Source: Euglena gracilis
Lineage: Eukaryota
NCBI GenBank assembly: GCA_039621445.1
Contig: CP154954.1
Coordinates: 48,091,847-48,155,846 of the forward strand
DNA length: 64,000 nt
Direction: 5' to 3'
Shown: one piece after another, positions 1-64,000 of the stretch
Layout of the letters: each line of letters begins with the position of its first letter
Numbering within the stretch: the stretch's first letter is position 1
Notes under the pieces: generated by a model
The model's database searches: none
What the model saw: only the letters and a program-made list of their open reading frames with translations
What the model was told of the DNA's origin: nothing
Translations under genes and position numbers: made by a program

Positions 1-3000
1 GTTTCACCTGGGCGGCCGAAGTCCCCGGTGGATCCAACCACTGGGACCCCCCCGGGTGGGGGGGTGCCGGTGAGTTAGTCTTGCCATATGTATGTGTATA
101 TATAGATATAGATATATGTAGATATATATAGATATATATAGATTTGTTATTATCCATTTGCTTATATATATATTATCCATTTGCCCCTCCCAGTAGAATG
201 AGCACGCACAGCACGCCTCATGTATGGGTCATGGGTTGAGGTTCTGCGGGCAGGCTGGTGGGGAGGCGACCAGGAGTAGGGGTCGGGAGCAGGGCTGCAT
301 GAGGAAGCCTGTTAGAGGGGGGGCGACCCCTACCTACCCCCCCCCACTCACCAAAACCCATGAGGTTTCTGGGGTTCTCATTCAGCCCTGGTCATGCGCC
401 ATCCCGGCATCCCTCCGCGACGACGGAGGGGGGGCGGGGGGCGGCCCGGTGGGCCTCCTCAGGGGGGAGAGGGGGCCCCGGCGCGGGGGGGAGGGGTCTG
501 GGTAGCGGTCGTACTGGCCCCCGGTGGTGGGGACGGGGTATGCCTCTCCGGCAGGCTTTGCTTGACCCCCCCCTTGGGGGGACACCCATCCACCACTTGG
601 GGTGGCGTGCCTAACACGGTGGGCGCTTTGGACCCCCCCCCCCGGCCTGCCAGGGCCACCGGCGGCCGCCCGAAAACAAAGCCTTGTTGGGATCCTCGGC
701 CCATTGGCTGCGGTGGTCGGCGTGGCGGTGCGGAGGGTCCGCCTCCTGTCGCTGCCGTGGCCGCTGCGGGCAGCACTCCCCGTGTGATGGCCGGAACGGA
801 GGGTTGCCGGTGTGGTGCCAAAGGGTCCCTTGCAACGCGCATTGTGTGAGGCCTGTGCAGCCCAGACCCAACTCCAAAGACATGATTCTTGTGTGCTGTT
901 CGCTGCTATCATTCCCTGGGGGTCCCCACTGGTTTTTGGCAGAAATATCGCCCGTTTTCAATTTCCATGTCTGGGCATTTTGTATTTTCAGTGTTCAGCT
1001 CTATCCTCCTCAGTCCACATGTATATCGGCACCCTGGAGGGGGGAGAAAAAAAAACAGGAAGGTGTGGAGGGCTTTGCTAAGATTGGAAATTCAAACCTT
1101 CACCAACATCCTACCCCTTGAGTGTATTCCCCCTAAATAATAATGATTTGAGCACCGAAGTCAGAGCCCAGGGGGGGGGGGTGGGGGGGTGTTGGGCTAG
1201 ATTATCAACCACAAAAAATGACTGCAAAATTTCTTTCGCCAATTTCTCCAGGCCAATATTTTTTGTAACTTTTTGTGCAATGACCACAATTTTTGAAATT
1301 CATACAGGCTCAATTCATCAATTTTTCTATGCACCTTTTTTGGATGTACCCGGTGATTTTTCTGCCATTTTTGTTTGTCTTCACCAGTGTGCAGCAGAGG
1401 GATCATTCTTTGGGAGATATCCGCTATGTGGGCAGTGACGAAGAGAAATGTCAGAAACAAGCACACGCAGTCCCACTTTCTCACCAAGGGGGAGGGCAAC
1501 AACGGACCCCGAAATAAATAATATCTCCCCCTAATTAATGATAAGCACACAAATCTACTCACTAACTAACGCTCATTCGGTGGTCTCAAGAACACAGCAG
1601 GGTGGAGTGCTGGCCTTGGCGCACGTTCCCGGGGTGGAGGGTCATCCCACTCAGCGGGCTCCTCCGCAAAGGACACCGGGCCATCCCACTTTCCACGGGA
1701 AGCCGCCGGCTGCTCGTGACGATGGCTGGGCCTCCGGTGCTTCGCGGCAGCGTCGGGTTGCACGTCGTCGGTCAACAGACTTCTGCCGCTGGAGATGCCC
1801 AAACGTCAAAAAAAGAAAACGCCGCAAAACCCATCAGGATGGCCAAAATGACAGTTGTGCCTATTGTGTCAGGCTTTGACCAAATCTGCTTGTTTTGTTA
1901 TGGTGCCAGCACATACATGGTCCAAGCTAGGCCCCGCCCTAAAAAACATGGTTCGAATTGTTTTCATGTTCCACCTGCCCCAAAACACAACCCCTTCCAT
2001 GTCAAAGCTCTGTACCACTATTCATGCAAATAGGAAACACCGTGCCAAAAAACTGCACCCCTCGCACCAGAGGTTTTTCAGGATCTGGGGGGTACGGACC
2101 CATCCACCCCACCCCTTAGAGGGGGACTCTCAGGGGGAGCACCCACTTTGGGGGGGGGGGGCAATTTGGAGTTCAAAAAAAATTAGGGCTGTGCAACGAA
2201 AATAGAGGGAAACCCCTCCATGCACCCACTCTGCCATCCCCCACATTGGGACCTTGGGGGGGATTCCAGCAAAATTGCCTTTTTTGTGATATTTTCAAAA
2301 AATCGGTGTTGCGGAACCGTTTGAACCTTGATTTGGTGGGAGGACATTGTGGATATCTCAAACCAAGCACCTTTGGAACACATTTCATGCTTTTGGCAGA
2401 AAGAAGAAAATTTTTTCCAATTGGTGACCTGGGGGGGGGGTGCTAAAAAGAAGTCTGTTTTCAAAAGGTATCCTTGGCCTCCGTTTCAAATGCTGAAGTC
2501 TGTCCCCAATCTTCCTCGGGGGGCGGAGGAGGAGGCGGAGGCTTCCGCCCTCTTGGTGCATCAGATCCGTGCATCCACTTGACATCTCCCAAACAATTCT
2601 TCGCTTGGCATCCACCTTCACACCCACATCGTCATCCCTTGCCATCAAAAATAGGAAACCCATGAAATTAGGTGGATATTTCAGGTCCAAGCAGGCACTT
2701 TGATCCCCCGAAGGGTCAGGTTTGGGGTGGGCAGTGGGTAGGCCCGAAAACGACTTTACCTGGGTCAACCCCAGTCTGGACCAGCGGTGCCTGCTATGGT
2801 CAGGCACCCCTGCATACAAGGTACACCCCTGGGATTATTAAAAAAAAATACCCCCCCCCTGCCTGCACACACCGGTGACCTTCCTTAAAAGAAGCCTGGA
2901 TCCAAAACTCTGCATTAAGAGGGAACACAAGAGAACGCAAAAGCTCTTCATGTGGTCTTTTCCCCAAACAAGAAGAAATCGAGGAAAAAAAGGAATTCCT

Positions 3001-4361
3001 CCTAAAACACTATTTTGAGGGGAAAACACGCAAAACAATGTTCGAAAACTTTTCCGCCGCCACCGCTCTGATCCGGCCTCCTTTGGCCAATCTGCGGGGG
3101 GGGTGCAAGTTTCCCCCACACGGCAAGGAGATGCCCGGGCGGGGTGGGACCGCTCCTTTCCGTCGCCCTGCCTCTCCCTTCCCCGCTGGGCTGCGGCCTT
3201 GGTGGGGGGCCGCCCCGGCGGGGGCCCCACAGGGGGCGGCGGGGGCTCCCAGCCGGGCGGCGGGTGGGCCGGCGCCTCGCGGCGGGTCGCGGTGGACAGC
3301 TTCCGGGGCACCGGGTCCTTGTGGGGCCCCGGGGCGGCTTTCCGCTGGGCCGCCTCCCGCTCCTGGGAGTCCGCCCTGGGGCAGGCAGGGTGCCAAAGAG
3401 GGGGAGAGGGGAGGTATGTCAGCTGCCCTCTCCCCTAACAAACAACTTTCCAATTTCCAACTTGCACAACAAACAAGCGCCAGAAAAATAGATTTGGGTG
3501 TGAAAATCAAAGTTTTCGATATGACTTCCTTCCATAATATTTGACCCCCACCCAATTTCAAGTCCAAGGAAAAAGCCTCACTTCGACCACAATCCTAAAT
3601 CCAGGGAACACCCTCACCAGGCTGAATTTGACCAAGTGCCCTGGAATGCCTGGGCAGGCAGGCACCATCCCCCCCTGCTGGTCATGTGCCAAAAAGTGCC
3701 CCAAAAATGGGCGTTTCTGGGCTTCCGGCGTCTTTGGCGCCAGAAGTGCCTTGCCCGAGTGCCCAGGCACTTTTGGCAACATGCCCTACCCCCCCCCCCC
3801 GCCCGGCCTTGGAGTGCCTGCCCAAGCCCCCCCCCCCCCCCCCCCCCGGCAGGGGGTCGGCGCCGCCTTTCTTCCCTCTGCACCTTTCAACACCTCCTTG
3901 AGCCAAGGCGAATGAAATCCTCAAATGCCATACCAGGCCAGTCATCAAAAGCAGCCATCATCGGTGTATGATATTTGCGAGTGACTCATTTTTGAGCAGT
4001 TTGCTCACCACACTTCGGGGGAAAGAGTTTTCTGGCCGCAATGTGGTCTGAAAAAGATTTGGCACAGGATGAAAAATTCATTTTACCCAAAAAAATTCAC
4101 AATCCAAATACTCCCAAAATATTGTTCCCATGATATTTTCACCCAGAATCATTTGCAGTAATTGTTTCCTTGGACTGCAGATGAAAATGGGTCCCAACAA
4201 AAAAACAGTGTACCGCAGAACCAGTGATGGTTCATGACAGCAAAACCACAATAGATGCCTGTCTTACTCCAATGCATCGCAGAAGGTATTTGCCAGCACC
4301 ATGAACCTATGCCAACTTAACAAAATCTCAAAAACAAGCAGTTATCCAGAAAAAAGCACAC

Positions 4362-6465
4362 CTGCGAGCCTTCTTCGGGCTGCGGCTCACCTGGCTGGGG
4401 CTGCTGGACCGCTTCTCCCTGGCCCCCTCGGCCTTGGGGGCCAGGGACTGTTTTAAGACCGGGGGGGAGGTCCCCCATACCAACCCAGAAGGTACCCCTA
4501 CCCCCCCCCTGGGGGGGAGGGGTCCGGGGACTCACTTTTGGGGGGCCAATTCTGGGGTCAAAAAAAATTCGCTTCGCGCCAAAAAAGGCCAAAAAGTGGC
4601 CAAAACCCACCAAGCCCTTTGGAGGAACTCCCCTGGGGGGTGGTGGGGAAGGGGAGGTAGGTTCGTAGGAGGTAGGGTCGCGCCGCCCAACCATTTTGCT
4701 GCTTTGGTTGGACCGCAGCCGGCCGCGGCCCAACCCAAAAAAATCTTGGTTGGGCTGCGGGCCAACCATTTCCGATGCTGAAATCATGAAATTCAGTTTG
4801 GTTGGACCGCGGCCACCCAACCACAACAGACCCAGCGAACTGCATCGCACAATGGCGGTTAAATTGGCTCCTACAGGGTACTCAGCGAACCCAGAAGGCC
4901 GCCCAACTAGGGTTAATACACATGAGGGGACCCTCGCTCGGCGCCTTCCGCACCGCTCAGGTCCCCCCATGTTTTTAACCCTAATTGGGTGGCCCTTTGG
5001 GTTCGCTGAGTACCCTGTAGAGGCCAATATACCGAAGTTGAGTGGGAAGGTTTGAACTGTTTGCATGAGAATCTTAACCCTAACCCTATTCCTTCAAATA
5101 ACGTCATAAAATCTTTTTGTTTTGTGATAACCTTTTGCAATTTGATTGGGGCCCAACCAAACCAGAATTCTGACAGCAAAGTATGGCCGTGGTTGGGTCG
5201 CGGTCGGCCGCGGCCCAACCAAACCCCTGTTTTGGTTGGTTGACGGCCGGCCGCGGCACCTACCTCCCACGAACCTACCTCCCGTGACATCCCACCCCCC
5301 CCCCTGGGGGGAGGAGGGGTCCAATGGACCCCTCCTCCCAAACTTTTTTAAAAAAAATCCCTGCTTGGGGCCCTTGCGGTGGCTGTTGCTGCGGCTGGCG
5401 CTGTGGCTGCCTCTGTGGCAGCAATGGGGCCTGGACTGCCTGCAAAATGCTGTTTGCTGATATTTAAAGCTGTGCACCCACACAATTGTGGCTTGAAAAA
5501 AGGGGGGGAAGGGCAGAAAAGTGGAGACGGTATTTCCTTATTTCATCATTTCGCACCATTTTGTGGATGGTGCGCGGGGGGGGGGGGGTGCAAGCAGGCC
5601 TAATAATTTCTTAAGGCGCCTTAAAAGCCTTAAAAACCTTGAAAACCTTGCATTTTTTTTGAAAAAAAGAAGTCACAAAATCAAGAACAAGCCAACTCCG
5701 GGAAAAAAGATGGTTTTGGCATCCCTTGAACATTGTGCATCCACCCAATAAATGTGTTTTTGGACTTTTCATTTTCAACCTGGACCAACGTTGGTTCGAT
5801 GCCTGGATAGCTCTTTGATGTCCCATGGAAAATAGACGCCTTAAAATTTTTAAAAAATTCAAAATGCCTTTAAAAAAAACCCTGAAAACCCTTTAAAAAA
5901 AATGAAAAATTGCCTCAAAATTGCCCCAAAATCATAATGCCTGTGTGCAAGGAACAACGACAGATTGAACCCCCCTCCCAAATATAGAACCCTCCGGGGT
6001 CCTTGATTTAGCGACCAAATATTTGAACATCACTCTCTGAAATGGGGCTTTTGAAACGGGGAATAAAAAAGCACCAAAAAATTTGAGGTTCGGAATTTCA
6101 GAGACAATTTTTTTTGAATAAGTGCGGCCTGATAAATTTCGTCCACCAATTCCAACCAAAGCAAACAAAAATACTCTCCAAAAATGGTCTAAATTATTGC
6201 ACATGGTGAGGGGAAAATGGTAACCTTCGGATCGACAAAATTCTTGACCAAATTTGGAACACCCCTCCGAGGGTTAGAACTGGTTCTATATTTCGGGGGA
6301 GTACACACCGGCTGCGCGTGGAGTGGCTGCCTTTGCTGCGGCTGCGGCTCTTGCTTCGGCTCTTGCTTCTACTGCGGCTCTTGCTGCGGCTTCGACTTTG
6401 AGTACGCTGTGCTGCAGGTGAACTGGCCTTGTCTCCAAGCCTTCGGAAAGCCTGAGACCTGAAAC

Positions 6466-6520
<55 letters not shown>

Positions 6521-9500
6521 CCATGTTCCTTGAGTAATTACAACCAACCTGCTTTTGTGACTCTGGCTTACCCCAAGCAGGGGTTTTCTCAAGGTTCCCG
6601 GGGGGGGGGGGTTCCGCAGGCCGGCTGGAAAAAGGTGCTGGCTGGACTCCCTTAGTTGCACTCAGGCTTCTTTTCTGTACATGGCCGGCGCTAACTTCGC
6701 TTCTGGCCCAGTTGTCAGGTGAGTGGTGAGTGGGGGGTGGGTTCGGCCGGCTGGGAGCTGGACCCGGTGGGTACCCAAAAACACCCGAAAAAGCCGAAAT
6801 ACAGTTGGGTTGGCATTTTTCAGCCAAATTCAGGTGAAACCCCAAAAAGCACCCAAAAAATGCCATTTTTGGCCATTTTTTGACCCCTTTCTTCAAAAAT
6901 TTTCTGCCAGGCTGGCTTTGCTGGGCTGGCCCAAACTTTGTTTCAGCGGACCCCTGGGGGGGGGTCCACAGCCTGGCTGGGAGGTGCTGGCTTGAAAAAA
7001 AGGTGATGGCTGACTGGACCCCCCCAGGAAGCAAGGCCCCCTACGGCTTAAGAAAACCCCTACCCCAGAGGCAGGTTCAACCTTAGAGCTTTTCCAACAA
7101 GTTTTTTTTTTGAGAATTTTCAAAGTTCCCAAAATTACAAACGCCACACAAAACCACAAGGAAGCAAAAGATGACGCAACCGTTTTCCCAATTATGCTCT
7201 CAGAATGTATGGGGGTTGGGCCTGAGACCAGGGCATTGCTTAATGAGGGGAGGGGGGGGGTCCAGGTCAGAAGCTGGAAAATTTGGGCTGGCTGGAATAA
7301 GGCTGCTGGCTAATCCCACCATGGGGGTCCCCCGGGCTGGAACTGGGCCAGACTGGGAGTCGAACCAGGGATCAAAACATTGAAACTCCAAAAAAGCCCA
7401 AAAAAACTGCCAGGGGTGTAAAAAAACACGGGTTTTTTGACCCAAAATTTGCCCTGGCCAGCCCAAATCCGACCCATTTTTGCAATTTCTGGCCATTTTT
7501 GCATATGTGAAAGCCAAAGATCCGTTTCTGTCAAGCCCAGGGGGGCACCTTGTGCAATGTGGTGCCTGCCCAAAGCCCCCTTAGGCTGCACTGAGGCTTC
7601 TTGCCTGTTTATTGCCGCCACTAACTTCGCTTCTGGCAAAGCAGGCACCCCCCCCGGGGGAGGGGGTCAGTTTTAGGCCCCAGTGAGGGCTTGATTTTTG
7701 GCGGTTGTAAACATCTTTTTTTTTCAGAGTTTGCAAATCGCCTTTTGTGAATCAAAAAAAAAAGCCATCAGCCCATTCTTTTCAGCGGCACTTCAAAAAT
7801 GCGCTGCCAGACAAGATGGAGCTTGACAAAATGCATTTCAGCCAACTTTAATAGGTGGAAAATGTATCGACCCTGAAGGATTATTGTGAAAATAATTCAA
7901 AACAGGAAAATGCTGATGAGGATGATGAATATTTTGTGAAAATGGTGCCAAAAAATTCTCTGACACTCAATACCAAAGACACAAATTGGTTTGAGATGTA
8001 CCAAAATTCAACTTCAAAATTCTTTGATTAAATTTTCAAGAAAAAGTGGGATGATTGAAAAACAATTTCCTCACCTAACAGAATACCAATCAAGCGAAAC
8101 AGAAAATTGTTTTTCCTGTCCTTCTGAAACCCATTATGGTTGGGTATTCTTTTGCTGTTTTAGGAATTTATAAAGACAGACCTATGCAGGATTATGCAGG
8201 ATCCCCCTGCAGGGAATCTTTAAACTCAGCACACCCTTTCCGCAGCAGCCTCCGACCATAGCCTGCAGGCCCAACGTTAATATCGTGCCAGTTGACGTTT
8301 GCATTCTCCGGCTCCGGAGTTGGGGCGCGCGTGCTGTCGCTGTGTCGGCTGCTGGAGCTGCTGCTGGAGCTACTGGAGCTGGGCCCAGCCCCTCCCATTC
8401 ATCACCATGCCATGCCAAAGCCAGCCAACCGAGGCACTCAGCTTTTCAGTTGCGGCGTAAAGACTGCCGCAAGCCTTTCCGCCTGACGCGGCAGATTTCG
8501 GTTGCAAACGGCCAAAAGAGGGACTGCACAGAGGCACTGCGCCCGCGTTGGGCAGGCTGAGGCTCCGCGGGAGGCATGCTGCGGGGAACCTCCACGCTGG
8601 GGGCGGCCACCGCTGGTATCTGTGACGGGGTGGTATAGCTGAGGATGGATGGGTTGGCATACATCACACAAGGGAGTGGCGGCCGGCTTGTTGAACTCGT
8701 CCCCAAACAGCTTGACTTCAGATCCTGGCCCACAGGGATGGTCAGCTGCCATTTTCTTTTGTAACTGTCCCCTTTTAAAAAAACAGCAACAACTAGCTGT
8801 GAAAGGGTACCACACGGGCATCAACTTCTCGTCCTACTTCAAACGACCTAAAAATGCTTTCTATTGGGGAATGGATGTGGTCGCCATTTGGGAAAGGGAT
8901 GTGCGTGGGATGTTTGGGACGTCATCACAGGAGTGGGGCTCCAACAGCTCAGCGGGAAGGGGGCCCCTGCACACCAGCGGGGAGGAGTACTGGCAGGCGA
9001 AGCGGGGGAGGCAGCGCCACTGCCCATCGGCACCTTGCTGCAGGAAGGGGCCGCAGCGGAAGCGAAAGTGCAAGGCACACTGGGACCACCGCAGGGCGGC
9101 GCCGGACGCCAAGGAATGGAGGGAAGCCGGCACATCGCCGGGAACCGTCGCACAGACCCTTCCGCACGATGGCTGCAAACGCATTGCCTCGGGCCAAAAC
9201 AAAAACAAGGAGGCAAAAAACCAGAAACACGCAGCAATGCTGTACGTTAATACTAATGCCGATGCCAATGCTGCGACCCGATCAATTAAATTGAATCAAA
9301 TTAAATAGATCAAATTAAAACAAAAATGTGGACAGCAAAATGTTATTTGAGAGGACCAAATCGCTGCGGCTGGATCAACCCCTCGCGGGCCGTCACACAG
9401 CCAGCGGGCCCGCCCTGCGCTGCTCGGTGGGTCGGGGCCTCCGCGGCAGGCACGCCCTGGGCGGTCCTCGCCGAGGACTCCTCCTGCTGGAGCTGCTCGA

Positions 9501-12500
9501 GCTGCTGAAGCCGCTGGAGGTCCTCCGCCCCCTTCGCCAGCTCCTCCAGTGACTTCTCCTCCGCGCCGACATGGAACGGGGGCAAACGACAGCGCGCAGG
9601 GGCGAGCGGAACGCTCGGGGGCCAACGTTCGGTCTGGCTGGACCGCTGGCTGGGGAGACCGAACGGTTGACCACCAGCATTTTGTCACGGGTTCCATGCA
9701 ATTTTTACCGCCCTAGGGTAAGTTCCAAAATTCAAAACACCAGTCAATCACTACCAACTACCTGGTGGGGGGAGGGGTGGCCACTCTGAATCCAAAAGGG
9801 GAATTGACAACAAACGTAAAAAAAAACAAAAAAAAAAAAAAAAAAAAAGGGGGAGGAGGGTCGGCCAACAACCACTCAATCACTCAGTCAGAAAAGGGGG
9901 GGGGTGAGGAAAATAGAGAACCAGTTTTCGAAAAAAAAAAGAAAAGGGAATAGTAGAAAATGAATAGAGAAAAATGGAGGGTCAGTTTCAAGTGTGGGGG
10001 GGGTGGGGGGGGGTTGGGGGGGGGGTGGGGTGGTGGGGTGTAAAATGTCTAGTGGGGGGGGAATGAGGGGGATGAGAAAGGGGATGATCATGCATTCACA
10101 AGAGAAGTAAGTGGATTTGGGGGGTGGGGAAGGTTGGGCATGTAGGGGGAAATTTCGGGGTGGGGGGTGTAGAAAGAAATTGGGGGAAGGGGGGGTTGAA
10201 CCTAAGGGGGGGAAAGAAGGGATGGGATGCTGAAAGAGCAACGTGCGAAGGGGGCAAGATAGGGGAAACGAAGATAAACATATAAACAAGGACATTGGGG
10301 GGTAGAAAAAGAGAAAGTAAGGAAAGAGAGCAGGTGAAAAAGGGGAATGAGAGGGGGATTGAGGAAACGGGATGAGCCAAAGGTTTAACTTCCAGGATGG
10401 AATGTGTGAAAACAAAAAAAGAGGGGAGAATGTGGAGAAAAAACGAGGAAGGAAAAAGCAGGAGAAAGATAGGTAAAAAATCAAACAGGCAATCAGGGGG
10501 GGGGGGGATGCAGGGGGGGGGGGGGAGGGAAGAGTTAAATTGGGAGGGGGCTAGCAGAGAGGGGGGGAGGGCAAAGTGGAAAATTTTAGTGCCCGGCGCG
10601 AAGCACCAGAAACTTTTTTTGGAAGGAACAAAAAAGCCAAAAACCTATTAAAAAATTCGGCGCGCGGGGGAGGAAAAAAAAAGGGAAAAAAAAGGAAGGG
10701 GAGGGGGGTCGAGCTAGAGGGGGAAGTGAAAGGACAAAAAGAGAGGGTGAAAAAGGAAATCCCACAAAAAAAAAAACATTGCAAATAGGGGAAAGCAACC
10801 AAATTCGACTGATAGATCAGGGGAAAAAAGGGGAAAAGAGGAAAAGACAGGGGGAAAGGATGAAGGAAAATCGGGAAGAAAAAGGGGGGAAGAAAAAACT
10901 TTGGGAGAGAGGAAAATGCATCAGAAAAAGAGAAGAGGCTGGAATGAAAAAAAGGAAAAAAAAGGGGAAACAAGAGGGGGGGAAAAGAGGGGACAGGGGG
11001 TGGCCAGTGGGAGGAAAGGGGGGGGTGGGGGATTAAAAATCCTTACCAAAAAATTTGATCAAGTGCAATGTAAAAAAGTTGTGAAAAAGAAAAAAAGAAA
11101 AAAGGGCTCAGGGAAAAAAAAAAAAAATAGTGAAGAAGGGGCAAATCGATCACAAAGAAGATCAAACAATGATGAAATGAAGTCTGGATGGCAAAGTTGG
11201 AAGAAAGTGCGCTCGGCTTGAGCTCAGAGCAAAAGCAAGCAAAATATCAGCACATAATGTTGAAATATTGACATCAAAATGCGCTCACGATGCCCAATTT
11301 CAATAAAGTGGGAGGGGGGGGAAAGGGGAAAAGGGAAGAAAGAGGAAAAACAGCAGCAGAGAAGGGGGGGGCGGGTGGAAAAAAGGGTCGGAGGAAGAGA
11401 GGGGCTGGGCGCGGGGGGAAGAACTTGGGCGAGCAAATGGGATGAGATGGTGGCGGCAAGCAAAGGTAGGTTGGGGGCGAAGGCGATGAGCTGGTGGGGT
11501 GGTAGGTGGGAGGGGCTTGGCTGCGACGGTGCGGGCAGGGGGGGGGTGGGGGCGGATGGGGAGGCGCTGCAGCTTTAATGCTCATGGGGGGTAAAAAGCC
11601 CGCGTAGGAGTATGGGGAGAGGGGTGGGGGGATATGTAGGGGAGACTGTAAAAGGGGAAATTGGGGGTAAGGGGCCAAGAACGGGGAAAGCTGGGGTACG
11701 GTGGGATGTAAAGAGGGAGGAAGTGGGGAGAGGGTGAGGGAGGAGTCCAGCTAGAGGTGGAAGCGGCCCGGAGTGAGGGGAGAGCAAACAAGTACGGGAA
11801 TTGACCACAAACGTAAAAAAACAAAAAAACAAATGGCAAAAAAGGGTTTTTTGTCGCCTTCAGCACTGGGTATTTACTTTCATTTTTTTTGCAGACCACC
11901 CCCAAGGGGGGAGGAGGTCTGGGCCAACAACCACTCAATCATTCTGAAAGAAACAGTCACAAACCCTGGGGGTCTGCCAGTGACTACCCCCCCTGAATAG
12001 ACGCCCCCCCCCCCCGAATAGTCCCCCTCCCTCAGCTTTCAACCAACATTCAGAATAATGCCCCCCCCCCCCCGAATAGTAGACCGCTCCCCGTGGGTTG
12101 TCTGTGAATTGAGACGGCAAATGCTTTGGCTTTGGCTTCTTCAGCATTTGGTAAAATGAGCATATATTGCAAAAACTGGAGCCTACACGGGTCAAGTGTG
12201 GGGGGGTGTGGGGGGGGGTGGGGGGGGGTGGGGGTGTGCGGGGTGGGGGTAAATGTCTAGTGCAGGGCTCCAGTTTTTGCAATACCTCTAAATGAGGGTT
12301 GGATGATTTTACGTTTAATGATCATGCATTCACAAGAGTAACATTTGCAGCAGATTTGACATGGTTTAGAAGGTAGGGCATGTAGACCCACGAAGAAATT
12401 TCTTCGATAATTCTCGAACCCACTGGTTTTCGACCACTTTTCTGAATAGTGCCCCCCCCCCCCCCGAATAGAAGCCCCCCCTCGGTTTTCAACCAACGTT

Positions 12501-15500
12501 CCGAATAGTTGCCCCCAGGGGCTTCTATTCAGGGGGGGTTAAGTGACTGAGCGATTGTAGTGGGCTTGGGTCTCAGATGTCAGGATGCTGAACTTGACGC
12601 GCATTGTCTTGCCAAATGTTAGCCCACCTAGTGTGGAATATTTTCTGTGGAGATATAAACATATAAATATAAATTGTTCGACATTGGGGGGATTGACGGC
12701 GATGGCACTTGAACGAAACAGCAAACTGCTGCAGCTGCAGGATCTGATCCTGAGTCACAAAAGGCATACGATGGAACCAAAATGGCACGCCGATTTGACT
12801 GGTAAAGCCGCGTCAGCCAGCCCTGAGCCAACAGGTTTAACATCCCTTCCAGGCTGGAATGTGTGAAAAGGGACAAAAAAGACACGCAATAGGACGCTCT
12901 CAATCAAGTAATTATGGCAAACAACAACTGATGATTGGTCACCATTGCCACAAACATGAGCACATTTTCGAGCAATTTACTCACCAAACTCACAACGATC
13001 CAATCAGGCTTTTGCTTAAGGGATTGCAGTGCCCCCGGGGGGGGGGGGGCTGGACTGCAGCTAGTCCAAATCTGGCTAGTGGGATTTCTAGCAGACCCCC
13101 CCCCGGGGGGGTCTGCTAGCAGGGCTAGCTAGTGGAAAATTTTTTCCAGTGACCGGCGCGAAGCACCAGAAACTTTTTTTGGGAATTTTTGGAACAAAAT
13201 CAGCCAAAAACCTATTAAAAACCTCATTTCCACCTCGGCGCGCAGCGCTGGAGGAAAAAAAAGGAAAAAAACTGGAGGAAAAAAATTCCAGTTGGGGGGA
13301 CCCCCGGACCCCCCCCCGGGGGGGAGGGGGGTCTAGCTAGTCCATTTTTTCCAGTGTCTAGCCGATTGGCTAGCCAGTACCCGGGGGTCCTTAAGCAAAA
13401 GCCTGGATCCAATGTGACTTTCATGTTTTTCATCAGGCTGGTCTGAAAAATGAAATCCCGCAAATGAAAACAAGAATTTTTTGCAACACCCCTTGTGCAA
13501 AAGGCAAAATTTATTACCATTGTTGTCAAATATTCGACTGATAGATCAGGGGCAAACAAACAAATCAATGGAAAAGCTTGCACAGGCGTTCATCTTTTAA
13601 AGCCTGAACAAAGATCGTGGAACGTAAAAATGACAGGAAAATAATACTTCAGAAAAAGCAAATTTGGGAAGATTTCAATTTCGAAATTCAGATTTTGGGT
13701 GCAGAGTTGTAACTGCGCACACCATGCAGATCAGTCTGAATACCCTGCAACCCCGGGTCGGGGGTTGGGCAAAGTGGGCACCGTACACCGAAGAACCTTT
13801 GGACCCCGAAATTGACCCCAAAAGTGGTCCCCCAAGCCCCCCCCCCCCCCGAGACCTCCCCCCAGGGGTGGGTAGGTGGATCCCGACCCCCAAAAACAAA
13901 AAAACCTCTGCCCCGACGCCATCTACAAGCTTTACCTATTTTTCTCTTCATTTGGAGTTTTTTTGAAGGCTTTGGCACCATTTGAGCTTGTTTTGGAAGG
14001 CTTTGTAAGCCAATTAAATAGTTTTGTTTGTTTTGCTGTTGAACAACGACATCCACATGCACATATGAGTTGTACACATATGAGTGGTTTTATCACCAGA
14101 AACCCCCACCCGTCAGACCAACTGGCTGGGCGACTCACCAACCCCTCCCAACGCAAGTGATAATTTCCATTACGTTGATTCCCTGAACAGTGCAAAGGGA
14201 ATTTGGAGAGCTCTGGCACCTGAAGGTGGCACTGCTGCTGGTCTGGGGTGTCCGGGGGTGGCCCGCTGAACAGCGCCGGGGCGGCAGGCGGGGGCGGGGG
14301 CGGCGGGGGCGGGGCTGGCTGGGGGGCACTGGCCCCAGCCCCCTCCGCGAATGGCCAGGCAACGGGCCGGGGATTGCCCACTGAGAGAGAAGGGGCCGCG
14401 TGTGCATCGCCACGTAGTCTGTCTTTGTCCCCAGGGAAAACGACAGCCACCTTTCGGTGTAAGCCGTAACAGAGGGATGTGATGGGCACATAATACATGC
14501 ACAATGGCTAAATGCCCTGTTTGCTTTTGTCAACCATGATCACTCCACCCAGGGGTTTGTGTTTTAAGAATGGGGGGAGGGGGGTGTCACCCACCCACCC
14601 GCCCACCCCCTGGCCGGGGGGGGGGGGTTGGGGGACCCAACCCACTTTTCCCTGAAAAGGCCAAAAAATAACAAAAATGCTAAAAAAAGGCACCTCTTTC
14701 AAAAATTTTCGGTGCCTTTGGCGCCGAAAAGTATATCCCACCCCCTGGGGGGACCCCCCCCCGGGGGGGCTCGGCCAGACCCACCCCCCCACCCCCCCAG
14801 GGACCAAGACAAAAAAAAACCCCCTGACTCCAACAGAAGAGGGGAGCCAGCTCTTGGCAGCAGGGTCGGTAATTGTTTCCCAACATTTTGGATGAGTGTT
14901 CACAAAAATCAGAAAAAGCAAATTTTGATCGAAACTGTGTCAAATTGGAGGATTTGCCTTGAACTGGATTGTTGGACAAAGATTGCTCAAACCAGACAGA
15001 GGGAGTGCGGAGTGGAACTCATGGGCCAGCACCTTCAACGCTGGGGATGACGCGCATCTCCACCTCCACCGCCGCTGCGCGTTCTTCGGTGTGCAGCTGC
15101 GTCACGTCCTCCTCGGTCTTCAGCCGGATCTGCATGCCGCCGCTGCTGGGGGGCGGGGGGCGGGCGGGGGGGGGGGCTTGTTTGTGAAACAGCACTCCGA
15201 CACCATCAGGGGGGGGGGGACTTTGATGCGAATTCGGCGTGGGAGAACCCGAACGTGCAGAAAACTGGGCACTGCGGTTTGGTTGCGGCCGTGGGGCCCA
15301 CCCAGCCAGGAATTCCTGGAAAAGAAAGGGGGGGGGTGCCCTGCCGTGTGTCAGCCAGTGGACCGGGATACCCTAAGTGTTGTGCCTGCCCTCCAACTGG
15401 TGGGCAGCAGGGGGGCAGGGCCACACGGTGGGTATGCCAGCTCGCAAGGACAAATTCCTTCGGTACTGAAGGCATCTGAAGGATCCCCGTTGAAAGTTCT

Positions 15501-18500
15501 GAAAAAGAAAAAAGAAAACCTGGCGCGGGGGGAGCCCAACCCACCCCACCCACTAATGGATATTCAATGGACAACCCCCTTCATACCCCCCCCAAGGGGC
15601 TCAGGGTCAGCTCTGGGGGGGGGGGGGTGAACACATTGCTGTGTTTCGGCATGGAATTTGACACCAAAGAGAACAGGAGGAAAAGCCTGGCAAGGAGGCA
15701 CTGGGGGTAGAGGTGGCTGCACTTCTTCCACAGGCGCAGCCATGATGCGGTCCACAGTCTGGGAGAAAGCGAATGCAATTCATACAGTTCATACAACAAA
15801 AAACAAAAAAAAATGCAAAAGCTACAAAAAACTGTAATAAAAACAAACAATAATAATGATAATTATGAATATGATAAAAAAAAATGAAAAATGATAAATA
15901 ATGATAAATATGAATATGATAAAAAATGAAAATGATAAATTCAAAAAAGATGCCCATCACCGATGCAAACCCAATCCAAACTAATCCATCCCAATCCACG
16001 CCAATCCACATTGCTAACCTCACCATTGAGATAAAATCAAAACACTTTCCACCCCTTTCAGAACGAAGACTGGTAATCTACTTGGGCTGTTAGCCCCTCT
16101 CAAATACAGAGGACATGAAACAGTGAGCTTTGCCCTTCCCCCAACCCCAATGTTCACATGGCATGGATGTGCGGTGGGCAACATGCCTGGCCGGCCCATG
16201 CCGCCACACCTCTTCTTCGCGCGGAGGAGGGTTGGCGGCCTTGGGGGCGGGTCGGCGGTCTTCGGTCAGCCGCCGCACGCCACTCCGCCGCATTTCGGCG
16301 TCCGCCACGCGGCGCTGCAGCTCGTCCCTCTCCCTCTCCAGCTGGAGAAGCTGTAGGCGGCGCCAGGGCGTCGCGTTCCACCACAACCCGTACCCCCAAG
16401 CAGGCTTCTTTTGAAGACTTCCCCAGGGGTTCCCCACCCAGCCTGGCTCAAGACACCCTTTTAATACAAAAAAGGTTTCTTGTTTGTTTATTTTTTTAAT
16501 GCCAGCGCGGACTTCGCATCTGGCCGGGTGTGTTCCGTGTGGTGAGTGAACATGCGCGCGCACAGGGGAGGGGGTCTTACAAGCCAAAAAAAAGGGCCTG
16601 CCCCCAAGTCCCTGCAACGTCTCTGAGTCCCGGTAACGTGCGCCCTCGGCAATGATGTTTGCCCGCCTGCGGGCAAACATCAACCAATGCCATTTCTGCA
16701 AAAAACCCAGGGGTATCTGAGGCACACTGCGTCGGTAGTGCATTTTGGGGGGGGAAAACAAGCAGTCCAGGGCGAAGGAGGGTTCCTCCAGAGTCCGTTG
16801 GGGGCCCACCCACCACTGGGTACACGGCGTCCCCTTTGGCAATGTCCCGGGCGGTGCCGCTCCTGCAGCAGGGCCAGCTCGGGGTCAACCGCCAGCAGGG
16901 AGGAGGAGGGGGGCGGAACCGGGGGGAGCGGGAGGGCCCCGTCCCCGACAGCAAACGGCGAGGGGCGTCGCAGGCCGGGGTCGGAGGGAGGCACAAGGCA
17001 CAGGAGAAGCCGGATGTGGGGCGGACTTTCTCCCTCGCAACAAATGAACGTCCACTTTCTGAGCAAAAGCCATATTTCTTGTCCATTGGATGGCGGTCCA
17101 CCACAGCTTGGCTTGCCATGCGTTGAACTGGAAAACACTGTTTTTTTTTTTTTTTCCCACCAACCCAGATTGGCCCAGATTGCCTGAATGGTGCTGCACT
17201 GAGAGGTGCACTGGGGGACCCGGGGGCAGGGGGGGAGGCGTCGGTGGGAGTGGTGCTCCGTAGTCTCGCAGGCTGGGGGGAGGCAGCGGCCGGTCGCAGC
17301 CAAGGCTTCCTGTTTGCCACCAGAGGCCAGGCTGGGCGGGGCGGGGTGGGCCCCAGGCCCTCGCTCCGGAAGGCGGCGGTGGGGGTGGCATGGGGGGCAG
17401 CGGTGGGGCGGTGCCAGGGGTGGGCGCGCCCTCGTCCACCAGGGCCGGGGCAAGCCGGGGCACACCGAACGGAGTGGGCGACCCGGAATGCAACAGCGTT
17501 CGGAACGTTCTGTGCTCTGACTCGCCGGAGGTTCGGCACTGGCAATGCGGCGGCCCAGCAATGTCAACGGCGGCCAAATCCTCCACGTCTATTGCACCCA
17601 GCGATCACACATCAGTTGGGCAGGTGAGTGGGAGAATTGATGGCCTCTCTCAAAGGCGAAGATGCAATTGGAAGTTGGTCATTCCAACGATGACGTGTCG
17701 GACCTCATACACAGCAAGGGGGTGGCGGGTTTCTGGCAGAGAATCCTGTGCCACAGCCAGGCCACAAGGTCCTCTGGGGGTTTCGGCAACGTCGACGCCA
17801 GACTGACGAGGTCGTCGGGAGGGTGGGGTTGGGGCCCTGAAAAGAGGTGCCCCATTCAGCGAAAAGGCGCCTGTCCCGGGGCAAGAGTTATATGATTCAA
17901 CCCTGTCTGTCGACATATTTACAGCATTGATGAACAGAAGCATAAAGGGTTTTGGGAGATGGCCTTTTTGCCAAGCTAATTTTGTAGATCCGGTTGGCCC
18001 CTGGTCGGGCCTGGTTCTAGCTGACATATGTAACAAAAAAGGGGTGCCCATTCAGAAATCATTTGCAAAAGAGTATTCTGTGACACACATCAAAACCACG
18101 AGATAACATTTTGGGTCATCCGCAGGGTTTGATATAAGGACAGGTGGGGGGGTGGTCCGGACCCCCCCCCCCCTGCGGGCCAGGAGGGGGGGTGGGGGGG
18201 ACACCCCCCACCTAAACCATGTACGCCCTCCTTATATCAAACCCTGGTCATCCGGTTGCCCCAATAAAAAAAAACAGAAGACCACTTTTGAACCTTTTAG
18301 TCAAATCATCACATACAGTATGAGACAAGGCCATTTTCTTCAAAGCATGCATTCTCATCTTTAGTTGCCACCAATGCAACTGGAAAACCTCCAAGACAAG
18401 GGAAAATGGATAAAAACTTCAACTGGAAAGCAAAAAAAAAGAACATACGATCTCGTGGAGGAGAATGCTGCATGCGAGCTGCTCCTCCGACTGGCCCAGC

Positions 18501-21500
18501 GTCATGAGCTGCATGCTCTAAAGGTCGCATAAAAAAAGCAGAATATTACATTGAAAGATGTAATCTGCAATTCAAAACCTTCACAGAGCTGCCATTATTG
18601 GAAGACAACTGAAACATGAATGAGCAACAATGAATCTCAAATCAGAGAAACAGTGGGGCAGGGGGGTTCATTTAGGGGGAGGGGGTACGTCAAAAAGAAT
18701 TTTTTTCAGCAAGCCCGGTCCTATGAAACACCCGCCCCACATTCAACAAGCTGAGCCCTGCTAATCATATATGAAACATATAACAGCATTGAGACTTTGT
18801 GAAAATAACACACACACACACACAGGGGTTGGTGCTTATCCATCGTTGGGGGTCAAATCCTCATCCATAGTCATCCATAGTTGTCCATAATTATCTGTAA
18901 TTATTTGTAATTGCAAAAACGCTTGTAACCCCCCTGATAAGTGCACAGTGCCCTAATTATGTGAGGTGCCCCAATTAATGCGCACCACCAAAGGGTCCCA
19001 AACTACCTCCCTAAAAAGTGCATGCCCCCAAAGGAGAAACTGTTGCCACATCAGGTCAGAGCACACACAATTATGCTGACTTTAAGTTCCTTCTCAATAC
19101 TGTCTTCCTCAGACCAAATACTTCTATCATCTGAGCCCAAATTTGACACATAGTCACCTGACTCATTGCTTGACATCACAAGAACAGGAAAAACTGTTCA
19201 AGAGTGGTGGAAAATTTATTATTTTGTGCCTTGCCGTGAGCAGTGCCCCAATGAGTGCACGCACCCCTGCAGGGTACGAAACTATGTCCTTAAAATACGC
19301 GCACCCGTGCACTTTTTAGGGGGGAGGTTATTGACTGGGCCAGACACCCAAAAAAAATGCAATGAAATGCAATGAGGAAAAGCAGATTAAATGCAACTTC
19401 TGAGACGTCCAAATACCAATCAAAAGAATTTGACTGGCATCCAAATGCTGATGTGCACGATGCATGAAACACCTCCCGTCCTCTCAGTCAAAAGCCCTCC
19501 TCAGTTATGCCAGACCCCATATCCATAGTTATCCACATTTATCCATACATATCCATATTTATCCGTAGTTTATCCATGGTCATCCGTATTTCGGGTTTCG
19601 CACTTCTCCGTTCTTATCTGTAGTTATCCAGAGTTATCCATTTCAGGATAAGCACGGATCCTGAATCACAGATGCCATACATACATACATACATACATAC
19701 ATACATACATACATACATACATACATACATACATACATACATACATACATACATACATACATACATACATACATACACATATATATGGCAGGCGGGTAGC
19801 AGGGGGGGCCCCTGGGAGGGCCCTGCTACCTACGACCCTGCACTGGGTTGTTGGGGATACTGAAGGAGTGGGGTTTGGGTCCCGGCTGGCCGGCCTCTCC
19901 GGGACGCACATCCCCCCCCCCCCCGCCCGCGCCCTCCCTTGGGCCATGCTGTGCGATTCCCAAAGGCGGCATACAGGCAGGGGTAAAGAAAGATAAAGGC
20001 CGCCGACGGTCGGCCCCCACAAGGCCTGTGTGGTGACCCCAACAGTGGCAATGTTCAGTCCTGGGGGGGAGCACGCGCGGCAGAGGCCAAACATTGTGGG
20101 GAGGGGATGTGCGTCCCGGAGAGGCAGGCCAGCCGGGACCCAAACCCCACTCCTTCAGTAACCCCAACACCCCAGTGCAGGGTCGTGGGTAGCAGGGAGG
20201 CCCCCCCCCGGGGGGGCCTGCTACCCGCCTGCCATATATATATATATATATACATATATATATTTTTTTAATATATATATATATATACACACACACCATT
20301 TTTGATATTTTGGGAGAACTGGGTATTTGGAAGGGTGCATTGGATCGTTTTGGGGATCTGATTTTGGAGATCTGCTTTGATCAACAATTCCTTGATGTAA
20401 GGAACTGTTGGCCCTTTGGCCCTTTGTCCCTTTGGCTGATAAACCAAACCAGATCCCACCAACCCCAGGGGTTCATGAATGGTGGGTTTATCCACTTGGA
20501 AATGAAGGCATTGCATACCAATCGTTCGTCCGACTTTGAGAAGATGGGGGATCCCTAGTATGGATATTCATGGATATGAAACTGACATTGCTGTCTTTCT
20601 GTGGCAACCATGCAGAAAAAATCTTGCAACCCCACCTTGATAATTGTTCAATCATTTGTGAGGAAGGATTGACAAAAAAAAACTGCGCTTTTTGTGGCAT
20701 TTTTGCCGCACACTCCCCCCTGAATTCAGCTTGATGTGGCGTGCCCAAAGCGCGTGAGGAGCGACGATGGACCTGTCTGGCAAAAGGCCTCTTCGTTTCC
20801 TTGCCGTCCACGCTCCCGACTTTTCTTCTCTTTCTCCTGCTGGGCTGCCCGAGCTGCCTCCTCTTTGATGCGTTGGAAGACCTCCGGAGGGAAGACGGCC
20901 ATCTCCGCCCACGTCCGCAGGAGTTTTGCATACTTCTGCTGATTGGACCCTGCGGTGGCACAGAGATGCCACCCCGGAAAGACCACTGGACAGCTCTCGT
21001 ACTGACCCTGGCCCTCTGGGTACCTGTTATTTGGCAATGTGGAAAACCTTGGTGCCCTGTTTGCTTCCCTAAAAAAGATATTTCCCAATATTGTGGAACC
21101 AATAGAAGCGTGGGACCACCACAAGTCTGCCCTCGGTCCGGTCCACCGCGCGCGCACCCCCAATTTTAATGGGAAGCCTCCAGAAATAAACAGAAATCAA
21201 ACAGGTCCAAAAAAGGTATCAAACAGGTCCAAAAAATAGAAACACAACTCCCGCTGCTGAAAGCGGCGGTCTGCCATCAATGCACCAGCACTTTAATTCA
21301 GAGACGGGGATTATAAATGGCAATGCTCTTTCGGAAGGATCACAAACAATATCCCCTCTGGGCGATGTGTGGGAACCAAAAATGACTCAGGATTGGAAAA
21401 CGTCCAGAAATGAATATTTTGCGAAAGCAAATAATGCATTTATCTCAAACTGTATTGCAAGGAATTCACATCTGGATATTTTCTTCTGACTTTCCGCTTG

Positions 21501-22359
21501 GCGTGTTTAGAATTCGAACCTACTCAATGCACCCATTCTCTTTGTGCTTGCAGTCCGACATCTTGAAGCTCCTCACAAAGGTGGTACGTAACACAGAAGA
21601 CATGACAGGAAGTCTTCCAAAAGAAAAAAACGACAATTTTCCTTTGCCGTCATTTGTCCAGAGTGCAATAGTTGGAGGTGAGCTGAATTTGATTTGTGGT
21701 GGGAGTTATTGAGATTAAAGCATTGGGAAATCCACAACTGCTTACAGCTGTTTGAATTTTGAATTGAGTCCCTTTGGCTGTGCTGCCAATTTGTTAAGTT
21801 TAACAACTCTTTTAAATGGTCTTGCCTCACTTCATGATCTAAAGGCCTCGAGGCTCTTTGATCGAATCCACCTGGTCTTTGAAAAAAGCACGTTCCAGAA
21901 TGTGTTGAAGGCCATGTATGTGTTGTTTGACATTTGAAATCGTTTCAGGCATCCAGCACGCCTCTCTTGGTGAACATCACTCAGCAGACCGCATTCAACC
22001 CAGGGAACTTGATACTTTGTGGGAAAATTCGCCACCCTTATACATACATATTTTGTGGATCACTTCCTTTTTATGTCCACTGAACCAGGCTCAACTAAAA
22101 TGGAATATGGCATGCGGACTGATGTGTGATTTCGGTGATTTTTTTTTAATTCATTTGTAAATCCCTTGTTTTGCTTCAAACACATGCTGCAGATGTCACG
22201 AATGATCACGCTTTCTGAACAAATGGTTTCACGGTATTTTGCCAAGAAGCTGGCCCCCTGCCACAGAGCCAACTGTTCACTCCCGACATCTCTGTCGACG
22301 GCCATCTCATTCAAAATGCAACACCCGGTGTGGTGCCCTCTTTCCGCCGAGGTCATCAT
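4362..22359 (-). CDS. Multi-exon gene (possibly more than one): CID-like helix, acidic/coiled segments and an RS-rich region; putative RNA-processing factor; probably continues below 4362
   Basis: Minus-strand exon-like blocks at ~22190-22359, ~20780-20950 (QQKYAKLLRTWAEMAVFPPEVFQRIKEE), ~16210-16355 (LQLERERDELQRRVADAE), ~15720-15758, ~15045-15145 (MQIRLKTEEDVTQL), ~9420-9570, ~8920-9085, 6309-6458 (SRSRSKSRS), 5367-5439 and 4362-4435. Only some junctions were resolved. Confidence 0.55.
4442..5363. mobile_element. CAG...CTG MITE with TSD, coinciding with an intron (4436-5366, - strand); contains nested elements
   Basis: Termini CAGGGACTGTTTTAA / TTAAAAAAAAATCCCTG; flanks CTTGGGGGC and CTTGGGGC; coding exons abut both sides. 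Confidence 0.75.
5440..6308 (-). other. Conventional GT-AG intron
   Basis: CG|GTGTGT ... TTTGCAG|G joins RSR to QSRPH in frame. Confidence 0.7.
6309..6458 (-). CDS. RS-rich exon SQAFRRLGDKASSPAAQRTQSRSRSKSRSRSKSRSKSRSRSKGSHSTRSR
   Basis: Preceded by a (TC)n tract and TTTCAG acceptor; followed by a GTGTGT donor. Confidence 0.75.
6470..6512. repeat. (GA)n microsatellite; polypyrimidine tract on the - strand
   Basis: Direct observation; immediately upstream of the AG acceptor. Confidence 0.95.
6578..7062. mobile_element. Degenerate CAG-type MITE; related copies near 26.3-26.75, 49.7-50.1 and 53.9-54.3 kb
   Basis: CAGGGGTTTTCT / AGAAAACCCCT termini; shared GGGGTCCAGCCAGC and TTTTCCAGCCGG motifs; partial TSD. 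Confidence 0.65.
11985..12541. mobile_element. MITE-like element with ACCCCCCCTGAATAGA TIR
   Basis: Inverted termini, CCCCCGAATAG subterminal repeats, AGTGACT on both flanks; boundaries approximate. Confidence 0.6.
13005..13405. mobile_element. hAT-like MITE, TIR CAGGCTTTTGCTTAAGG, 8-bp TSD GATCCAAT
   Basis: Perfect 17-bp TIR and exact 8-bp direct repeat. Confidence 0.9.
14550..14826. mobile_element. hAT-like MITE, TIR CAGGGGTTT, TSD ACTCCACC/ACTCCAAC
   Basis: TIR and 7/8 TSD; inverted relative of 58331-58638. Confidence 0.8.
15759..16209 (-). other. Candidate conventional GT-AG intron
   Basis: GAG|GTGTGG ... TTTCTCCCAG|ACT; in-frame REEE-TVDRIM. Confidence 0.55.
16401..16600. mobile_element. 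hAT-like MITE, TSD CCCCCAAG
   Basis: CAGGCTTCTTTT / AAAAGGGCCTG termini and exact 8-bp direct repeat. Confidence 0.8.
18123..18246. mobile_element. hAT-like MITE, TIR CAGGGTTTGATATAAGGA, TSD GTCATCCG
   Basis: Perfect 18-bp TIR and exact 8-bp TSD; internally deleted relative of 52702-53107. Confidence 0.9.
18823..19663. mobile_element. CAG...CTG TIR element with subterminal TATCCAT-like repeats
   Basis: CAGGGGTTGGTGCTTATCC / GGATAAGCACGGATCCTG; TSD not clear. Confidence 0.6.
19676..19786. repeat. (CATA)n microsatellite
   Basis: Direct observation. Confidence 0.95.
19787..20233. mobile_element. Foldback MITE with GGCA...TGCC ends, inserted in a TA-rich microsatellite
   Basis: GGCAGGCGGGTAGCAGG / CCTGCTACCCGCCTGCC; inverted arms over 100 bp; (CATA)n and (TA)n flanks. 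Confidence 0.85.
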
Positions 22360-22661
22360 TGTAGTGCATTCTGGTGTAATTCCAGCGCTGTAGGGACATA
22401 CACTCACACCTTGTGTGGTTGGTGTGGTTGGTGTGGTCTGAGCCCCCCCCCCCCCCAGGGCACTGGGTCCTGGGCAGGGGTTGGACGAGAATCAAAAGAA
22501 AAAGTTTTCCTCTTCCTCAATGCTTTGTGCCAGAGAATTTCAGACCCATCCTCCCCTCCCCCTTCATTCAGTATTGCCTTTCTTTAAAGCACCTTGGGCA
22601 AGTGGCGGCTTCACGATCTTGGGCATTTTGCGGCTGCTGATTTTGCGGTATCGGCCCAACA

Positions 22662-22705
22662 ATGTCAGCCGAGGCAGCGTCTGAAGGGGCATCTCCGTAT
22701 GTGGA
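22662..22705 (+). CDS. Probable first coding exon [14 protein letters not shown](D)
   Basis: Removing 22706-22803 (GCAGCC...GGCTGC stem) joins it in frame to exon 22804-22901 ([33 protein letters not shown]). Confidence 0.6.
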
Positions 22706-25055
22706 CTGCAGCCTCCACCTGCCTCCAAAAAATGAAAAGCAATCAAACATGTTTATTGTGTATGAATCGGGATGGAAGGTCGCTGTCCACCTGGGCTGCC
22801 ACTCACAGGCCCCGGCCCGGGCAAGGGCTCCCCCGGCGACACGGAGCACCTGCTGCGCCACCTGGCGGTGACCACGGAGCAGAATGCGGCGTTGGCCTCA
22901 GAGCCAGACGATTGCTTGCCGTGGGCCTGCCCCATGCCGCGGGGAATTGCGCAGGTCCACAACAACGTGGCAAGTGGAATCACCTGAATTATCACGCTTG
23001 GCCACATCAACAATCGTTTCACACATGAACAATCTTTTCACAAAGAATAACTGAAATTGTTTACACAATCATTTAGAATGGATCACGCACTATCACGAAT
23101 TGGCCTCGTTTTGGTAAAAACAGTTCTTTTCAGTAAAAGCATGCCAAATCGTGCAACAGGACACCAAACCACGTAAATCACACACAAAAATGTACAGGAA
23201 TGTTGGTCAGAATGTGTTCACCCTCAAGGAAATTTTCATTTCTTATTGAGGAAACCGCTTTTTTATTTTAGTTTGGTTGCTTGAGTTGTGGGTCAGGGAC
23301 TGCCAAAGTCCCCGATAGTTTAAAATGGAGAAGTTGAGGGACATTGTTTTTGCCAGTGGGAGTACTGCAGTACTCCCCATAGCATTCCCACACTGTACGT
23401 GTTTGTGTTGCTCGAACCACACCAATAATAATAATTCGCCTCAATCCCAAGTTTCTTTCTTCTCTCAAGCCAGGGAAGGTGTATATGCACTGAAAATTAT
23501 CAGAATTATCAGCACGCCAGTGATCCACGTGCATTGCTTATTAATTTTCAGCCTCGCACATCAGAGATCATGCCATAGTATTTTGAAAAAATTAATGTTC
23601 TGAATGATATACTTGTAGCAAAATTAACCCCCCCACCCCACTTAGAAGCCCCCCGGGGCTACTATTCGCTCACTCTGCGGAAAACCCGAGGGGGGGGGCT
23701 TCTAATTGGGTACCCTTTAGCCCCCCCCCCCCCATTTGAAACCCCCCCCCCCAGGTTTCCCGCCAAAAATCCAAATAACAGCCCCCCCCCCCCCCGGCGA
23801 AGCCGGGGGGAAAATTTGACGCAAAAATTTCCGGAAAATGGTGAAAAACTCGAAAATTCTCCACAAAAAAAGGTCGACATTGGGAACAAAAGTGATATCT
23901 GGTATCCTTGAAACATGGCCTATCCACCCAAAAACTAGAATAAATGCGTTCTGCAATTTTTTAAACTTGGACCCCGTTCGATCCCCGGATCGACCGCCGG
24001 CCGAAGGTTTTCCCTTTAGACAAAGTTATTTGGGGGGGGGGCTTCTAATTGGGGGGGTTTATACAAGTTTTTTCGTTTTTCTGCAAAACTGGAATTTTTT
24101 GTCTTGGCAAAAAGTCGCGTACAGCTACCTCCCCCCCCCCCCCCCGGGCGCTTGGCCCCGGGGCGTTTGGCCCCTCTCCTCCTGAAATGCAATTTTGGCC
24201 CCCCTACAGTTGGCCTTCAATTTTGCACATGGCCGCCAAAATTCTTAACATGCAAATTTGGCCCCTTAAGGTTGGCCTCCTGGCCTTACCTTCATTTGTG
24301 GCCCTTTGGCCCGGGCCACAAATGAAGGTAAGGCACTTGGCAGTTGGCCCGGGGAGGGGTGGGAGAGGTAACCCATGCAAAATCATGTGAACTCATGTGT
24401 GTAATTTTTGGTCGCTGGGTTTTTTTATTTGCACCGAGAAGATGGAGGTGAGGTTGGCCAGGATCGCCGAAAGTGTCAAACAGACAAGGAACTTCCTCAT
24501 TGACGCCGTCGAATTTGGGCAACTTCATCCAGACTGGACTGAGGTTGTTTTTGGGCCAGGATCCAAAACAATCCCCTCAGGGGGGTTGTGCCTGCCATGG
24601 GTCCCCTTAGAACAAGGCACCCCCCCCCCCCCCCACCGACCTTGGCGTTGGTGAAAAGAGGCCTGGTGGTGGCAGGGTCGGGTCTGAAGTGAAAATCTGA
24701 AGTTTTCACTAGGACACTCCTCGGGAGGCTGTCAGCAAAGCATTGGTATGGCCCGAGCTCGACGCGCTGCAGCGGAAGCTGGAGCAGTGCGGCCGGGACG
24801 CCGCCGACTTCCGGCGGTCCGTCAGCCGCGGGGGGCGGCAGACCCCGGGGGCGGCGGGGCCCCCGGAGGCCGCGCCGCAGACCGACGACGAAGGCGCCAC
24901 CCCAGCCTGGGCCAGCCACGGGTCTGTTTGCTATGGGCACTTGTTGCCCTCGTGTCCTGATTCCCCTTGGAAGGAAGAAAAGCAAAAGCAAACAGACAAA
25001 CAGACAAACAAGCAAACAAACAAGCAACCAAACAGACAGACATACAAAAATGCAA

Positions 25056-25115
<60 letters not shown>

Positions 25116-25668
25116 GCAAATAAATTAACACGCACGCAAACAAACAAACAGTTAAACAAACTTTTATTTTATTTTTTTGGCATGATTTGATGTTTTTTGT
25201 GTTCGCCGTCACCCCACCCCGTCCATCATCACAAACCGCCCCGTGTGCCGCCCTCTCCCGCCCCCCCGTCGCACCGGCCCCACCGCCCCTGCCGGACGCC
25301 GTCGCCTCCGCGGAGGCCCTCGCCGCACACCACACGCTGCAGTGGCAGAGCGCGGCACAGGGCGTCGCGGCGGCGGCGGCGGCGGCGGACCGGGAGGCAG
25401 CGGCGCGGCGGGGCGAGCGGCCGGCGGCGGCGCTGCGCCAGGCGGAGGAGGAGTGCCGCGACCTGCGGTCCGCCCTGCAGCGGCTGCAGCGCGACGCGGG
25501 CGTGGCGGCGGAGCCAGGGCTGGCGATGCCGATCCTGCCATGGCCGTGCCGCCGGCCCTCCGGCTGTCTGCTGGGGGTCCACACACCAATTGTATATTCA
25601 ATATGTATATATATATACATGTACATATACATATACATATACATACATATATATATATAATATATATA

Positions 25669-25712
<44 letters not shown>

Positions 25713-26013
25713 AGTGTTAAGTTTAGGGCCCCCCCGGGGGGGGTACGAAGCTTGACACCGGGGTGGGCACCCCCTTAATGAAAGGTATAGGGTTAGGTGC
25801 GCACATGCTAATTTAAGTTAAATGGCTGCGTTGCGCTAATAGGCTATGTTGTGAAACAGTGTCGATTAGCGCAACATAGACAAATAGAGAAAATTAGCAT
25901 GTGTGCACCTAACCCTATACCTTCAATAACGGGGGTGCCCAACCCGGTGTCAAGTTTAGTACCCCCCCGGGGGGTACTAAACGTAACACTTGCCATATAT
26001 ATGTACATATATG

Positions 26014-26060
<47 letters not shown>

Positions 26061-26062
26061 GT

Positions 26063-26149
<87 letters not shown>

Positions 26150-29100
26150 GTGTGTGTGTGTGTACACACACACACACACACACAGCAGCGAGATTGGCAG
26201 CGAGATTCTACTTGACCCCCCCCCACCGGGGGGACAAGTAGAATCTGCAGGGGGGCCAAATTTCTTTTTACGTTAACGATGGAGCAGGGTTAGGGTTAGG
26301 AGCATACATCTCTCTGAGGTTTTGCGACCCCCCCCCTGGGGGGGCGGCTGCAGCCAGCCCCGATTTGGGCCCAGCCCAGCCGCAGCAGCCCCCTCCCCCC
26401 GGGGGGGGGGGGGTGCTGCTACCCATAGCTACCCAGACCTTTTTGGGGGTCCAGCCCAAAAGTTTTCCGCGGAAACCGCCGAAATTTTTTTTGAAAAACT
26501 GTGTTCAAAACTGGCCAAACATGGGGTTTGGGGGGCGTTTGGGGCATTTTTGCGGGGTTTCAGATGCATCATTTTTTTCAAAACTGTGTTCTGCAGGTCA
26601 TTTTTGGGCATTTTTCCGTTTTAAATCCAGCTCGCCCCGGTTCGGGTCCAGCCGGGGTCCAGCCCCCCCCCCCCCCCGGGGGGGAGCTAGCCAGCCCAAA
26701 TTTCTAGCCCTAACCCAGCAACCCCCCCCCCCGGGGCCTTAAAGAGAAGTATGGTTAAGGGTTTGGCCTGGCTTTAGGCCTGACTTGCACACCTAACACC
26801 CGTCCATAAGTTAGGCCTGAAGTTAGGCCCAACTCCTGACCCTAACCCCATTCCATTCATAACGCAAAATTTTTCGCGAACCCCCCCTGGAGATTCTACT
26901 TGGCCCCCCCAGGGGGGCCAAGTGGAATCTCGCTGCCATACATATTACAATTATATGCCTGTATTGTATTATAATATACATACACACATATTAAAAATAC
27001 AACTGTATATACAATATACAATTGTGTATACAATTGTATATTGCATTGCTGGTGTAGGTTGTCTGCCTGCGTTGCGAGTGTGAAGTGGAAGCTGTGTGGC
27101 TTTCCTCCCACGCGGCAGGCCGATTTGTGTTGAAACGCCAGTTCCCTTTTTCTTTCAATGGACAAACGTCGTCCGTGGAATGATGAGCAACAGACGGTGA
27201 ATTCCACGCGCGCCGTGTGCCGTTTGTCACGTGACGTGGACTCTGGGAGAGCACTGGCTTCCAGTTGAAGGAGCTGGCGGTGGTGAAGAAGAGAACGTTG
27301 GCGAAGGAAATCGGGGCCCTGGAGGCGAAGGTCCGCGATGGTGAGGCGGAGGTGGCGGCGCACGCCCGGGAGCTGGCGGCCTGTACGGGTCGGCCAGCCA
27401 GCCCTTCGCCCACAATGGTTTAGCTTTGGATCGCGGCAACGGGTGGCAAGGGTTGCGATGGTTTGCGTTGTCTTGCAGGGCGATCCAACGCAACTGTTGG
27501 CACTGTGCATTTTGAAATTTAACACAAAAGATCAGCCAAACATTCTGAATGGCATGTGTGTGGGAGGATGACTGAGAACTCGCTGACTAGGGCTGACTAG
27601 GGTGAAAGCCGGAAACCCTTTGGGTGTGGGTGGGGTCGACCCCCCACCCTTCCTAGTTTCAAGGGCCCCATTTTTGTGTCCAGAATTTCCTTGGCACCTT
27701 CCTCACCAATCAAATTTTTTTTGTGAAGTGCGACCCCCTCCCGCCTCCACCTCCACCCTCCGCCCGGATGGGGAGTCTGCCCCCCCCCCCTGCCAGCCCT
27801 CCCGTTGCCAGCCCTCTTCCTTGAGGGGTCAGGTTCCCAGGGTGTGCGATCTGGCAGGCGACTAGCACAAGCGATGAGGTCCTGGCCCTGGCCGCACGGG
27901 TGGCGGCCATTCGACACGCGCCCCTACTACCACCCCCCCTTCTCACTCCACCTATCAGACGGTTCCATCGACCCGGGTGTGGGCATCCACTAAGCTTTAT
28001 GAGACAAATACCTCATTATCGCACCCAATTTCTTCGTAATCTCCATCTGCTGCCAGTGGCGACCCCCCGCCTGTCCTCATCAACTTTGCCACACCCGCCC
28101 TCTTTTGGCGAAAGAATTTTCATTACCCCCCCCCCCACGTTTGGCGGGATACTTAGGCTACCTTATCTTTCTAAAAGGCCTTTGATTTTCCGTCCTTTTC
28201 AGTGGGCTCCGACGCGCTTCTCCACGATCCCTGCTTCAAGGCTCACCTCCAAACAGGAAATCGCATCCCCCAGGGGAGGCGGTATGACTGGTGCGGAATG
28301 TTTTTCTCACGAGGAAGTGGAATCTAAGGAACACATTGACCAAGGGCAATTTTTATTTTTTGCGAAGGTGTGCCAATGAAGAATTTGCATGCCCATGGGG
28401 CGCTCAAAGGGAACATGCACAAACGTCCCCCTCCCTTCTTTCCATCCATGGAGTATCAACATTTTTTTGTTTGTTCAAGCTTTGGGACACTGCACACTTT
28501 GGGAAGGTGTTGCAGCCGCTTGGTGGTGCTGGTGCAGGAAAAAAGAGGTCTTGCCCTCCGACCCGGCCCTTACGCTAGCCAACAGAGAACGAGTCCACAG
28601 ACAGAGGCGGAATCCAGCCAGGCCAAAGAGGGCTACGAAAGGCACCACACAAACCGCCACAGTGCACACAGGGGGTGGGCTTGCACCCAATGGCATGGGG
28701 TCGCCCATCTGCTGCCCAGGGTGGCTGCAGTTGCCTGCAATCAGCTGAGTCCCGGCGTACAGCTGCGGAGCAGGCGGCAACGTCAGGGCCCAATGGGACC
28801 GGCATGGGATCCCCGTTTGGCATGCAGTTAAGGGAATGAGGTTTTTTTATCTTCTCAAAGGTATTCCTTAATGTTCTCCGTAAACCAAACGAAGCAAAGG
28901 AAAAACGGGCGACCCGAGGCTGGGTCAAAATCCCAAACAGGAAACGCAAACCAGTCCCCCCCCCTTTTTCATTGGATGAGAAGTGTTCGAAGGGCACCAG
29001 AAACCACTTTTGTCCCCGGTGCCGATCCGCCGCTGTCAAAAATATTTTCGCCCCCCCCCCCCCAACACCAACGAAGGTCTGGGGATGGCAAGGCTTGCTT

Positions 29101-32100
29101 GCTTCGGTCACCCCCGGATCGCCTTGCGGGGGGCGCCGGCCCGCCCCCACCCCCTCCCCATTCCGCCCTGCACAGCAATCCTGCGCGAGGAGCTGGCGGC
29201 CGCCCAGCGGCGGGCGGTGGAGCTGCTGGCCCAGGCGGAGGCGCACGGCGCGACCGCCCACCCGGCTGGCGGTGGACCCCCCGCCGGGGAGGGGGGCCGT
29301 TGGGGAGGGGTTGGAGGCGTTGAAGGCCGGGCTGGCCACGCTCTGCGGCACCAGGTCCCCAGCCAGGATACCCCCCCCCCCCCTTTATTGACCGTGGATG
29401 GGGGGTGAACCTGCGAAGGGGTACCGGCCAGACACCAACGTGCCCCCTCCCTTTTCCTCTTCCATGCTGCTGGGTGGCATTTTCCTTTTTTTTTTTTTGT
29501 CGAAGAACAGCTTTGGCAGCCCACTTTTTTGTCCCATTTTTTTTGCCAGTTTCGGATGTGCCGTTAGGCACCAGAGACCCCCCCCCCCCGCCCTTCCGCC
29601 AGCCCGGGTGTCTGCACCGCCGCCCTCCGCCGGGCAGAGCAGCAGCGGGACGAGGCGGAGTGGGGCCAACGGGAGGCGGAGCGGCAGGCGGGCGGACTAC
29701 GGGGACAGCTCGCGGAGGCACAGCGCGAGGCGGCCGCCCTGCGGGAGCGCCTGCGGGCCCTCGCGGCAGCGGAGGCGGCCGGCGCCACACAAGCCAGGGA
29801 GCGGGCGCACGCGGACCGCCAGGCCCCTGGCCTCCCGCGGGTATGGACCCCTGGTTGGCTTGCTGTGGGGGGGGGGCACGGGGCATGGCGGAGGACCAAT
29901 TTACCTCCCCCTTGTCTAAGCACCACCCCCTGGTTCTTACCCAACTTCTCAAAGGTCATCTTCTCGGGGAGACTTATTTTGTGCGCGCTTTAGGGAAAGT
30001 TTCTCGAAAAATTTGAAAATTTAGAAGCTTTTGAAGCCTGATTTGGTGGGACATTGTTGATTTTTGCATCCAAGTGCAGCAGTGGACCATCAAAATAGGA
30101 GAAAATTTTCCTTTTCGGCGCGAACCACCAAATTTTTTTGCTGTCAAAAATTTCCCCCTTGTCTAAGCACCACCCCCATGTTTGGAAAATTGAACACCCC
30201 CCGGTTCTTACCCATCATTACCCGGAGCCGTCCATTTCGCCTTGGTTTCCGGCAGCCCAAATTGTTATTTTATTTTTTCTTTCGATCTTTGAGAGCCCCC
30301 GCGGTTGCCGGCACTTTTTTTCCAGACTGGAGTCACTTGGCCCTACAAAATGCCCGTCTGGAAAATACCAGCAACACAAGACCGCCACAATTGCAGTTTT
30401 GGTCCTCTGGCCACGGTCGGGTCCCCAGTGCGAAAGGCTGTGTTCTCCCATTGGCGCAGCGGGCTGGCGGGTGGGAGGCCGCCGACCGGCTCGCGGCCCA
30501 CGAGGCGCAGTGGGCGGCACTGCAGGCGGCGACTGCGGCGCAGCACGCGGCCCAGCTGGCGGCCGTGGAGGGCCGGCACGCCGAGGCCGACCAGCGGCTG
30601 GCGGACATGCCCGGGGCCGCTCCCGATGTTGCAATCGTCTCCCACCCTGCCCTTCGCTTCGTACTCCGATGATGGCTTGTGCGGCCCCGGCGAGCCATCG
30701 GTGTCCATCCGGCACATATTACAGTTTGGGGGGTTGGCATTGCGGGTCCACAGCGAACGGCCCTGCCGGCGGCGGAGCGGTGCCGCGCCCTGGAGGCGGA
30801 GCTGGCGGGGGAGCAGCGGCTGCGGGGGACGCTGCAGGACGAGCTCGGGGAGGCGGAGATGACGGCCGCCGCCCGCGAGGCCGCGGTGGCGGACCTTCGG
30901 GCCCACTCGCCGCGTTGCTCCCCAAGGACGGTGTGGTGGGCGGGCGCAGGGCTGAACGGGGATCCCCGAAACCCTGTGGGTGGTGGATGGTTGGGGGCGG
31001 CCCATTGAGGCAGGGTTGAAGGGACCCCCTTCTGCGGATCTGCCGAGATGTTGCTAAAATGCAAAAAAGAAGCAATTCCGAACAATGAAGAATTTTTCGA
31101 ATTCACCGTTTGTCACGGACCATCCCCGAAGTTTGATCACCTCAAACTGTGTAAGCGCGGAATACATTGAAGCATTTTCACCCCCCCCCCCTTGTATGAA
31201 AGATGTGTGCTGCAAGGAAAATTGAAGTGACCTGGGTGTGCAGCCACAGTTGCAAGCCACGGCACCCATGTTTCCTCGATGCAAAATGCAGCAGAATATC
31301 CCGCAATGTTTTGTTTTCCTTCCCGAATGATGAGTTCGCCTGTGCGACACATGAAGGTCATGCTGACTGGAAAGCATTTTCACACCACATCAAAAGGCAG
31401 CTTGCTTGCATCCTACCTGTGAAAGAAAATTTAAATTGAAACGTTATTTATAAAATTGAAATTTTAATTTGAAAATTTACAATTTAAAAGAGCATTTATT
31501 TTGTGGCACAACTCCTTCGCCTCACGCTCATGGCTCTGTAATATTGTTTTTTGGGTCTCAATATCAAAATGCCCACCAATTTCCCCATTTCTCTCGCAAG
31601 GCTCACAGCCACCACAGCAACACGGTGGCGCCGCCTGCAGGCCGCAGAGGAACAGCTTGCGGGTGCCCATCACTCCTCCTCGGCGCGGCTGCAGGAGGCT
31701 GAGGAGCGTGCGGCACTCGCAGGACCACTGTCATTGAACAAATTGGACCACTCTGGATTAAATAGTTTTGGAGGGTGCACAACCGTTTCTCTCGCGAGGC
31801 TTGCACAAAAATGGGTTCATTCGCCCCAGGGCGTTCCAAGAGGGACAGGGCTTTTTTCTTGGAAAGGAGCCACCAAGGCCAAACTGGGACTCAAACAGTG
31901 TCAAAAATTAAAAGTCGAAAAACTCATTTTTTGAGCTTCTGGCTGGTTTGGCGATTGTCCAAGGATGCCAGAAATCACTTTTTTTTTCCAGATGTGGACC
32001 TGTTTTGCCAAAACATGGCCATTTTTTGGCCATTCTTCCTCTGATTTTTTCATTGATCGCGTGCTCGGACATCAGAGTTTCTTTTTTTTTTTTTGCTTAA

Positions 32101-35100
32101 GGACCACCCTGTCGATTGTTCTCAAAAATCGACAATTTTTTTGGCAAACTCTTTTTCATAATTTGGAAGATTCTGACTGGGACAAGCCCCTCCCCTGATG
32201 AGGTCATGCACCAAAGGGCAAGGGTTATGGTCCCATGCATCCACATCACACCCCACCCTCGCAACAGTGACTCACCATCGAAGGCTGGGGTTCAGTTGAA
32301 GCAAAGCCACAGTGTTTTGTGGCTTGGAACTCTCACACAATGAACTGCAGACTCCCCGTCTGCTTCCACCCCGCAGACGAGACCACCTGCCGAATCCTGG
32401 AAATTACCCAAAAGTCCACCGCCAAAAATCAGACCCCGACCTTGCCCCCCCCCCCCCAGCTGTGCGCATATGCCTTACACCTAAACCATGCATCAAACCA
32501 CCCCCAAAGCCCTACGGGGATCAGCAATCAACCCAAAGGGTTGGAAAGATTCGGGGACGCTCGTGGCCTGGAATTCATGATTGGCTCGCCCCCGCCCTCC
32601 CGTCCCAAACCTGCCCCCTGGCCAGGCCAGCGACGGCGGCCCTGCGGCGCCGGCCCTCTCCCGACAGTTGGCGGCCGCCGCCGGGCGCGCCGCGCAGGAG
32701 GCAGCGGCTTGGGAGCAGGAGAGGGCCCGGCTGACGGACCGGCTGCGCAGGGGGCGCCCCGATGGGGGCACCTGTTCGGGGGGGGGGGTGGAGAGCGGGC
32801 CCCGCCCTGATGGACCCCCCGAAAGGAATGCGCACCGTCGCAATTGTACGCCCCCCGATGAGTGTGCACCGCGGGGGTCCGAAGCTTCCTCCCTGAAAAG
32901 TGCGCACCGCACCGCCCAACTGGGATTACGCCTGCTTCCGTTTTTTGACCATTTTGGGGAATTTCGGGCCGCCTATACCGAGTTTGGCCAACCTTGGGCA
33001 ATTCGACCCAGTTTGTGACCAGTCTGGGGCCATTTTCACCATTTTTTTTGTACAGTTTTGTCCCATTTTTGGGGGGGGTGATTTTTGTTCCCGTCCTAAT
33101 ACGTGACCGTTTCTGGAAGCGCGCCGCCACGTATTTGTCGGGGTGGGGGTCGCCTGCCGCGGCGACCCCTGCCGGCAAGCCACGCCCAGCGGGAGGCACA
33201 GGAGCTGCGGCGCACCGTGGACGGGCTCTCCGCCACGGTGGAGGGCCTGCAGCGGCGCCAGGAAGGGGTGCAGGGGGAGATCTGTGAGGCAGCAAAGGAA
33301 AGGTGCCGGCTGCTGGCTGACCAGGCGGCTGCCGTATTACTGCAGTTCGCTATGCTTGCTCAAACCCTTACGGCCGATACCCATCTTTTTCAAGTCAAGT
33401 GTGTGAGGTTTCATGTAGTATTTCTGAAGGTTTTGCCACGTGCACATTTCGCGTATTTTACGCATATTTAGCTCACATTTGAACGTCTTTTCAGGATTTA
33501 CCCGCTGCCTCTTCCATTCCCGTATGTTTTGACCATTTATTTTTTGGGGGCCATTTCTTGGCTTTCTCCAACCATTTTCATGCCATTCTCAGACACTATG
33601 GGCCAATTTTGGCCCTGTTTGGACGTCCATTGGTTATTTTTTTTGGCATTTTTGGCATATTTTTTTTGTCATTTGGGGCCATTTTTCATCATAAAATCAA
33701 ACCGATTTGTTGAAAATGGACGAAGTAACCAGAAAGTGGTAAAAAAGGGTCCAAAATGCTCAAAAATGGTCGAAATTGTCCGAAAATGGCTGATTGTGCC
33801 AAATAAACCATCGGAGCTTACAATATGTCAATGGCTTACCATTTTTGCAAAAGGCAAGACCGGATATTAGCAATAACCGTTATTATTTTTTTTTTAAAAT
33901 ATACACAATGTTTCAAGTGGTTTAAGATTAAGGTCGATTAAATTGAGCAAAAATATATTTCAAAATAAACCTGACAGTCAGGAAGTAAAGAAGTTGGTCT
34001 CAATGCTCTAGATCCTTCACAGTACCAACAAGTTAACCAGTACCGAGGAAATGAACCAAATTAAAATTCAGAGAAATACATATATGAAAGATCTGATGAA
34101 AATCCGCACGCCAAGGAAGGCAGGTGCGCGCAGCTGATCTGGAAAGAGAAAAGAACGAAAGAACAATGGCAGAAGAGCAGGTGGCGGAGCTGAAGGGGCT
34201 GCTGGCAGCGTCGCACTCGCAGGGGGCGGACGTGGCGCGGGAGATGGTGGCGCTGCGGGAGCAGCTGCACGAGATGGAGGCGGAGAAGGGGCGCCTGGAG
34301 GAGGAGGCGACGGCCAGCCGAGCCCCTTCGGCGCTGGCAAAACTGGCGAGGGCGGGCTGCCGGTGCGGGTTGGGGTGGGCTGGGTGGGGCGATCCCTCCC
34401 TCCCCTGGTTCTTTCGAGCAACCCCAACCCCCCGTCCTGCACTGCCCCCCCTTGAATAATTTGCCGACGTTTTGGGGCTGGCCTGCTGCAAGCACCAAAG
34501 CACGGGTGTGGGCGGGCTGGTGGGGGGGGGGGGGTGCTTCCCCTGAACAAAAAGCGACCCAGGGTCCCCCGGCGGTCACAGCGAGGGTGGGGCTCAAAGC
34601 AGGCTCAGGGCAGTGGGCAGGCCCTCGCGTGGCCCCTCGGTGGGTTCCAGCACCTCGCAGGGGGGACGTGCAGAGGGTGAAGGGGCCGGCTGCCAGCACT
34701 GCTGAGCGACAAGCTGGCGGGTCTGGAGGAGCAGATGGCCGCTGCGGCGGAAGCAGCTCGACAGACGCTTGCGGCGGTGGAGGGGCAGGCGGCGGAGGAG
34801 CAGCGTCGCTTGTGCGAGGCGATGGAAGGAGCGAAAGTTGACCACCTGCTGGTCCAGGGATGGGGTGCCTTGCCACGCCCGTCCCAAAACCCACTCCCCA
34901 CCGTCCAGCTAGCCGCAATCTGTGAGTGGTGATCCACTGCCGAGGGCCCACCATTTTCTGCTTGGGGAGGGGGAGGGGCGGGGGCATGGGACGGCCAGAG
35001 CTGCCACGGGAGGAAGTTGGGGTGGGGGTCGGAGTGCCCTCGCGCGTTGTGGGACAGGTGGGAGTGCCAGGGTCGTTGGGAGGTTGTTTGCTGGGGCTCG

Positions 35101-38100
35101 GCGGGGGTGGGGAGACGGGCTTCTATAGAGATTGAGGACCACAACGTGCCCGCGTGGGAGTTGAGGGCTTTGGAGGATGGTTGGGGAGGGGGGTTGGCTG
35201 GACCGGCAAGTGCCGGCGCAGCGGAGGAGCAGACACAGGACATGGCACGGCAGCTCGCGGCCCAGGGGGAGGAGTGTGCACGGCTGACCACGGCGCTGGC
35301 GGAGGCCACAGCGGGACAGTCGGCGGTGGAGGCGCAGGTGGCGGAGCTGAAGGGGCTGCTGGCAGCGTCGCACTCGCAGGGGGCGGACGTGGCGCGGGAG
35401 ATGGTGGCGCTGCGGGAGCAGCTGCACGAGATGGAGGCGGAGAAGGGGCGCATGGAGGAGGAGGCGCCGGCCAGCCGAGCCCCTTCGGCGCTGGCAAAAC
35501 TGGCGAGGGCGGGCTGCCAGTGCGGGTTGGGGTGGGCTGGGTGGGGCGATCCCTCCCTCCCCTGGTTCTTTCGAGCAACCCCAACCCCCCGTCCTGCACT
35601 GCCCCCCCTTGAATAATTTGCCGACGTTTTGGGGCTGGCCTGCTGCAAGCACCAAAGCACGGGTGTGGACGGGCTGGTGGGGGTGCTTCCCCTGAACGAA
35701 AAGCGACCCAGGGTCCCCCGGCGGTCACAGCGAGGGTGGGGCTCAAAGCAGGCTCAGGGCAGTGGGCAGGCCCTCACGTGGCCCCTCGGTGGGTTCCAGC
35801 ACCTCGCAGGGGGGACGTGCAAAGGGTGAAGGGGCCGGCTGCCAGCACTGCTGAGCGACAAGCTGGCGGGTCTGGAGGAGCAGATGGCCGCTGCGGCGGA
35901 AGCAGCTCGGCAGACGCTTGCGGCGGTGGAGGGGCAGGCGGCGGAGGAGCAGCGTCGCTTGTGCGAGGCGATGGAAGGAGCGAAAGTTGACCACCTGCTG
36001 GTCCAAGGATGGGGTGCCTTGCCACGCCCGTCCCAAAACCCACTCCCCACCGTCCAGCTAGCCGCAATGCGTGAGTGGTGATCCACTGCCGAGGGCCCAC
36101 CATTTTCTGCTTGGGGAGGGGGGAGGGGCGGGGGCATGGGACGGCCAGAGCTGCCACGGGAGGAAGTTGGGGTGGGGGTCGGAGTGCCCTCGCGCGTTGT
36201 GGGACAGGTGGGAGTGCCAGGGTCGTTGGGAGGTTGTTTGCTGGGGCTTGGCGGGGGTGGGGAGACGGGCTTCTATAGAGATTGAGGACCACAACGTGCC
36301 CGCGTGGGAGTTGAGGGCTTTGGAGGATGGTTGGGGAGGGGGGTTGGCTGGACCGGCAGGTGCCGGTGCAGCGGAGGAGCAGACACAGGACATGGCGCGG
36401 CAGCTCGCGGCCCAGGGGGAGGAGTGTGCACGGCTGACCATGGCGCTGGCGGAGGCCATGGCGGGACAGTCGGCGGTGGAGGCGCAGGTGGCGGAGCTGA
36501 AGGGGCTGCTGGCAGCGTCGCACTCGCAGGGGGCGGACGTGGCGCGGGAGATGGTGGCGCTGCGGGAGCAGCTGCACGAGATGGAGGCGGAGAAGGGGCG
36601 CCTGGAGGAGGAGGCGACGGCCAGCCGAGCCCCTTCGCCGCTGGCAAAACTGGCGAGGGCGGGCTGCCGGTGCGGGTTGGGGTGGGCTGGGTGGGGCGAT
36701 CCCTCCCTCCCCTGGTTCTTTCGAGCAACCCCCACCCCCCGTCCTGCACTGCCCCCCCTTGAATAATTTGCCGACGTTTTGGGGCTGGCCTGCTGCAAGC
36801 ACCAAAGCACGGGTGTGGGCGGGCTGGTGGGGGGGGAGGTGCTTCCCCTGAACGAAAAGCGACCCAGGGTCCCCCGGCGGTCACAGCAAGGGTGGGGCTC
36901 AAAGCAGGCTCAGGGCAGTGGGCAGGCCCTCACGTGGCCCCTCGGTGGGTTCCAGCACCTCGCAGGGGGGACGTGCAAAGGGTGAAGGGGCCGGCTGCCA
37001 GCACTGCTGAGCGACAAGCTGGCGGGTCTGGAGGAGCAGATGGCCGCTGCGGCGGAAGCAGCTCGGCAGACGCTTGCGGCGGTGGAGGGGCAGGCGGCGG
37101 AGGAGCAGCGTCGCTTGTGCGAGGCGATGGAAGGAGCGAAAGTTGACCACCTGCTGGTCCAGGGATGGGGTGCCTTGCCACGCCCGTCCCAAAACCCGCT
37201 CCCCACCGTCCAGCTAGCCGCAATGCGTGAGTGGTGATCCACTGCCGAGGGCCCGACATTTTCTGCTTGGGGAGGGGGGGTGCGGGGCATGGGACGGCCA
37301 GAGCTGCCACGGGAGGAAGTTGGGGTGGGGGTCGGAGTGCCCTCGCGCGTTGTGGGACAGGTGGGAGTGCCGGGGTCGTTGGGAGGTTGTTTGCTGGGGC
37401 TCGGCGGGGGTGGGGAGACGGGCTTCTATAGAGATTGAGGGCCACAACGTGCCTGCGTGGGAGTTGAGGGTTTTGGAGGATGGTTGGGGAGGGGGGTTGG
37501 CTGGACCGGCAGGTGCCGGCGCAGCGGAGGAGCAGACACAGGACATGGCGCGGCAGCTCGCGGCCCAGGGGGAGGAGTGTGCACGGCTGACCACGGCGCT
37601 GGCGGAGGCCACGGCGGGACAGTCGGCGGTGGAGGCGCAGGTGGCGGAGCTGAAGGGGCTGCTGGCAGCGTCGCACTCGCAGGGGGCGGACGTGGCGCGG
37701 GAGATGGTGGCGCTGCGGGAGCAGCTGCACGAGATGGAGGCGGAGAAGGGGCGCCTGGAGGAGGAGGCGACGGCCAGCCGAGCCCCTTCGGCGCTGGCAA
37801 AACTGGCGAGGGCGGGCTGCCGGTGCGGGTTGGGGTGGTCTGGGTGGGGCGATCCCTCCCTCCCCTGGTTCTTTCGAGCAACCCCAACCCCCCGTCCTGC
37901 ACTGCCCCCCCTTGAATAATTTGCCGACGTTTTGGGGCTGGCCTGCTGCAAGCACCAAAGCACGGGTGTGGGCGGGCTGGTGGGGGGGGGAGGTGCTTCC
38001 CCTGAACGAAAAGCGACCCAGGGTCCCCCGGCGGTCACAGCGAGGGTGGGGCTCAAAGCAGGCTCAGGGCAGTGGGCAGGCCCTCACGTGGCCCCTCGGT

Positions 38101-41100
38101 GGGTTCCAGCACCTCGCAGGGGGGACGTGCAAAGGGTGAAGGGGCCGGCTGCCAGCACTGCTGAGCGACAAGCTGGCGGGTCTGGAGGAGCAGATGGCCG
38201 CTGCGGCGGAAGCAGCTCGGCAGACGCTTGCGGCGGTGGAGGGGCAGGCGGCGGAGGAGCAGCGTCGCTTGTGCGAGGCGATGGAAGGAGCGAAAGTTGA
38301 CCACCTGATGGTCCAGAGATGGGGTGCCTTGCCACGCCCGTCCCAAAACCCACTCCCCACCGTCCAGCTAGCCGCAATGCGTGAGTGGTGATCCACTGCC
38401 GAGGGCCCAACATTTTCTGCTTGGGGAGGGGGGAGGGGCGGGGGCATGGGACGGCCAGAGCTGCCACGGGAGGAAGTTGGGGTGGGGGTCGGAGTGCCCT
38501 CGCGCGTTGTGGGACAGGTGGGAGTGCCAGGGTCGTTGGGAGGTTGTTTGCTGGGGCTCGGTGGGGGTGGGGAGACGGGCTTCTATAGAGATTGAGGGCC
38601 ACAACGTGCCTGCGTGGGAGTTGAGGGTTTTGGAGGATGGTTGGGGAGGGGGGTTGGCTGGACCGGCAGGTGCCGGCGCAGCGGAGGAGCAGACACAGGA
38701 CATGGCACGGCAGCTCGCGGCCCAGGGGGAGGAGTGTGCACGGCTGACCACGGCGCTGGCGGAGGCCACGGCGGGACAGTCGGCGGTGGAGGCGCAGGTG
38801 GCGGAGCTGAAGGGGCTGCTGGCAGCGTCGCACTCGCAGGGGGCGGACGTGGCGCGGGAGATGGTGGCGCTGCGGGAGCAGCTGCACGAGATGGAGGCGG
38901 AGAAGGGGCGCCTGGAGGAGGAGGCGACGGCCAGCCGAGCCCCTTCGCCGCTGGCAAAACTGGCGAGGGCGGGCTGCCGGTGCATGTTGAGGTGGGCTGG
39001 GTGGGGCGATCCCTCCCTCCCCTGGTTCTTTCGAGCAACCCCCCCCCCCCGTCCTGCACTGCCCCCCCTTGAATAATTTGCCGACGTTTTGGGGCTGGCC
39101 TGCTGCAAGCACCAAAGCACGGGTGTGGGCGGGCTGGTGGGGGGGGGGAGGTGCTTCCCCTGAACGAAAAGCGACCCAGGGTCCCCCGGCGGTCACAGCG
39201 AGGGTGGGGCTCAAAGCAGGCTCAGGGCAGTGGGCAGGCCCTCACGTGGCCCCTCGGTGGGTTCCAGCACCTCGCAGGGGGGACGTGCAGAGGGTGAAGG
39301 GGCCGGCTGCCAGCACTGCTGAGCGACAAGCTGGCGGGTCTGGAGGAGCAGATGGCCGCTGCGGCGGAAGCAGCTCGGCAGACGCTTGCGGCGGTGGAGG
39401 GGCAGGCGGCGGAGGAGCAGCGTCGGTTGTGCGAGGTGATGGAAGGAGCGAAAGTTGACCACCTGCTGGTCCAGGGATGGGGTGCCTTGCCACGCCCGTC
39501 CCAAAACCCACTCCCCACCGTCCAGCTAGCCGCAATGCGTGAGTGGTGATCCACTGCCGAGGGCCCAACATTTTCTGCTTGGGGAGGGGGGAGGGGCGGG
39601 GGCATGGGACGGCCAGAGCTGCCACGGGAGGAAGTTGGGGTGGGGGTCGGAGTGCCCTCGCGCGTTGTGGGACAGGTGGGAGTGCCGGGGTCGTTGGGAG
39701 GTTGTTTGCTGGGGCTCGGCGGGGGTGGGGAGACGGGCTTCTATAGAGATTGAGGACCACAACGTGCCCGCGTGGGAGTTGAGGGTTTTGGAGGATGGTT
39801 CACATATGGCATAAAGTGGAGCCCCCACAGTCGAGTGTGGGGTACTGTGGGGGGTAAGTGTGGGGGGGAGTGTGGGGAGTATGTGTGGGGTGCCAGCGGG
39901 GGGGGGGGTGGGGGGGAGTGTGGGGTGACAGGGGGGAGTGTGGGGGGTAAGTGTGGGGGGTGACAGTGGGGGGGAGTGTGGGGGGGAGTGTGGGGTGACA
40001 GTGGGGGGGAGTGTGGGAAGTAAGTGTGGGGTGACAGTGGGGGGGAGTGTGGGGGGTAAGTGTGGGGTGACAGTGGGGGGGAGTGTGGGGGGGAAGTGTG
40101 GGGTGACAGTGGGGGGGGGTGTGGGGTACCCCACAGTACTGTGGGGTACTGTGGGGGCTCCACTTTACGCCATCGCTCGGATGGTGGGGGGGGGGGGTTG
40201 GCTGGACCGGCAGGTGCCGGCGCAGCGGAGGAGCAGACACAGGACATAGCACGGCAGCTCGCGGCCCAGGGGGAGGAGTGTGCACGGCTGACCACGTCGC
40301 TGGCGGAGGCCACGGCGGGACAGTCGGCGGTGGAGGCGCAGGTGGCGGAGCTGAAGGGGCTGCTGGCAGCGTCGCACTCGCAGGGGGCGGACGTGGCGCG
40401 GGAGATGGTGGCGCTGCGGGAGCAGCTGCACGAGATGGAGGCGGAGAAGGGGCGCCTGGAGGAGGAGGCGACGGCCAGCCGAGCCCCTTCGCCGCTGGCA
40501 AAACTGGCGAGGGCGGGCTGCCGGTGCGGGTTGGGGTGGGCTGGGTGGGGCGATCCCTCCCTCCCCTGGTTCTTTCGAACAACCCCCGCCCCCCGTCCTG
40601 CACTGCCCCCCCTTGAATAATTTGCCGACGTTTTGGGGCTGGCCTGCTGCAAGCACCAAAGCACGGGTGTGGGCGGGCTGGTGGGGGTGCTTCCCCTGAA
40701 CGAAAAGCGACCCAGGGTCCCCCGGCGGTCACAGCGAGGGTGGGGCTCAAAGCAGGCTCAGGGCAGTGGGCAGGCCCTCACGTGGCCCCTCGGTGGGTTC
40801 CAGCACCTCGCAGGGGGGACGTGCAAAGGGTGAAGGGGCCGGCTGCCAGCACTGCTGAGCGACAAGCTGGCGGGTCTGGAGGAGCAGATGGCCGCTGCGG
40901 CGGAAGCAGCTCGGCAGACGCTTGCGGCGGTGGAGGGGCAGGCGGCGGAGGAGCAGCGTCGCTTGTGCGAGGCGATGGAAGGAGCGAAAGTTGACCACCT
41001 GATGGTCCAGGGATGGGGTGCCTTGCCACGCCCGTCCCAAAACCCGCTCCCCACTGTCCAGCTAGCCGCAATGCGTGAGTGGTGATCCACTGCCGAGGGC

Positions 41101-44100
41101 CCAACATTTTCTGCTTGGGGAGGGGGGGGGGGCGGGGCATGGGACGGCCAGAGCTGCCACGGGAGGAAGTTGGGGTGGGGGTCGGAGTGCCCTCGCGCGT
41201 TGTGGGACAGGTGGGAGTGCCGGGGTCGTTGGGAGGTTGTTTGCTGGGGCTCGGCGGGGGTGGGGAGACGGGCTTGTATAGAGATTGAGGACCACAACGT
41301 GCCCGCGTGGGAGTTGAGGGTTTTGGAGGATGGTTGGGGAGGGGGGTTGGCTGGACCGGCAGGTGCCGGCGCAGCGGAGGAGCAGACACAGGACATGGCG
41401 CGGCAGCTCGCGGCCCAGGGGGAGGAGTGTGCACGGCTGACCACGGCGCTGGCGGAGGCCACGGCGGGACAGTCGGCGGTGGAGGCGCAGGTGGCGGAGC
41501 TGAAGGGGCTGCTGGCAGCGTCGCACTCGCAGGGGGCGGACGTGGCGCGGGAGATGGTGGCGCTGCGGGAGCAGCTGCACGAGATGGAGGCGGAGAAGGG
41601 ACGCCTGGAGGAGGAGGCGACGGCCAGCCGAGCCCCTTCGCCGCTGGCAAAACTGGCGAGGGCGGGCTGCCGGTGCGGGTTGGGGTGGGCTGGGTGGGGC
41701 GATCCCTCCCTCCCCTGGTTCTTTCGAACAACCCCCGCCCCCCGTCCTGCACTGCCCCCCCTTGAATAATTTGCCGACGTTTTGGGGCTGGCCTGCTGCA
41801 AGCACCAAAGCACGGGTGTGGGCGGGCTGGTGGGGGGGGGGGTGCTTCCCCTGAACGAAAAGCGACCCAGGGTCCCCCGGCGGTCACAGCGAGGGTGGGG
41901 CTCAAAGCAGGCTCAGGGCAGTGGGCAGGCCCTCACGTGGCCCCTCGGTGGGTTCCAGCACCTCGCAGGGGGGACGTGCAAAGGGTGAAGGGGCCGGCTG
42001 CCAGCACTGCTGAGCGACAAGCTGGCGGGTCTGGAGGAGCAGATGGCCGCTGCGGCGGAAGCAGCTCGGCAGACGCTTGCGGCGGTGGAGGGGCAGGCGG
42101 CGGAGGAGCAGCGTCGCTTGTGCGAGGCGATGGAAGGAGCGAAAGTTGACCACCTGCTGGTCCAGGGATGGGGTGCCTTGCCACGCCCGCCCCAAACCCC
42201 CCCCCCCACCGTCCAGCTAGCCGCAATGCGTGAGTGGTGATCCACTGCCGGGGGCCCAACATTTTGTGCGGGGGGGGGGGGGGGGGGCGGGGGCATGGGA
42301 CGGCCAGAGCTGCCACGGGAGGAAGTTGGGGTGGGGGTCGGAGTGCCCTCGCGCGTTGTGGGACAGGTGGGAGTGCCAGGGTCGTTGGGAGGTTGTTTGC
42401 TGGGGCTCGGCGGGGGTGGGGAGACGGGCTTCTACAGAGATTGAGGACCACAACGTGCCCGCGTGGGAGTTGAGGGTTTTGGAGGAGGGTTGGCATAAAG
42501 TGGAGCCCCCACAGTCGAGGTGGGGTACTGTGGGGGTAAGTGTGGGGGGGCGGAGGTGGGAGTATGTGTGGGCTGACAGTGGGGGGGAGTGTGGGGGGAG
42601 TGTGGGGTGACAGTGGGGGAGAGTGGGGGGGAAGTGTGGGGTGACAGTGGGGGGGGGTGGGGGGGAGTGTGGGGTGACAGTGGGGGGGAGTGTGGGGGGA
42701 AGTGTGGGGTGACAGTGAGGGGATTGGGGGGGGTACGTGTGGGGTGACAGTGGGGGGGTGTCCAAATCCGAGGAAAGTGAATTTTTTCCCCTTGCCTTGC
42801 ACACACAAGGGGATGATGCTATTTTGGTTCTGGGGGGGGGGGTGGGGGCGGGGCGCCCCCCCCCCGGGCCGCGGCCGAAGGCCGCGGCGCGACGAGGCCG
42901 AAGGCCGAGTAAGTCAAAAAATGACACCCGAACAGTTGCGCACATCAACTTGGGCTTGGTCCAACAAAGTGGAATTCGGCAATTTCCATTTCACACAAAC
43001 GGAAGCGTGGGGGTATGTGTGGGGTGACAGTGGGGGGAGTGTGGGGGGAGTGTGGGGTGACAGTGGGGGGGAGTGTGGGGGGAAGTGTGGGGTGACAGTG
43101 GGGGGGGAGTGTGGGGGGTAAGGGGGGGGGGAGAGTGGGGGGGAGGGGGGGGGGAAGAGTGGGGGGACAGTGGGGGGGAGTGTGGGGGGGAAGTGTGGGG
43201 TGACAGTGGGGGGGAGTGTGGGGTACCCCACAGTACCGTGGGGTACTGTGGGGGCTCCACTTTACGCCATCTCTCGGATGGTTGGGGAGGGGGGTTGGCT
43301 GGACCGGCAGGTGCCGGCGCAGCGGAGGAGCAGACACAGGACATAGCACGGCAGCTCGCGGCCCAGGGGGAGGAGTGTGCACGGCTGACCACGGCGCTGG
43401 CGGAGGCCACGGCGGGACAGTCGGCGGTGGAGGCGCAGGTGGCGGAGCTGAAGGGGCTGCTGGCAGCGTCGCACTCGCAGGGGGCGGACGTGGCGCGGGA
43501 GATGGTGGCGCTGCGGGAGCAGCTGCACGAGATGGAGGCGGAGAAGGGGCGCCTGGAGGAGGAGGCGACGGCCAGCCGAGCCCCTTCGCCGCTGGCAAAA
43601 CTGGCGAGGGCGGGCTGCCGGTGCGGGTTGGGGTGGGCTGGGTGGGGCGATCCCTCCCTCCCCTGGTTCTTTCGAGCAACCCCCACCCCCCGTCCTGCAC
43701 TGCCCCCCCCTTGAATAATTTGCCGACGTTTTGGGGCTGGCCTGCTGCAAGCACCAAAGCAAGGGTGTGGGCGGGCTGGTGGGGGGGGGGAGGTGCTTCC
43801 CCTGAACGAAAAGCGACCCAGGGTCCCCCGGCGGTCACAGCGAGGGTGGGGCTCAAAGCAGGCTCAGGGCAGTGGGCAGGCCCTCACGTGGCCCCTCGGT
43901 GGGTTCCAGCACCTCGCAGGGGGGACGTGCAAAGGGTGAAGGGGCCGGCTGCCAGCACTGCTGAGCGACAAGCTGGCGGGTCTGGAGGAGCAGATGGCCG
44001 CTGCGGCGGAAGCAGCTCGGCAGACGCTTGCGGCGGTGGAGGGGCAAGCGGCGGAGGAGCAGCGTCGCTTGTGTGAGGCGATGGAAGGAGCGAAAGTTGA

Positions 44101-47100
44101 CCACCTGCTGGTCCAGGGATGGGGTGCCTTGCCACGCCCGTCCCAAAACCCACTCCCCACCGTCCAGCTAGCCGCAATGCGTGAGTGGTGATCCACTGCC
44201 GAGGGCCCAACATTTTCGGCTGGGGGGGGGGGGAGGGGCGGGGGCATGGGACGGCCAGAGCTGCCACGGGAGGAAGTTGGGGTGGGGGTCGGAGTGCCCT
44301 CGCGCGTTGTGGGACAGGTGGGAGTGCCGGGGTCGTTGGGAGGTTGTTTGCGGGGGCGGGGGGGGGGGGGGGAGACGGGCTTGTATAGAGATTGAGGACC
44401 ACAACGTGCCCGCGTGGGAGTTGAGGGTTTTGGAGGATGGTTGGGGAGGGGGGTTGGCTGGACCGGCAGGTGCCGGCGCAGCGGAGGAGCAGACACAGGA
44501 CATGGCGCGGCAGCTCGCGGCCCAGGGGGAGGAGTGTGCACGGCTGACCACGGCGCTGGCGGAGGCCACGGCGGGACAGTCGGCGGTGGAGGCGCAGGTG
44601 GCGGAGCTGAAGGGGCTGCTGGCAGCGTCGCACTCGCAGGGGGCGGACGTGGCGCGGGAGATGGTGGCGCTGCGGGAGCAGCTGCACGAGATGGAGGCGG
44701 AGTAGGGGCGCCTGGAGGAGGGAGGCGACGGCCAGCCGAGCCCCTTCGCCGCTGGCAAAACTGGCGAGGGCGGGCTGCCAGTGCGGGTTGGGGTGGGCTG
44801 GGTGGGGCGATCCCTCCCTCCCTTGGTTATTTCGAGCAACCCCACCCCCCGTCCTGCACTGCCCCCCCTTGAATAATTTGCCGACGTTTTGGGGCTGGCC
44901 TGCTGCAAGCACCAAAGCACGGGTGTGGGCGGGCTGGTGGGGGGGGGGAGGTGCTTCCCCTGAACGAAAAGCGACCCAGGGTCCCCCGGCGGTCACAGCG
45001 AGGGTGGGGCTCAAAGCAGGCTCAGGGCAGTGGGCAGGCCCTCACGTGGCCCCTCGGTGGGTTCCAGCACCTCGCAGGGGGGACGTGCAAAGGGTGAAGG
45101 GGCCGGCTGCCAGCACTGCTGAGCGACAAGCTGGCGGGTCTGGAGGAGCAGATGGCCGCTGCGGCGGAAGCAGCTCGGCAGACGCTTGCGGCGGTGGAGG
45201 GGCAGGCGGCGGAGGAGCAGCGTCGCTTGTGCGAGGCGATGGAAGGAGCGAAAGTTGACCACCTGCTGGTCCAGGGATGGGGTGCCTTGCCACGCCCGTC
45301 CCAAAACCCACTCCCCACCGTCCAGCTAGCCGCAATGCGTGAGTGGTGATCCACTGCCGAGGGCCCAACATTTTCTGCTTGGGGAGGGGGGAGGGGCGGG
45401 GGCATGGGACGGCCAGAGCTGCCACGGGAGGAAGTTGGGGTGGGGGTCGGAGTGCCCTCGCGCGTTGTGGGACAGGTGGGAGTGCCAGGGTCGTTGGGAG
45501 GTTGTTTGCTGGGGCTCGGCGGGGGTGGGGAGACGGGCTTCTATAGAGATTGAGGGCCACAACGTGCCCGCGTGGGAGTTGAGGGTTTTGGAGGATGGTT
45601 GGGGAGGGGGGTTTGGCGGGACCGGCAGGTGCCGGCGCAGCGGAGGAGCAGACACAGGACATGGCGCGGCAGCTCGCGGCCCAGGGGGAGGAGTGTGCAC
45701 GGCTGACCACGGCGCTGGCGGAGGCCACGGCGGGACAGTCGGCGGTGGAGGCGCAGGTGGCGGAGCTGAAGGGGCTGCTGGCAGCGTCGCACTCGCAGGG
45801 GGCGGACGTGGCGCGGGAGATGGTGGCGCTGCGGGAGCAGCTGCACGAGATGGAGGCGGAGAAGGGGCGCCTGGAGGAGGAGGCGACGGCCAGCCGAGCC
45901 CCTTCGCCGCTGGCAAAACTGGCGAGGGCGGGCTGCCGGTGCGGGTTGGGGTGGGCTGGGTGGGGCGATCCCTCCCTCCCCTGGTTCTTTCGAACAACCC
46001 CCGCCCCCCGTCCTGCACTGCCCCCCCCTTGAATAATTTGCCGACGTTTTGGGGCTGGCCTGCTGCAAGCACCAAAGCACGGGTGTGGGCGGGCTGGTGG
46101 GGGGGGGGTGCTTCCCCTGAACGAAAAGCGACCCAGGGTCCCCCGGCGGTCACAGCGAGGGTGGGGCTCAAAGCAGGCTCAGGGCAGTGGGCAGGCCCTC
46201 ACGTGGCCCCTCGGTGGGTTCCAGCACCTCGCAGGGGGGACGTGCAAAGGGTGAAGGGGCCGGCTGCCAGCACTGCTGAGCGACAAGCTGGCGGGTCTGG
46301 AGGAGCAGATGGCCGCTGCGGCGGAAGCAGCTCGGCAGACGCTTGCGGCGGTGGAGGGGCAGGCGGCGGAGGAGCAGCGTCGCTTGTGCGAGGCGATGGA
46401 AGGAGCGAAAGTTGACCACCTGATGGTCCAGGGATGGGGTGCCTTGCCACGCCCGTCCCAAAACCCGCTCCCCACCGTCCAGCTAGCCGCAATGCGTGAG
46501 TGGTGATCCACTGCCGAGGGCCCAACATTTTCTGCTTGGGGAGGGGGGGGGCGGGGGCATGGGACGGCCAGAGCTGCCACGGGAGGAAGTTGGGGTGGGG
46601 GTCGGAGTGCCCTCGCGCGTTGTGGGACAGGTGGGAGTGCCGGGGTCGTTGGGAGGTTGTTTGCTGGGGCTCGGCGGGGGTGGGGAGACGGGCTTCTATA
46701 GAGTTGAGGACCACAACGTGCCCGCGTGGGAGTTGAGGGTTTTGGAGGATGGTTGGGGAGGGGGGTTGGCTGGACCGGCAGGTGCCGGCGCAGCGGAGGA
46801 GCAGACACAGGACATGGCGCGGCAGCTCGCGGCCCAGGGGGAGGAGTGTGCACGGCTGACCACGGCGCTGGCGGAGGCCACGGCGGGACAGTCGGCGGTG
46901 GAGGCGCAGGTGGCGGAGCTGAAGGGGCTGCTGGCAGCGTCGCACTCGCAGGGGGCGGACGTGGCGCGGGAGATGGTGGCGCTGCGGGAGCAGCTGCACG
47001 AGATGGAGGCGGAGAAGGGACGCCTGGAGGAGGAGGCGACGGCCAGCCGAGCCCCTTCGCCGCTGGCAAAACTGGCGAGGGCGGGCTGCCGGTGCGGGTT

Positions 47101-50100
47101 GGGGTGGGCTGGGTGGGGCGATCCCTCCCTCCCCTGGTTCTTTCGAACAACCCCCGCCCCCCGTCCTGCACTGCCCCCCCCTTGAATAATTTGCCGACGT
47201 TTTGGGGCTGGCCTGCTGCAAGCACCAAAGCACGGGTGTGGGCGGGCTGGTGGGGGTGCTTCCCCTGAACGAAAAGCGACCCAGGGTCCCCCGGCGGTCA
47301 CAGCGAGGGTGGGGCTCAAAGCAGGCTCAGGGCAGTGGGCAGGCCCTCACGTGGCCCCTCGGTGGGTTCCAGCACCTCGCAGGGGGGACGTGCAAAGGGT
47401 GAAGGGGCCGGCTGCCAGCACTGCTGAGCGACAAGCTGGCGGGTCTGGAGGAGCAGATGGCCGCTGCGGCGGAAGCAGCTCGGCAGACGCTTGCGGCGGT
47501 GGAGGGGCAGGCGGCGGAGGAGCAGCGTCGCTTGTGCGAGGCGATGGAAGGAGCGAAAGTTGACCACCTGCTGGTCTAACCCCAAAGGGTTTTTCCAACA
47601 CCCGTCCAATTTTTTTGTTCCAGTTCTTTTTCCTGCTCTTTGCATTCCAAGTGTAATTTTACCTCGATATTCCACCTCTGGTCACCTGCAGCTTCTGTTT
47701 TGGCAGGATAGAAATTAATATCTGCAACTGTCCCGTAATTTTGCTGCAATTTTCAGAATTTCACCTGCAATTATCCGTATTTTTCCGCTCGCCTCTGATA
47801 TCAATTCCTCCTCCTCACATATGTAATTTGGAAATCTTGATCTAAGGCTACGAACAGTGGGTTACAGTGAAGCGGCAGAGCAGATACAGCAGCTGAAGTG
47901 GCATCTCGCAGCCCAGGGGGAGGAGTGTGCACGACTGACTGCTGCACTGGCGGAGGCGACGAAGCAACTCCATTTCGCTGATTCTCGCCCCGGCTGTTGC
48001 TTTTTTACACATTTCCTCTTGTTGAACAGCTTTACAAAATTGCTTTCCGCCATTCACATCTAATTTTTTGCTGCACCACCCAACCAAATAGGCTTCTTTG
48101 CTGGCGCCTTTGAACTCTCCACAGAAGTTTTTTCCACCGTCCTCGTTTCTCTTTTCCTTTTCCTTTTTTTTTGTGCTCCAATTCATGGTTTCTGTGCTTT
48201 GCATTCTTGAACTGCGATGCCCGGTCAGCAGCTGACCAATTTTCAATCCACCCTCCAGCTGGAGATGGCAACTGGTGGATTATCGTGCTGTTACCTCTCC
48301 GATGTGTCTGAGGCTGGTGGCTTTTGACATTGTGCAGGCCTGAGACCACTCCCTCTGTGATAGCGAGCGTTTTGGAGGTGGAGCCTGACGGAGTCTCAAC
48401 TAGTTGCACCACAGAGAGATGTGGCGTGATTCCCCAATTGCAACCCAGGCTCCAAACCAAACTTTTTTTTCAGTCGGTGCCAACCCCATGGGGGGAGGTG
48501 CTAGGGGCAGGCACCCCATAGCACCCCTGCCAACCCCCCCCCGGCTAAACTACCTGAGACTTTCCCAATCAAAAATTCCCAGCTCATTCTCCTGAGTTCA
48601 CCGCTGGATTAAAGTTGTTGTGTGACCCTTCTGGCTTGTCATGCCCAAAACGTTGTCAGTTTGTTTGGTTCTGGACCACCTGTCACGTGAAAACAAAGTT
48701 GCCAGGATCCCCGGAGCTGGGTGGTTTGTCAAGTGACCGTTTCCCAGGGGTGGCAGGCAAGCATTGGGGTCGAAACGCTCAGACGGGACCGAAGCAGGAC
48801 TAGAACCCGGCGGGTGCTCCGAAAGCCCACCACCGTTGGCCCTGCTGACCGCCTCCGCCGCCATGGCAGACTGCACCCCCGTGGCCGACCCTGCCCTCAC
48901 CCCCGGGGACCCGGAGGCCCTCCTCCCCGCCGACGCTGACGCCCTGGACGAGCTGGTGGACGTCGTGACCCACTTCCGGGGGGCCCTGTGGCGCTCTTCC
49001 CCCCAATGGCCGGAGTTTATTTGTTTAGTTTGCTGTGGCTTTAGTTTTGGGGAAATGACCGTGTCCTCTGGTCCCCTGGGGTGGGGGCTGAACAGCAGCC
49101 GGCAGCCAGGCCGTTGATCGGGCCCAACAACCCTAATTTCAGCGCCGCAAAACCGGAAGTGGTTGGGCTGCTGCCAAACCATTCGCAAAGTGACAGCTGG
49201 CCGCGGCGGCGACCCATCGCCACCCGACCGCCAGTGGACCCCCACAACGTTAGGGGGGTCACTGGTCGGGTCGCCCCCCCCCCCCTCCGTCAATTCACGG
49301 TGGGCTGCGCCACAAAGCACGCCGCAGCCCCCGTCCGGCGGCGTGTGGCAGCCGAGGGGGCGGGGCTGAAGGGGCAAGGCCCGGCAGCTGGAGGGCCGGG
49401 CTGAGGCGATGATGGGGCCGGGGAAGCGGCGGGAGGGATTGGCGGCGCCCCCCCCCCGCTGGGGGGGCAGGCGGCTGGAGCGGAGTGGACACGGCGCAGC
49501 TCACGGAGCAGCTGGCGCCCAGGGGGGTCCAGCGCCGGATGGCCGCCCGTATTTTTTTTTGCAACATCCACCAAAAGTGGTTTGTTCTTGCTTGGTCCTT
49601 TCCTTTCTTTTTTTGGGGGGGAGCCAGCAGACCACACAGGACGTAATTGGCTCCTGGTTGAAAAATGGCAGCAGGTAATCTCTTAAGCAGGACGGGAAGG
49701 GTCCAGCCAGCCAGCACCTCCCAGCAGGGTCGCGGACTCCCCCGGGTCAAAATTAAGTTTTCACATCCCGGCAAAGGACTAGACCGAAAAAAGTCGGCGC
49801 AAAGCTCCGAAAATTTTGAAATAAAGTGGTCAAAAATGGCCAAAAAGGCCATTTTTTTGTACTTTTTGGGGGGTTTTCACCTCAAAGATGCATCCCAGGT
49901 AGGTTTTGGGCTGTTTTGCCTGTTTTGGGGTGCCAGCCAGGCCCAGCCCGGCAGCTGGGTTCGAAGCACCTCCCTGGACCACCACTCCCTGGGGGGGGGG
50001 TCCAGCCAGCACCTTTTTCCAGCCGGAACCTCTTTTCAGCCGGCCGGCTGGACCCCCCGGGGGTCCTTATTAAACTCCCTGAAGCCTGGAAGCCACGACA

Positions 50101-53100
50101 CGGCCGTGGCTTCCAACAACCAACCCCTCAGGGACGGGCAATGCAGGGCCCGCTTGATGGGAGGGGCGGGCATGGGCAGCGCGGACTGCCCAGCCAGCGG
50201 CGGTCACGGTCCGCAACGAGCGGCTGGAGGCGGAGGCGGGGCGGCTGCAGCTCGAAGTGGGGGCGCTGGGGCAGGACCAGACCCGGCTGCGGGAGGAGCT
50301 GGCGGCCCACCAGCACATCACTGCGCCCAGCCCCGGTTCGGCTGTCCTCCCCCGCCATTGCCCTTTGCCCCTCCCCCCGCTGGGGGTTACCACTCAGCAA
50401 AGTTGATGAGCAGGTCGTGACAAATGAACCGCTGGTGGCTGTATGGGACGGGGGGAAATCGCTGCAGCGGAAGGGGAGCCACCTTTGATGATTCGGCTTC
50501 ATTTCGGATTGATTTTTGAGCAGGTTCGATTTCCGAGGTTGAAGTCTGCTTTGGGGAGGGGTCACCCTTTTTTTTTATTCAGCCCAAGTTTTGCAGCACC
50601 AGATGGGATTTTCAGGAAGCGACACTTTGGTTGCACAAGGTCCCCAATTCCATCAGAGAGGAAGGCTGTCAGGGGCTTTGGGAGCCCAACCCCGCCTTCC
50701 GTCCACCTGCGCTGCCGGGAGCCCAGCAGGCGGTGTGGGACGAGTCCCGCAGCGCACTGGAGGCGCAGCGCGACGACGCCCGGGAGCAGTGTGTCGGGCT
50801 GCAGTCCGCACTGCACACGCGGTCCGCAGAGTGCCACCGGCTGCAGGAGACACCCACGGCCCGGGGGGGGGGGCTCAATGCCGCCATTCCGACCAGCCAA
50901 GGTTCGATGACGGAGGTGGCAGGCGTCCAACCTCGGCGTTGGCCACCTGTCTGCCGCCGGCGCCCCGGCCCGTGCCGGCACAGCGGGGCCTCGAGGGCGA
51001 GCTCGCCGCCACGCATGCGGAGCTGCACGCGCTGCAGGCTCACTGCCGGCACACGGAGCAGCGGGCGCTCGACGCCGCGCGGGACGCTGCAGCGTACCAG
51101 AGCCGGGTGCAGACCGCTGGGGAAGAGGCGCGAACGCTGCACGAGGAGATGGAGTGCGCGGCCCAGCCGGCTGTTGATGAGACCCCTGCCAAACGCAAGT
51201 CCCACAAAGGACTGCATCCCCCATCCCCCTCCTCCCCTATAATGGGTGTGTCAGTGAGGGGATGGACGCAAAGGCTGAAGCCAGATGCGAAGCCAATGGG
51301 AGGATTGCAATTCTGCGGTTGCCCTCTCGCCCCAAACTTCGTGATTCACAACGTGCTTCTAAATGTTCCCTCGAGGCGTGGGCCCATCAACGTGCCAACT
51401 TACTTTTTTTTTTGCATTTTCCTTCATGGGGTGTTCATTCTGTTCCTCCAGTGGGTGGCCCGTTTTTCAGGTGAATGCCCCCCCATGCGGCCGGCTGGGC
51501 TCGGCGGGGTTTGACCCAGCACGGGGTGCCGGGGCCTTGCTTTGTGCCAACGTTGTCATGAATGGCCACAGCGCCCCCCCCCCCCCCCTGTGCCGGCCGG
51601 CCTGCGGCCCCAGCGCTTCGGGAGCAGGCGGCGGCGCTGCACGCGGTGGCGGAGGAGCGCCAGGACCGCCTGGCCAGCGCGGCGGAGGAGTTGCGCAGCG
51701 CCCACGACCAGCTGCAGGCGATGGCGACGGCGAAGGCGTCCACCGTGGAGCGGCTGGAGGAGGAACTGGGGCAGCCCGGAGCCGGGGTCTGGCGCCGGTA
51801 ACATGTCGGTGGGCATCGAGTCAGGACAGACAGTAGTTCAACTCTTTTGTGGTACACAGCTGGTGTTTTTGATGTGCCATTTGGACACAGTGTACATCCA
51901 AGAAACGTTGACACTAAGAGCCTAAATTGTTAGAGGTCAAATTTCCTGTTTACTTTTGACTTTCCGGACCTGGGCTGGCTCCGTTGCACTGCGGCTTGAG
52001 CACGGCCAAGCCTTGCACCTCCAGAGCATATTTTGCCTGAGACATCTTAGCCAGCTCCCTCCTTTTCGGTGCTTCATCTGCCAGTCTGCCTTGCTACCGG
52101 ACCGACGGGATGTAGTTCTCAGAGGTGGGAATTCCTAATGCCATTCCACCACTTGCACAGAGCAACCGCCCGCCCGAGACCTCGACAGCTTGGGTTTTGG
52201 GTCCGACTGGAGCCTCTGATCGTGCTGGGGTGTCAGCGAATCGTTTTGATAGCCACTACCGACTTGCGCCCCCTTCCTCCCCCCCCTCAGGGGTGGCCCG
52301 GGGCTTGCGGGTGTGCGGCGGCTGGAGCACTGGGAGCAAGCAGAGCGGGGGCGGCTGGCGGTGGAGGAGCAGCTCGGGTGGTGTGGCGTGGCGGAGGGCT
52401 GGCAGCTGCTGGCAGCGCGGGCTCGGCAGGAGGCGCAGGTGGCGGGGCTGCAACACGCCATCGCCGACCTGCGCGAGGACCTGGCGAGGCCCCGCGCGTC
52501 TTTAGTCCTCGGTTTGCGTGGGCTGTGCCGGAGGTATTATCCACCTGTTTTCAGGCATGGGTGGAATGGGAGCAGCATTTGCGACTACACTTTTCTCGTG
52601 TGGATTCAAACAGAGAAAACACTTGTCACGCAAGCTCTCAAGCAAGAACGCCATTTGCATGCGCGGCACGTCTTTGCCTCCCCTGCCCTACCCCCCCCAA
52701 GCAGGGTTTGATATAAGGAGGGCGTACATGGTTTAGGTGGGGGGGGTGTCCCCCCCCCTCCTGGCCCGCAGGGGGGGGTCCGGACCCCCCCCACCTGCCA
52801 GGGGGGTCCGGACCGACCCTCGGGGGGGGTTCCCGGGACCCCCCCCAAAAAGGGTCAATTTTTTCCTCCGGCGCTTCGCGCCGAAATTTTTTTGCATTTT
52901 TGGCACATTTTTGCCCCAAAAGTGCCCAAAATGGCACTTTTGGTCGTTTTGGGGGGTCAAAAATTTTCGGCCCGGCGCGAAATTCGGCCACCCTGACCGC
53001 GCACCTGTTTAGGTGGGGGGGGGGTGTCCCCCCCACCGCCCCCCCTCCTGGCCCGCAGGGGGGGGGTCCGGACCACCCCCCCCCACCTGTCCTTATATCG

Positions 53101-56100
53101 AACCCTGCCCCCAAGCTTGTCTGAGCCAGGGCCTCCCCCCGGCCAAGGCGGAGGCGCTGCGGGCGGCGCTGGAGGGGCAGGCCAGCGCTCTGCGGGAGGC
53201 GGGGGAGGCCCAGCGCGCCGCCGCGGGGGACGCGCTGGCGGAGCTGCACCGCCGGCTGGATGTTGCTGCGCGGGACGGCGAGGCGGCTGCGGCGGCGCTG
53301 GCGGAGCTGCGGCAGAGCAACGGCCGCGCCCGGGGCGGTGCTGTCGCCCAACCCCCCCTCCCCCGGTTCGTGTCCACGGAGGGTGGGTTTGTGGTCCAGC
53401 CCGTTGTTTCCGGCCCTCGACTCCCGGACTGAAATCCGTCCCAAAATTTCACCACACTCGGTTGTTATTAATTGCCCACGTCGCCCAACGTTCACTCTTT
53501 TGAGCCGCACTGCACTGCGTTTCTTTGCAGTTTAAAACTGTATTTTTTTTAACACGGGGAACGCTGAGCGCAGCCCCGGCCCTCTCGTGGCAGAGGCCTC
53601 CGAGTTACAGTGCACTGTGGCGACCGCCATTCTGCTCGCTGGCAGGATTGGGTTCAAGCCTTCGCTCACCCCCACACCCCCACACCCACACACAGAGCCA
53701 AACGGCCCACACGACCCCTTTTGCAGTGTGTGCGAGTGCACAGACCTTTATGCAACTAACGGGCATCGTTTTGAAGGGCAGAAAGTCAGACCATCTGTGC
53801 ATATGCGTTTTGGCCCACAATCGACTGCTTGATTTTCTTGACGCTCCATCCCCTTCAAAAAGTCTGAAGAAACCTCTTGAGTGGCATTCTGGGACGCTCT
53901 GCGGCTTGTACAATGTACTGTGACAGCAGGGTCTTTCTTCCTGGAGGGGACCTTACCCCCCGGAGGGGGTCCAGCCAGCCATCACTTTTTTTTCCAGCCG
54001 GCACCCCCCGTGGCCTGCTGAAACAAAAGTTGGGTCCAGCCTGGCGAAGCAGGGCAGGAAAAAAAATTTCGGCGCAAGTGCGGGAAGTTTTTGAAAATGG
54101 GGTCAAAATGGCCAGAAATGGCCATTTTGACCTCCTAATTTGGCCGAAAAATGCACACCCAGATGGATTTGGGCTTTGTAGGGCATTTTTTTGGGTCCAA
54201 CTGTCTGCCGGCCGGCCGGAATCAGAGGCGGGGGTCCAGCCAGCACCTTTTTGCAGCCGGCCCACAGGACCCCTCAGTGACCCTATAATACAACCCCCCC
54301 CCCCCCCCAAAGTGGGTGTGGGGCCCCCACAGCCACGCCATTGGGGGCCCCATATGGGGTGGGTGTGCCCGGTCCCAAAAAAAAAACCTTCCCCCCCTCT
54401 TGACGGTGGCCGCCGGGTGGCGGGCCCGCAGCTGTTGGAGGAGGGCCGGCAGGCGGCGGAGGCGGCCGCGCTGCGGGACCAGCGGGACGCCGCCGCGGCG
54501 GAGGAGCGGGCGGCGCTGCAGAGCCGGCTGGCGGCCCTCGAGGCGCAGCACACCGCCGCCCTGCGAGAGCTGGCGTCGCCCCAGGGTCCCCACAGGTGAC
54601 CGGGGGGGGGGGGGCGTGGCGTGCTGAACTTTCAGCCGGCGGGCTGGTGGGCGGCGGGATACTGCCATCCGTGGTCCCCTGCACCAACCGGCTTCATCGG
54701 AGGTGGTGTGATTGCGCAGCCGGATCGTCTGTGTCCCTACCATACGGACATGCAAGCAGGTGCCCCCAAAAAAGAGCCTTGGCCACCGCACTCATGATGC
54801 GGTTGCCAAGTCTTTTTCCTGCATTGTTTCAGCCAAGTCCAGGGATAGCTGAGAAGATTTTTTTCGGGGGGTATTGAGCATAGGGAGGTATAGATTTTTT
54901 TTGGAAGTCACCAGAGGGTTTCTGGCACCAGCCAATGATCGCCTCCAATATCTGCAGACTGAATTTGAAGTGGTCACTACTGGGCAGTCCTCCGTTGGGC
55001 AAAGCTATGTATGCATTTTGGTGAGGAAGCTGAACCAACGCCATATGCTTGAGCAAGCAAAGGGAAGGTTAAAAACGTCATGGGATCGATGGGATGACAA
55101 ACTTCGAAGGAGGCTCGAGATTTGGGAACCTCGACAGCGTGCACATGGTGATCCATTCAAGGAGTCATGCGGGAATTCAACACCTTCCTCCTCCTTTTGT
55201 GGCTGGTCTGCGTGATTTTTGTCTATGTATTTCTTCATCATTTTTCTCCAGGGTGCCAGTGTGGAATTTCGATTTTTTTTTGTATTTTTGTGGTTGGGAT
55301 CAATCAGGCTTCTTTAGAGTCAAAAGAAACCTCCCTCGGGGTCCTGGTCTGGAGGCGAGGTGTAGGTTTCGGCGCGTAACGCCGAATTTTTTTTTGGGAA
55401 ATGGTCTCAGACGGCCCGATTTTTGGCCTCCCCCCCCTGGGGGGGGGACCGGGCTGGCTGGGCTGGGGGACCCCCCCGGGTCTGAACCCTGCTTGGGAGA
55501 ATCATCTGTAAGTGATTTTTTTGGTGCTTGTGTTCACATCAGATATTTAAGGGGCGTGGTGTGGGTCCGGATCCCCCCCTTCCCCTGGGGGTCCTTAAAA
55601 AACCTCTGGCTCATATGACGGAGCACTGTAGGCGAGAGGGAAGCAGCGATCCAGCGTGCCTCCGTTCTTGATGGCTGCGTGGGCCAGCCCACTGTGTCTT
55701 GCACCACATTCAGCACCTCAAAACCCAGCTCTGGCTGCACACTTCATGCACAGATCACCGCACACATACCCCACCCCCCCGACCCACACAACGTACACGC
55801 CATGCGCCTGGTGAAGGCGGGCACCCCATTCCCATGACACAGCTCGCTGACGCCAACGATGCACATGCCATGTGCCTCCGGTGGCTGCAGCACGCTGAGC
55901 AGGCTGGGCGCACCGCTCTGGGGACGGAAGAGCGGCTCGGCCGGACTGACGCGGAGCAGCGCCTCAGACGGGAGCTGCGGGAGCAGAAGGACCGCGCGGC
56001 GGACCAGTGCCGGAGGGCGGCGGACCGGTGCGCGGCGGAGGAGGCGGAGGGCCGCGTCGCGCTGATGCTGGAGTGCTGGCAGCCGGCCAACACCCCCCCC

Positions 56101-59100
56101 CCCCCAGTCCACATTCCAGCCACCCTCGGTGACAGAACAACCCCAGAAATGTCTGCGAGTTGCCAATTCCCCATCCCCAGAGACGACCTTCCAACCAGTG
56201 GTTGTTGTGTCTGGGCACAGGCTGAACTCAAAGTATTCGCCCACCTTGACTTTGGCAGACAAGCGTTGGTTCTCACTTTTTGGATGCCCAAGAAAGCGTG
56301 ATTTTTCTCATGTACTGATTTTGTTGTTTGCCTCCCGACAGGTCATCGCGCTGCCCATGGGGCAGGGATGGGTTCATGACGGGGTTTTGATTTTTTTGAC
56401 GCAGTGTCGGAGAAACCAGACTCTGGGTATGTCAAAAACTGTCAAAAAAATGTCGCGGAAATCAAGAAGGTGATTCCTAATTCAATGGGCCGCCCTTTCT
56501 GAGTGTCTATTTTTTCGCATAAAACATGGCGGACAAGTGAAATCCCCTGGTGGGGTCACAGTACCAAGTATCAAGTGTGAGCTTGCCCGTGGGCAGGGTC
56601 ACCCTTCTGTTGATTTGCCAGTGCCGGGGAGCCGGAGGCGATTGTCCCACTTCCTCTGCCGGGATTGGCTGCGGTGGGGATGCCGCTTGTCCTTGGAACC
56701 CCTCACCCTCCTCGGCCTAACGACCCCCCGTCGGAGGCCCTTCTTTTTGGTCCGAAAATGATGTCCAACGACCACCCCCCTGTCAGAGGACAGAGATTTC
56801 AGTCCTTGGACTTTGATTTGGTACGGATTTGTGAGGTTGGGAGTGGTTGGACGACGTGAGGGTGGGGCGGTGCGGGCAGCGGTGCAGTGGGGGCGGACGG
56901 CTTGGAGACTGCGGCGGGGTTGCAGGGGGAGGCGGCGGCGCTGCGGCGGGCGATGGACGTGGCGGAGAAGCGGCAAGGCCAGAGCGAGGGAGAGGCCGGC
57001 CAGGCCAGGCCCCCTTGCAGGGGAGTACACATGTGGGTTTTTTTGCCTTTTTTGATTCTGATCAAATTTGTCTTTTTTGCTTTTTTTGCCTTTTCCCCAA
57101 AAAAATTTTTATTCTTGTTTGGGAAGCAACATATTGTGGCCAAAGTTTGTTAAAACCAAATCTTCGCATTTTCTGTGCATATTGGCCCAAAAATGTGTAG
57201 TTTCAGAATCAGCCAATTCCCACCACCAATCTTAATGTTTACGTATTTGAAAAGATTTTACACCTAGGTCTGATTTTCTTTTTTTTTTGTGTGCCTTTTT
57301 TGCATTTTTCCCCCTTTTTTTGTGTCGCAATTTTGGAGTGTCCATACTTTCCTCATTCTTTCCCCCTGCCTCTTGTGGGGTCTATTGCCCATCCTCCCAC
57401 GAAGTGCGGGTACCTTCCAGAGTGGCCCCGCCTGAGGACGCCAAGCATGAGAAGCAGCTGGCGGAGGCCTCCCATCGGGCTGCGCTTGGGGTTGGGCCCA
57501 CCTTCCTGCCCTCACCCCCCCTCGTCTGTTTCTTGCTTTGTGACGTTTGCCATCACGCTTGGACGCACCCTGGGGGAGGTATGGGGACTTTCGGTCGCGG
57601 ATTCTCTGCGCATGTCACCCTCGTTTGGAGACATGCCCGACCCCTGCCTCAGCCCTTGTTGAACAGCTCCAGGTGGCCGTTGTGCAGCGTGATCGGTGGG
57701 CCCCTGGGGGGGAAGAGGAGCATTGGGGAGAAGCAACGGGGGGGGGGGGGGGGGGGGATCAAAAAGGACATGGTCTGCAGTGATGTAATTTGAATGGAGA
57801 CAGGGGGGCAATATGCAACTTGCATAATTTGCAATCTTTTGCATAATCAGTTTTTTTCCGAAATTTGCATTTTTTGCATTTTTTTTGCATTTTTTTGCAT
57901 AAAATATTTTGCCCTGGAAATTTTTTTGTAGTTGGTCGCCATGTCATGCTTTGTCTGGTGCCATTCATGTTGATTTTCAAAGTTTCGGTGCTTGCTATTG
58001 TCTTCCATGAGGTCAATCATTGACAGGCACACCGGCATTGTCACATGTTTACGGATTTTAGGCAGCAAACTCTGTTATATTCCAGCCTTTTCTCAGGGGT
58101 TTTACGCAAGTTGCATTTTTTGCATTTTTTTTGCATTTTTTGCATTTTTTTTGCGTTTTTCTGACTTGCATAATTTGAAGGGCCAAGTTGCATATCCCCC
58201 CCCCCTGATAGAGAGGACAAAAAAAAAAAAAAAAAAGCAGTCTGGCAATGCAGATTATTGGTATCTCAAACGGATATCGAAGCACTTCTCCAACACAAGA
58301 AACAGCCATGCAGAATTCCTGTCCCCCAATCAGGGTTTTTTTATGTTTGCCCCCCCGGGGGGGGGGGGGGGGGGTGGGGGGGGTGGGGCCGGCCGCCCCC
58401 CCCCCCCCCCCCCCGGGGGGTCCCCCCGGAGGGGGGTGGGATATACTTTTCGGCGCCGCAGGCGCCGAAAAAATTCTATTTTAGCATTTTTCGCATTTTT
58501 TTTTGTTTTTTTTTTTTCTGACATTTTTTTGTGGCCACCCGTGACCCCCCCCCCCCCCCCCCCCCCCCCCCGGGGGGCCCCCAGGGGTGGGTGGGGGGGG
58601 ACCCCCCCCTCCCCCCCCGGTCTTAAAAAAAACCCCTGCCCCCAATACCCACCCCCCTTGTGTGTGTTGTGGCGGGCCATGTGGTGGTGGTCGGGACAAC
58701 CCACGCTGCACGGCCAGCGGACCACCGGTGGGGACGCAGCGGAGAACCGGGCGGCAGCGCTGCAGGCGCAGCTCGAGACGCTGCAGGCCGCGGCCGGAGG
58801 GGCGGCGGCCGCCCGCGCAGCCCTAACCGAACAGCTCCAGCGGCTGGAGGAGGACCACACCCACGCCATTGCCTCCGAGCAATGTCAAGGTGCCATAGTC
58901 TGGGCATTCTTGTCTGGCCGCAGGCGGCAGTGGCCACCACCACGGACCAATTTCGGAGGTGTCGTGGCCAGCGGGGCACCTCCCACATTTTAACTCCCAG
59001 AAGGAGCCACCACCGGGGTCCCCACCGGCTGGCTCACAATGTCCTGCTCATCTCTTGCCAAAAGTCTTTCTGTCTGGCACGAGCCCCACTTGCACGGCGA

Positions 59101-62100
59101 TCGTGTGGCGTGAAGCAGGCGATGCAGGCGTGGCAGCAGCAGGCCGCAGTGGTGGAAGGGGAGCGGGCGGCGGCGGTGGCCGCTGAGAGTTCCGTGGCAT
59201 TGGGACGCCCCGTCGAGGACCTGTCTGTCTTTCTGTCTGCCTTCCTGTGCTGTCGAGGTTGCCTGCTGTTCGCACTGGCCGAGGTTTGGCTTGCCCCGGT
59301 CCATTGGCCTGGCCGACGTGTCACGTCCAGTCTCCGGTCCCCCCCCGGGCTCAATTCTCTGCCTTGGCTTCCGCGGCCAGCCACGGGACCCTCTCCCAGG
59401 CTGCAGTGTGCGGAGGGCGACCTCGAGGCCGCGCGGACCGAGGCGGCCTCCCTGGCAGTGGGGCACGCGGCAGCCGTGGCGGAGGCGCAGGTGCTGCGGG
59501 ACGGCCTCGACACGGCGGAGCTGGAGCTGGACCACCGGCGGGAGGAGGTGGCGAGGGTGGCGCGGGAGCTGCGGGCGGCACGGGACGGCTGCCTCACGCT
59601 GGAGGAGGAGCTCCTGGCCAGCCTTGGGCGAATCTGCCGGTGGGAAATCGCGGGCCAACCTTCTCTTCTGGACATACTCACTGTGCACGCCATGCCCGCC
59701 ATGCATTACCATTTTGAGGCTTATTGTTAAAACTTTTGCACTGCGGTCGGACAGTTTTGGGGAGCGGAGAGCTTTGTCTCTACACTGGCTTATGCGAGGG
59801 TGACAGTGGTACAACTTGGGCTGTCCTCCCGTTGCCACTGGCCCTCCTTTGGGTGCCGGGGAGGTTGCTGGGAACCTGCCGCCCACCAGTCGGGAGGGTC
59901 GCCCCGGGGTGCGCCGGACGTGTCGGGAGCAGCTGGCCGGCGCCGAGGCCCGTGCCCTAGAGCTGGAGCAACGTGTTGCCGCCCTCGAGGCTCGGGTCCT
60001 GGCCGCCCCCGGCCGAGCCAATGAGGGGAATGGGCACATGGCAGACGAACACCCACAAAATCCGGAAGCAGCTTCCCCCGTCATTGTTGAGAAGCCAGGC
60101 TCTTTGCTCTACCCTCTCTGCTTTGCCCCGCATGCACATCCACTGTTGCCAACAGCCTCACCCAGGAAGTTTTCTTGTGTGAGAGAAACAGTCCAAATAC
60201 TGACTTCAGTTAGATGCAAGGAGCGGGGTGTCCACTTAATTTGAGATACGTGCCAGGAAGGCCAGCGTGGTGGTGGATGTTGCATTCTTTTACACACACT
60301 CTGCACTCTCATGTCATCTCTGTCTTTCTCTCCCTGAAACTTAGGCGGCGCGAATTGCCCAACCAATTTTTGCGTTTTTTGGCGTTTTTTGGCTGTTTTA
60401 AAAATACCTAAAAGGGCAAAAAGGTTTGAGCTGAGAGGGGTGTGTGGCGGCTTTGGACCAAAATTTTATGAAAGTGGTTTTGCGCGGTATTCCGCTTAGC
60501 CGATTTCCGATTGCGTGTGAGTTGTGTGATTTGGGAGTGTACTGGAACTGTTTGAAATGGCTGAAAAACACTGACTTTGAATGGGTGTGGCATGGGGCTG
60601 TGTGTCCGTGGTTTATGTTAATAACAGTATCTGAGAGACGAGTGAACAATACAAGTGTGTGCGGATAACCGCGTAAAACGAAAGAAGAGGTGACAGACAA
60701 CGGAGTTAAACGTTTGGGCGGTAATCCGCGCACAATGCACTTGTACGCGGATAACCGCGTACAAGTGCAAACAATGCATGGTACCCGGATTACCGCGTAC
60801 AATAACACAAACAGTTGATGACTGGTGGGAGGGAATCCGCCTGGTATGTGTGTATACGTGTTGAGTGTAAGGCGACTGGGTGTAAGCGGGAATCCGTGTG
60901 GCCGGGTTAAGGGTAGCAGCGTTTGTGGACGATGGGATGGGGGGGGGAGATGGAAACCACCCTAGAAATGAAGCCTGTTGGTTTGTTGAAAAAGTTTTGC
61001 AACCCTACTTGTGACACCAGTCACAGGCGTGAATCTTTGCGGAGTACACCGACGACAGACTTTGTTGCCAGGTCGCCAGGCAGTTTGCAACTGAATGGCG
61101 TCTGGCGTGTTGTGGTGAGTCTGAGGGGTGGAGGTTTATGAAACCAGGGAGAGGAGATTGAACCAGCAGGGGTTGACCAACCGAGGACAGACGGCCAGCC
61201 CTTAAACTTGGGCACTCAGAGCAGGGGTGGTTTCAAAAAGAACCGGACACACTTGTGTCGAGAGTGGTTAGATGGATGGAAGCCAAATGCACCGGGTCAA
61301 ACATCGACCCGGCGTTGGTTGAGAACGACCGCCTTCTGGTTTACCCCCCCTCCCACACGGCTTCTGACGGTGGAGACCACCGTTGCCTCCTCCGGAGGCA
61401 TGTTGCCAACCCCGAAGGAAGAAGAGCCAGAAAAAAAGAGGTGGTTTGGGCATTTTGCCTGAAATTCAGCAAAAACTGCAGCTTTTCAAAGGAAAAATAC
61501 TGTAACACTGTTTCAAAAAACAATTGAAAAGGCCTTGATTTTCTCAGAACCTGGAGGACTTCTTCCGAAAACCCCCCGAAATTGTTCGACTGCTGCCACC
61601 AACTGCTGAAACAGGAGTTTCTCCGTCCATATCTTGAATCACTTCTTCGTCAGCCTTCCCCAAACCCTGATTTTGGGCCACCAAGACCGTTGGGTTCCAG
61701 GAGGAGGGCTCTGGGAGGTGCTTTTGTTCCTCCTGAGAAATCAACCTCAGTTTTTTGGCCGTTTTTCGGGACGGTAACAAAATATCTTCTCTACCGCAGC
61801 TTGCGCTATCTTCGCTACCGCAGGTGCTTGCTGTCACGGCGCAGCAGCCACAGCTCCCTTTCAACCTGTCCCGACCAACTGTCAAAAACGATGTCGCCAC
61901 ACGTCACCACTGACACCGACACTTTGGGACACCAAAACATCACAAAACACAACCCATCGCGACAGCAACAAGCTCCACGCGGGTTTCCGCCCAAACCTCA
62001 TCTGTGCGGAAACCCGCGCAAACTAAAAACGAAGTAGGCGGATAACCGCGCACTGCCATCGTTCAATAACGACCCAAAATCCCCTCCCTCTCCCCCAAAC

Positions 62101-62886
62101 CTGTTCATTAACAACTTCACGTGATGACCCACTTCTGGAGGTTTCAGCGTGTTCCCACTTCACGCTCCCACGTGTCATCCACAAACACGAACTGTTCTCT
62201 TTCTCAAAAACTTCTGCGCGGGTTTCCGCCTGAGAGATCATCACTTCTGTACGCGGTAAACCGCCTACCCTCATTTTTACCTTTATTCCCAGTCCAGTCC
62301 CCTCCATTAAGGCAACATCTCTTCATCACAAAAACTCATTTTGTGCGGTTTACCGCCTAAAACATCTCTTCCAAGAAATTATAGCATCTGTTGGGCAGCG
62401 TTGTCTGTTCACCTTCCCCGTCACTGGACATCGGCACTCATGAGATGTCCAAAAATGCGCGGGTTGCTTAAGCGGTTGCCTCTTCTTCACCTGCCACACC
62501 GTGTCACCCCCCCTCCAGAGGGGGGGTCCGACAGCAACGCCAAACAACCTGGGCTCCGGTGGCCAGGTGTTCTCCGGCTGTTTTCTGTTTTTCAAAATTT
62601 CAGGGCGTTCCAGGGGGGTGTTTTCCAAAACCCCCCCTAAAACGACCATAAATTCTCAATATCGACACTTTGTCAAAATGCTTAAAATGGACCCTTAACG
62701 ACCCAAATTTTCGTGCTGGTGCCATCCTCACAAAATTTCGAGCACATAACAGTGAGTTTCGTAAACGGAAACCCGCGCACCCCAAGCGTGCAAAAAATCG
62801 CAAAAAATTTGGGCAATTCGCGCCGCCTAAGTGAAACACGCGCGCGCACACACACACCACACACACGCACGCACGCACGCACGCAC

Positions 62887-62917
<31 letters not shown>

Positions 62918-63248
62918 CCCACGCACGCGGCCCGAGGAGAATTCGCTGGAGGAGAAGGAAACAAAAGACCACACACAAAACACGCCAGAGCAACAGAGAG
63001 AGTCCAGCCCCACGCACGTGCTGAGGCCACCTCAACTCACACAACAGAGAACACGAGACACGCACACGCACACGCAGAAGAGCGAGGAGAGAGACTCCTA
63101 ATCTCACGCAGAGACACACTTCCCACTCATCAGCAGACGAGAGAGAGGAGAGAGCGAGACGAGAGACCCCCCGAGAGAGACGCATGAGAGATACAGAGAT
63201 GAAGGAGAGAGAGCGAGAGAGAGAGATAGAGAGAGAGGGAGAGAGAGA

Positions 63249-63322
<74 letters not shown>

Positions 63323-64000
63323 GGAGAGGCAAGGCGAGGGGCGCTGTCGGAGATGCAGGCCACTCAGGAGGAAGCCACAGGCAGACATCAGGAAGAGGGG
63401 CAGCGCTGGCACGCTGAACAGGAGCAGTGGGCACAGGAGCGCCGCTCGCTGGAGGAACGCCTGGCGGAGGAGGCGCACCACAGCGGGGAGCTGTTGGACG
63501 CCCTGGAGAGCCTGGCCGCCCAGTCCGCTCCCCCCAGGGCCCCGCCCCCACCCGCCAGAGCGGCGGCGGGCCCGAAGAGCGCCATCGTGCACTTGCGTGA
63601 AACCTTGGCAGCGCTCGCCCTGCCGTTATTCCAACTCGCACACACCCCGGTGTCACTCCCTCCGAGCCACCGGGTTGGTTCCTCCCGTCGTCGTACACAT
63701 CCGTGCCCACAGACAGGCCGGGGTTTGGCCCTGGACATCGGGGTGGCTGGGCCCTGCCATCACCGGGGGCCACGCCCCCGAGTCCCGCCGCCGCCGCCGC
63801 CGCCGGGCCGTCCTCCGGGGCCGCGTCTCCCTCGCGGGGCGGGGCGGCCGAGGAGTGGCGGGCCCAGCAGGAGGCGCTGCTGCAGCAGGTGCGGGACCTG
63901 GAGCGGGCGCTGGAGCGGACGTCGCTGCAGATGCTGGAGCTGAACCCGACGACGGAGCAGCAGGTGGGCCCCTCCCACTGCCCTGGCACCCCGGACGCAT
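22662..64000 (+). CDS. Giant multi-exon coiled-coil protein (roughly 2,500-3,000 aa in the window, 3' end outside it); likely structural/cytoskeletal
   Basis: Dozens of short GC3-rich exons encode heptad-like A/E/Q/R/L peptides ([72 protein letters not shown]). ATG in caacaATG context at 22662. About 26 distinct junctions join in frame when terminal-stem introns are removed. Several junctions (24.9-25.3, 27.9-28.6, 33.3-34.1, 48-50, 56.1-56.9 kb) remain unresolved. Confidence 0.85.
25709..25994. mobile_element. Foldback MITE with GGCA...TGCC ends, inserted in (TA)n
   Basis: GGCAAGTGTTA / TAACACTTGCC; nearly fully palindromic; TA repeats on both sides. Confidence 0.85.
26196..26937. mobile_element. 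GGCA...TGCC TIR element with a nested insertion
   Basis: GGCAGCGAGATTC / GAATCTCGCTGCC; adjacent to (CA)n/(TA)n tracts. Confidence 0.7.
28612..28732 (+). other. Nonconventional intron
   Basis: ATC-CAGCCA ... TGGCTG-CAGTT; spliced product [13 protein letters not shown] is in frame. Confidence 0.7.
29256..29615 (+). other. Nonconventional intron
   Basis: GCC-CACCCGGCTGGCGG pairs with CCGCCAGCCCGGGTG-TCTGC; C|G and C|A junctions; in-frame GAT-TAALRR. Confidence 0.8.
30609..30770 (+). other. Nonconventional intron
   Basis: GCC-CGGGGCCG / CGGCCCTG-CCGGC; AT|G gives in-frame [10 protein letters not shown]. Confidence 0.75.
30905..31632 (+). other. Nonconventional intron
   Basis: ACT-CGCCGCGTTGCT / AGCAACACGGTG-GCGCC; C|GC gives in-frame [12 protein letters not shown]. 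Confidence 0.75.
32745..33176 (+). other. Nonconventional intron
   Basis: GCG-CAGGGGGCGCC / GGCGACCCCTG-CCGGC; CT|A gives in-frame [12 protein letters not shown]. Confidence 0.8.
34312..34697 (+). other. Nonconventional intron repeated in every array unit
   Basis: GGC-CAGCCGAGCCCCTTC pairs with GAAGGGGCCGGCTG-CCAGC; AC|A gives in-frame EEEAT-LLSDK. Confidence 0.85.
34852..35205 (+). other. Second repeated intron (GT start, non-AG end; 5' site ambiguous, 34852 or 34903)
   Basis: GTCCAG ... CTGGAC-CG; both candidate donors are in frame with exon A. Confidence 0.65.
39808..40171. mobile_element. TIR element filled with a G-rich minisatellite, in an array intron
   Basis: GGCATAAAGTGGAGCCCCCACAGT / ACTGTGGGGGCTCCACTTTACGCC; internal GTGTGGGGTGACAGTGGGGGGGA repeats. 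Confidence 0.85.
42492..43268. mobile_element. Second, longer copy of the G-minisatellite TIR element, with an extra ~250 bp central segment
   Basis: Same TIRs and same intronic position as 39808-40171. Confidence 0.85.
50852..50979 (+). other. Nonconventional intron
   Basis: ACC-CACGGCCCGGGG / CCCCGGCCCGTG-CCGGC; AC|A gives in-frame [11 protein letters not shown]. Confidence 0.8.
52702..53107. mobile_element. hAT-like MITE, TIR CAGGGTTTGATATAAGGA, TSD CCCCCAAG
   Basis: 17/18 TIR and exact 8-bp TSD. Confidence 0.9.
54982..55633 (+). other. Nonconventional intron
   Basis: GGG-CAGTCCTCCGT / ACGGAGCACTG-TAGGC (10/11 pairs); in-frame [12 protein letters not shown]. Confidence 0.8.
56998..57439 (+). 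other. Nonconventional intron with a relic 8-bp direct repeat
   Basis: AGGCC|GGC-CAGGC ... GCCTG-AGGAC|GCC; flanks match 6/8; in-frame GEA-AKHEKQL. Confidence 0.75.
57801..58207. mobile_element. CAG...CTG TIR element with TTTTTGCA repeats
   Basis: CAGGGGGGCAATATGCAACTTG / CAAGTTGCATATCCCCCCCCCCTG; TSD degenerate. Confidence 0.7.
58331..58638. mobile_element. hAT-like MITE, TSD CCCCCAAT
   Basis: CAGGGTTTTTTT / AAAAAAACCCCTG termini and exact 8-bp TSD. Confidence 0.85.
60340..62831. mobile_element. ~2.5 kb TIR DNA element with apparent 5-bp TSD (TGAAA); no recognisable transposase
   Basis: CTTAGGCGGCGCGAATTGCCCAA / TTGGGCAATTCGCGCCGCCTAAG; TGAAA on both flanks; repeated GCGG-N4-CCGC palindromes. 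Confidence 0.85.
62845..63318. repeat. (GCAC)n and (GA)n simple-repeat block
   Basis: Direct observation. Confidence 0.9.

Follow-up and report, generated by a model that had tools for sequence, protein, structure and literature searches.

The locus described here raises the question of how an intron without GT-AG borders can arise inside a coding exon, and whether a transposable element lying between two copies of a short direct repeat has itself become that intron. Our analysis of the window, i.e., the whole 64,000-nt stretch of DNA that was studied, indicates that a non-coding transposon with CAGGG ends was very probably inserted into an exon, with a putative hAT-like transposase behind the insertion, and was then removed from the transcripts as a nonconventional intron. 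The host gene runs on the minus strand from about 8398 to about 1566 and its product is Ser/Arg/Pro-rich. No Pfam domain was found in the host-gene protein (three exons searched, 0 matches), and exon D of 83 aa gave no match to longer proteins at E <= 0.001, a result that is weak evidence with a query of such low complexity. The window combines GT-AG introns with CAG/CTG introns, and its source was treated as a Euglena-like nuclear genome. The segment 56496-56515 matches the euglenid spliced leader except in the length of the T-run, and the spliced-leader string also occurs in the available text of publications that deal with Euglena gracilis, E. longa and Eutreptiella.

Three RNA raw-read runs (X21, X22 and X24), which carry the same species label and of which about 5-6 per 100 of each run were sampled, were mapped together with a DNA contig run (X1) over 2500-6465. 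On the minus strand the order is ...CAC CGC AAG GGC CCC AAG | CAGGGATTTTTTTT ... AAAACAGTCCCTG | GCCCCC AAG GCC GAG, and the RNA joint 4432->5364 skips 931 nt, with 7 bases compatible with both sides. This joint was read six times in X21 (six starts), once in X24 and not at all in X22, and these seven reads from two of the three runs carry the junction GGCCCC|AAGGCC that had been predicted from the sequence. The 931 skipped nucleotides equal the 922 of the MITE-like element A (Table 1) plus the 9 of the longer repeat copy. The intron boundary is slidable by -3 to +4 nt with the mRNA unaltered; the intron starts with AAGCAG and ends with GCCCCC, and GT..AG occurs at none of the eight equivalent cut positions, so that the borders are not GT/GC-AG. 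The flanks of element A are both exonic, as had been claimed, because GT..AG joints connect them to neighbour exons on either side. The upstream joint 5412->6309 was supported by six, zero and three reads in X21, X22 and X24, respectively, and the downstream joint 3374->4361 by three, four and two. The downstream exon ends at AG|GTGTG, its donor lying at 4362/4361 as expected. For the upstream exon the frame was unchanged, but the exon starts at 5412, after an acceptor AG at 5414-5413, and not at 5439 (27 nt off), and only (R)GSHSASRSNSHRKGPK of the proposed peptide is exonic. The alternative boundaries that would have placed both repeat copies inside a pre-existing intron were not borne out; the transcripts use boundaries which remove the element and one repeat copy, and therefore no older intron surrounds the element.

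Table 1. Features of the host gene, of the nonconventional intron and of the related elements in the window (window positions)
Feature	Position	Strand	Details
Exon A, Arg/Ser-rich	6309..6458	-	sequence, RNA depth; loose end at 6459 toward exon near 8232
Conventional GT..AG intron, upstream	5413..6308	-	joint 5412->6309 (896 nt), CT..AC on the + strand; element G inside
Exon B, 46 nt	5367..5412	-	encodes (R)GSHSASRSNSHRKGP-; joints 5412->6309 and 4432->5364; translation
Target-site duplication, upstream copy	5364..5371	-	GCCCCAAG; last 3 nt (AAG) = intron 5' spacer
Nonconventional intron	4436..5366	-	931 nt = AAG + element A + GCCCCC
Element A, MITE-like, 922 bp	4442..5363	-	ends CAGGGA...TCCCTG; sequence, inverted repeats
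Target-site duplication, downstream copy	4433..4441	-	GCCCCCAAG, one extra C; first 6 nt = 3' spacer
Exon C, 74 nt	4362..4435	-	encodes KAEGAREKRSSSPSQVSRSPKKAR; joints 4432->5364 and 3374->4361; translation
Conventional GT..AG intron, downstream	3376..4361	-	joint 3374->4361 (cut +1), skips 986 nt
Element G, 349 bp	5595..5943	.	CAGGC ends; flanks GGTGCAAG / TGTGCAAG; inside conventional intron
Element F, 401 bp	13005..13405	.	ends 14/14 complementary; GATCCAAT on each side; no open frame through empty site
Element C, 277 bp	14550..14826	.	flanks ACTCCACC / ACTCCAAC; ...TTCTTAAAAC...CCCTG end like those of A and B
Element D, 124 bp	18123..18246	.	GTCATCCG on each side
Element E, 406 bp	52702..53107	.	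D family, opposite orientation; CCCCCAAG on each side
Element B, 308 bp	58331..58638	+	closest relative of A; CCCCCAAT on each side

At three positions, 4389 (A>G), 5380 (T>C) and 5404 (T>C), all the joined reads depart from the window sequence, and they therefore derive from another allele or strain, so that for the exact copy in the window splicing is what we infer. These variants, together with the possibility that the RNA and DNA runs are from different strains (32 of the 44 mapped X21 reads were only 95-99% alike), are in favour of another explanation, namely that an allele or paralogue lacking the intron gave rise to the joined reads and that the window copy stays unspliced. We regard this explanation as extremely improbable. 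In the X1 DNA the allele with 5380C and 5404C (depth 4.38 of 7.38) runs on into the end of element A, with variants at 5344 and 5349; this second allele is represented by a contig of about 5317-5435 which carries 5349 T>A, 5380 T>C and 5404 T>C with the element end present, and neither an empty site nor the joined form was found among the X1 contigs at the locus. Moreover, the boundaries agree exactly with the splicing code as established by experiment. The joined reads are thus best accounted for by splicing and not by a copy that lacks the intron.

Element A was described in the original prediction as a CAG...CTG element with an 8-bp duplication plus one extra base, and the sequence matches this description. 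The flanking repeats are of 8 and 9 nt, which requires one indel, and the AAG of the downstream copy opens the next exon. As to whether four or five G stand at 4436-4440, five were not contradicted by X1 record 5, which spans 4350-4731 without a differing letter and without a listed indel at these positions, but this record has two gaps of which only one is listed (4461). The terminal inverted repeats of element A are complementary at 11 of 14 positions without a gap, and further inside lie long imperfect arms (inverted repeats I2-I4: 4494-4522/5292-5320, 4635-4676/5259-5300 and 4703-4735/5191-5223), an inner palindrome (I1, 4860-5031, with 57-nt arms) and nested high-copy repeats. There were 0 Pfam matches in four open frames searched within the element, and 0 Rfam matches over the whole window. 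Word depth in the X1 DNA was 140-11,880 inside the element as compared to about 5-18 in the flanks, an excess of 10-fold to over 1000-fold. Repetition is high in the interior and about 10- to 20-fold in the outer arms; these values do not describe the outer termini alone. A BLAST comparison of 4300-5500 with the window did not find element A in full a second time, and the outside matches were only short: one, at 58612-58645, involved the end of the element, and the other paired 4511-4563 with 13798-13847 (53 nt, 79%). Element A is a composite of nested repeats and therefore not a fresh insertion. The view of a transposon "caught" in the act held as far as a transposon serving as an intron is concerned, but it overstated recency because of the nested high-copy repeats, the occupied second X1 allele and the absence of an empty site from the X1 contigs.

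The euglenid splicing code 5'-N3CDG-/-CH'GN5-6|R was defined through knock-in experiments (PMC12501133; Nomura et al. 2025), which found the 3-nt 5' spacer to be strict, the 5-nt 3' spacer to tolerate +1 and the exon to open with a purine (PMC12501133). The 6-nt 3' spacer at element A is a natural instance of the "+1" tolerance measured in that paper. Set against the code, the window intron reads AAG-CAG...CTG-GCCCCC|A, with CAG 3 nt in, a complementary CTG, 6 nt in the 3' spacer and a purine (A at 4435) as the first base of the downstream exon. In the minimum-energy fold the intron bases 4-11 (CAGGGAUU) pair with the 3' end, and the first three and last six nucleotides are unpaired; the folded intron has a minimum free energy of -519.8 kcal/mol (z = -16.3), and none of 20 shuffles was as stable. 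By the match to the code and by this fold, the intron is therefore typical of the euglenid nonconventional class. It would be cut by the euglenid nonconventional splicing system. Introns of this class are released as full-length circles after the conventional introns have been removed. A back-joint at 4436/5366 was not among the joints listed, where depth was low, and this speaks neither for nor against a circle.

Further genomic copies of the element ends, for which a search had been suggested, were present in the window, each with its own 8-bp duplication. We scanned the window for N8-CAG...CTG-N8 with a flanking repeat of at least 7/8 and inverted ends of at least 11/14, and found six pairs, as compared to none in 19 and one in 1 of 20 shuffles. 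The flanking repeats of these six elements are 8 bp long, four of them perfect and two at 7/8. Register offsets of the flanks from -3 to +3 gave counts of 1, 0, 0, 6, 1, 0 and 0, and because the counts peak at zero offset the repeat begins right after CTG and has a length of 8 bp. Element A, the seventh, was absent from the scan output only because of its extra C. With relaxed thresholds (repeat at least 6/8, ends at least 10/14) the extra pairs were mainly tandem-array artefacts at 34-47 kb. When any inverted ends with a perfect 8-bp repeat were admitted, a (TA)n microsatellite at 25.6-26.2 kb dominated the output, and outside it CAG ends formed the largest class, with four matches.

All 14 ends of the seven elements consist of CAGG(G/C), a T-rich run and TTAAG(G/A). 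The ...TCTTAAAA...CCCTG end of A is common to B (50/60 identical at the 3' ends) and C (47/57 aligned), the likeness between A and B being confined to about 35-60 nt at the ends. Elements D and E are identical at 58 of 59 positions at both ends and their duplications are unrelated, which is the signature of transposition. At least four elements lie in a non-coding context (G in a conventional intron that the RNA reads verify; F, C and D at sites through which, with the element taken out, no open frame runs), and their duplications are therefore not a product of exon or splicing constraints. Judged from the sequences, element A belongs to a real mobile family. The D/E terminus was also matched at 17 loci in metagenomes, with a single match each; identity past the 18-nt seed was at chance level (6-16 of 42 for the 16 loci whose context was complete, and only 8 bases to compare at locus L004), and these loci were rejected as chance matches.

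The shared termini also bear on a second explanation, in which the intron was gained via double-strand-break repair with filler DNA and the 8-nt repeat is the footprint of the repair. A precedent exists in the gapC gene of E. agilis, where a newly acquired nonconventional intron has direct repeats of 8 nt that were attributed to break repair (PMC4770533), and no transposase was detectable in the 64-kb window (0 Pfam matches in 10 long open frames). But repair would not be expected to leave the same inverted termini and a constant 8-bp repeat at seven sites in 64 kb, nor is it in keeping with the near-identical ends of D and E or with the several sites outside coding sequence, and we consider this origin very improbable.

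According to a third explanation, an older, unrelated nonconventional intron has ends and a stem that are required by splicing, the repeat is due to chance or to "slidable" microhomology, and pieces of transposons were inserted later. Short direct repeats are indeed found at the junctions of 84.4% of E. agilis introns (PMC12501133), the interior of the window intron is visibly built of nested high-copy repeats, and another nonconventional intron in this host gene, at about 1770-2505, is without a flanking repeat. Against this, beyond the CAGGG...CCCTG ends the intron contains only the repeat itself (931 = 922 + 9); the terminal 35-60 nt are common to B and C, each of which has its own 8-bp duplication elsewhere; and a repeat of 7-8 nt in exact CAG/CTG register is rare by chance. 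An older intron of this kind is very improbable in our judgement, and we prefer insertion of the transposon into the exon.

Given what was observed, namely the anatomy of the element, the RNA junction and sibling copies that each have a duplication of their own, the intron would have been created through insertion in the following way. A transposon with CAGGG inverted ends would have entered the exon of the Arg/Ser-rich protein gene, duplicating 8 bp of the target, about GCCCCAAG, and the pre-insertion allele is predicted to read ...GGGCCCCAAGGCC... without the element. The euglenid nonconventional system would cut the pre-mRNA 3 nt before CAG and, for the second time, 5-6 nt past the base-paired CTG, ahead of a purine. 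The transposon's own ends would supply the CAG/CTG pair and the stem, and the spacers would be parts of both copies of the duplication. The excised RNA would then be the element plus one duplication copy, and the mRNA would be back to its pre-insertion sequence; it would be scarless because the 3 + 5 spacer bases equal the 8-bp duplication. At element A the cut would fall after 6 nt, ahead of the first purine, with the frame kept, and the extra C would be accommodated, since a 3' spacer of 6 nt is allowed if its sixth base is a pyrimidine and the seventh a purine. Within the window, N3-CAG..CTG-N5/6|R was satisfied in 13 of the 14 element-by-orientation cases.

That euglenid nonconventional introns derive from MITEs was proposed in 2014 (PMC3935182) and the idea was repeated in PMC11282704, PMC12501133 and PMC12621601; TSD-like repeats are mentioned in PMC11282704, and in 2025 the origin of these introns was still graded as unclear or plausible (PMC12501133, PMC12621601). 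In E. agilis, nonconventional introns make up 71.8% of all introns and the "slidable" class 69.1% of the annotated nonconventional introns, and the "slidable" introns were left aside while the splicing code was derived (PMC12501133). The MITE-origin hypothesis and the cut positions per the published code are thus already known. What is new here is a concrete family, and the spacer arithmetic in which 3 + 5 equals one 8-bp duplication. In the openly accessible literature that was covered, no paper was found that names the transposon family behind these introns or that ties the 3 + 5 spacers to an 8-bp duplication, and the terms "hAT", "8 bp" and "superfamily" are absent from the available text of the review PMC11282704.

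A broader proposal, for which we see even chances, is that the euglenid splicing code matches the insertion geometry of one CAG-ended, 8-bp-duplicating (hAT-like) MITE superfamily. If this is true, nearly every insertion would be a scarless intron on landing, in either orientation, and the large "slidable" class would be insertions whose duplications are still visible. It would explain the tolerance of the genome to a heavy transposon load in genes and the ambiguous borders of most such introns. C|A stands at duplication positions 5|6 in six of the seven elements and coincides with the cut site, and the pyrimidine|purine rule at cut sites may reflect a target preference of the transposase. The proposal makes a genome-wide prediction, i.e., an 8-bp duplication adjoining CAG/CTG and equal to the 3 + 5 spacer bases. 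The locus serves as an RNA-supported worked example for the open question of the origin of euglenid nonconventional introns, and small elements such as D (124 bp) may be suited as cassettes for the existing knock-in splicing assay.

The general hAT end consensus is of the CAG(G/A)G type, and the family-typical duplication patterns include the Ac type and the Buster type. The hAT MITEs, e.g., Mar of Drosophila, have 8-bp duplications and short CAG(G/A)G-type inverted ends, are non-coding and are shorter than 1 kb (PMC3517528), and the window elements are alike in their 8-bp duplications, CAG-type ends, lack of coding capacity and length below 1 kb. They differ from hAT MITEs in that no hAT transposase was found in the window, and in that none of the seven duplications fits nnnTAnnn, the Buster-type consensus as quoted in PMC3517528, since TA was at duplication positions 4-5 in 0/7 elements. 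The window was also scanned for longer elements, of 3-20 kb, that combine ends like those of the seven elements with 8-bp repeats, and the sole match was a poly-T artefact. Membership in the hAT superfamily is suggested only by the geometry of the 8-bp duplication and the CAG(G/A)G-type ends, and the transposase would by this token be hAT-like.

Compared with the euglenid nonconventional introns of Milanowski et al. (2014, 2016), the window intron likewise has no GT-AG borders, a CAG at +4..+6 paired with a CTG close to the 3' end, direct repeats at its junctions ("slidable") and GT-AG introns in the same gene. It is different in that a repeat family, with further copies elsewhere, can be named for it, and in that its junction repeat is readable as an 8-bp target-site duplication. 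Introners are known from Micromonas, Aureococcus, dinoflagellates, Amoebophrya and Fritillaria (reviewed in PMC11282704), and with them the window intron shares a non-autonomous DNA transposon in an exon, ends and a duplication that give the splice signals, and precise removal (PMC11282704). Most introners use the spliceosome at GT-AG or variant sites, whereas the window intron follows the CAG/CTG stem code. Maize Ds, when spliced as an intron, is reportedly removed via cryptic spliceosomal sites and usually imprecisely. Ds is of the hAT type and, like the putatively hAT-like window element, sits in an exon and is removed from the transcript, but the excision in the window is exact and rule-based.

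The exon upstream of element A, the 922-bp MITE-like element removed as part of a nonconventional intron, begins further downstream than the original prediction had placed it. The acceptor AG proposed there, at 5441-5440 (- strand), was unused in the mapped RNA reads, and the acceptor in use is the AG at 5414-5413, as shown by nine RNA reads from two runs; this site lies 27 nt downstream on the - strand and leaves the frame unchanged. The same host gene, which encodes a Ser/Arg/Pro-rich protein, carries a second nonconventional intron, where the loose ends of mapped RNA reads exit at 2505 and resume at about 1768. When slid by 1 nt, this intron reads GGA-CAG...CTG-TTGACC and is followed by G, and a flanking duplication is absent from it (3/8 match).

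An intron of this gene contains a possible degenerate eighth member of the CAG...CTG set, whose end CAGGCTTCTTTTAAGGA is similar to the 401-bp element F. Its flanks, TTTGGATC and CTTGGACC, match at 6/8 positions and its inverted ends at only 7/14. Upstream of the Arg/Ser exon on the - strand lie the two copies of a direct repeat, and the intron upstream of this exon is likewise composed of repeat fragments. The palindrome inside element A has 57-nt arms that are 88% complementary, and it is among the most abundant repeats of the genome, the DNA word depth of the palindrome and its neighbour being 5,900-11,900 versus about 7 for single-copy sequence.

Features identified in and around the host gene and elsewhere in the window
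Feature	Position	Strand	Basis or mark
Inner palindrome of element A and neighbour	4860-5031, extending to ~5160		DNA word depth
Second nonconventional intron of host gene	~1770-2505	-	Loose ends of RNA reads
Candidate degenerate eighth CAG...CTG element	2692-2898	-	End likeness to element F, flanks 6/8
Direct repeat, ~60 nt, two copies	6640-6700 and 7580-7650	-	Begins GCCAGAAGCGAAGTTAG
Low-complexity tract, strong strand bias	~9800-12000		+ strand skews
Two further inverted-end elements	19787-20233 and 25709-25994		Ends GGCAGGCGGGTAGC and GGCAAGTGTTAAGT
Tandem array, period ~1155 bp	~34000-47300		Recurrence of stop-free frames
Euglenid spliced leader match	56496-56517	+	Sequence match, T run shorter

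The low-complexity tract has a GC skew of 0.57 and an AT skew of 0.45 on the + strand. In the tandem array, stop-free frames recur every 1154-1156 nt, with a G+C content of 0.65-0.70 and a strong GC skew (0.17-0.37). Both further inverted-end elements are flanked by ATATATAT and may belong to another class of transposon, one with TA repeats as its target. The spliced leader match, located in genomic DNA, is directly followed by CATAAAACATGG, with no GT donor there, and has the appearance of a retro-copied trans-spliced mRNA, not of a leader-RNA gene.

What the first reader, a model, noticed from the sequence alone, without database searches (positions are those of the whole stretch)
13005..58638. 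Intron geometry (3+5 nt, Y|R) equals an 8-bp-TSD CAG...CTG transposon footprint
Seen: at least six MITEs (13005, 14550, 16401, 18123, 52702, 58331) start with CAG, end with CTG and carry 8-bp TSDs. Established: 8-bp TSDs with CAG/TAG-type ends are typical of hAT elements; euglenid nonconventional introns pair CAG at +4..6 with CTG at -8..-6 and favour Y|R junctions. Inference: 3 nt before the stem plus 5 nt after it equals 8 nt, so splicing such an insertion removes exactly one TSD and regenerates the mRNA. A general resemblance of these introns to MITEs has been suggested before; I cannot check whether this exact arithmetic has been described.
Basis: partly seen in the sequence, partly recalled or inferred. 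Interest (0 to 1): 0.9.

Follow-up and report, generated by a model that had tools for sequence, protein, structure and literature searches.

The report
Transposon footprints match Euglena intron geometry
This stretch of euglenid-type DNA holds small jumping elements whose ends and 8-base insertion scars fit the rule the cell uses to cut out its unusual introns, so these elements are a likely source of those introns.

Summary
Five have perfect 8-bp target-site duplications (TSDs) and one matches 7 of 8. I found three more, two of them imperfect. Shuffled sequence gives about 0.1 such elements. A DNA run puts the families at thousands of copies.

- The arithmetic fits the splicing code measured by knock-in in 2025 (N3-CAG...CTG-N5-6|R).
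- A 2016 paper reports a newly gained Euglena agilis intron with 8-nt direct repeats. Its authors ascribed them to break repair.
- One 922-bp MITE-like element here (4442-5363, minus strand) sits exactly where an RNA contig ends an exon. Removing it plus its duplication keeps the reading frame, with GC3 of 0.97.
- All nine TSDs carry pyrimidine|purine-A at positions 5-7, which is the published junction consensus of these introns.

Not shown: a transposase (hAT is only a fit to end motif and TSD length), splicing of the other eight elements, and the genome-wide 8-mer test. No genome was held and RNA depth was 3 or less. A MITE origin, and the labels TIR and TSD, are already in print. I did not find the 8-bp, 3+5 or hAT link in print.

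The parts
13005..13405 (.). MITE, 401 bp, ends CAGGC...GCCTG, 17-bp perfect inverted repeat, TSD GATCCAAT at 12997-13004 and 13406-13413
   Evidence: X1 depth about 1.2 million at place 13139 against 62-93 for the long pieces listed
14550..14826 (.). MITE, 277 bp, ends CAGGG...CCCTG, TSD ACTCCACC / ACTCCAAC (7 of 8). It shares an internal core with 58331-58638 in the opposite orientation.
16401..16600 (.). MITE, 200 bp, ends CAGGC...GCCTG, inverted repeat with a gap, TSD CCCCCAAG on both sides. It abuts the exon that ends at 16210 on the minus strand. On that strand its CTG lies 5 nt before a possible exon start at 16392. Whether it is spliced on its own or as part of a longer intron is open.
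18123..18246 (.). MITE, 124 bp, 18-bp perfect inverted repeat CAGGGTTTGATATAAGGA, TSD GTCATCCG on both sides. As RNA it folds so that the two ends pair and the flanks stay single-stranded.
   Evidence: fold -88.5 kcal/mol, z -5.15, and -88.6 kcal/mol, z -4.62 on the other strand; four X15 contigs diverge right after 18246 (table 7)
52702..53107 (.). MITE, 406 bp, same family as 18123-18246 but inverted, TSD CCCCCAAG on both sides, inserted in a C-rich tract just upstream of coiled-coil-like coding sequence
58331..58638 (.). MITE, 308 bp, ends CAGGG...CCCTG, TSD CCCCCAAT on both sides
5595..5943 (.). It lies inside a roughly 3.1-kb conventional intron of a minus-strand gene.
6578..7061 (.). Degenerate MITE, about 484 bp, starts CAGGGGTTTTCTCAAGG, last G lost, flanks ACCCCAAG / ACCCCAGA
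4433..5363 (-). Nonconventional intron, 931 nt. It consists of a 922-bp MITE-like element (4442-5363, CAGGGATTTT...CAGTCCCTG on the minus strand) plus one copy of its flanking repeat GCCCC(C)AAG. Read on the minus strand it is N3-CAG...CTG-N6|A.
   Evidence: The X15 RNA contig piece 5364-5412 ends exactly at the repeat (table 3; the from_end rule fitted 8 of 9 listed places on known pieces, the ninth being one letter off in a record with a gap). Flanks. Joining 5364 to 4432 gives an open frame with GC3 0.97 running into exon 3374-3216. The acceptor end is inferred, not seen.
547..691 (-). Short nonconventional intron. Its 3' part is a MITE-type end (CAGGCTTTGCTTGACC on the plus strand from 552). 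The acceptor is CTG-CCGGA|G. There is no recognisable TSD. The donor end was derived from contig length arithmetic and does not fit N3-CAG.
766..1612 (-). Nonconventional intron, 847 nt, GGC-CAGCACTCC...GGAGTGCTG-CCCGC|A, 9-bp inverted repeat. The junction 8-mers match at 4 of 8.
   Evidence: the acceptor end 765 was seen directly, the donor 1613 comes from length arithmetic (74 + 157 = 231)

Best explanation
The window comes from a euglenid-type nuclear genome. It carries at least nine non-autonomous cut-and-paste DNA transposons (MITEs) of 124-922 bp.

They share one build: ends CAGG(G/C), then a T-rich stretch, then a TAAGR-like motif, then G/C tracts. They carry 8-bp target-site duplications and prefer C-rich targets of the form nnnnY|RAn, often CCCCAAG. 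They belong to families present in thousands of copies.

The euglenid non-spliceosomal intron machinery reads N3-CAG...CTG-N5(6)|purine. Any such element that lands in a transcribed exon is therefore a ready-made intron. The inverted ends pair in the RNA. The cuts fall 3 nt before CAG and 5 nt after CTG. What is removed is the element plus 8 nt, so the two half-duplications rejoin into the original sequence.

The spacer rule (3 + 5) and the matching pyrimidine|purine steps at both junctions are then imprints of the transposon's 8-bp staggered target cut and its target preference.

- **Shown here:** the elements, their duplications, their high copy number, the shared target motif, and one intron that equals element plus duplication.
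- **Taken from papers:** the splicing code.
- **Inferred:** the transposase (hAT-like by end motif and duplication length), and that fresh insertions are spliced at once.
For: 1. **Structure.** Nine elements were found. Five TSDs are perfect, two match 7 of 8, one differs by a 1-nt indel and one is degenerate. Shuffles gave 0 hits 27 times and 1 hit 3 times out of 30. Only flank length 8 is enriched: 4 hits against 0-2 for other lengths.
2. **Copy number.** X1 depth inside the elements is about 10^5 to 10^6, against 62-93 for the 8 long pieces listed.
3. **Splicing code.** PMC12501133 (sections 5, 8 and 11 read) reports that a 1-bp change in the donor spacer abolishes splicing and that the acceptor spacer is 5 nt with +1 tolerated. 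The signature N3CDG...CH'GN5-6|R is present in 61.2% of nonconventional introns.
4. **A new intron with 8-nt repeats.** PMC4770533 (passages) describes a gapC intron present in one E. agilis strain only that has eight-nucleotide direct repeats at its junctions.
5. **An in-window case.** The RNA contig piece 5364-5412 stops exactly at the repeat before CAGGGATTTT. Removing the element plus its repeat gives an open frame with GC3 0.97. The other five joins tested gave GC3 0.82-0.91. This element's left end closely resembles the right end of 58331-58638.
6. **Acceptors.** The two acceptor ends seen directly in RNA contigs (546 and 765, minus strand) lie exactly 5 nt after a CTG and start with a purine.
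7. **Shared junction motif.** All 9 TSDs, including 5 of 5 perfect ones, carry Y|R-A at positions 5-7 in one orientation. The background for 8-mers of this window is 0.088, giving a binomial P of about 5e-6 for the five. This test was chosen after seeing the data. The published junction counts are: pyrimidine before both cuts in 49 of 55 and 49 of 55, purine after in 51 of 55 and 55 of 55, and A at exon position 2 in 43 of 55 (PMC4770533).
8. **Excess of junction repeats.** 84.4% of E. agilis introns have short direct repeats at their junctions (PMC12501133). My own rough estimate of the chance level is near one half.
Against: - Only one of nine elements is tied to RNA splicing, and its acceptor end is inferred. 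A 57-nt exon starting at 4417 would fit the from_end value and the frame equally well, though it fits no known splice rule.
- At least 5595-5943 and 6578-7061 lie inside a long conventional intron, and 18123-18246 probably lies in one. This shows that the elements insert anywhere and need not act as introns.
- The other two RNA-supported nonconventional introns show 4 of 8 and about 1 of 8 junction identity. One donor (691/692) does not fit N3-CAG.
- With a perfect duplication, the mRNA cannot show where the cuts fall. So 3 + 5 = 8 is a necessary condition that is met. By itself it is roughly a one-in-ten coincidence, not proof.
- No transposase was found. Fifteen long open frames gave no Pfam family.
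- The TSDs do not show the T at position 2 of the hAT target consensus nTnnnnAn, and four of nine elements end CAGGC rather than YARNG.
- Across elements that share an internal core (14550 versus 58331), the orientation of the Y|R-A step follows neither the element nor, where known, the gene.
Confidence: 0.62

Rival explanations
1. Coincidence or convergence. The MITEs are ordinary transposons that sit mostly in introns and spacers. Nonconventional introns arise by another route, such as double-strand-break repair as proposed in 2016, or decay of conventional introns. The shared CAG/CTG ends and the sum of 8 are not causally linked.
For: The authors of PMC4770533 themselves ascribed the 8-nt repeats to break repair. 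Two or three of nine elements lie inside conventional introns. Two of three RNA-supported nonconventional introns here lack a clear duplication. 38.8% of E. agilis nonconventional introns do not fit the signature.
Against: Four independent features coincide: the CAG/CTG ends, the paired ends, a spacer sum equal to the TSD length, and the Y|R-A step. One intron equals an element plus its duplication and belongs to a high-copy family.
Confidence: 0.15
2. The elements are DNA transposons and seed the introns, but they are mobilised by a superfamily other than hAT that also makes 8-bp duplications. Merlin is already reported in Euglena gracilis. A P-like or unknown group is also possible.
For: Two Merlin families with 8-bp TSDs are described in E. 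gracilis (PMC8101967, passages). No hAT transposase was seen here. The TSDs lack T at position 2. I found no report of hAT in euglenids (search listing).
Against: Merlin inverted repeats end in 5'-GG, whereas these elements start CA. Five of nine ends fit YARNG, and all have 8-bp TSDs and short inverted repeats, as stated for hAT (PMC3014272; PMC3942097).
Confidence: 0.2
3. Reverse direction. Excised nonconventional introns spread as RNA by reverse splicing or retro-insertion, and the 'MITEs' are dispersed intron copies. The 8 nt would travel with the excised RNA (3 + 5) instead of being made at the target.
For: Excised introns are full-length circles (stated in PMC11282704). Many flanks look alike: AAG or AAT before CAG, and CCCCC after CTG.
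Against: The flanks are true direct repeats of the whole 8-mer, and they differ between copies (GATCCAAT, GTCATCCG, ACTCCAMC, CCCCCAAG). Carried-over RNA ends would not create this. The elements also lie outside exons and in both orientations.
Confidence: 0.03

Closest known systems
Euglenid nonconventional introns (Milanowski et al. 2014 and 2016; splicing code of Nomura et al. 2025, PMC12501133)
   Same: CAG at +4..+6 paired with CTG at -8..-6, a 3-nt donor spacer and 5-6-nt acceptor spacer, a purine at the exon start, ends brought together by inverted repeats, and frequent direct repeats at the junctions. The intron 5363..4433 and the acceptors at 546 and 765 fit this.
   Different: The papers describe introns and only suppose a MITE-like source. 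Here the same ends are found on dispersed, high-copy elements with intact 8-bp duplications, and most of these are not shown to be introns.
hAT-superfamily MITEs (for example Ds1-type or Mar-type elements)
   Same: 8-bp target-site duplication, short terminal inverted repeats, a CAGGG end fitting YARNG, small size, no coding capacity, and high copy number.
   Different: No transposase or autonomous partner was seen. Four of nine ends are CAGGC. The target motif nnnnYRAn (often CCCCAAG) is not the nTnnnnAn consensus. That consensus is recalled from memory and was seen only as a search term hit.
Introners: transposon-derived spliceosomal introns of Micromonas, Aureococcus, dinoflagellates and others (reviewed in PMC11282704)
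   Same: A DNA transposon with inverted repeats and a TSD becomes an intron at insertion. Removing the element plus one TSD copy restores the mRNA.
   Different: Introners use the spliceosome and build GT/AG sites partly from a 3-5-nt TSD. Here the cuts are set by distance from a CAG:CTG stem, the machinery is non-spliceosomal, and the TSD is 8 bp split 5|3.
Merlin elements of Euglena gracilis (PMC8101967)
   Same: DNA transposons documented in a euglenid, with 8-bp TSDs.
   Different: Merlin ends carry a conserved 5'-GG. These elements start CAGG and end CCTG, and the 8-mer repeat directly abuts the C and the G.

Membership tests
MITE (non-autonomous class II element) | Short, with terminal inverted repeats and a target-site duplication of fixed length | tested here: met
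   124-922 bp. Perfect inverted repeats of 6-18 bp. 8-bp TSD perfect in 5 of 9, matching 7 of 8 in 2, with an indel or degenerate in 2.
MITE (non-autonomous class II element) | High copy number | tested here: met
   Summed X1 contig depth is 10^5 to 10^6 inside the elements against 62-93 for the 8 long pieces listed. The tool warns this is not a strict copy number.
MITE (non-autonomous class II element) | No coding capacity | tested here: inconclusive
   The longest ATG-started frames are 9-98 aa in eight elements and 208 aa in 4442-5363. The 249-aa frame overlapping that element had no Pfam family. Open frames are common in this GC-rich DNA.
hAT superfamily | 8-bp target-site duplication | tested here: met
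   feature as stated in PMC3942097
hAT superfamily | Terminal motif YARNG and short inverted repeats (10-25 bp) | tested here: inconclusive
   CAGGG in 5 of 9 elements fits. CAGGC in 4 of 9 misses the last letter. The motif is as stated in PMC3014272.
hAT superfamily | Autonomous partner encoding a hAT transposase | not testable with these tools
   No genome is held for this window. Fifteen long frames of the window gave no Pfam family.
hAT superfamily | Target consensus nTnnnnAn | tested here: not met
   On the + strand, A stands at position 7 in 6 of 9 TSDs and in one copy of a seventh, but T stands at position 2 in only 2 of 9. The consensus itself is recalled and was confirmed only as a term in hAT papers (listing).
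Merlin superfamily | Inverted repeats ending in 5'-GG, with an 8-9-bp TSD | tested here: not met
   The TSD length fits, but the elements begin CA and end TG, with the repeat directly adjacent.
Euglenid nonconventional intron | N3-CDG ... CH'G-N5-6 | purine, with a pairing stem | tested here: met
   As sequence, 8 of 9 elements with their TSDs satisfy this on at least one strand: the base at TSD position 6 is a purine (my reading of the table). 6578-7061 has lost its terminal G. The stem is shown for 18123-18246.
Euglenid nonconventional intron | Actually removed from the mRNA at those positions | tested here: inconclusive
   Supported for 4442-5363 only, with the donor end seen and the acceptor inferred. 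RNA depth was 3 or less, and only 15 of 420 joints were listed.

The most novel reading that the evidence does not exclude
Most euglenid nonconventional introns, about 70% of all introns in Euglena agilis, are insertions of one superfamily of CAGG-ended, 8-bp-TSD MITEs. The non-spliceosomal splicing code is tuned to that transposon's footprint: a 3-nt and a 5-nt spacer, with pyrimidine|purine-A at both junctions. Every new exon insertion, in either orientation, is then silent at the mRNA level from the first generation. The excised RNA circle would carry end-TSD-end, mirroring the circular episomal forms of cut-and-paste elements.
Probability: 0.45. Interest if true: 0.85.

Novelty: new variant of a known kind. 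Interest (0 to 1): 0.62.

Why it matters
The origin of euglenid nonconventional introns was still called unclear in 2025 (PMC12501133, discussion passage) and a mystery in 2016 (PMC4770533). The 2014 paper noted that no transposable element was known from euglenids (PMC3935182).

Real, high-copy MITE families with the same ends and an 8-bp duplication would do three things:
- turn a general resemblance into a countable prediction: the repeat length, its register at -5..+3, and its decay with element age;
- explain why the spacers are 3 and 5 nt and why both junctions share one pyrimidine|purine step;
- reinterpret the 8-nt repeats of a newly gained intron as a transposon scar instead of break repair.

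It also suggests why 84% of the introns were 'slidable' and were set aside in the 2025 analysis. Those may be the youngest and most informative ones.

Tried and rejected
- **Whole genome.** None is held, so there was no genome-wide junction test and no transposase search.
- **RNA.** RNA depth was 3 or less, and only 15 of 420 joints were listed, all inside repeats or between them. No RNA holder was listed by the run search; the RNA runs came by species label.
- **A false joint.** A joint at 9798>11796 in an X15 contig turned out to be a repeat of the same 10-mer and not an intron.
- **Protein route to spliced transcripts.** The exon 16392-16210 searched against longer proteins had 209 candidates and none scored. 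The route was dropped.
- **Metagenome scan** with the 18-nt end of the 18123 family. It gave 9 loci, each with a single end, no partner and unrelated flanks. These are chance matches.
- **Pfam** on 15 long frames: 0 families.
- **TSD identity over all CAG...CTG pairs** with a stem of 6 bp or more. There was no general excess over flanks shifted by 12 nt. Only the MITEs stand out.
- **Predicting nonconventional introns** from the code plus GC3 and reading phase. In-phase versus out-of-phase candidates were 1323 against 2348/2 on the + strand and 532 against 1165/2 on the - strand. This did not discriminate and was not used.
- **ORF continuity across six elements** was not informative in this GC-rich DNA.
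- **16401-16600 as an intron of its own.** The frame stays open over 197 codons once it is removed. However, GC3 of the upstream 180 nt is 0.45-0.5, and X15 depth suggests about 120 nt of exon in that bin. It more likely lies at the 3' end of a longer intron.
- **Exon ends near 8583, 9065, 16887 and 17410** could not be resolved.
- **TSD orientation tied to element orientation.** This fits 18123 versus 52702 but fails for 14550 versus 58331.
- **Earlier scan notes.** Nothing on this genome or these elements.
- **Supplements are closed.** The SI of PMC12501133 (sliding-distance figures, Datasets S7-S8) and Table S3 of PMC4770533 may hold the repeat-length data that bear on the claim.

Full report
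**1. What is in the sequence**

They end at 13405, 14826, 16600, 18246, 53107 and 58638. Each starts CAGGG or CAGGC and ends with the complement.

Five are flanked by a perfect 8-bp direct repeat: GATCCAAT, CCCCCAAG, GTCATCCG, CCCCCAAG and CCCCCAAT. One has 7 of 8 (ACTCCACC / ACTCCAAC).

An ungapped scan asked for a CAG head, at least 11 of 14 inverted-repeat bases paired, and an 8-mer flank with at most one mismatch. It returned six elements. Thirty block shuffles returned 0 hits 27 times and 1 hit 3 times, and the reversed sequence returned 0. For the same CAG-headed pairs, exact flank repeats of 3-7 or 9-12 nt occurred 0-2 times and of 8 nt four times.

The scan missed 16401-16600, whose inverted repeat needs a gap. 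A looser scan (CAGG...CCTG, TSD with at most 1 mismatch) gave 26 pairs. Eight were 1.5 kb or shorter: seven real elements and one pair without an inverted repeat (24578-24959). The 18 longer pairs were chance or came from the tandem array.

I added three elements:
- 5595-5943, TSD 7 of 8.
- 4442-5363, whose TSD differs by one G in a run.
- 6578-7061, a degenerate copy.

**2. What the elements are**

All nine share one plan: CAGG(G/C), a T-rich run, a TAAGR-like motif, then G and C tracts. 18123-18246 and 52702-53107 are one family in opposite orientations. 14550-14826 and 58331-58638 share an internal core, again inverted. The left end of 4442-5363 closely resembles the right end of 58331-58638.

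As RNA, 18123-18246 with its flanks folds into one long hairpin that pairs the two ends and leaves the flanks single-stranded. The energy is -88.5 kcal/mol, with z -5.15 against 200 shuffles, and the other strand behaves alike.

In the DNA-type run X1, the 8 long pieces listed, 7 of them in non-repeat sequence, have depth 62-93. Positions inside the elements sum to 571,586 up to 1,203,280. The tool warns that summed depth is not a copy number, so I read it only as thousands of copies. Contigs of the RNA-type run X15 diverge exactly after 18246 (table 7), which marks the end of the repeated unit.

These are MITEs. An 8-bp duplication, short inverted repeats and a YARNG end are the features given for hAT elements (PMC3942097 passage; PMC3014272 passage). 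CAGGG fits YARNG, but CAGGC (four of nine) misses its last letter.

No transposase was found. No genome is held, and 15 long frames gave no Pfam family. Merlin elements with 8-bp duplications exist in Euglena gracilis, but their ends carry 5'-GG (PMC8101967 passages). Here the 8-mer repeat directly abuts CA and TG.

**3. The link to introns: what is in print**

- Nonconventional introns have CAG at +4..+6 and CTG at -8..-6 (PMC4770533).
- Knock-in tests showed that a 1-bp change in the 3-nt donor spacer abolishes splicing. The acceptor spacer is 5 nt with +1 tolerated, and the next exon must start with a purine. The resulting signature is N3CDG...CH'GN5-6|R, found in 61.2% of nonconventional introns (PMC12501133, sections 8 and 11).
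- The same paper set aside 'slidable' introns with direct repeats at their junctions, which are 84.4% of all introns. It says the origin remains unclear and mentions MITE-like elements.
- The MITE idea dates from 2014, when no euglenid transposon was known (PMC3935182).
- A 2024 review labels CAG/CTG as 'TIR' and the junction repeats as 'TSD-like' (PMC11282704). Its text holds neither '8 bp' nor 'hAT'.
- Four full-text searches found no paper that states the 3 + 5 = 8 link or reports hAT-like MITEs in euglenids. Subscription journals and supplements were not searchable.
- PMC4770533 reports a gapC intron present in one E. agilis strain only, with eight-nucleotide direct repeats at its junctions. 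The repeats are longer than in its other introns, and the authors ascribe them to double-strand-break repair.

**4. The link to introns: what this window adds**

First, an example.

Table 3 gives, for each variant position, the distance to the nearest end of the aligned contig piece. I checked this rule against nine places on pieces whose ends are listed in table 8 (records 9, 10, 11, 12 and 13). It fitted eight of them. The ninth, in a record with a gap, was one letter off.

For the spliced X15 contig of depth 60.6, a minus-strand gene, the rule yields a piece 5364-5412. That exon therefore ends ...GGGCCCCAAG, directly followed by CAGGGATTTTTTTT. 922 bp further on, the element ends ...CAGTCCCTG and is followed by GCCCCCAAGGCC.

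Joining 5364 to 4432 removes the element plus one copy of the repeat, 931 nt in all. This gives an open frame with GC3 0.97 that runs into the known exon 3374-3216. The other five joins tested gave GC3 0.82-0.91. Read by the code, this is N3-CAG...CTG-N6|A, and the sixth spacer base is the extra C in the downstream repeat copy.

The acceptor end is inferred. A 57-nt exon starting at 4417 fits the same numbers and frame, but it has neither GT-AG nor the nonconventional signature. X15 depth in that bin corresponds to about 85 nt of exon, against 72 or 57 expected.

Second, acceptor ends. The two acceptor ends seen directly (546 and 765 on the minus strand) are CTG-CCGGA|G and CTG-CCCGC|A, exactly N5 and a purine. 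The intron ending at 547 has a MITE-type end related to the 13005 family.

Their donor ends follow only from contig length arithmetic (74 + 157 = 231). One donor (1612/1613) fits N3-CAG and the other (691/692) does not. Junction 8-mer identity is 4 of 8 and about 1 of 8 for these two. So, of three RNA-supported nonconventional introns, one keeps its duplication.

Third, a concordance that I did not find stated in the papers. All nine duplications carry pyrimidine|purine-A at positions 5-7 in one orientation, and this includes all five perfect ones. The frequency of that pattern among 8-mers of this window is 0.088, which gives P of about 5e-6 for five of five. I chose this test after seeing the data.

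Under the model, position 5|6 of the duplication is where both cuts fall. The published counts are:

| Position | Base | Count |
|---|---|---|
| Last base of the upstream exon | pyrimidine | 49 of 55 |
| Last base of the intron | pyrimidine | 49 of 55 |
| First base of the intron | purine | 51 of 55 |
| First base of the downstream exon | purine | 55 of 55 |
| Second base of the downstream exon | A | 43 of 55 |

(PMC4770533.) Two junctions that obey the same rule are what two copies of one 8-mer would give.

**5. Limits and contrary points**

- With a perfect duplication, the mRNA cannot reveal the cut positions. The sum 3 + 5 = 8 is a necessary condition that is met. It is not independent proof.
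- Eight of nine elements are not shown to be spliced. 5595-5943 and 6578-7061 lie in a roughly 3.1-kb intron that ends in AG at 5413. 18123-18246 lies downstream of an exon followed by GT (and my reading).
- 16401-16600 abuts an exon. Its removal leaves 197 open codons, but the 180 nt upstream have GC3 of 0.45-0.5. It more likely sits at the 3' end of a longer intron whose acceptor it may supply.
- The Y|R-A orientation follows neither the element core (14550 versus 58331) nor, where known, the gene.
- The hAT target consensus is not met at position 2.
- A test based on predicted introns did not discriminate.
- A window-wide histogram of flank identity showed no general excess beyond the MITEs.

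**6. Verdict**

The elements are real 8-bp-duplication MITEs with hAT-like ends. Their footprint fits the measured splicing code exactly. One of them is, on the RNA evidence available, an intron made of the element plus its duplication. A published 'new' intron carries the predicted 8-nt repeat.

The hAT assignment and the genome-wide claim remain open.

The general idea is known. The new parts are the specific 8-bp register, the shared target and junction motif, and the existence of the MITE families themselves.

Noticed in passing
window 34170-47550: Tandem array of 11 copies of a unit of about 1.15 kb, 97-100% alike over most of the unit, with GC near 0.69 and strong G over C skew. Spacing is 1148-1158, except for two units enlarged to 1536 and 1951 by G-rich minisatellites (39834-40128, 42547-42758, 43007-43223). 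Long open frames on both strands gave no Pfam family.
   Followed up: partly
window 4871-5020: A 150-bp near-perfect palindrome (23-bp perfect arms that extend outward into the flanks) nested inside the 4442-5363 element. It has no direct-repeat flanks.
   Followed up: no
window 9799-9808 and 11796-11805; 10001-12000: The same 10-mer (GGGAATTGAC) followed by an A-rich run stands at both places, and an X15 contig joins 9798 to 11796. This looks like a segmental repeat of about 2 kb and not an intron. The stretch between has an unusual purine excess (GC skew 0.57, AT skew 0.45).
   Followed up: partly
window 18520-20774, minus strand: A conventional GT...AG intron of 2255 nt, shown by an X15 contig that runs from 18519 on to 20775. 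It contains the (CATA)25 repeat at 19676-19777 and a 443-bp inverted-repeat structure at 19789-20231.
   Followed up: yes
TSDs at 16393-16400, 52694-52701, 6570-6577, 58323-58330 and 5364-5371 (minus strand): Five of nine insertions sit in nearly the same target, CCCCAAG or CCCCAAT. CCAA at positions 4-7 occurs in 5 of 9 TSDs, against a window background of 0.013. These C-rich tracts ending in AAG resemble the C-rich tract plus AG of conventional 3' splice sites described for E. gracilis, so the elements may prefer to land at or near acceptor sites.
   Followed up: partly
window 63139-63318 and 25600-26160: Long simple repeats: (GA)n of about 180 bp, and AT/AC/GT dinucleotide tracts. The latter produce hundreds of false inverted-repeat-plus-TSD hits in naive scans.
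   Followed up: no

What the first reader, a model, noticed from the sequence alone, without database searches (positions are those of the whole stretch)
12997..58646. MITE target-site preference supplies the splice-junction consensus
Seen TSDs: GATCC|AAT, ACTCC|ACC, CCCCC|AAG (twice), CCCCC|AAT, GCCCC|AAG (- strand) and CGGAT|GAC (reverse of GTCATCCG). In one orientation all have pyrimidine|purine at positions 5|6, mostly CC|AA. This is exactly where both splice cuts would fall. Inference: insertion bias pre-adapts these elements to be spliced.
Basis: partly seen in the sequence, partly recalled or inferred. Interest (0 to 1): 0.75.

Follow-up and report, generated by a model that had tools for sequence, protein, structure and literature searches.

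The report
Transposon insertion sites match splice code
Short hAT-like transposons in this window insert at sites reading ...C|AA..., and their 8-base duplication fits the published Euglena nonconventional-intron cutting rule, but none of these copies was shown to be spliced.

Summary
All seven target-site duplications (TSDs) are present, but the minus-strand site lies at 5364-5371, outside the stated range. I added G, H and J as sites, and K as a non-duplicated element. The elements are 124-481 bp with CAGG...CCTG inverted ends and 8-bp TSDs (hAT-like MITEs); flanks beyond the TSDs differ, so insertions are independent. The bias exceeds chance even with free choice of strand: Y|R at positions 5|6 in 10 of 10 sites (background 0.39, p=8e-5) and C|AA in 8 of 10 (background 0.037, p=1e-10). 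The published Euglena code (exon|N3-CAG...CTG-N5|R-exon) has 3+5=8, so both cuts fall at TSD 5|6 and excision would restore the empty site. The published junction consensus (Y|R, then A) matches TSD positions 5-7. No copy could be shown to be spliced (RNA depth 4 or less, no joints). Copies look intronic or intergenic; C sits inside an inferred conventional intron. That, and bias at positions the code does not need, favours insertion preference over selection. The acceptor purine is experimentally required, so insertion bias cannot be its only source. The organism label is coded, so euglenid identity is unverified. A genome-wide logo was not obtainable.

The parts
2684..2906 (+). Element J: probable CAG-MITE, body 2692-2898, flanks GGTCCAAG / GATCCAAA (6 of 8). 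The strand given is the one on which the TSD reads Y|R.
   Evidence: The TIR is weak (CAGGC only). DNA depth is near single-copy. Found by motif search, so ascertainment is biased.
5145..5371 (-). Element I: partial element. On the minus strand it reads GCCCCAAG|CAGGGATTTT... The partner repeat at 5145-5152 reads GCCCCAAT on the minus strand (7 of 8). The far end has no CAG/CTG terminus.
5587..5951 (+). Element G: CAG-MITE, body 5595-5943 (349 bp), TSD GGTGCAAG / TGTGCAAG (7 of 8).
   Evidence: CAG:CUG closes the terminal stem in the fold.
6570..7069 (+). Element H: decayed CAG-MITE. The left end is ACCCCAAG|CAGGGGTTTT. The right end ...AAAACCCCT lacks the final G and is followed by ACCCCAGA.
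   Evidence: Highly repeated family. Found by motif search.
12997..13413 (+). Element A: CAG-MITE, body 13005-13405 (401 bp), 17-bp perfect TIR CAGGCTTTTGCTTAAGG, TSD GATCCAAT (8 of 8).
   Evidence: Summed DNA contig depth is about 5000 times that of single-copy bins.
14542..14834 (+). Element F: CAG-MITE, body 14550-14826 (277 bp), TSD ACTCCACC / ACTCCAAC (7 of 8).
   Evidence: Related to D but inverted relative to it.
16393..16608 (+). Element E: CAG-MITE, body 16401-16600 (200 bp), TSD CCCCCAAG (8 of 8).
   Evidence: DNA depth is single-copy, and one DNA contig spans the whole element.
18115..18254 (-). Element B: CAG-MITE, body 18123-18246 (124 bp), 18-bp perfect TIR CAGGGTTTGATATAAGGA, TSD GTCATCCG (reads CGGAT|GAC on the minus strand).
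   Evidence: RNA fold gives an 18-bp terminal stem with the TSD halves unpaired, z=-5.15. Same family as C but inverted.
52694..53115 (+). Element C: CAG-MITE, body 52702-53107 (406 bp), TSD CCCCCAAG (8 of 8). It lies inside an inferred conventional GT...AG intron (52534-53125), with its right TSD ending 9 nt before the acceptor AG.
55297..55499. Element K: CAG-type element, body 55305-55491. Its flanks are not a direct repeat: left GGATC|AAT on the + strand, right CTCCC|AAG on the minus strand. It may be two half-elements joined by a deletion. Not used in the statistics.
58323..58646 (+). Element D: CAG-MITE, body 58331-58638 (308 bp), TSD CCCCCAAT (8 of 8).

Best explanation
The window carries at least ten copies of short non-autonomous DNA transposons. 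They have CAGG...CCTG terminal inverted repeats and 8-bp target-site duplications, which is the hAT-like pattern. Their integration sites are strongly non-random: NNYCC|AAK, with C at position 5 and A at positions 6 and 7 in 9 of 10 sites each. I attribute this mainly to a target-site preference at insertion. The published Euglena nonconventional splicing code cuts 3 nt before CAG and 5 nt after CTG. Because 3+5=8, any transcribed copy would be cut between TSD positions 5 and 6 in both copies. That would remove the element plus exactly one TSD and restore the empty site. TSD position 6 would be the purine the code requires at the acceptor exon start. The preferred target therefore already carries the published junction consensus Y|R-A. 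Shown here: the elements, their TSDs, the bias and the repeated nature of the families. Taken from papers: the cut offsets, the purine requirement and the natural-intron consensus. Inferred: that these families are the source of nonconventional introns, that the bias arises at insertion, and that the organism is a euglenid.
For: TSDs and TIRs. Independent events, since flanks are unrelated. Bias with free strand choice: (Y|R 10 of 10, p=8e-5; CAA 8 of 10, p=1.4e-10). The oriented matrix gives position 4 C in 8 of 10, position 5 C in 9 of 10, position 6 A in 9 of 10 and position 7 A in 9 of 10. Repeated families: where summed DNA contig depth in the bins holding A, B, H, I and F is about 400 to 5000 times that of single-copy bins; the tool warns this is not a copy number. 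Code geometry: PMC12501133 sections 8, 9 and 11. Natural-intron consensus and an 8-nt repeat at a newly gained gapC intron: PMC4770533 passages. Arguments for insertion rather than selection are as follows. (a) The bias covers positions 4, 5 and 7, which the code treats as free spacers, and the donor exon end, which has no requirement. (b) RNA depth is 4 or less and no joints were seen over eight elements. (c) Excision restores no convincing frame: A, B, F and J have null p above 0.8, and the frames at C and E translate to non-coding-looking text. (d) C lies inside an in-frame conventional GT...AG intron. (e) TSD polarity does not follow the tentative gene strands: C, D and B are sense, while A, F and E are antisense. 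(f) An unrelated 8-bp-TSD element in the array has GGATGGTT, with no Y|R on either strand (one case).
Against: The consensus is not palindromic, which is unusual for a transposase acting as a symmetric dimer, and nothing here explains the asymmetry. In the two informative pairs, TSD polarity follows internal element orientation once (B/C) and not once (F/D). Eight of ten sites read C|AA on the + strand (two-sided binomial p about 0.11, my arithmetic), so a regional or strand effect is not excluded. Only about ten sites from one 64-kb window were available, and three were found by motif search. E and J are at single-copy depth, so they are not shown to belong to repeated families. The gene-strand assignment for 9-21 kb rests on a few stranded reads and coiled-coil-like frames. 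No RNA evidence shows that any copy is excised. The organism label is coded and euglenid identity was not verified. No transposase was identified.
Confidence: 0.55

Rival explanations
1. Survivorship. The elements insert without sequence preference. Only insertions whose TSD puts a purine at the acceptor exon start, and perhaps other favourable bases, are spliced cleanly from transcripts, so only those persist in transcribed DNA.
For: The purine at the acceptor exon start is required in knock-in tests (PMC12501133 section 9). Most of the window looks like transcription units: coiled-coil-like exons on the + strand from 25 to 64 kb, and possibly on the minus strand from 9 to 21 kb. A non-palindromic consensus is what a strand-specific RNA filter would give.
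Against: The bias extends to positions the code does not need. The copies look intronic or intergenic, where precise excision is not required. Polarity is sense for C, D and B but antisense for A, F and E on the tentative gene strands. RNA depth over eight elements is 4 or less.
Confidence: 0.2
2. This is a target preference of a hAT-like MITE group that has nothing to do with splicing. The fit to the Euglena code is coincidental, or this organism does not process these copies.
For: No RNA joint skips any element. C sits inside a conventional intron. Euglenid identity is unverified. CAG termini with 8-bp TSDs are ordinary hAT features (recalled knowledge, not from a call).
Against: Three independent features coincide with the published code and consensus: CAG/CTG ends, 3+5=8, and Y|R-A at TSD positions 5-7. 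An 8-nt junction repeat was reported at a recently gained nonconventional intron. CAG:CUG closes the terminal stem in 5 of 8 + strand folds.
Confidence: 0.15
3. The 8-nt direct repeats come from double-strand-break repair rather than transposition. This was suggested for the new gapC intron in PMC4770533.
For: That suggestion appears in PMC4770533.
Against: The repeats always flank CAGG...CCTG inverted repeats and are always 8 bp. The bodies belong to highly repeated families. That is the signature of cut-and-paste elements.
Confidence: 0.03
4. The pattern is chance or an ascertainment artefact of picking sites and strands by eye.
For: The sample is small. H, I and J were found by motif search.
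Against: The four noise-level hits show Y|R in 2 of 4 (my reading), close to the background of 0.39.
Confidence: 0.02

Closest known systems
Euglena nonconventional introns and their splicing code (Nomura et al. 2025, PMC12501133; Milanowski et al. 2014 and 2016, PMC3935182 and PMC4770533)
   Same: CAG and CTG sit 3 nt and 5 nt inside the cut sites. The ends are base-paired. There is a purine at the acceptor exon start, Y|R at both junctions, and junction direct repeats, including one 8-nt case. A MITE origin has already been proposed.
   Different: The copies here are genomic repeats, not shown to be excised, and apparently not interrupting exons. The papers I read name no transposon family. 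In the sections and passages I read they do not link 3+5 to an 8-bp TSD. They report no target-site preference. Position 8 is mostly G or T here, against C (30 of 55) in the published introns.
hAT-superfamily MITEs (Ac/Ds-like; features recalled, not from a call)
   Same: 8-bp TSD, short TIRs starting CAGG, non-coding bodies of 0.1-0.5 kb, and A at TSD position 7.
   Different: The usual hAT target consensus (nTnnnnAn, recalled) is palindromic. Here position 2 is never T (0 of 10) and the consensus is one-sided. No transposase partner was identified.
Introner elements of Micromonas, Aureococcus and dinoflagellates (review PMC11282704, passages)
   Same: These are MITE-like transposons whose TSD supplies part of the splice junction, so new insertions are spliceable from the start.
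   Different: Introners use spliceosomal GT/GC-AG sites with 3-5 nt TSDs. Here the boundaries would be AA...CC, with both cuts inside an 8-bp TSD and an unknown, probably non-spliceosomal, machinery.
Fritillaria borealis non-canonical introns derived from MITEs (review PMC11282704, passages)
   Same: TIR plus TSD introns with non-GT/AG ends, and a preferred exonic context.
   Different: Those are removed by a modified spliceosome with AG-AC or AG-AT ends. There is no CAG/CTG stem rule.

Membership tests
hAT-like non-autonomous DNA transposon (MITE) | 8-bp target-site duplication | tested here: met
   8 of 8 identical in A, B, C, D and E; 7 of 8 in F, G and I; 6 of 8 in H and J. K has no direct repeat.
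hAT-like non-autonomous DNA transposon (MITE) | Short terminal inverted repeats beginning CAG (the YARNG-type terminus is recalled) | tested here: met
   TIRs match 9-12 of 12, with 17-18 bp perfect in A and B.
hAT-like non-autonomous DNA transposon (MITE) | Small, non-coding, and repeated in the genome | tested here: met
   Bodies are 124-481 bp. Summed DNA contig depth is about 400 to 5000 times single-copy for the bins holding A, B, H, I and F. E and J are at single-copy depth.
hAT-like non-autonomous DNA transposon (MITE) | Palindromic target consensus nTnnnnAn (recalled; typical rather than defining) | tested here: inconclusive
   A at position 7 in 9 of 10 sites, but T at position 2 in 0 of 10 in the same orientation.
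hAT-like non-autonomous DNA transposon (MITE) | An autonomous partner encoding a hAT transposase with matching ends | not testable with these tools
   No genome is held. Ten long ORFs gave no Pfam family, which is not a thorough search.
Euglenid nonconventional intron | CAG at +4..+6 and CTG at -8..-6 relative to the splice cuts | tested here: met
   True by geometry if the cuts fall at TSD 5|6 (with the code). The cut positions themselves were not observed.
Euglenid nonconventional intron | Intron ends pair as RNA and bring the junctions together | tested here: met
   All three CAG:CUG pairs close the terminal stem in 5 of 8 + strand folds (G, F, E, B, C). A is slipped, and J and D do not pair. 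For B, z=-5.15.
Euglenid nonconventional intron | Purine at the first base of the downstream exon | tested here: met
   TSD position 6 is a purine in 10 of 10 sites on one strand and in 9 of 10 on both strands.
Euglenid nonconventional intron | Transcribed and removed from the mature RNA | tested here: inconclusive
Euglenid nonconventional intron | Interrupts exon sequence that is continuous after excision | tested here: not met
   Excision restores no convincing frame. C lies within an inferred conventional intron.
Euglenid nonconventional intron | The host is a euglenid | not testable with these tools
   The organism label is coded. Rfam, tRNA, Pfam and protein searches gave nothing diagnostic.
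Introner element (spliceosomal) | GT/GC...AG boundaries supplied by the element and its TSD | tested here: not met
   Cuts at TSD 5|6 would give AA(G/T)...CCCCC boundaries. The element termini are CAG/CTG.

The most novel reading that the evidence does not exclude
Euglenid nonconventional splicing may be an RNA-level undo of hAT-like MITE insertion. The 3-nt and 5-nt offsets of the code add up to the 8-bp TSD, so excision restores the empty site exactly. The transposon's own target preference is pyrimidine at TSD position 3 and C|AA at positions 5-7. That puts a purine at the acceptor exon start whichever strand is transcribed (9 of 10 sites here), so insertions would be spliceable from birth in both orientations. 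The Y|R seen at both ends of natural introns would then be a TSD footprint rather than a recognition signal, consistent with knock-ins showing no requirement at the donor exon end.
Probability: 0.35. Interest if true: 0.8.

Novelty: new variant of a known kind. Interest (0 to 1): 0.6.

Why it matters
The 2025 splicing-code paper states that the origin of euglenid nonconventional introns remains unclear, and the MITE idea dates from 2014. My searches of the held library found no paper naming the source elements or their target preference. This window offers concrete candidate families. It also offers a simple arithmetic link (3+5=8) and a testable prediction: the same C|AA logo should appear at intergenic and polymorphic insertions. 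If that holds, part of the 'splice consensus' is a transposase footprint, and new insertions in genes are harmless from the start. That would help explain how such introns came to be 71.8% of E. agilis introns.

Tried and rejected
- **Sequencing runs:** no RNA holder was listed.
- **RNA laying:**, on the part beside it, gave no joint over any element, so it says nothing about splicing either way. Its loose-end consensus at B's borders (7-8 reads, agreement 0.5-0.6) was too noisy to use as a TSD logo.
- **Metagenome scan with A's TIR:** 117 loci were returned and all 80 listed had a single match. Six weak inverted partners had no TSD, so these are chance hits.
- **Annotation searches:** Pfam on 10 long ORFs, Rfam and tRNA found nothing.
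- **Homologs of the exon next to C (P0008):** none among longer proteins (a weak negative) and none among 1.84 billion representatives. Junctions could therefore not be mapped from a spliced protein.
- **ORF restoration:** it looked marginal for C (p=0.045) and E (p=0.10). I rejected it because the translations look non-coding.
- **Coupling of TSD polarity to internal element orientation:** one pair for, one against.
- **Array-unit introns:** reading frames fit both a CAG/CTG-rule cut and one GT...AG choice, so the type is undecided.
- **CTGCTTGGGG in the array units (nine occurrences):** considered as a MITE end and rejected, because the terminus is not CAGG-type.
- **Earlier scan notes:** none exist for this genome or these words.
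- **Supplements I could not see:** the supplementary figures of PMC12501133, and its Fig. 1B (figures are not held), cover sliding distances. Additional file 1 of PMC4770533 holds the gapC repeat sequence. Both bear directly on the 8-nt claim.

Full report
**What is in the sequence**

The window is eukaryotic, 48-69% G+C, with many poly-G/C runs. A scan used only CAG/CTG ends, a TIR match of at least 8 of 12, and a TSD with at most one mismatch. It found 11 candidates against 0-5 in 20 shuffles.

Seven candidates are convincing:
- G, 5587-5951
- A, 12997-13413
- F, 14542-14834
- E, 16393-16608
- B, 18115-18254
- C, 52694-53115
- D, 58323-58646

Four weak hits (26369, 55892, 55997, 56586; TIR 8 of 12) are at noise level.

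Reading the sequence and searching for the motif added four more:
- H (6570-7069), decayed.
- I (5145-5371, minus strand), with only one recognisable end.
- J (2684-2906), with a weak TIR.
- K (55297-55499), whose flanks are not a direct repeat.

A scan that ignored the flanks gave 21 inverted-repeat pairs against 1-8 in shuffles. Only A, B, C and D had 8/8 identical flanks. Flanks outside the TSDs are unrelated, so these are independent insertions. B and C share the TIR CAGGGTTTGATATAAGGA.

All seven TSDs are real. There are two corrections. The minus-strand GCCCCAAG site lies at 5364-5371, outside the stated range. F's TSD is imperfect (ACTCCACC/ACTCCAAC).

**Is it more than chance?**

All of this comes, allowing either strand. 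Background frequencies from all 8-mers of the window are 0.39 for Y5|R6 and 0.037 for CAA at positions 5-7.

| Set | Y\|R | CAA at 5-7 |
|---|---|---|
| All 10 sites (A-J) | 10 of 10 (p=8e-5) | 8 of 10 (p=1.4e-10) |

The seven sites ascertained without reference to TSD content also give CAA in 5 of 7 (my count). The four noise-level hits show Y|R in 2 of 4, close to background.

After orienting each site, the matrix reads as follows:
- Position 3: pyrimidine in 9 of 10.
- Position 4: C in 8 of 10.
- Position 5: C in 9 of 10.
- Position 6: A in 9 of 10.
- Position 7: A in 9 of 10.
- Position 8: G in 6, T in 2, C in 2.

The script's '(+)' label for I is an error of mine. The true strand split is 8 on + and 2 on minus (two-sided p about 0.11, my arithmetic).

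**What the elements are**

They have 8-bp TSDs, CAGG...CCTG ends and non-coding bodies of 124-481 bp. That is the hAT-like MITE pattern; the family features are recalled, not from a call.

A DNA run shows summed contig depth about 400 to 5000 times that of single-copy bins over A, B, H, I and F. E and J sit at single-copy depth. The tool warns that this depth is not a copy number. No transposase was found, though only ten ORFs were scanned.

**The link to splicing**

I read the outline with abstract, sections 5, 8, 9, 11 and 12, and find-passages of Nomura et al. 2025 (PMC12501133). Their knock-in experiments define the code exon|N3-CDG...CH'G-N5-6|R-exon:
- Exactly 3 nt before CAG.
- 5 nt (6 tolerated) after CTG.
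- A purine at the acceptor exon start.
- No requirement at the donor exon end.

For a CAG...CTG element with an 8-bp TSD, 3+5=8. Both cuts therefore fall between TSD positions 5 and 6. Excision removes the element plus one TSD, and position 6 is the required purine. The paper built its motif only from introns without junction repeats, calls the origin unclear and mentions MITE-like elements. In what I read it does not make the 3+5=8 link.

Passages of Milanowski et al. 2016 (PMC4770533) report on 55 introns:
- Pyrimidine at the upstream exon end in 49.
- Purine at intron +1 in 51.
- Pyrimidine at the intron's last base in 49.
- Purine at downstream exon +1 in 55.
- A at +2 more conserved than C at +3 (C in 30). 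The passage breaks off at 'in 43'.
- An eight-nucleotide direct repeat at a newly gained gapC intron, which the authors read as break repair.

Mapped onto a TSD, that consensus is Y|R-A at positions 5-7, as found here. Position 8 differs. A TSD also explains why Y|R appears at both junctions, because they are copies of one dinucleotide.

As RNA, CAG:CUG closes the terminal stem in 5 of 8 elements on the + strand. B forms an 18-bp stem with the TSD halves unpaired (z=-5.15).

**Are these copies introns?**

This was not shown. Two raw RNA runs laid on 2401-19650 gave depth of 4 or less. In X21, 278 of 328 reads lay only partly on the stretch, and in X24, 183 of 201. These reads come from other copies. 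No joint skipped J, I, G, H, A, F, E or B.

Removing each element restores no convincing frame. The marginal cases, C and E, translate to non-coding-looking text.

Coiled-coil-like frames show a long + strand gene from about 25.4 kb to the window's end. The 1150-bp tandem array is its repeated exon block. C, K and D lie between its exons.

Around C, the sequence fits a conventional intron. The donor is AG|GTATTA at 52533|52534, followed by a pyrimidine tract, with the acceptor AG at 53124-53125. This is in frame with ...[13 protein letters not shown]... (inference). C is nested in that intron, with its right TSD ending 9 nt before the acceptor AG.

A possible minus-strand gene spans 9-21 kb. 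The support is coiled-coil-like frames and X24 first mates almost only on the + strand in unique bins. On these tentative strands, C, D and B are sense and A, F and E are antisense.

**Insertion preference or selection?**

I favour insertion preference at 0.55. The reasons:
- The bias covers positions the code leaves free.
- The copies look non-exonic.
- Polarity does not follow the tentative gene strands.
- An unrelated 8-bp-TSD element in the array (39801-40186 and 42492-43283, TSD GGATGGTT) lacks the pattern.

Against this:
- The consensus is not palindromic.
- The sample is small and comes from one region.
- Polarity follows internal element orientation in only one of two informative pairs.
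- The purine itself is functionally required, so selection would enrich it too.

**An extension**

Position 3 is a pyrimidine in 9 of 10 sites. The reverse strand therefore also offers a purine at position 6, giving a purine on both strands in 9 of 10 sites (background 0.23, p=1.4e-5). By the published code these insertions would be spliceable in either orientation. This is not independent of the C-richness of positions 1-5.

**Limits**

- No genome is held.
- The metagenome scan gave only chance hits.
- No homolog of the exon next to C exists in the protein libraries.
- Euglenid identity rests only on the fit to the code.
- Literature searches found no paper that names these families or a target preference. 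Subscription journals and supplements were not searchable.

**Verdict**

The novelty is moderate, because the MITE origin, the Y|R consensus and the 8-nt repeat are already in print.

Noticed in passing
25424-63969 (+), array at 34172-48400: A long + strand gene with coiled-coil-like exons. The tandem array (about 1150 bp period, 11 units, 97-100% identical) is its repeated exon block, reading ...[25 protein letters not shown]... and ...[34 protein letters not shown]... No Pfam family and no homolog in 1.84 billion representatives for a neighbouring exon.
   Followed up: partly
39801-40186 and 42492-43283: An unrelated TIR element (GGCATAAAGTGGAGCCCCCACAG ends, TSD GGATGGTT) sits at the same site in two non-adjacent array units, at 386 and 792 bp. 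This is one insertion copied with the unit and later changed in size.
   Followed up: partly
19787-20233; 25709-25994; about 26196-26937: A second MITE class with GGCA...TGCC ends. The first two sit in (TA)n or ATATATAT flanks, a different target from the CAG class.
   Followed up: no
6651-6713: A 63-nt piece inside element H is abundant in RNA. It has uniform foreign flanks (27 reads before, agreement 1.0; 61 reads behind) and two fixed differences. An expressed paralogous sequence therefore exists elsewhere in the genome.
   Followed up: no
52534-53125 (+) and 16288-16400 (-): C lies with its right TSD ending 9 nt before the inferred acceptor AG of a conventional intron, inside its pyrimidine tract. 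E lies about 45 nt upstream of a possible acceptor (CCTACAG|) on the minus strand. Two of two inspected copies sit near intron 3' ends.
   Followed up: partly
38312-38665 and the equivalent place in other units: For the array-unit intron after ...DHLM, the N3-CAG...CTG-N5|R rule keeps the coiled-coil frame. The nearest GT paired with the CAG|GT acceptor does not, but a GT about 14 nt further on does. The intron type is undecided without RNA.
   Followed up: partly
4874-5017: A 144-bp hairpin with perfect 14-nt CAGGGTACTCAGCG ends. Its inverted repeat continues outward and it has no TSD, so it is not a MITE of the class studied.
   Followed up: no
19676-19777; 25600-26180; 5076-5092 and 26285-26300: A (CATA)25 microsatellite, a TA/CA-rich palindromic low-complexity block, and short TTAGGG-type telomere-like repeats inside the window.
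   Followed up: no

What the first reader, a model, noticed from the sequence alone, without database searches (positions are those of the whole stretch)
22662..63960. Giant coiled-coil gene decodable only by terminal-stem introns
Seen: the stem plus 3/5 rule gives in-frame joins for introns 22706-22803, 22902-24755, 27392-27858, 28612-28732, 28781-29175, 29256-29615, 29817-30471, 30609-30770, 30905-31632, 32745-33176, 34312-34697, 34852-35205, 50325-50719, 50852-50979, 51161-51609, 52483-53140, 53328-53583, 53622-54427, 54982-55633, 55682-55854, 56998-57439, 57484-57650, 57691-58732, 59182-59400, 59616-59916 and 60001-63348. Stems covary (CAG/CTG, CAC/GTG, CGG/CCG, GAG/CTC, CGC/GCG), so structure rather than sequence appears to be read. 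Standard gene finders would miss this gene.
Basis: partly seen in the sequence, partly recalled or inferred. Interest (0 to 1): 0.75.

Follow-up and report, generated by a model that had tools for sequence, protein, structure and literature searches.

The report
Euglenid coiled-coil gene with nonconventional introns

Summary
The + strand from about 22.7 kb to the window end holds one long gene whose introns lack GT-AG ends. They carry a short helix that starts 3 nt inside the 5' end and 5 (once 6) nt inside the 3' end. This is the published Euglena nonconventional-intron code, N3-CDG...CH'G-N5-6|R (PMC12501133).

- 8 are exact.
- 3 are off by 2-13 nt per end but still in frame: 34852-35205 is 34840-35217, 51161-51609 is 51154-51611, and 59182-59400 is probably 59186-59395.

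Eight of its 27 "exons" have stops in all frames. Its 15-kb "exon" is really 11 copies of a ~1.15-kb tandem unit. Each full unit has two exons and two introns and encodes a 131-aa helical module. More small exons follow the array.

Copy 8 carries a stop codon and a 1-nt insertion, which is unresolved. No Pfam family or clear homologue was found.

Verdict: a new member of a known kind. It is a good example, not a new mechanism.

The parts
22663..64000 (+). Span of the gene as far as the window shows it. The 3' end is open at the window edge.
   Evidence: Codon-usage-like segments trained on RNA-supported exons: 46 on the + strand, all between 24.7 and 64 kb, against 3 on the - strand. Segment list. 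The frame is still open at 63787-63966 and beyond.
34170..47550 (+). Tandem array of 11 copies of a ~1.15-kb unit. Ten full units each hold exon A (142 nt), intron I2, exon B (251 nt) and intron I1, which gives 393 coding nt or 131 aa per unit.
   Evidence: Pairwise divergence among copies is 0.7-1.2% in exons and 1.4-2.5% in introns. Gap columns: 1 of 394 exon columns against 19 of 767 intron columns.
34312..34697 (+). CAGCCG/CGGCTG stem.
   Evidence: Homologous borders. The junction is supported at the last copy (47041-47419) by an X4 contig whose 134 loose letters end with the exon B tail (table 7). Stem score 7.0.
34840..35217 (+). The stem reaches 14 bp in most copies. It recurs in 9 further copies.
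   Evidence: X4 contig letters between 47562 and 47900 (tables 5 and 5c). Register found. Per-copy coordinates and stem scores of 7.2-9.9.
44703..44720 (+). Lesions in exon B of copy 8: AAG to TAG at 44703 and one extra G near 44720.
   Evidence: Alignment of four copies. Frame break seen. Whether this is an assembly error or real is not resolved.
39834..40128 (+). G-rich minisatellite expansion inside I2 of copy 5. A second one at 42517-43223 sits in I2 of copy 7. They lengthen I2 from about 378 nt to 765 and 1171 nt.
47562..47868 (+).
   Evidence: Joint 47560>47868 in X1, X2 and X4. Register.
47987..48229 (+). CCGG stem.
   Evidence: Joint in X1, X2 and X4. Register.
48270..48837 (+). Non-slidable, with a TGGTGG/CCACCA stem.
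   Evidence: Joint in X1, X2 and X4..
51154..51611 (+). Non-slidable, with a CGC/GCG stem.
   Evidence: X4 record 16 runs 50979-51153 and then 51612-51768 with no letters between (table 8)..
51769..52312 (+). Two introns, 51769-51982 and 52004-52312, around a 21-nt micro-exon at 51983-52003.
   Evidence: X4 record 16 has 21 unplaced letters between 51768 and 52313. The micro-exon position is inferred from stems scoring 7.4 and 7.1 and from the open frame.
52483..53140 (+). GAGGCCC/GGGCCTC stem.
   Evidence: X4 record 16 joins 52482 to 53141..
53328..53583 (+). Non-slidable, with a CGGGGC/GCCCCG stem.
   Evidence: Contig pieces end at 53327 and start at 53584 (table 8)..
53622..54427 (+). CGCCA stem.
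   Evidence: X4 record 16 has 37 letters between 53327 and 54427. Slide analysis.
54982..55633 (+). CAGT.CTCCGT stem.
   Evidence: Joint 54980>55634 in X1, X2 and X4, and in 1 raw RNA read of X21. The length accounting keeps the frame.
55682..55854 (+). Non-slidable.
   Evidence: Contig pieces start at 55855 in X1, X2 and X4, with the 48-nt exon 55634-55681 before them. The minimum-energy fold pairs the two ends.
59186..59395 (+). N3/N6 register with a 10-bp stem including one G-U pair.
   Evidence: Pieces of X1 record 6 and X4 record 17 start at 59396. The donor is inferred from the stem and the open frame.
59616..59916 (+).
   Evidence: X2 record 14 has exactly 84 letters, matching exon 59917-60000, between 59615 and 63349.
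60001..63348 (+). CGCCCC/GGGGCG stem. It holds high-copy repeats and (GA)n and (CGCA)n arrays.
   Evidence: Joint 60000>63349 in X2 and X4, and in 1 raw read of X21..
22706..34311 (+). 5' part of the gene, with 10 reader introns not testable with RNA here. Seven look sound by the stem rank test: 22902-24755, 28612-28732, 28781-29175, 29256-29615, 30609-30770, 30905-31632 and 32745-33176. Three look misplaced by a few nt: 22706-22803, 27392-27858 and 29817-30471. At least four more introns are unlisted, inside 24756-27391, 31633-32744 and 33177-34311.

Best explanation
The window holds most of one nuclear gene of a euglenid (Euglena-type) organism on the + strand, from about 22.7 kb to beyond 64 kb.

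Gene structure. By my estimate, the gene is split into roughly 60-70 small exons of 21 to about 260 nt. All introns anchored by RNA are nonconventional. They lack GT-AG ends. The two ends of each intron base-pair, and the helix starts 3 nt inside the 5' end and 5 (rarely 6) nt inside the 3' end, which brings the two splice sites together.

Mechanism. According to the literature, this helix at fixed spacers is the cis signal, the introns can leave as circles, and the machinery is unknown. These steps are inferred from papers and were not shown here.

Product. The protein is a long alpha-helical, probably coiled-coil protein of about 3,000 aa or more (my estimate). Its centre is 10 to 11 near-identical 131-aa modules encoded by a 13-kb tandem array in which the introns were duplicated together with the exons. 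The cellular role is not shown. From its composition and its likeness to long coiled-coil tethers and scaffolds, a structural or cytoskeletal scaffold role is my inference.
For: Splicing and expression:
- Contigs of three runs from three studies (X1, X2, X4) skip the introns, and a 2085-nt contig chains 12 or more exons on the + strand. Single raw RNA-seq reads of X21 show three of the joints.
- The RNA-supported exon chains translate as open frames of 151, 298, 91 and 158-165 aa in exactly one frame each.

Intron type:
- Across 13 RNA-supported introns the mean contiguous Watson-Crick run is 4.3 at register 3/5. It is 1.2 or less at registers off the helix diagonal and 1.06 for mismatched 5'/3' partners (156 pairs).
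- The 4 non-slidable junctions have runs of 6, 3, 6 and 4.
- 0 of 16 RNA-anchored introns can be GT/C-AG, and 14 of 16 have a purine as the first exon base.
- The RNA-supported junction is rank 1-3 of 642 in-frame alternatives within +-15 nt for all 8 confirmed reader introns.
- The rule equals the published code (PMC12501133: abstract and sections 5, 7, 11, 12; PMC11170887: section 10).

Repeat array:
-. Indels among the copies fall in introns (19 of 767 columns) and not in exons (1 of 394).

Protein:
- Exon B (82 aa) is predicted as one helix, pLDDT 97.2.
- Heptad (3.5-residue) power exceeds shuffles in the 131-aa unit (0.55% of 2000 shuffles reach it) and in chain 4 (none of 2000 reach it).
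- The nearest language-model clusters are HOOK, GOLGA2, ERC/CAST and TACC fragments.
Against: - Copy 8 of the array has an in-frame TAG and a 1-nt insertion. As assembled, the reading frame is therefore not continuous.
- RNA continuity is shown only from the last repeat copy to about 56.1 kb and from 59.4 to 63.5 kb. It is not shown across the whole 41 kb.
- Runs X1, X2 and X4 are labelled 'RNA?' by guess only. The certain RNA run, X21, gave one read per joint.
- One RNA-inferred intron (54577-54928) has no good helix at register 3/5.
- Two stretches of the X4 contig (32 and 24 letters, near 48993-49492) were not found in the window, and some contigs diverge at 50235-50243. Paralogues or strain differences therefore exist.
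- Heptad periodicity is not significant in 3 of 5 segments.
- Only 5 of 16 introns fit the strict CDG/CH'G motif.
- There is no homologue of known function.
Confidence: 0.88

Rival explanations
1. The locus is not one intact giant gene. The stop codon and frameshift in repeat copy 8 are real, so either the protein ends there (about 1,500 aa) and the downstream exons belong to a second cistron or an untranslated tail, or this copy of the locus is a decaying paralogue or allele.
For: - TAG at 44703 plus a 1-nt insertion 17 nt later, only in copy 8.
- Some RNA contigs diverge from the window at 50235-50243 and carry letters not found in it, which suggests a second related locus.
- Euglenozoan mRNAs can be cut out of longer precursors by spliced-leader trans-splicing (background knowledge; outrons are mentioned in the PMC11170887 abstract).
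Against: - Downstream exons keep long open frames with the same codon style for more than 1,000 codons.
- A single spliced contig links the last repeat copy to exons as far as 56.1 kb.
- Two lesions within 17 nt in a 97-100% identical array are what a local assembly error would look like (inference).
- Apart from copy 8, exons carry no indels.
Confidence: 0.12
2. The skipped segments are not introns. They are artefacts, such as reverse-transcriptase template switching or chimeric contig assembly at short repeats.
For: - Most junctions are slidable by 1-3 nt, that is, flanked by short direct repeats.
- The contigs are de Bruijn assemblies.
Against: - Four junctions have no direct repeat at all.
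- The same joints appear in runs of three studies.
- Every join restores one open frame.
- The ends carry inverted repeats, not direct ones, at one fixed register.
- The same behaviour was shown genetically in Euglena (PMC12501133, section 7).
Confidence: 0.02
3. The introns are removed by the ordinary spliceosome using degenerate splice sites, and the terminal helices are leftovers of MITE-like insertions with no role in splicing.
For: - A transposon origin of the terminal inverted repeats is discussed in the literature (PMC12501133, section 12).
- Whole-intron folding is no more stable than shuffles (z = -0.01 and -1.17), so only the ends are special.
Against: - The helix sits at one exact register relative to the observed cut sites. 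A passive relic need not do that.
- No intron has GT/C-AG ends.
- Point mutations in the CAG or CTG triplet abolished splicing in the published knock-in assay (PMC12501133, section 7).
Confidence: 0.05

Closest known systems
Nonconventional introns of Euglena nuclear genes (noncanonical splicing code 5'-N3CDG...CH'GN5-6|R; Nomura et al. 2025, PMC12501133; Gao et al. 2024, PMC11170887; Milanowski et al. 2014/2016 and Guminska et al. 2018, seen in the search listing only)
   Same: - No GT-AG ends.
- The helix starts at +4 and ends at -6 (once -7).
- A purine starts the downstream exon in 14 of 16.
- CAG/CTG, CGG/CCG and CGG/CTG stems are present.
- Many junctions are slidable.
- The introns are removed in RNA.
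   Different: In this gene only 5 of 16 RNA-anchored introns fit the strict CDG/CH'G triplets. The paper gives 61.2% genome-wide in E. agilis. The rest use CGC/GCG, GAG/CTC, TGG/CCA, CAC/GTG, CCG/CGG and CAA/TTG, usually with 5-14 bp helices. The sample is small, and the species may differ from the one in the paper.
Long coiled-coil scaffold and tether proteins (HOOK, GOLGA2/GM130, ERC/CAST, TACC); Pfam PUMA_CC (PF24627)
   Same: - Ala/Glu/Leu/Gln/Arg-rich sequence with little Pro or Gly.
- Exon B is predicted as one uninterrupted helix.
- Heptad signal in parts.
- Nearest language-model clusters are of this kind.
- PUMA_CC is the best Pfam match for exon B.
   Different: - No match reaches a curated cut-off: PUMA_CC scores 24.7 bits against 30.1.
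- The exhaustive search of 1.84 billion representatives gave 4 weak hits. The best real one (P0002) is 65% identical over 48 aa and of unknown function.
- The 131-aa module repeated 10-11 times at about 99% identity has no counterpart found.

Membership tests
Euglenid nonconventional intron | Borders are not GT/GC-AG | tested here: met
0 of 16 RNA-anchored introns can be written GT/C-AG at any equivalent slide.
Euglenid nonconventional intron | [quoted passage not shown] | tested here: met
   The register scan peaks only at 3/5 (mean run 4.3 of 13; 4.8 for the 4 non-slidable). Fifteen use N5 and one uses N6. One RNA-inferred intron (54577-54928) does not fit.
Euglenid nonconventional intron | CDG ... 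CH'G triplets (CAG/CTG and derivatives) | tested here: inconclusive
The paper itself finds the motif in only 61.2% of such introns (PMC12501133, section 11).
Euglenid nonconventional intron | Purine as first base of the downstream exon | tested here: met
   14 of 16.
Euglenid nonconventional intron | Actually removed from RNA | tested here: met
   Joints in contigs of X1, X2 and X4, and single reads of the RNA-seq run X21.
Euglenid nonconventional intron | Excision as a circle by a non-spliceosomal machinery | not testable with these tools
   Taken from the discussion of PMC12501133 (section 12).
Coiled-coil protein | Long uninterrupted alpha-helix | tested here: met
   Exon B: helix over residues 2-81 of 82, pLDDT 97.2, single-sequence model.
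Coiled-coil protein | Heptad periodicity of hydrophobic residues | tested here: inconclusive
   Significant in 2 of 5 segments (the 131-aa unit and chain 4) and not in chains 1-3.
Coiled-coil protein | Self-association of helices | not tested
   No complex prediction was run.
Pfam PUMA_CC (PF24627) | Score at or above the curated gathering cut-off | tested here: not met
   24.7 bits against a cut-off of 30.1.

The most novel reading that the evidence does not exclude
Two things are not excluded.

(1) In this gene most spliced nonconventional introns (11 of 16) lack the CDG/CH'G triplets that the published code calls critical, yet they keep the exact 3/5 register. The machinery may therefore measure a helix of almost any sequence at fixed distances from the cut sites, with longer helices making up for a missing CAG/CTG. 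That would make it a structural ruler rather than a sequence code.

(2) The 13-kb array shows introns and exons being amplified and homogenised together as one 1.15-kb unit. This would be a way for nonconventional introns to multiply without transposition.
Probability: 0.3. Interest if true: 0.5.

Novelty: new member of a known kind. Interest (0 to 1): 0.3.

Why it matters
- Annotation: a published splicing code, read by eye, placed 8 of 11 RNA-testable junctions exactly and the other 3 within 13 nt per end in a gene that GT-AG-based gene finders would not assemble. That is useful for annotating euglenid genomes.
- Test cases: the gene offers a compact natural panel of spliced introns with non-CAG stems for testing how far the code is structural.
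- Evolution: it gives an example of exon-intron modules amplified in tandem.
- Limits: it does not reveal a new mechanism, and the protein's function remains unknown.

Tried and rejected
- **Rule-based exon chaining.** I wrote a dynamic program using codon log-odds, stem score and frame. Benchmarked on the 3' part, it recovered only 3, 4 and 4 of 11 RNA-supported introns in three settings. I do not use its models as evidence, apart from the 21-nt micro-exon whose length the RNA contig matches. My stem score was parameterised after I had seen the RNA-supported set, so searches are partly circular.
- **Protein homology.**
  - The representative search with exon B gave 4 weak hits. P0001 looks like a compositional match to a bacterial repeat protein. 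P0003 and P0004 are generic repeats.
  - Pfam on 10 exon translations and on 10 upstream ORFs gave nothing above cut-off.
- **RNA families and genome.** Rfam and tRNA scans of the window were empty. No whole genome is held for this window.
- **Run search.** 'No RNA holder listed' on record. The holders were guessed RNA.
- **Unplaced contig letters.** I looked in the window for the letters that the contigs carry between joints. Only the 17-mer of the repeat unit was found. The 32-, 24- and 40-letter stretches were not found at up to 2 mismatches, so exons between 48994 and 50160 stay unresolved.
- **Whole-intron folding.** Two introns fold no more stably than shuffles.
- **Literature.** A search for this gene (Euglena gracilis, coiled-coil, tandem repeats, nonconventional; 11 papers held at least 3 of the 4 terms, 10 were listed) found no description of it. 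Supplementary tables of the two intron papers were not seen and could list this locus.

Full report
**What the window is**

The sequence is GC-rich eukaryotic DNA with homopolymer tracts and microsatellites. No tRNA or Rfam family is present, and no whole genome is held for it. The listed introns begin NNN-CAG-like and end CTG-like-NNNNN. This is the signature of nonconventional introns of Euglena. The published code is 5'-N3CDG...CH'GN5-6|R(exon); such introns make up 71.8% of Euglena agilis introns, and 61.2% of them fit the code (PMC12501133: abstract and sections 5, 7, 11, 12 read). In E. gracilis the consensus is CCAGG at +3 to +7 and CCTG at -9 to -6, with terminal pairing (PMC11170887: abstract and section 10 read). 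I infer a euglenid origin from the intron type. The run table keeps the organism coded.

**Check of the listed introns in the sequence**

- All 26 have complementary triplets at register 3/5. Of these, 21 have three Watson-Crick pairs and 5 have one wobble or mismatch.
- With a simple position-weighted stem score, 22 of 26 score 4.3 or more. Of 20,000 random position pairs in the region, 0.47% reach 3.9 and 0.17% reach 5.
- All 15 introns flanked on both sides by a recognisable coding-like segment join them in frame.
- The joined product is not an open reading frame. Eight of the 27 implied exons have stops in all frames, and two more change frame internally. The list is a partial model.

**RNA test**

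The run search found 19 runs holding 8-24% of the words of 50300-60200, one run holding 78%, and raw RNA-seq runs of the same species label. I laid X1, X2 and X4 (contigs; 'RNA?' by guess; three studies) and X21 (raw RNA-seq; about 5% of the run read) on 47400-63990.

- The contigs skip the introns. One 2085-nt contig of X4 chains at least twelve exons from the last repeat copy to 56081. One X2 contig chains 59408-59615, an 84-letter piece and 63349-63541.
- Eight are exact: 34312-34697 (through its homologue 47041-47419), 52483-53140, 53328-53583, 53622-54427, 54982-55633, 55682-55854, 59616-59916 and 60001-63348.
- Three are off by 2-13 nt per end, all still in frame:
  - 51161-51609 is 51154-51611.
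  - 34852-35205 is 34840-35217.
  - 59182-59400 has its acceptor at 59395/59396 and most likely is 59186-59395, with an N3/N6 register.
- For 50852-50979 only the acceptor side is consistent.
The eight right ones score 5.1 or more.
- X21 gave only one read for each of three joints. Low-depth unspliced contigs also exist.

**Is the helix real and in register?**

- For 13 RNA-supported introns I scanned every combination of 5' spacer 0-8 and 3' spacer 0-10. The mean contiguous Watson-Crick run is 4.3 at 3/5. It decays along the same helix diagonal and is 1.2 or less elsewhere.
- For the four junctions with no positional freedom the runs are 6, 3, 6 and 4 (mean 4.8).
- Pairing each 5' end with the 3' ends of the other introns gives a mean of 1.06 (156 pairs).
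- None of 16 RNA-anchored introns can be written GT/C-AG. Fourteen are followed by a purine.
- Among 642 in-frame alternatives within +-15 nt, the RNA-supported junction has the best stem in 7 of 11 cases.
- By the same test, 12 of the 15 untested reader introns rank 1-2. Three (22706-22803, 27392-27858, 29817-30471) rank 7, 20 and 8 and are probably misplaced by a few nt.
- My stem score was tuned after I had seen the RNA set, so this is partly circular.
- Whole introns are not unusually stable (z = -0.01 and -1.17), but the minimum-energy folds pair the two ends.

**The rule is necessary, not sufficient**

A dynamic program of my own combined stem score, frame and codon usage trained on the other half of the gene. 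It recovered only 3, 4 and 4 of 11 RNA-supported introns. 'Decodable only by terminal stems' overstates what the stems alone can do.

**The '15-kb exon'**

- 34170-47550 is a tandem array of 11 copies of a ~1.15-kb unit at 97-100% identity.
- Carrying the two intron types into each copy, and using the RNA-supported borders for I2, gives exon A of 142 nt and exon B of 251 nt.
- I2 has a helix of up to 14 bp. In two copies it is swollen by G-rich minisatellites to 765 and 1171 nt.
- Copies differ by 0.7-1.2% in exons and 1.4-2.5% in introns. Indels lie in introns (19 of 767 alignment columns) and hardly in exons (1 of 394). This fits the exon-intron partition.
- The one exon indel is in copy 8, which also has AAG changed to TAG 17 nt upstream. 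As assembled, the frame breaks there. I cannot tell an assembly error from a real lesion.
Introns 47562-47868, 47987-48229 and 48270-48837 are RNA-supported. The stretch from 48994 to about 50160 is unresolved, with contig letters that I could not find in the window.
- Extra introns also lie inside 51769-52312 (around a 21-nt exon), at 54577-54928 (inferred, and not fitting register 3/5), after 56081, inside 58733-59181 and after about 63523.

**The protein**

- RNA-supported exon chains give single open frames of 151, 298, 91 and 158-165 aa rich in Ala, Glu, Leu, Arg and Gln, with 5-7% Pro plus Gly.
- Exon B folds as one helix (pLDDT 97.2, single sequence).
- Heptad periodicity beats shuffles in the 131-aa unit and in one 3' chain, but not in three other chains.
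- No Pfam family reaches its cut-off. The best is PUMA_CC at 24.7 bits against 30.1.
- Two word-index searches found nothing.
- The exhaustive representative search gave 4 weak hits. One of them, P0002, is 65% identical over 48 aa and then runs on in a way that resembles read-through into an intron. That suggests a homologous exon in some other genomic record.
- The nearest language-model clusters are generic long coiled-coil proteins.
- Coding-like signal of this gene's type is confined to the + strand from 24.7 kb on: 46 segments against 3 on the - strand. Ten upstream ORFs have no Pfam match.

**Verdict**

This is a real, expressed, very long gene for a helical repeat protein whose introns are euglenid nonconventional introns. 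The kind is known and its code is published, so this is a new member of a known kind. Two points go slightly beyond the published picture. One is the high share of spliced non-CAG stems at the exact 3/5 register (11 of 16). The other is the tandem amplification of an exon-intron module. Both rest on a small sample and on contig-level RNA evidence.

Noticed in passing
window 10000-12000: A tract of about 2 kb that is strongly purine-rich on the + strand (GC skew 0.57, AT skew 0.45), made of G-runs and A/G-rich irregular repeats. No gene signal was found there.
   Followed up: partly
window 23640-24050 (inside intron 22902-24755) and 12468: Short element ends of the form G-run + CTTCTAA occur 4 times in both orientations, against 0.37 expected by chance. 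They sit next to long C- and G-homopolymers. A similar string appears in an RNA contig's unplaced letters near 49846-50001. This looks like a dispersed repeat or MITE-like family inside introns.
   Followed up: partly
window 52386-53493, 57372-58479, 60142-62911: These intron stretches have summed contig depths in the hundreds to thousands in X1, X2 and X4, far above the exons. They are high-copy repeats present in many transcripts or loci.
   Followed up: no
window 51571-51588 and 57737-57757: Long C-run and G-run tracts give 'opposite strands' joints and homopolymer loose ends in the raw reads. This is most likely a homopolymer artefact and not a rearrangement.
   Followed up: no
window 34000-48000: The sense strand of the whole tandem array is G-rich (GC 0.65-0.70, GC skew 0.17-0.37). 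It includes (GTGGGGGGAGT)n-like minisatellites in two I2 copies, so G-quadruplex or R-loop potential on the non-template strand is conceivable.
   Followed up: no
window 63139-63318 and 62836-62928: (GA)88 and (CGCA)n arrays lie just upstream of the acceptor of the 3348-nt intron.
   Followed up: no
window 50235-50243: Contigs of X1 and X4 match up to here and then continue with letters not present in the window. One joint goes to 53146 with 40 foreign letters between.
   Followed up: partly
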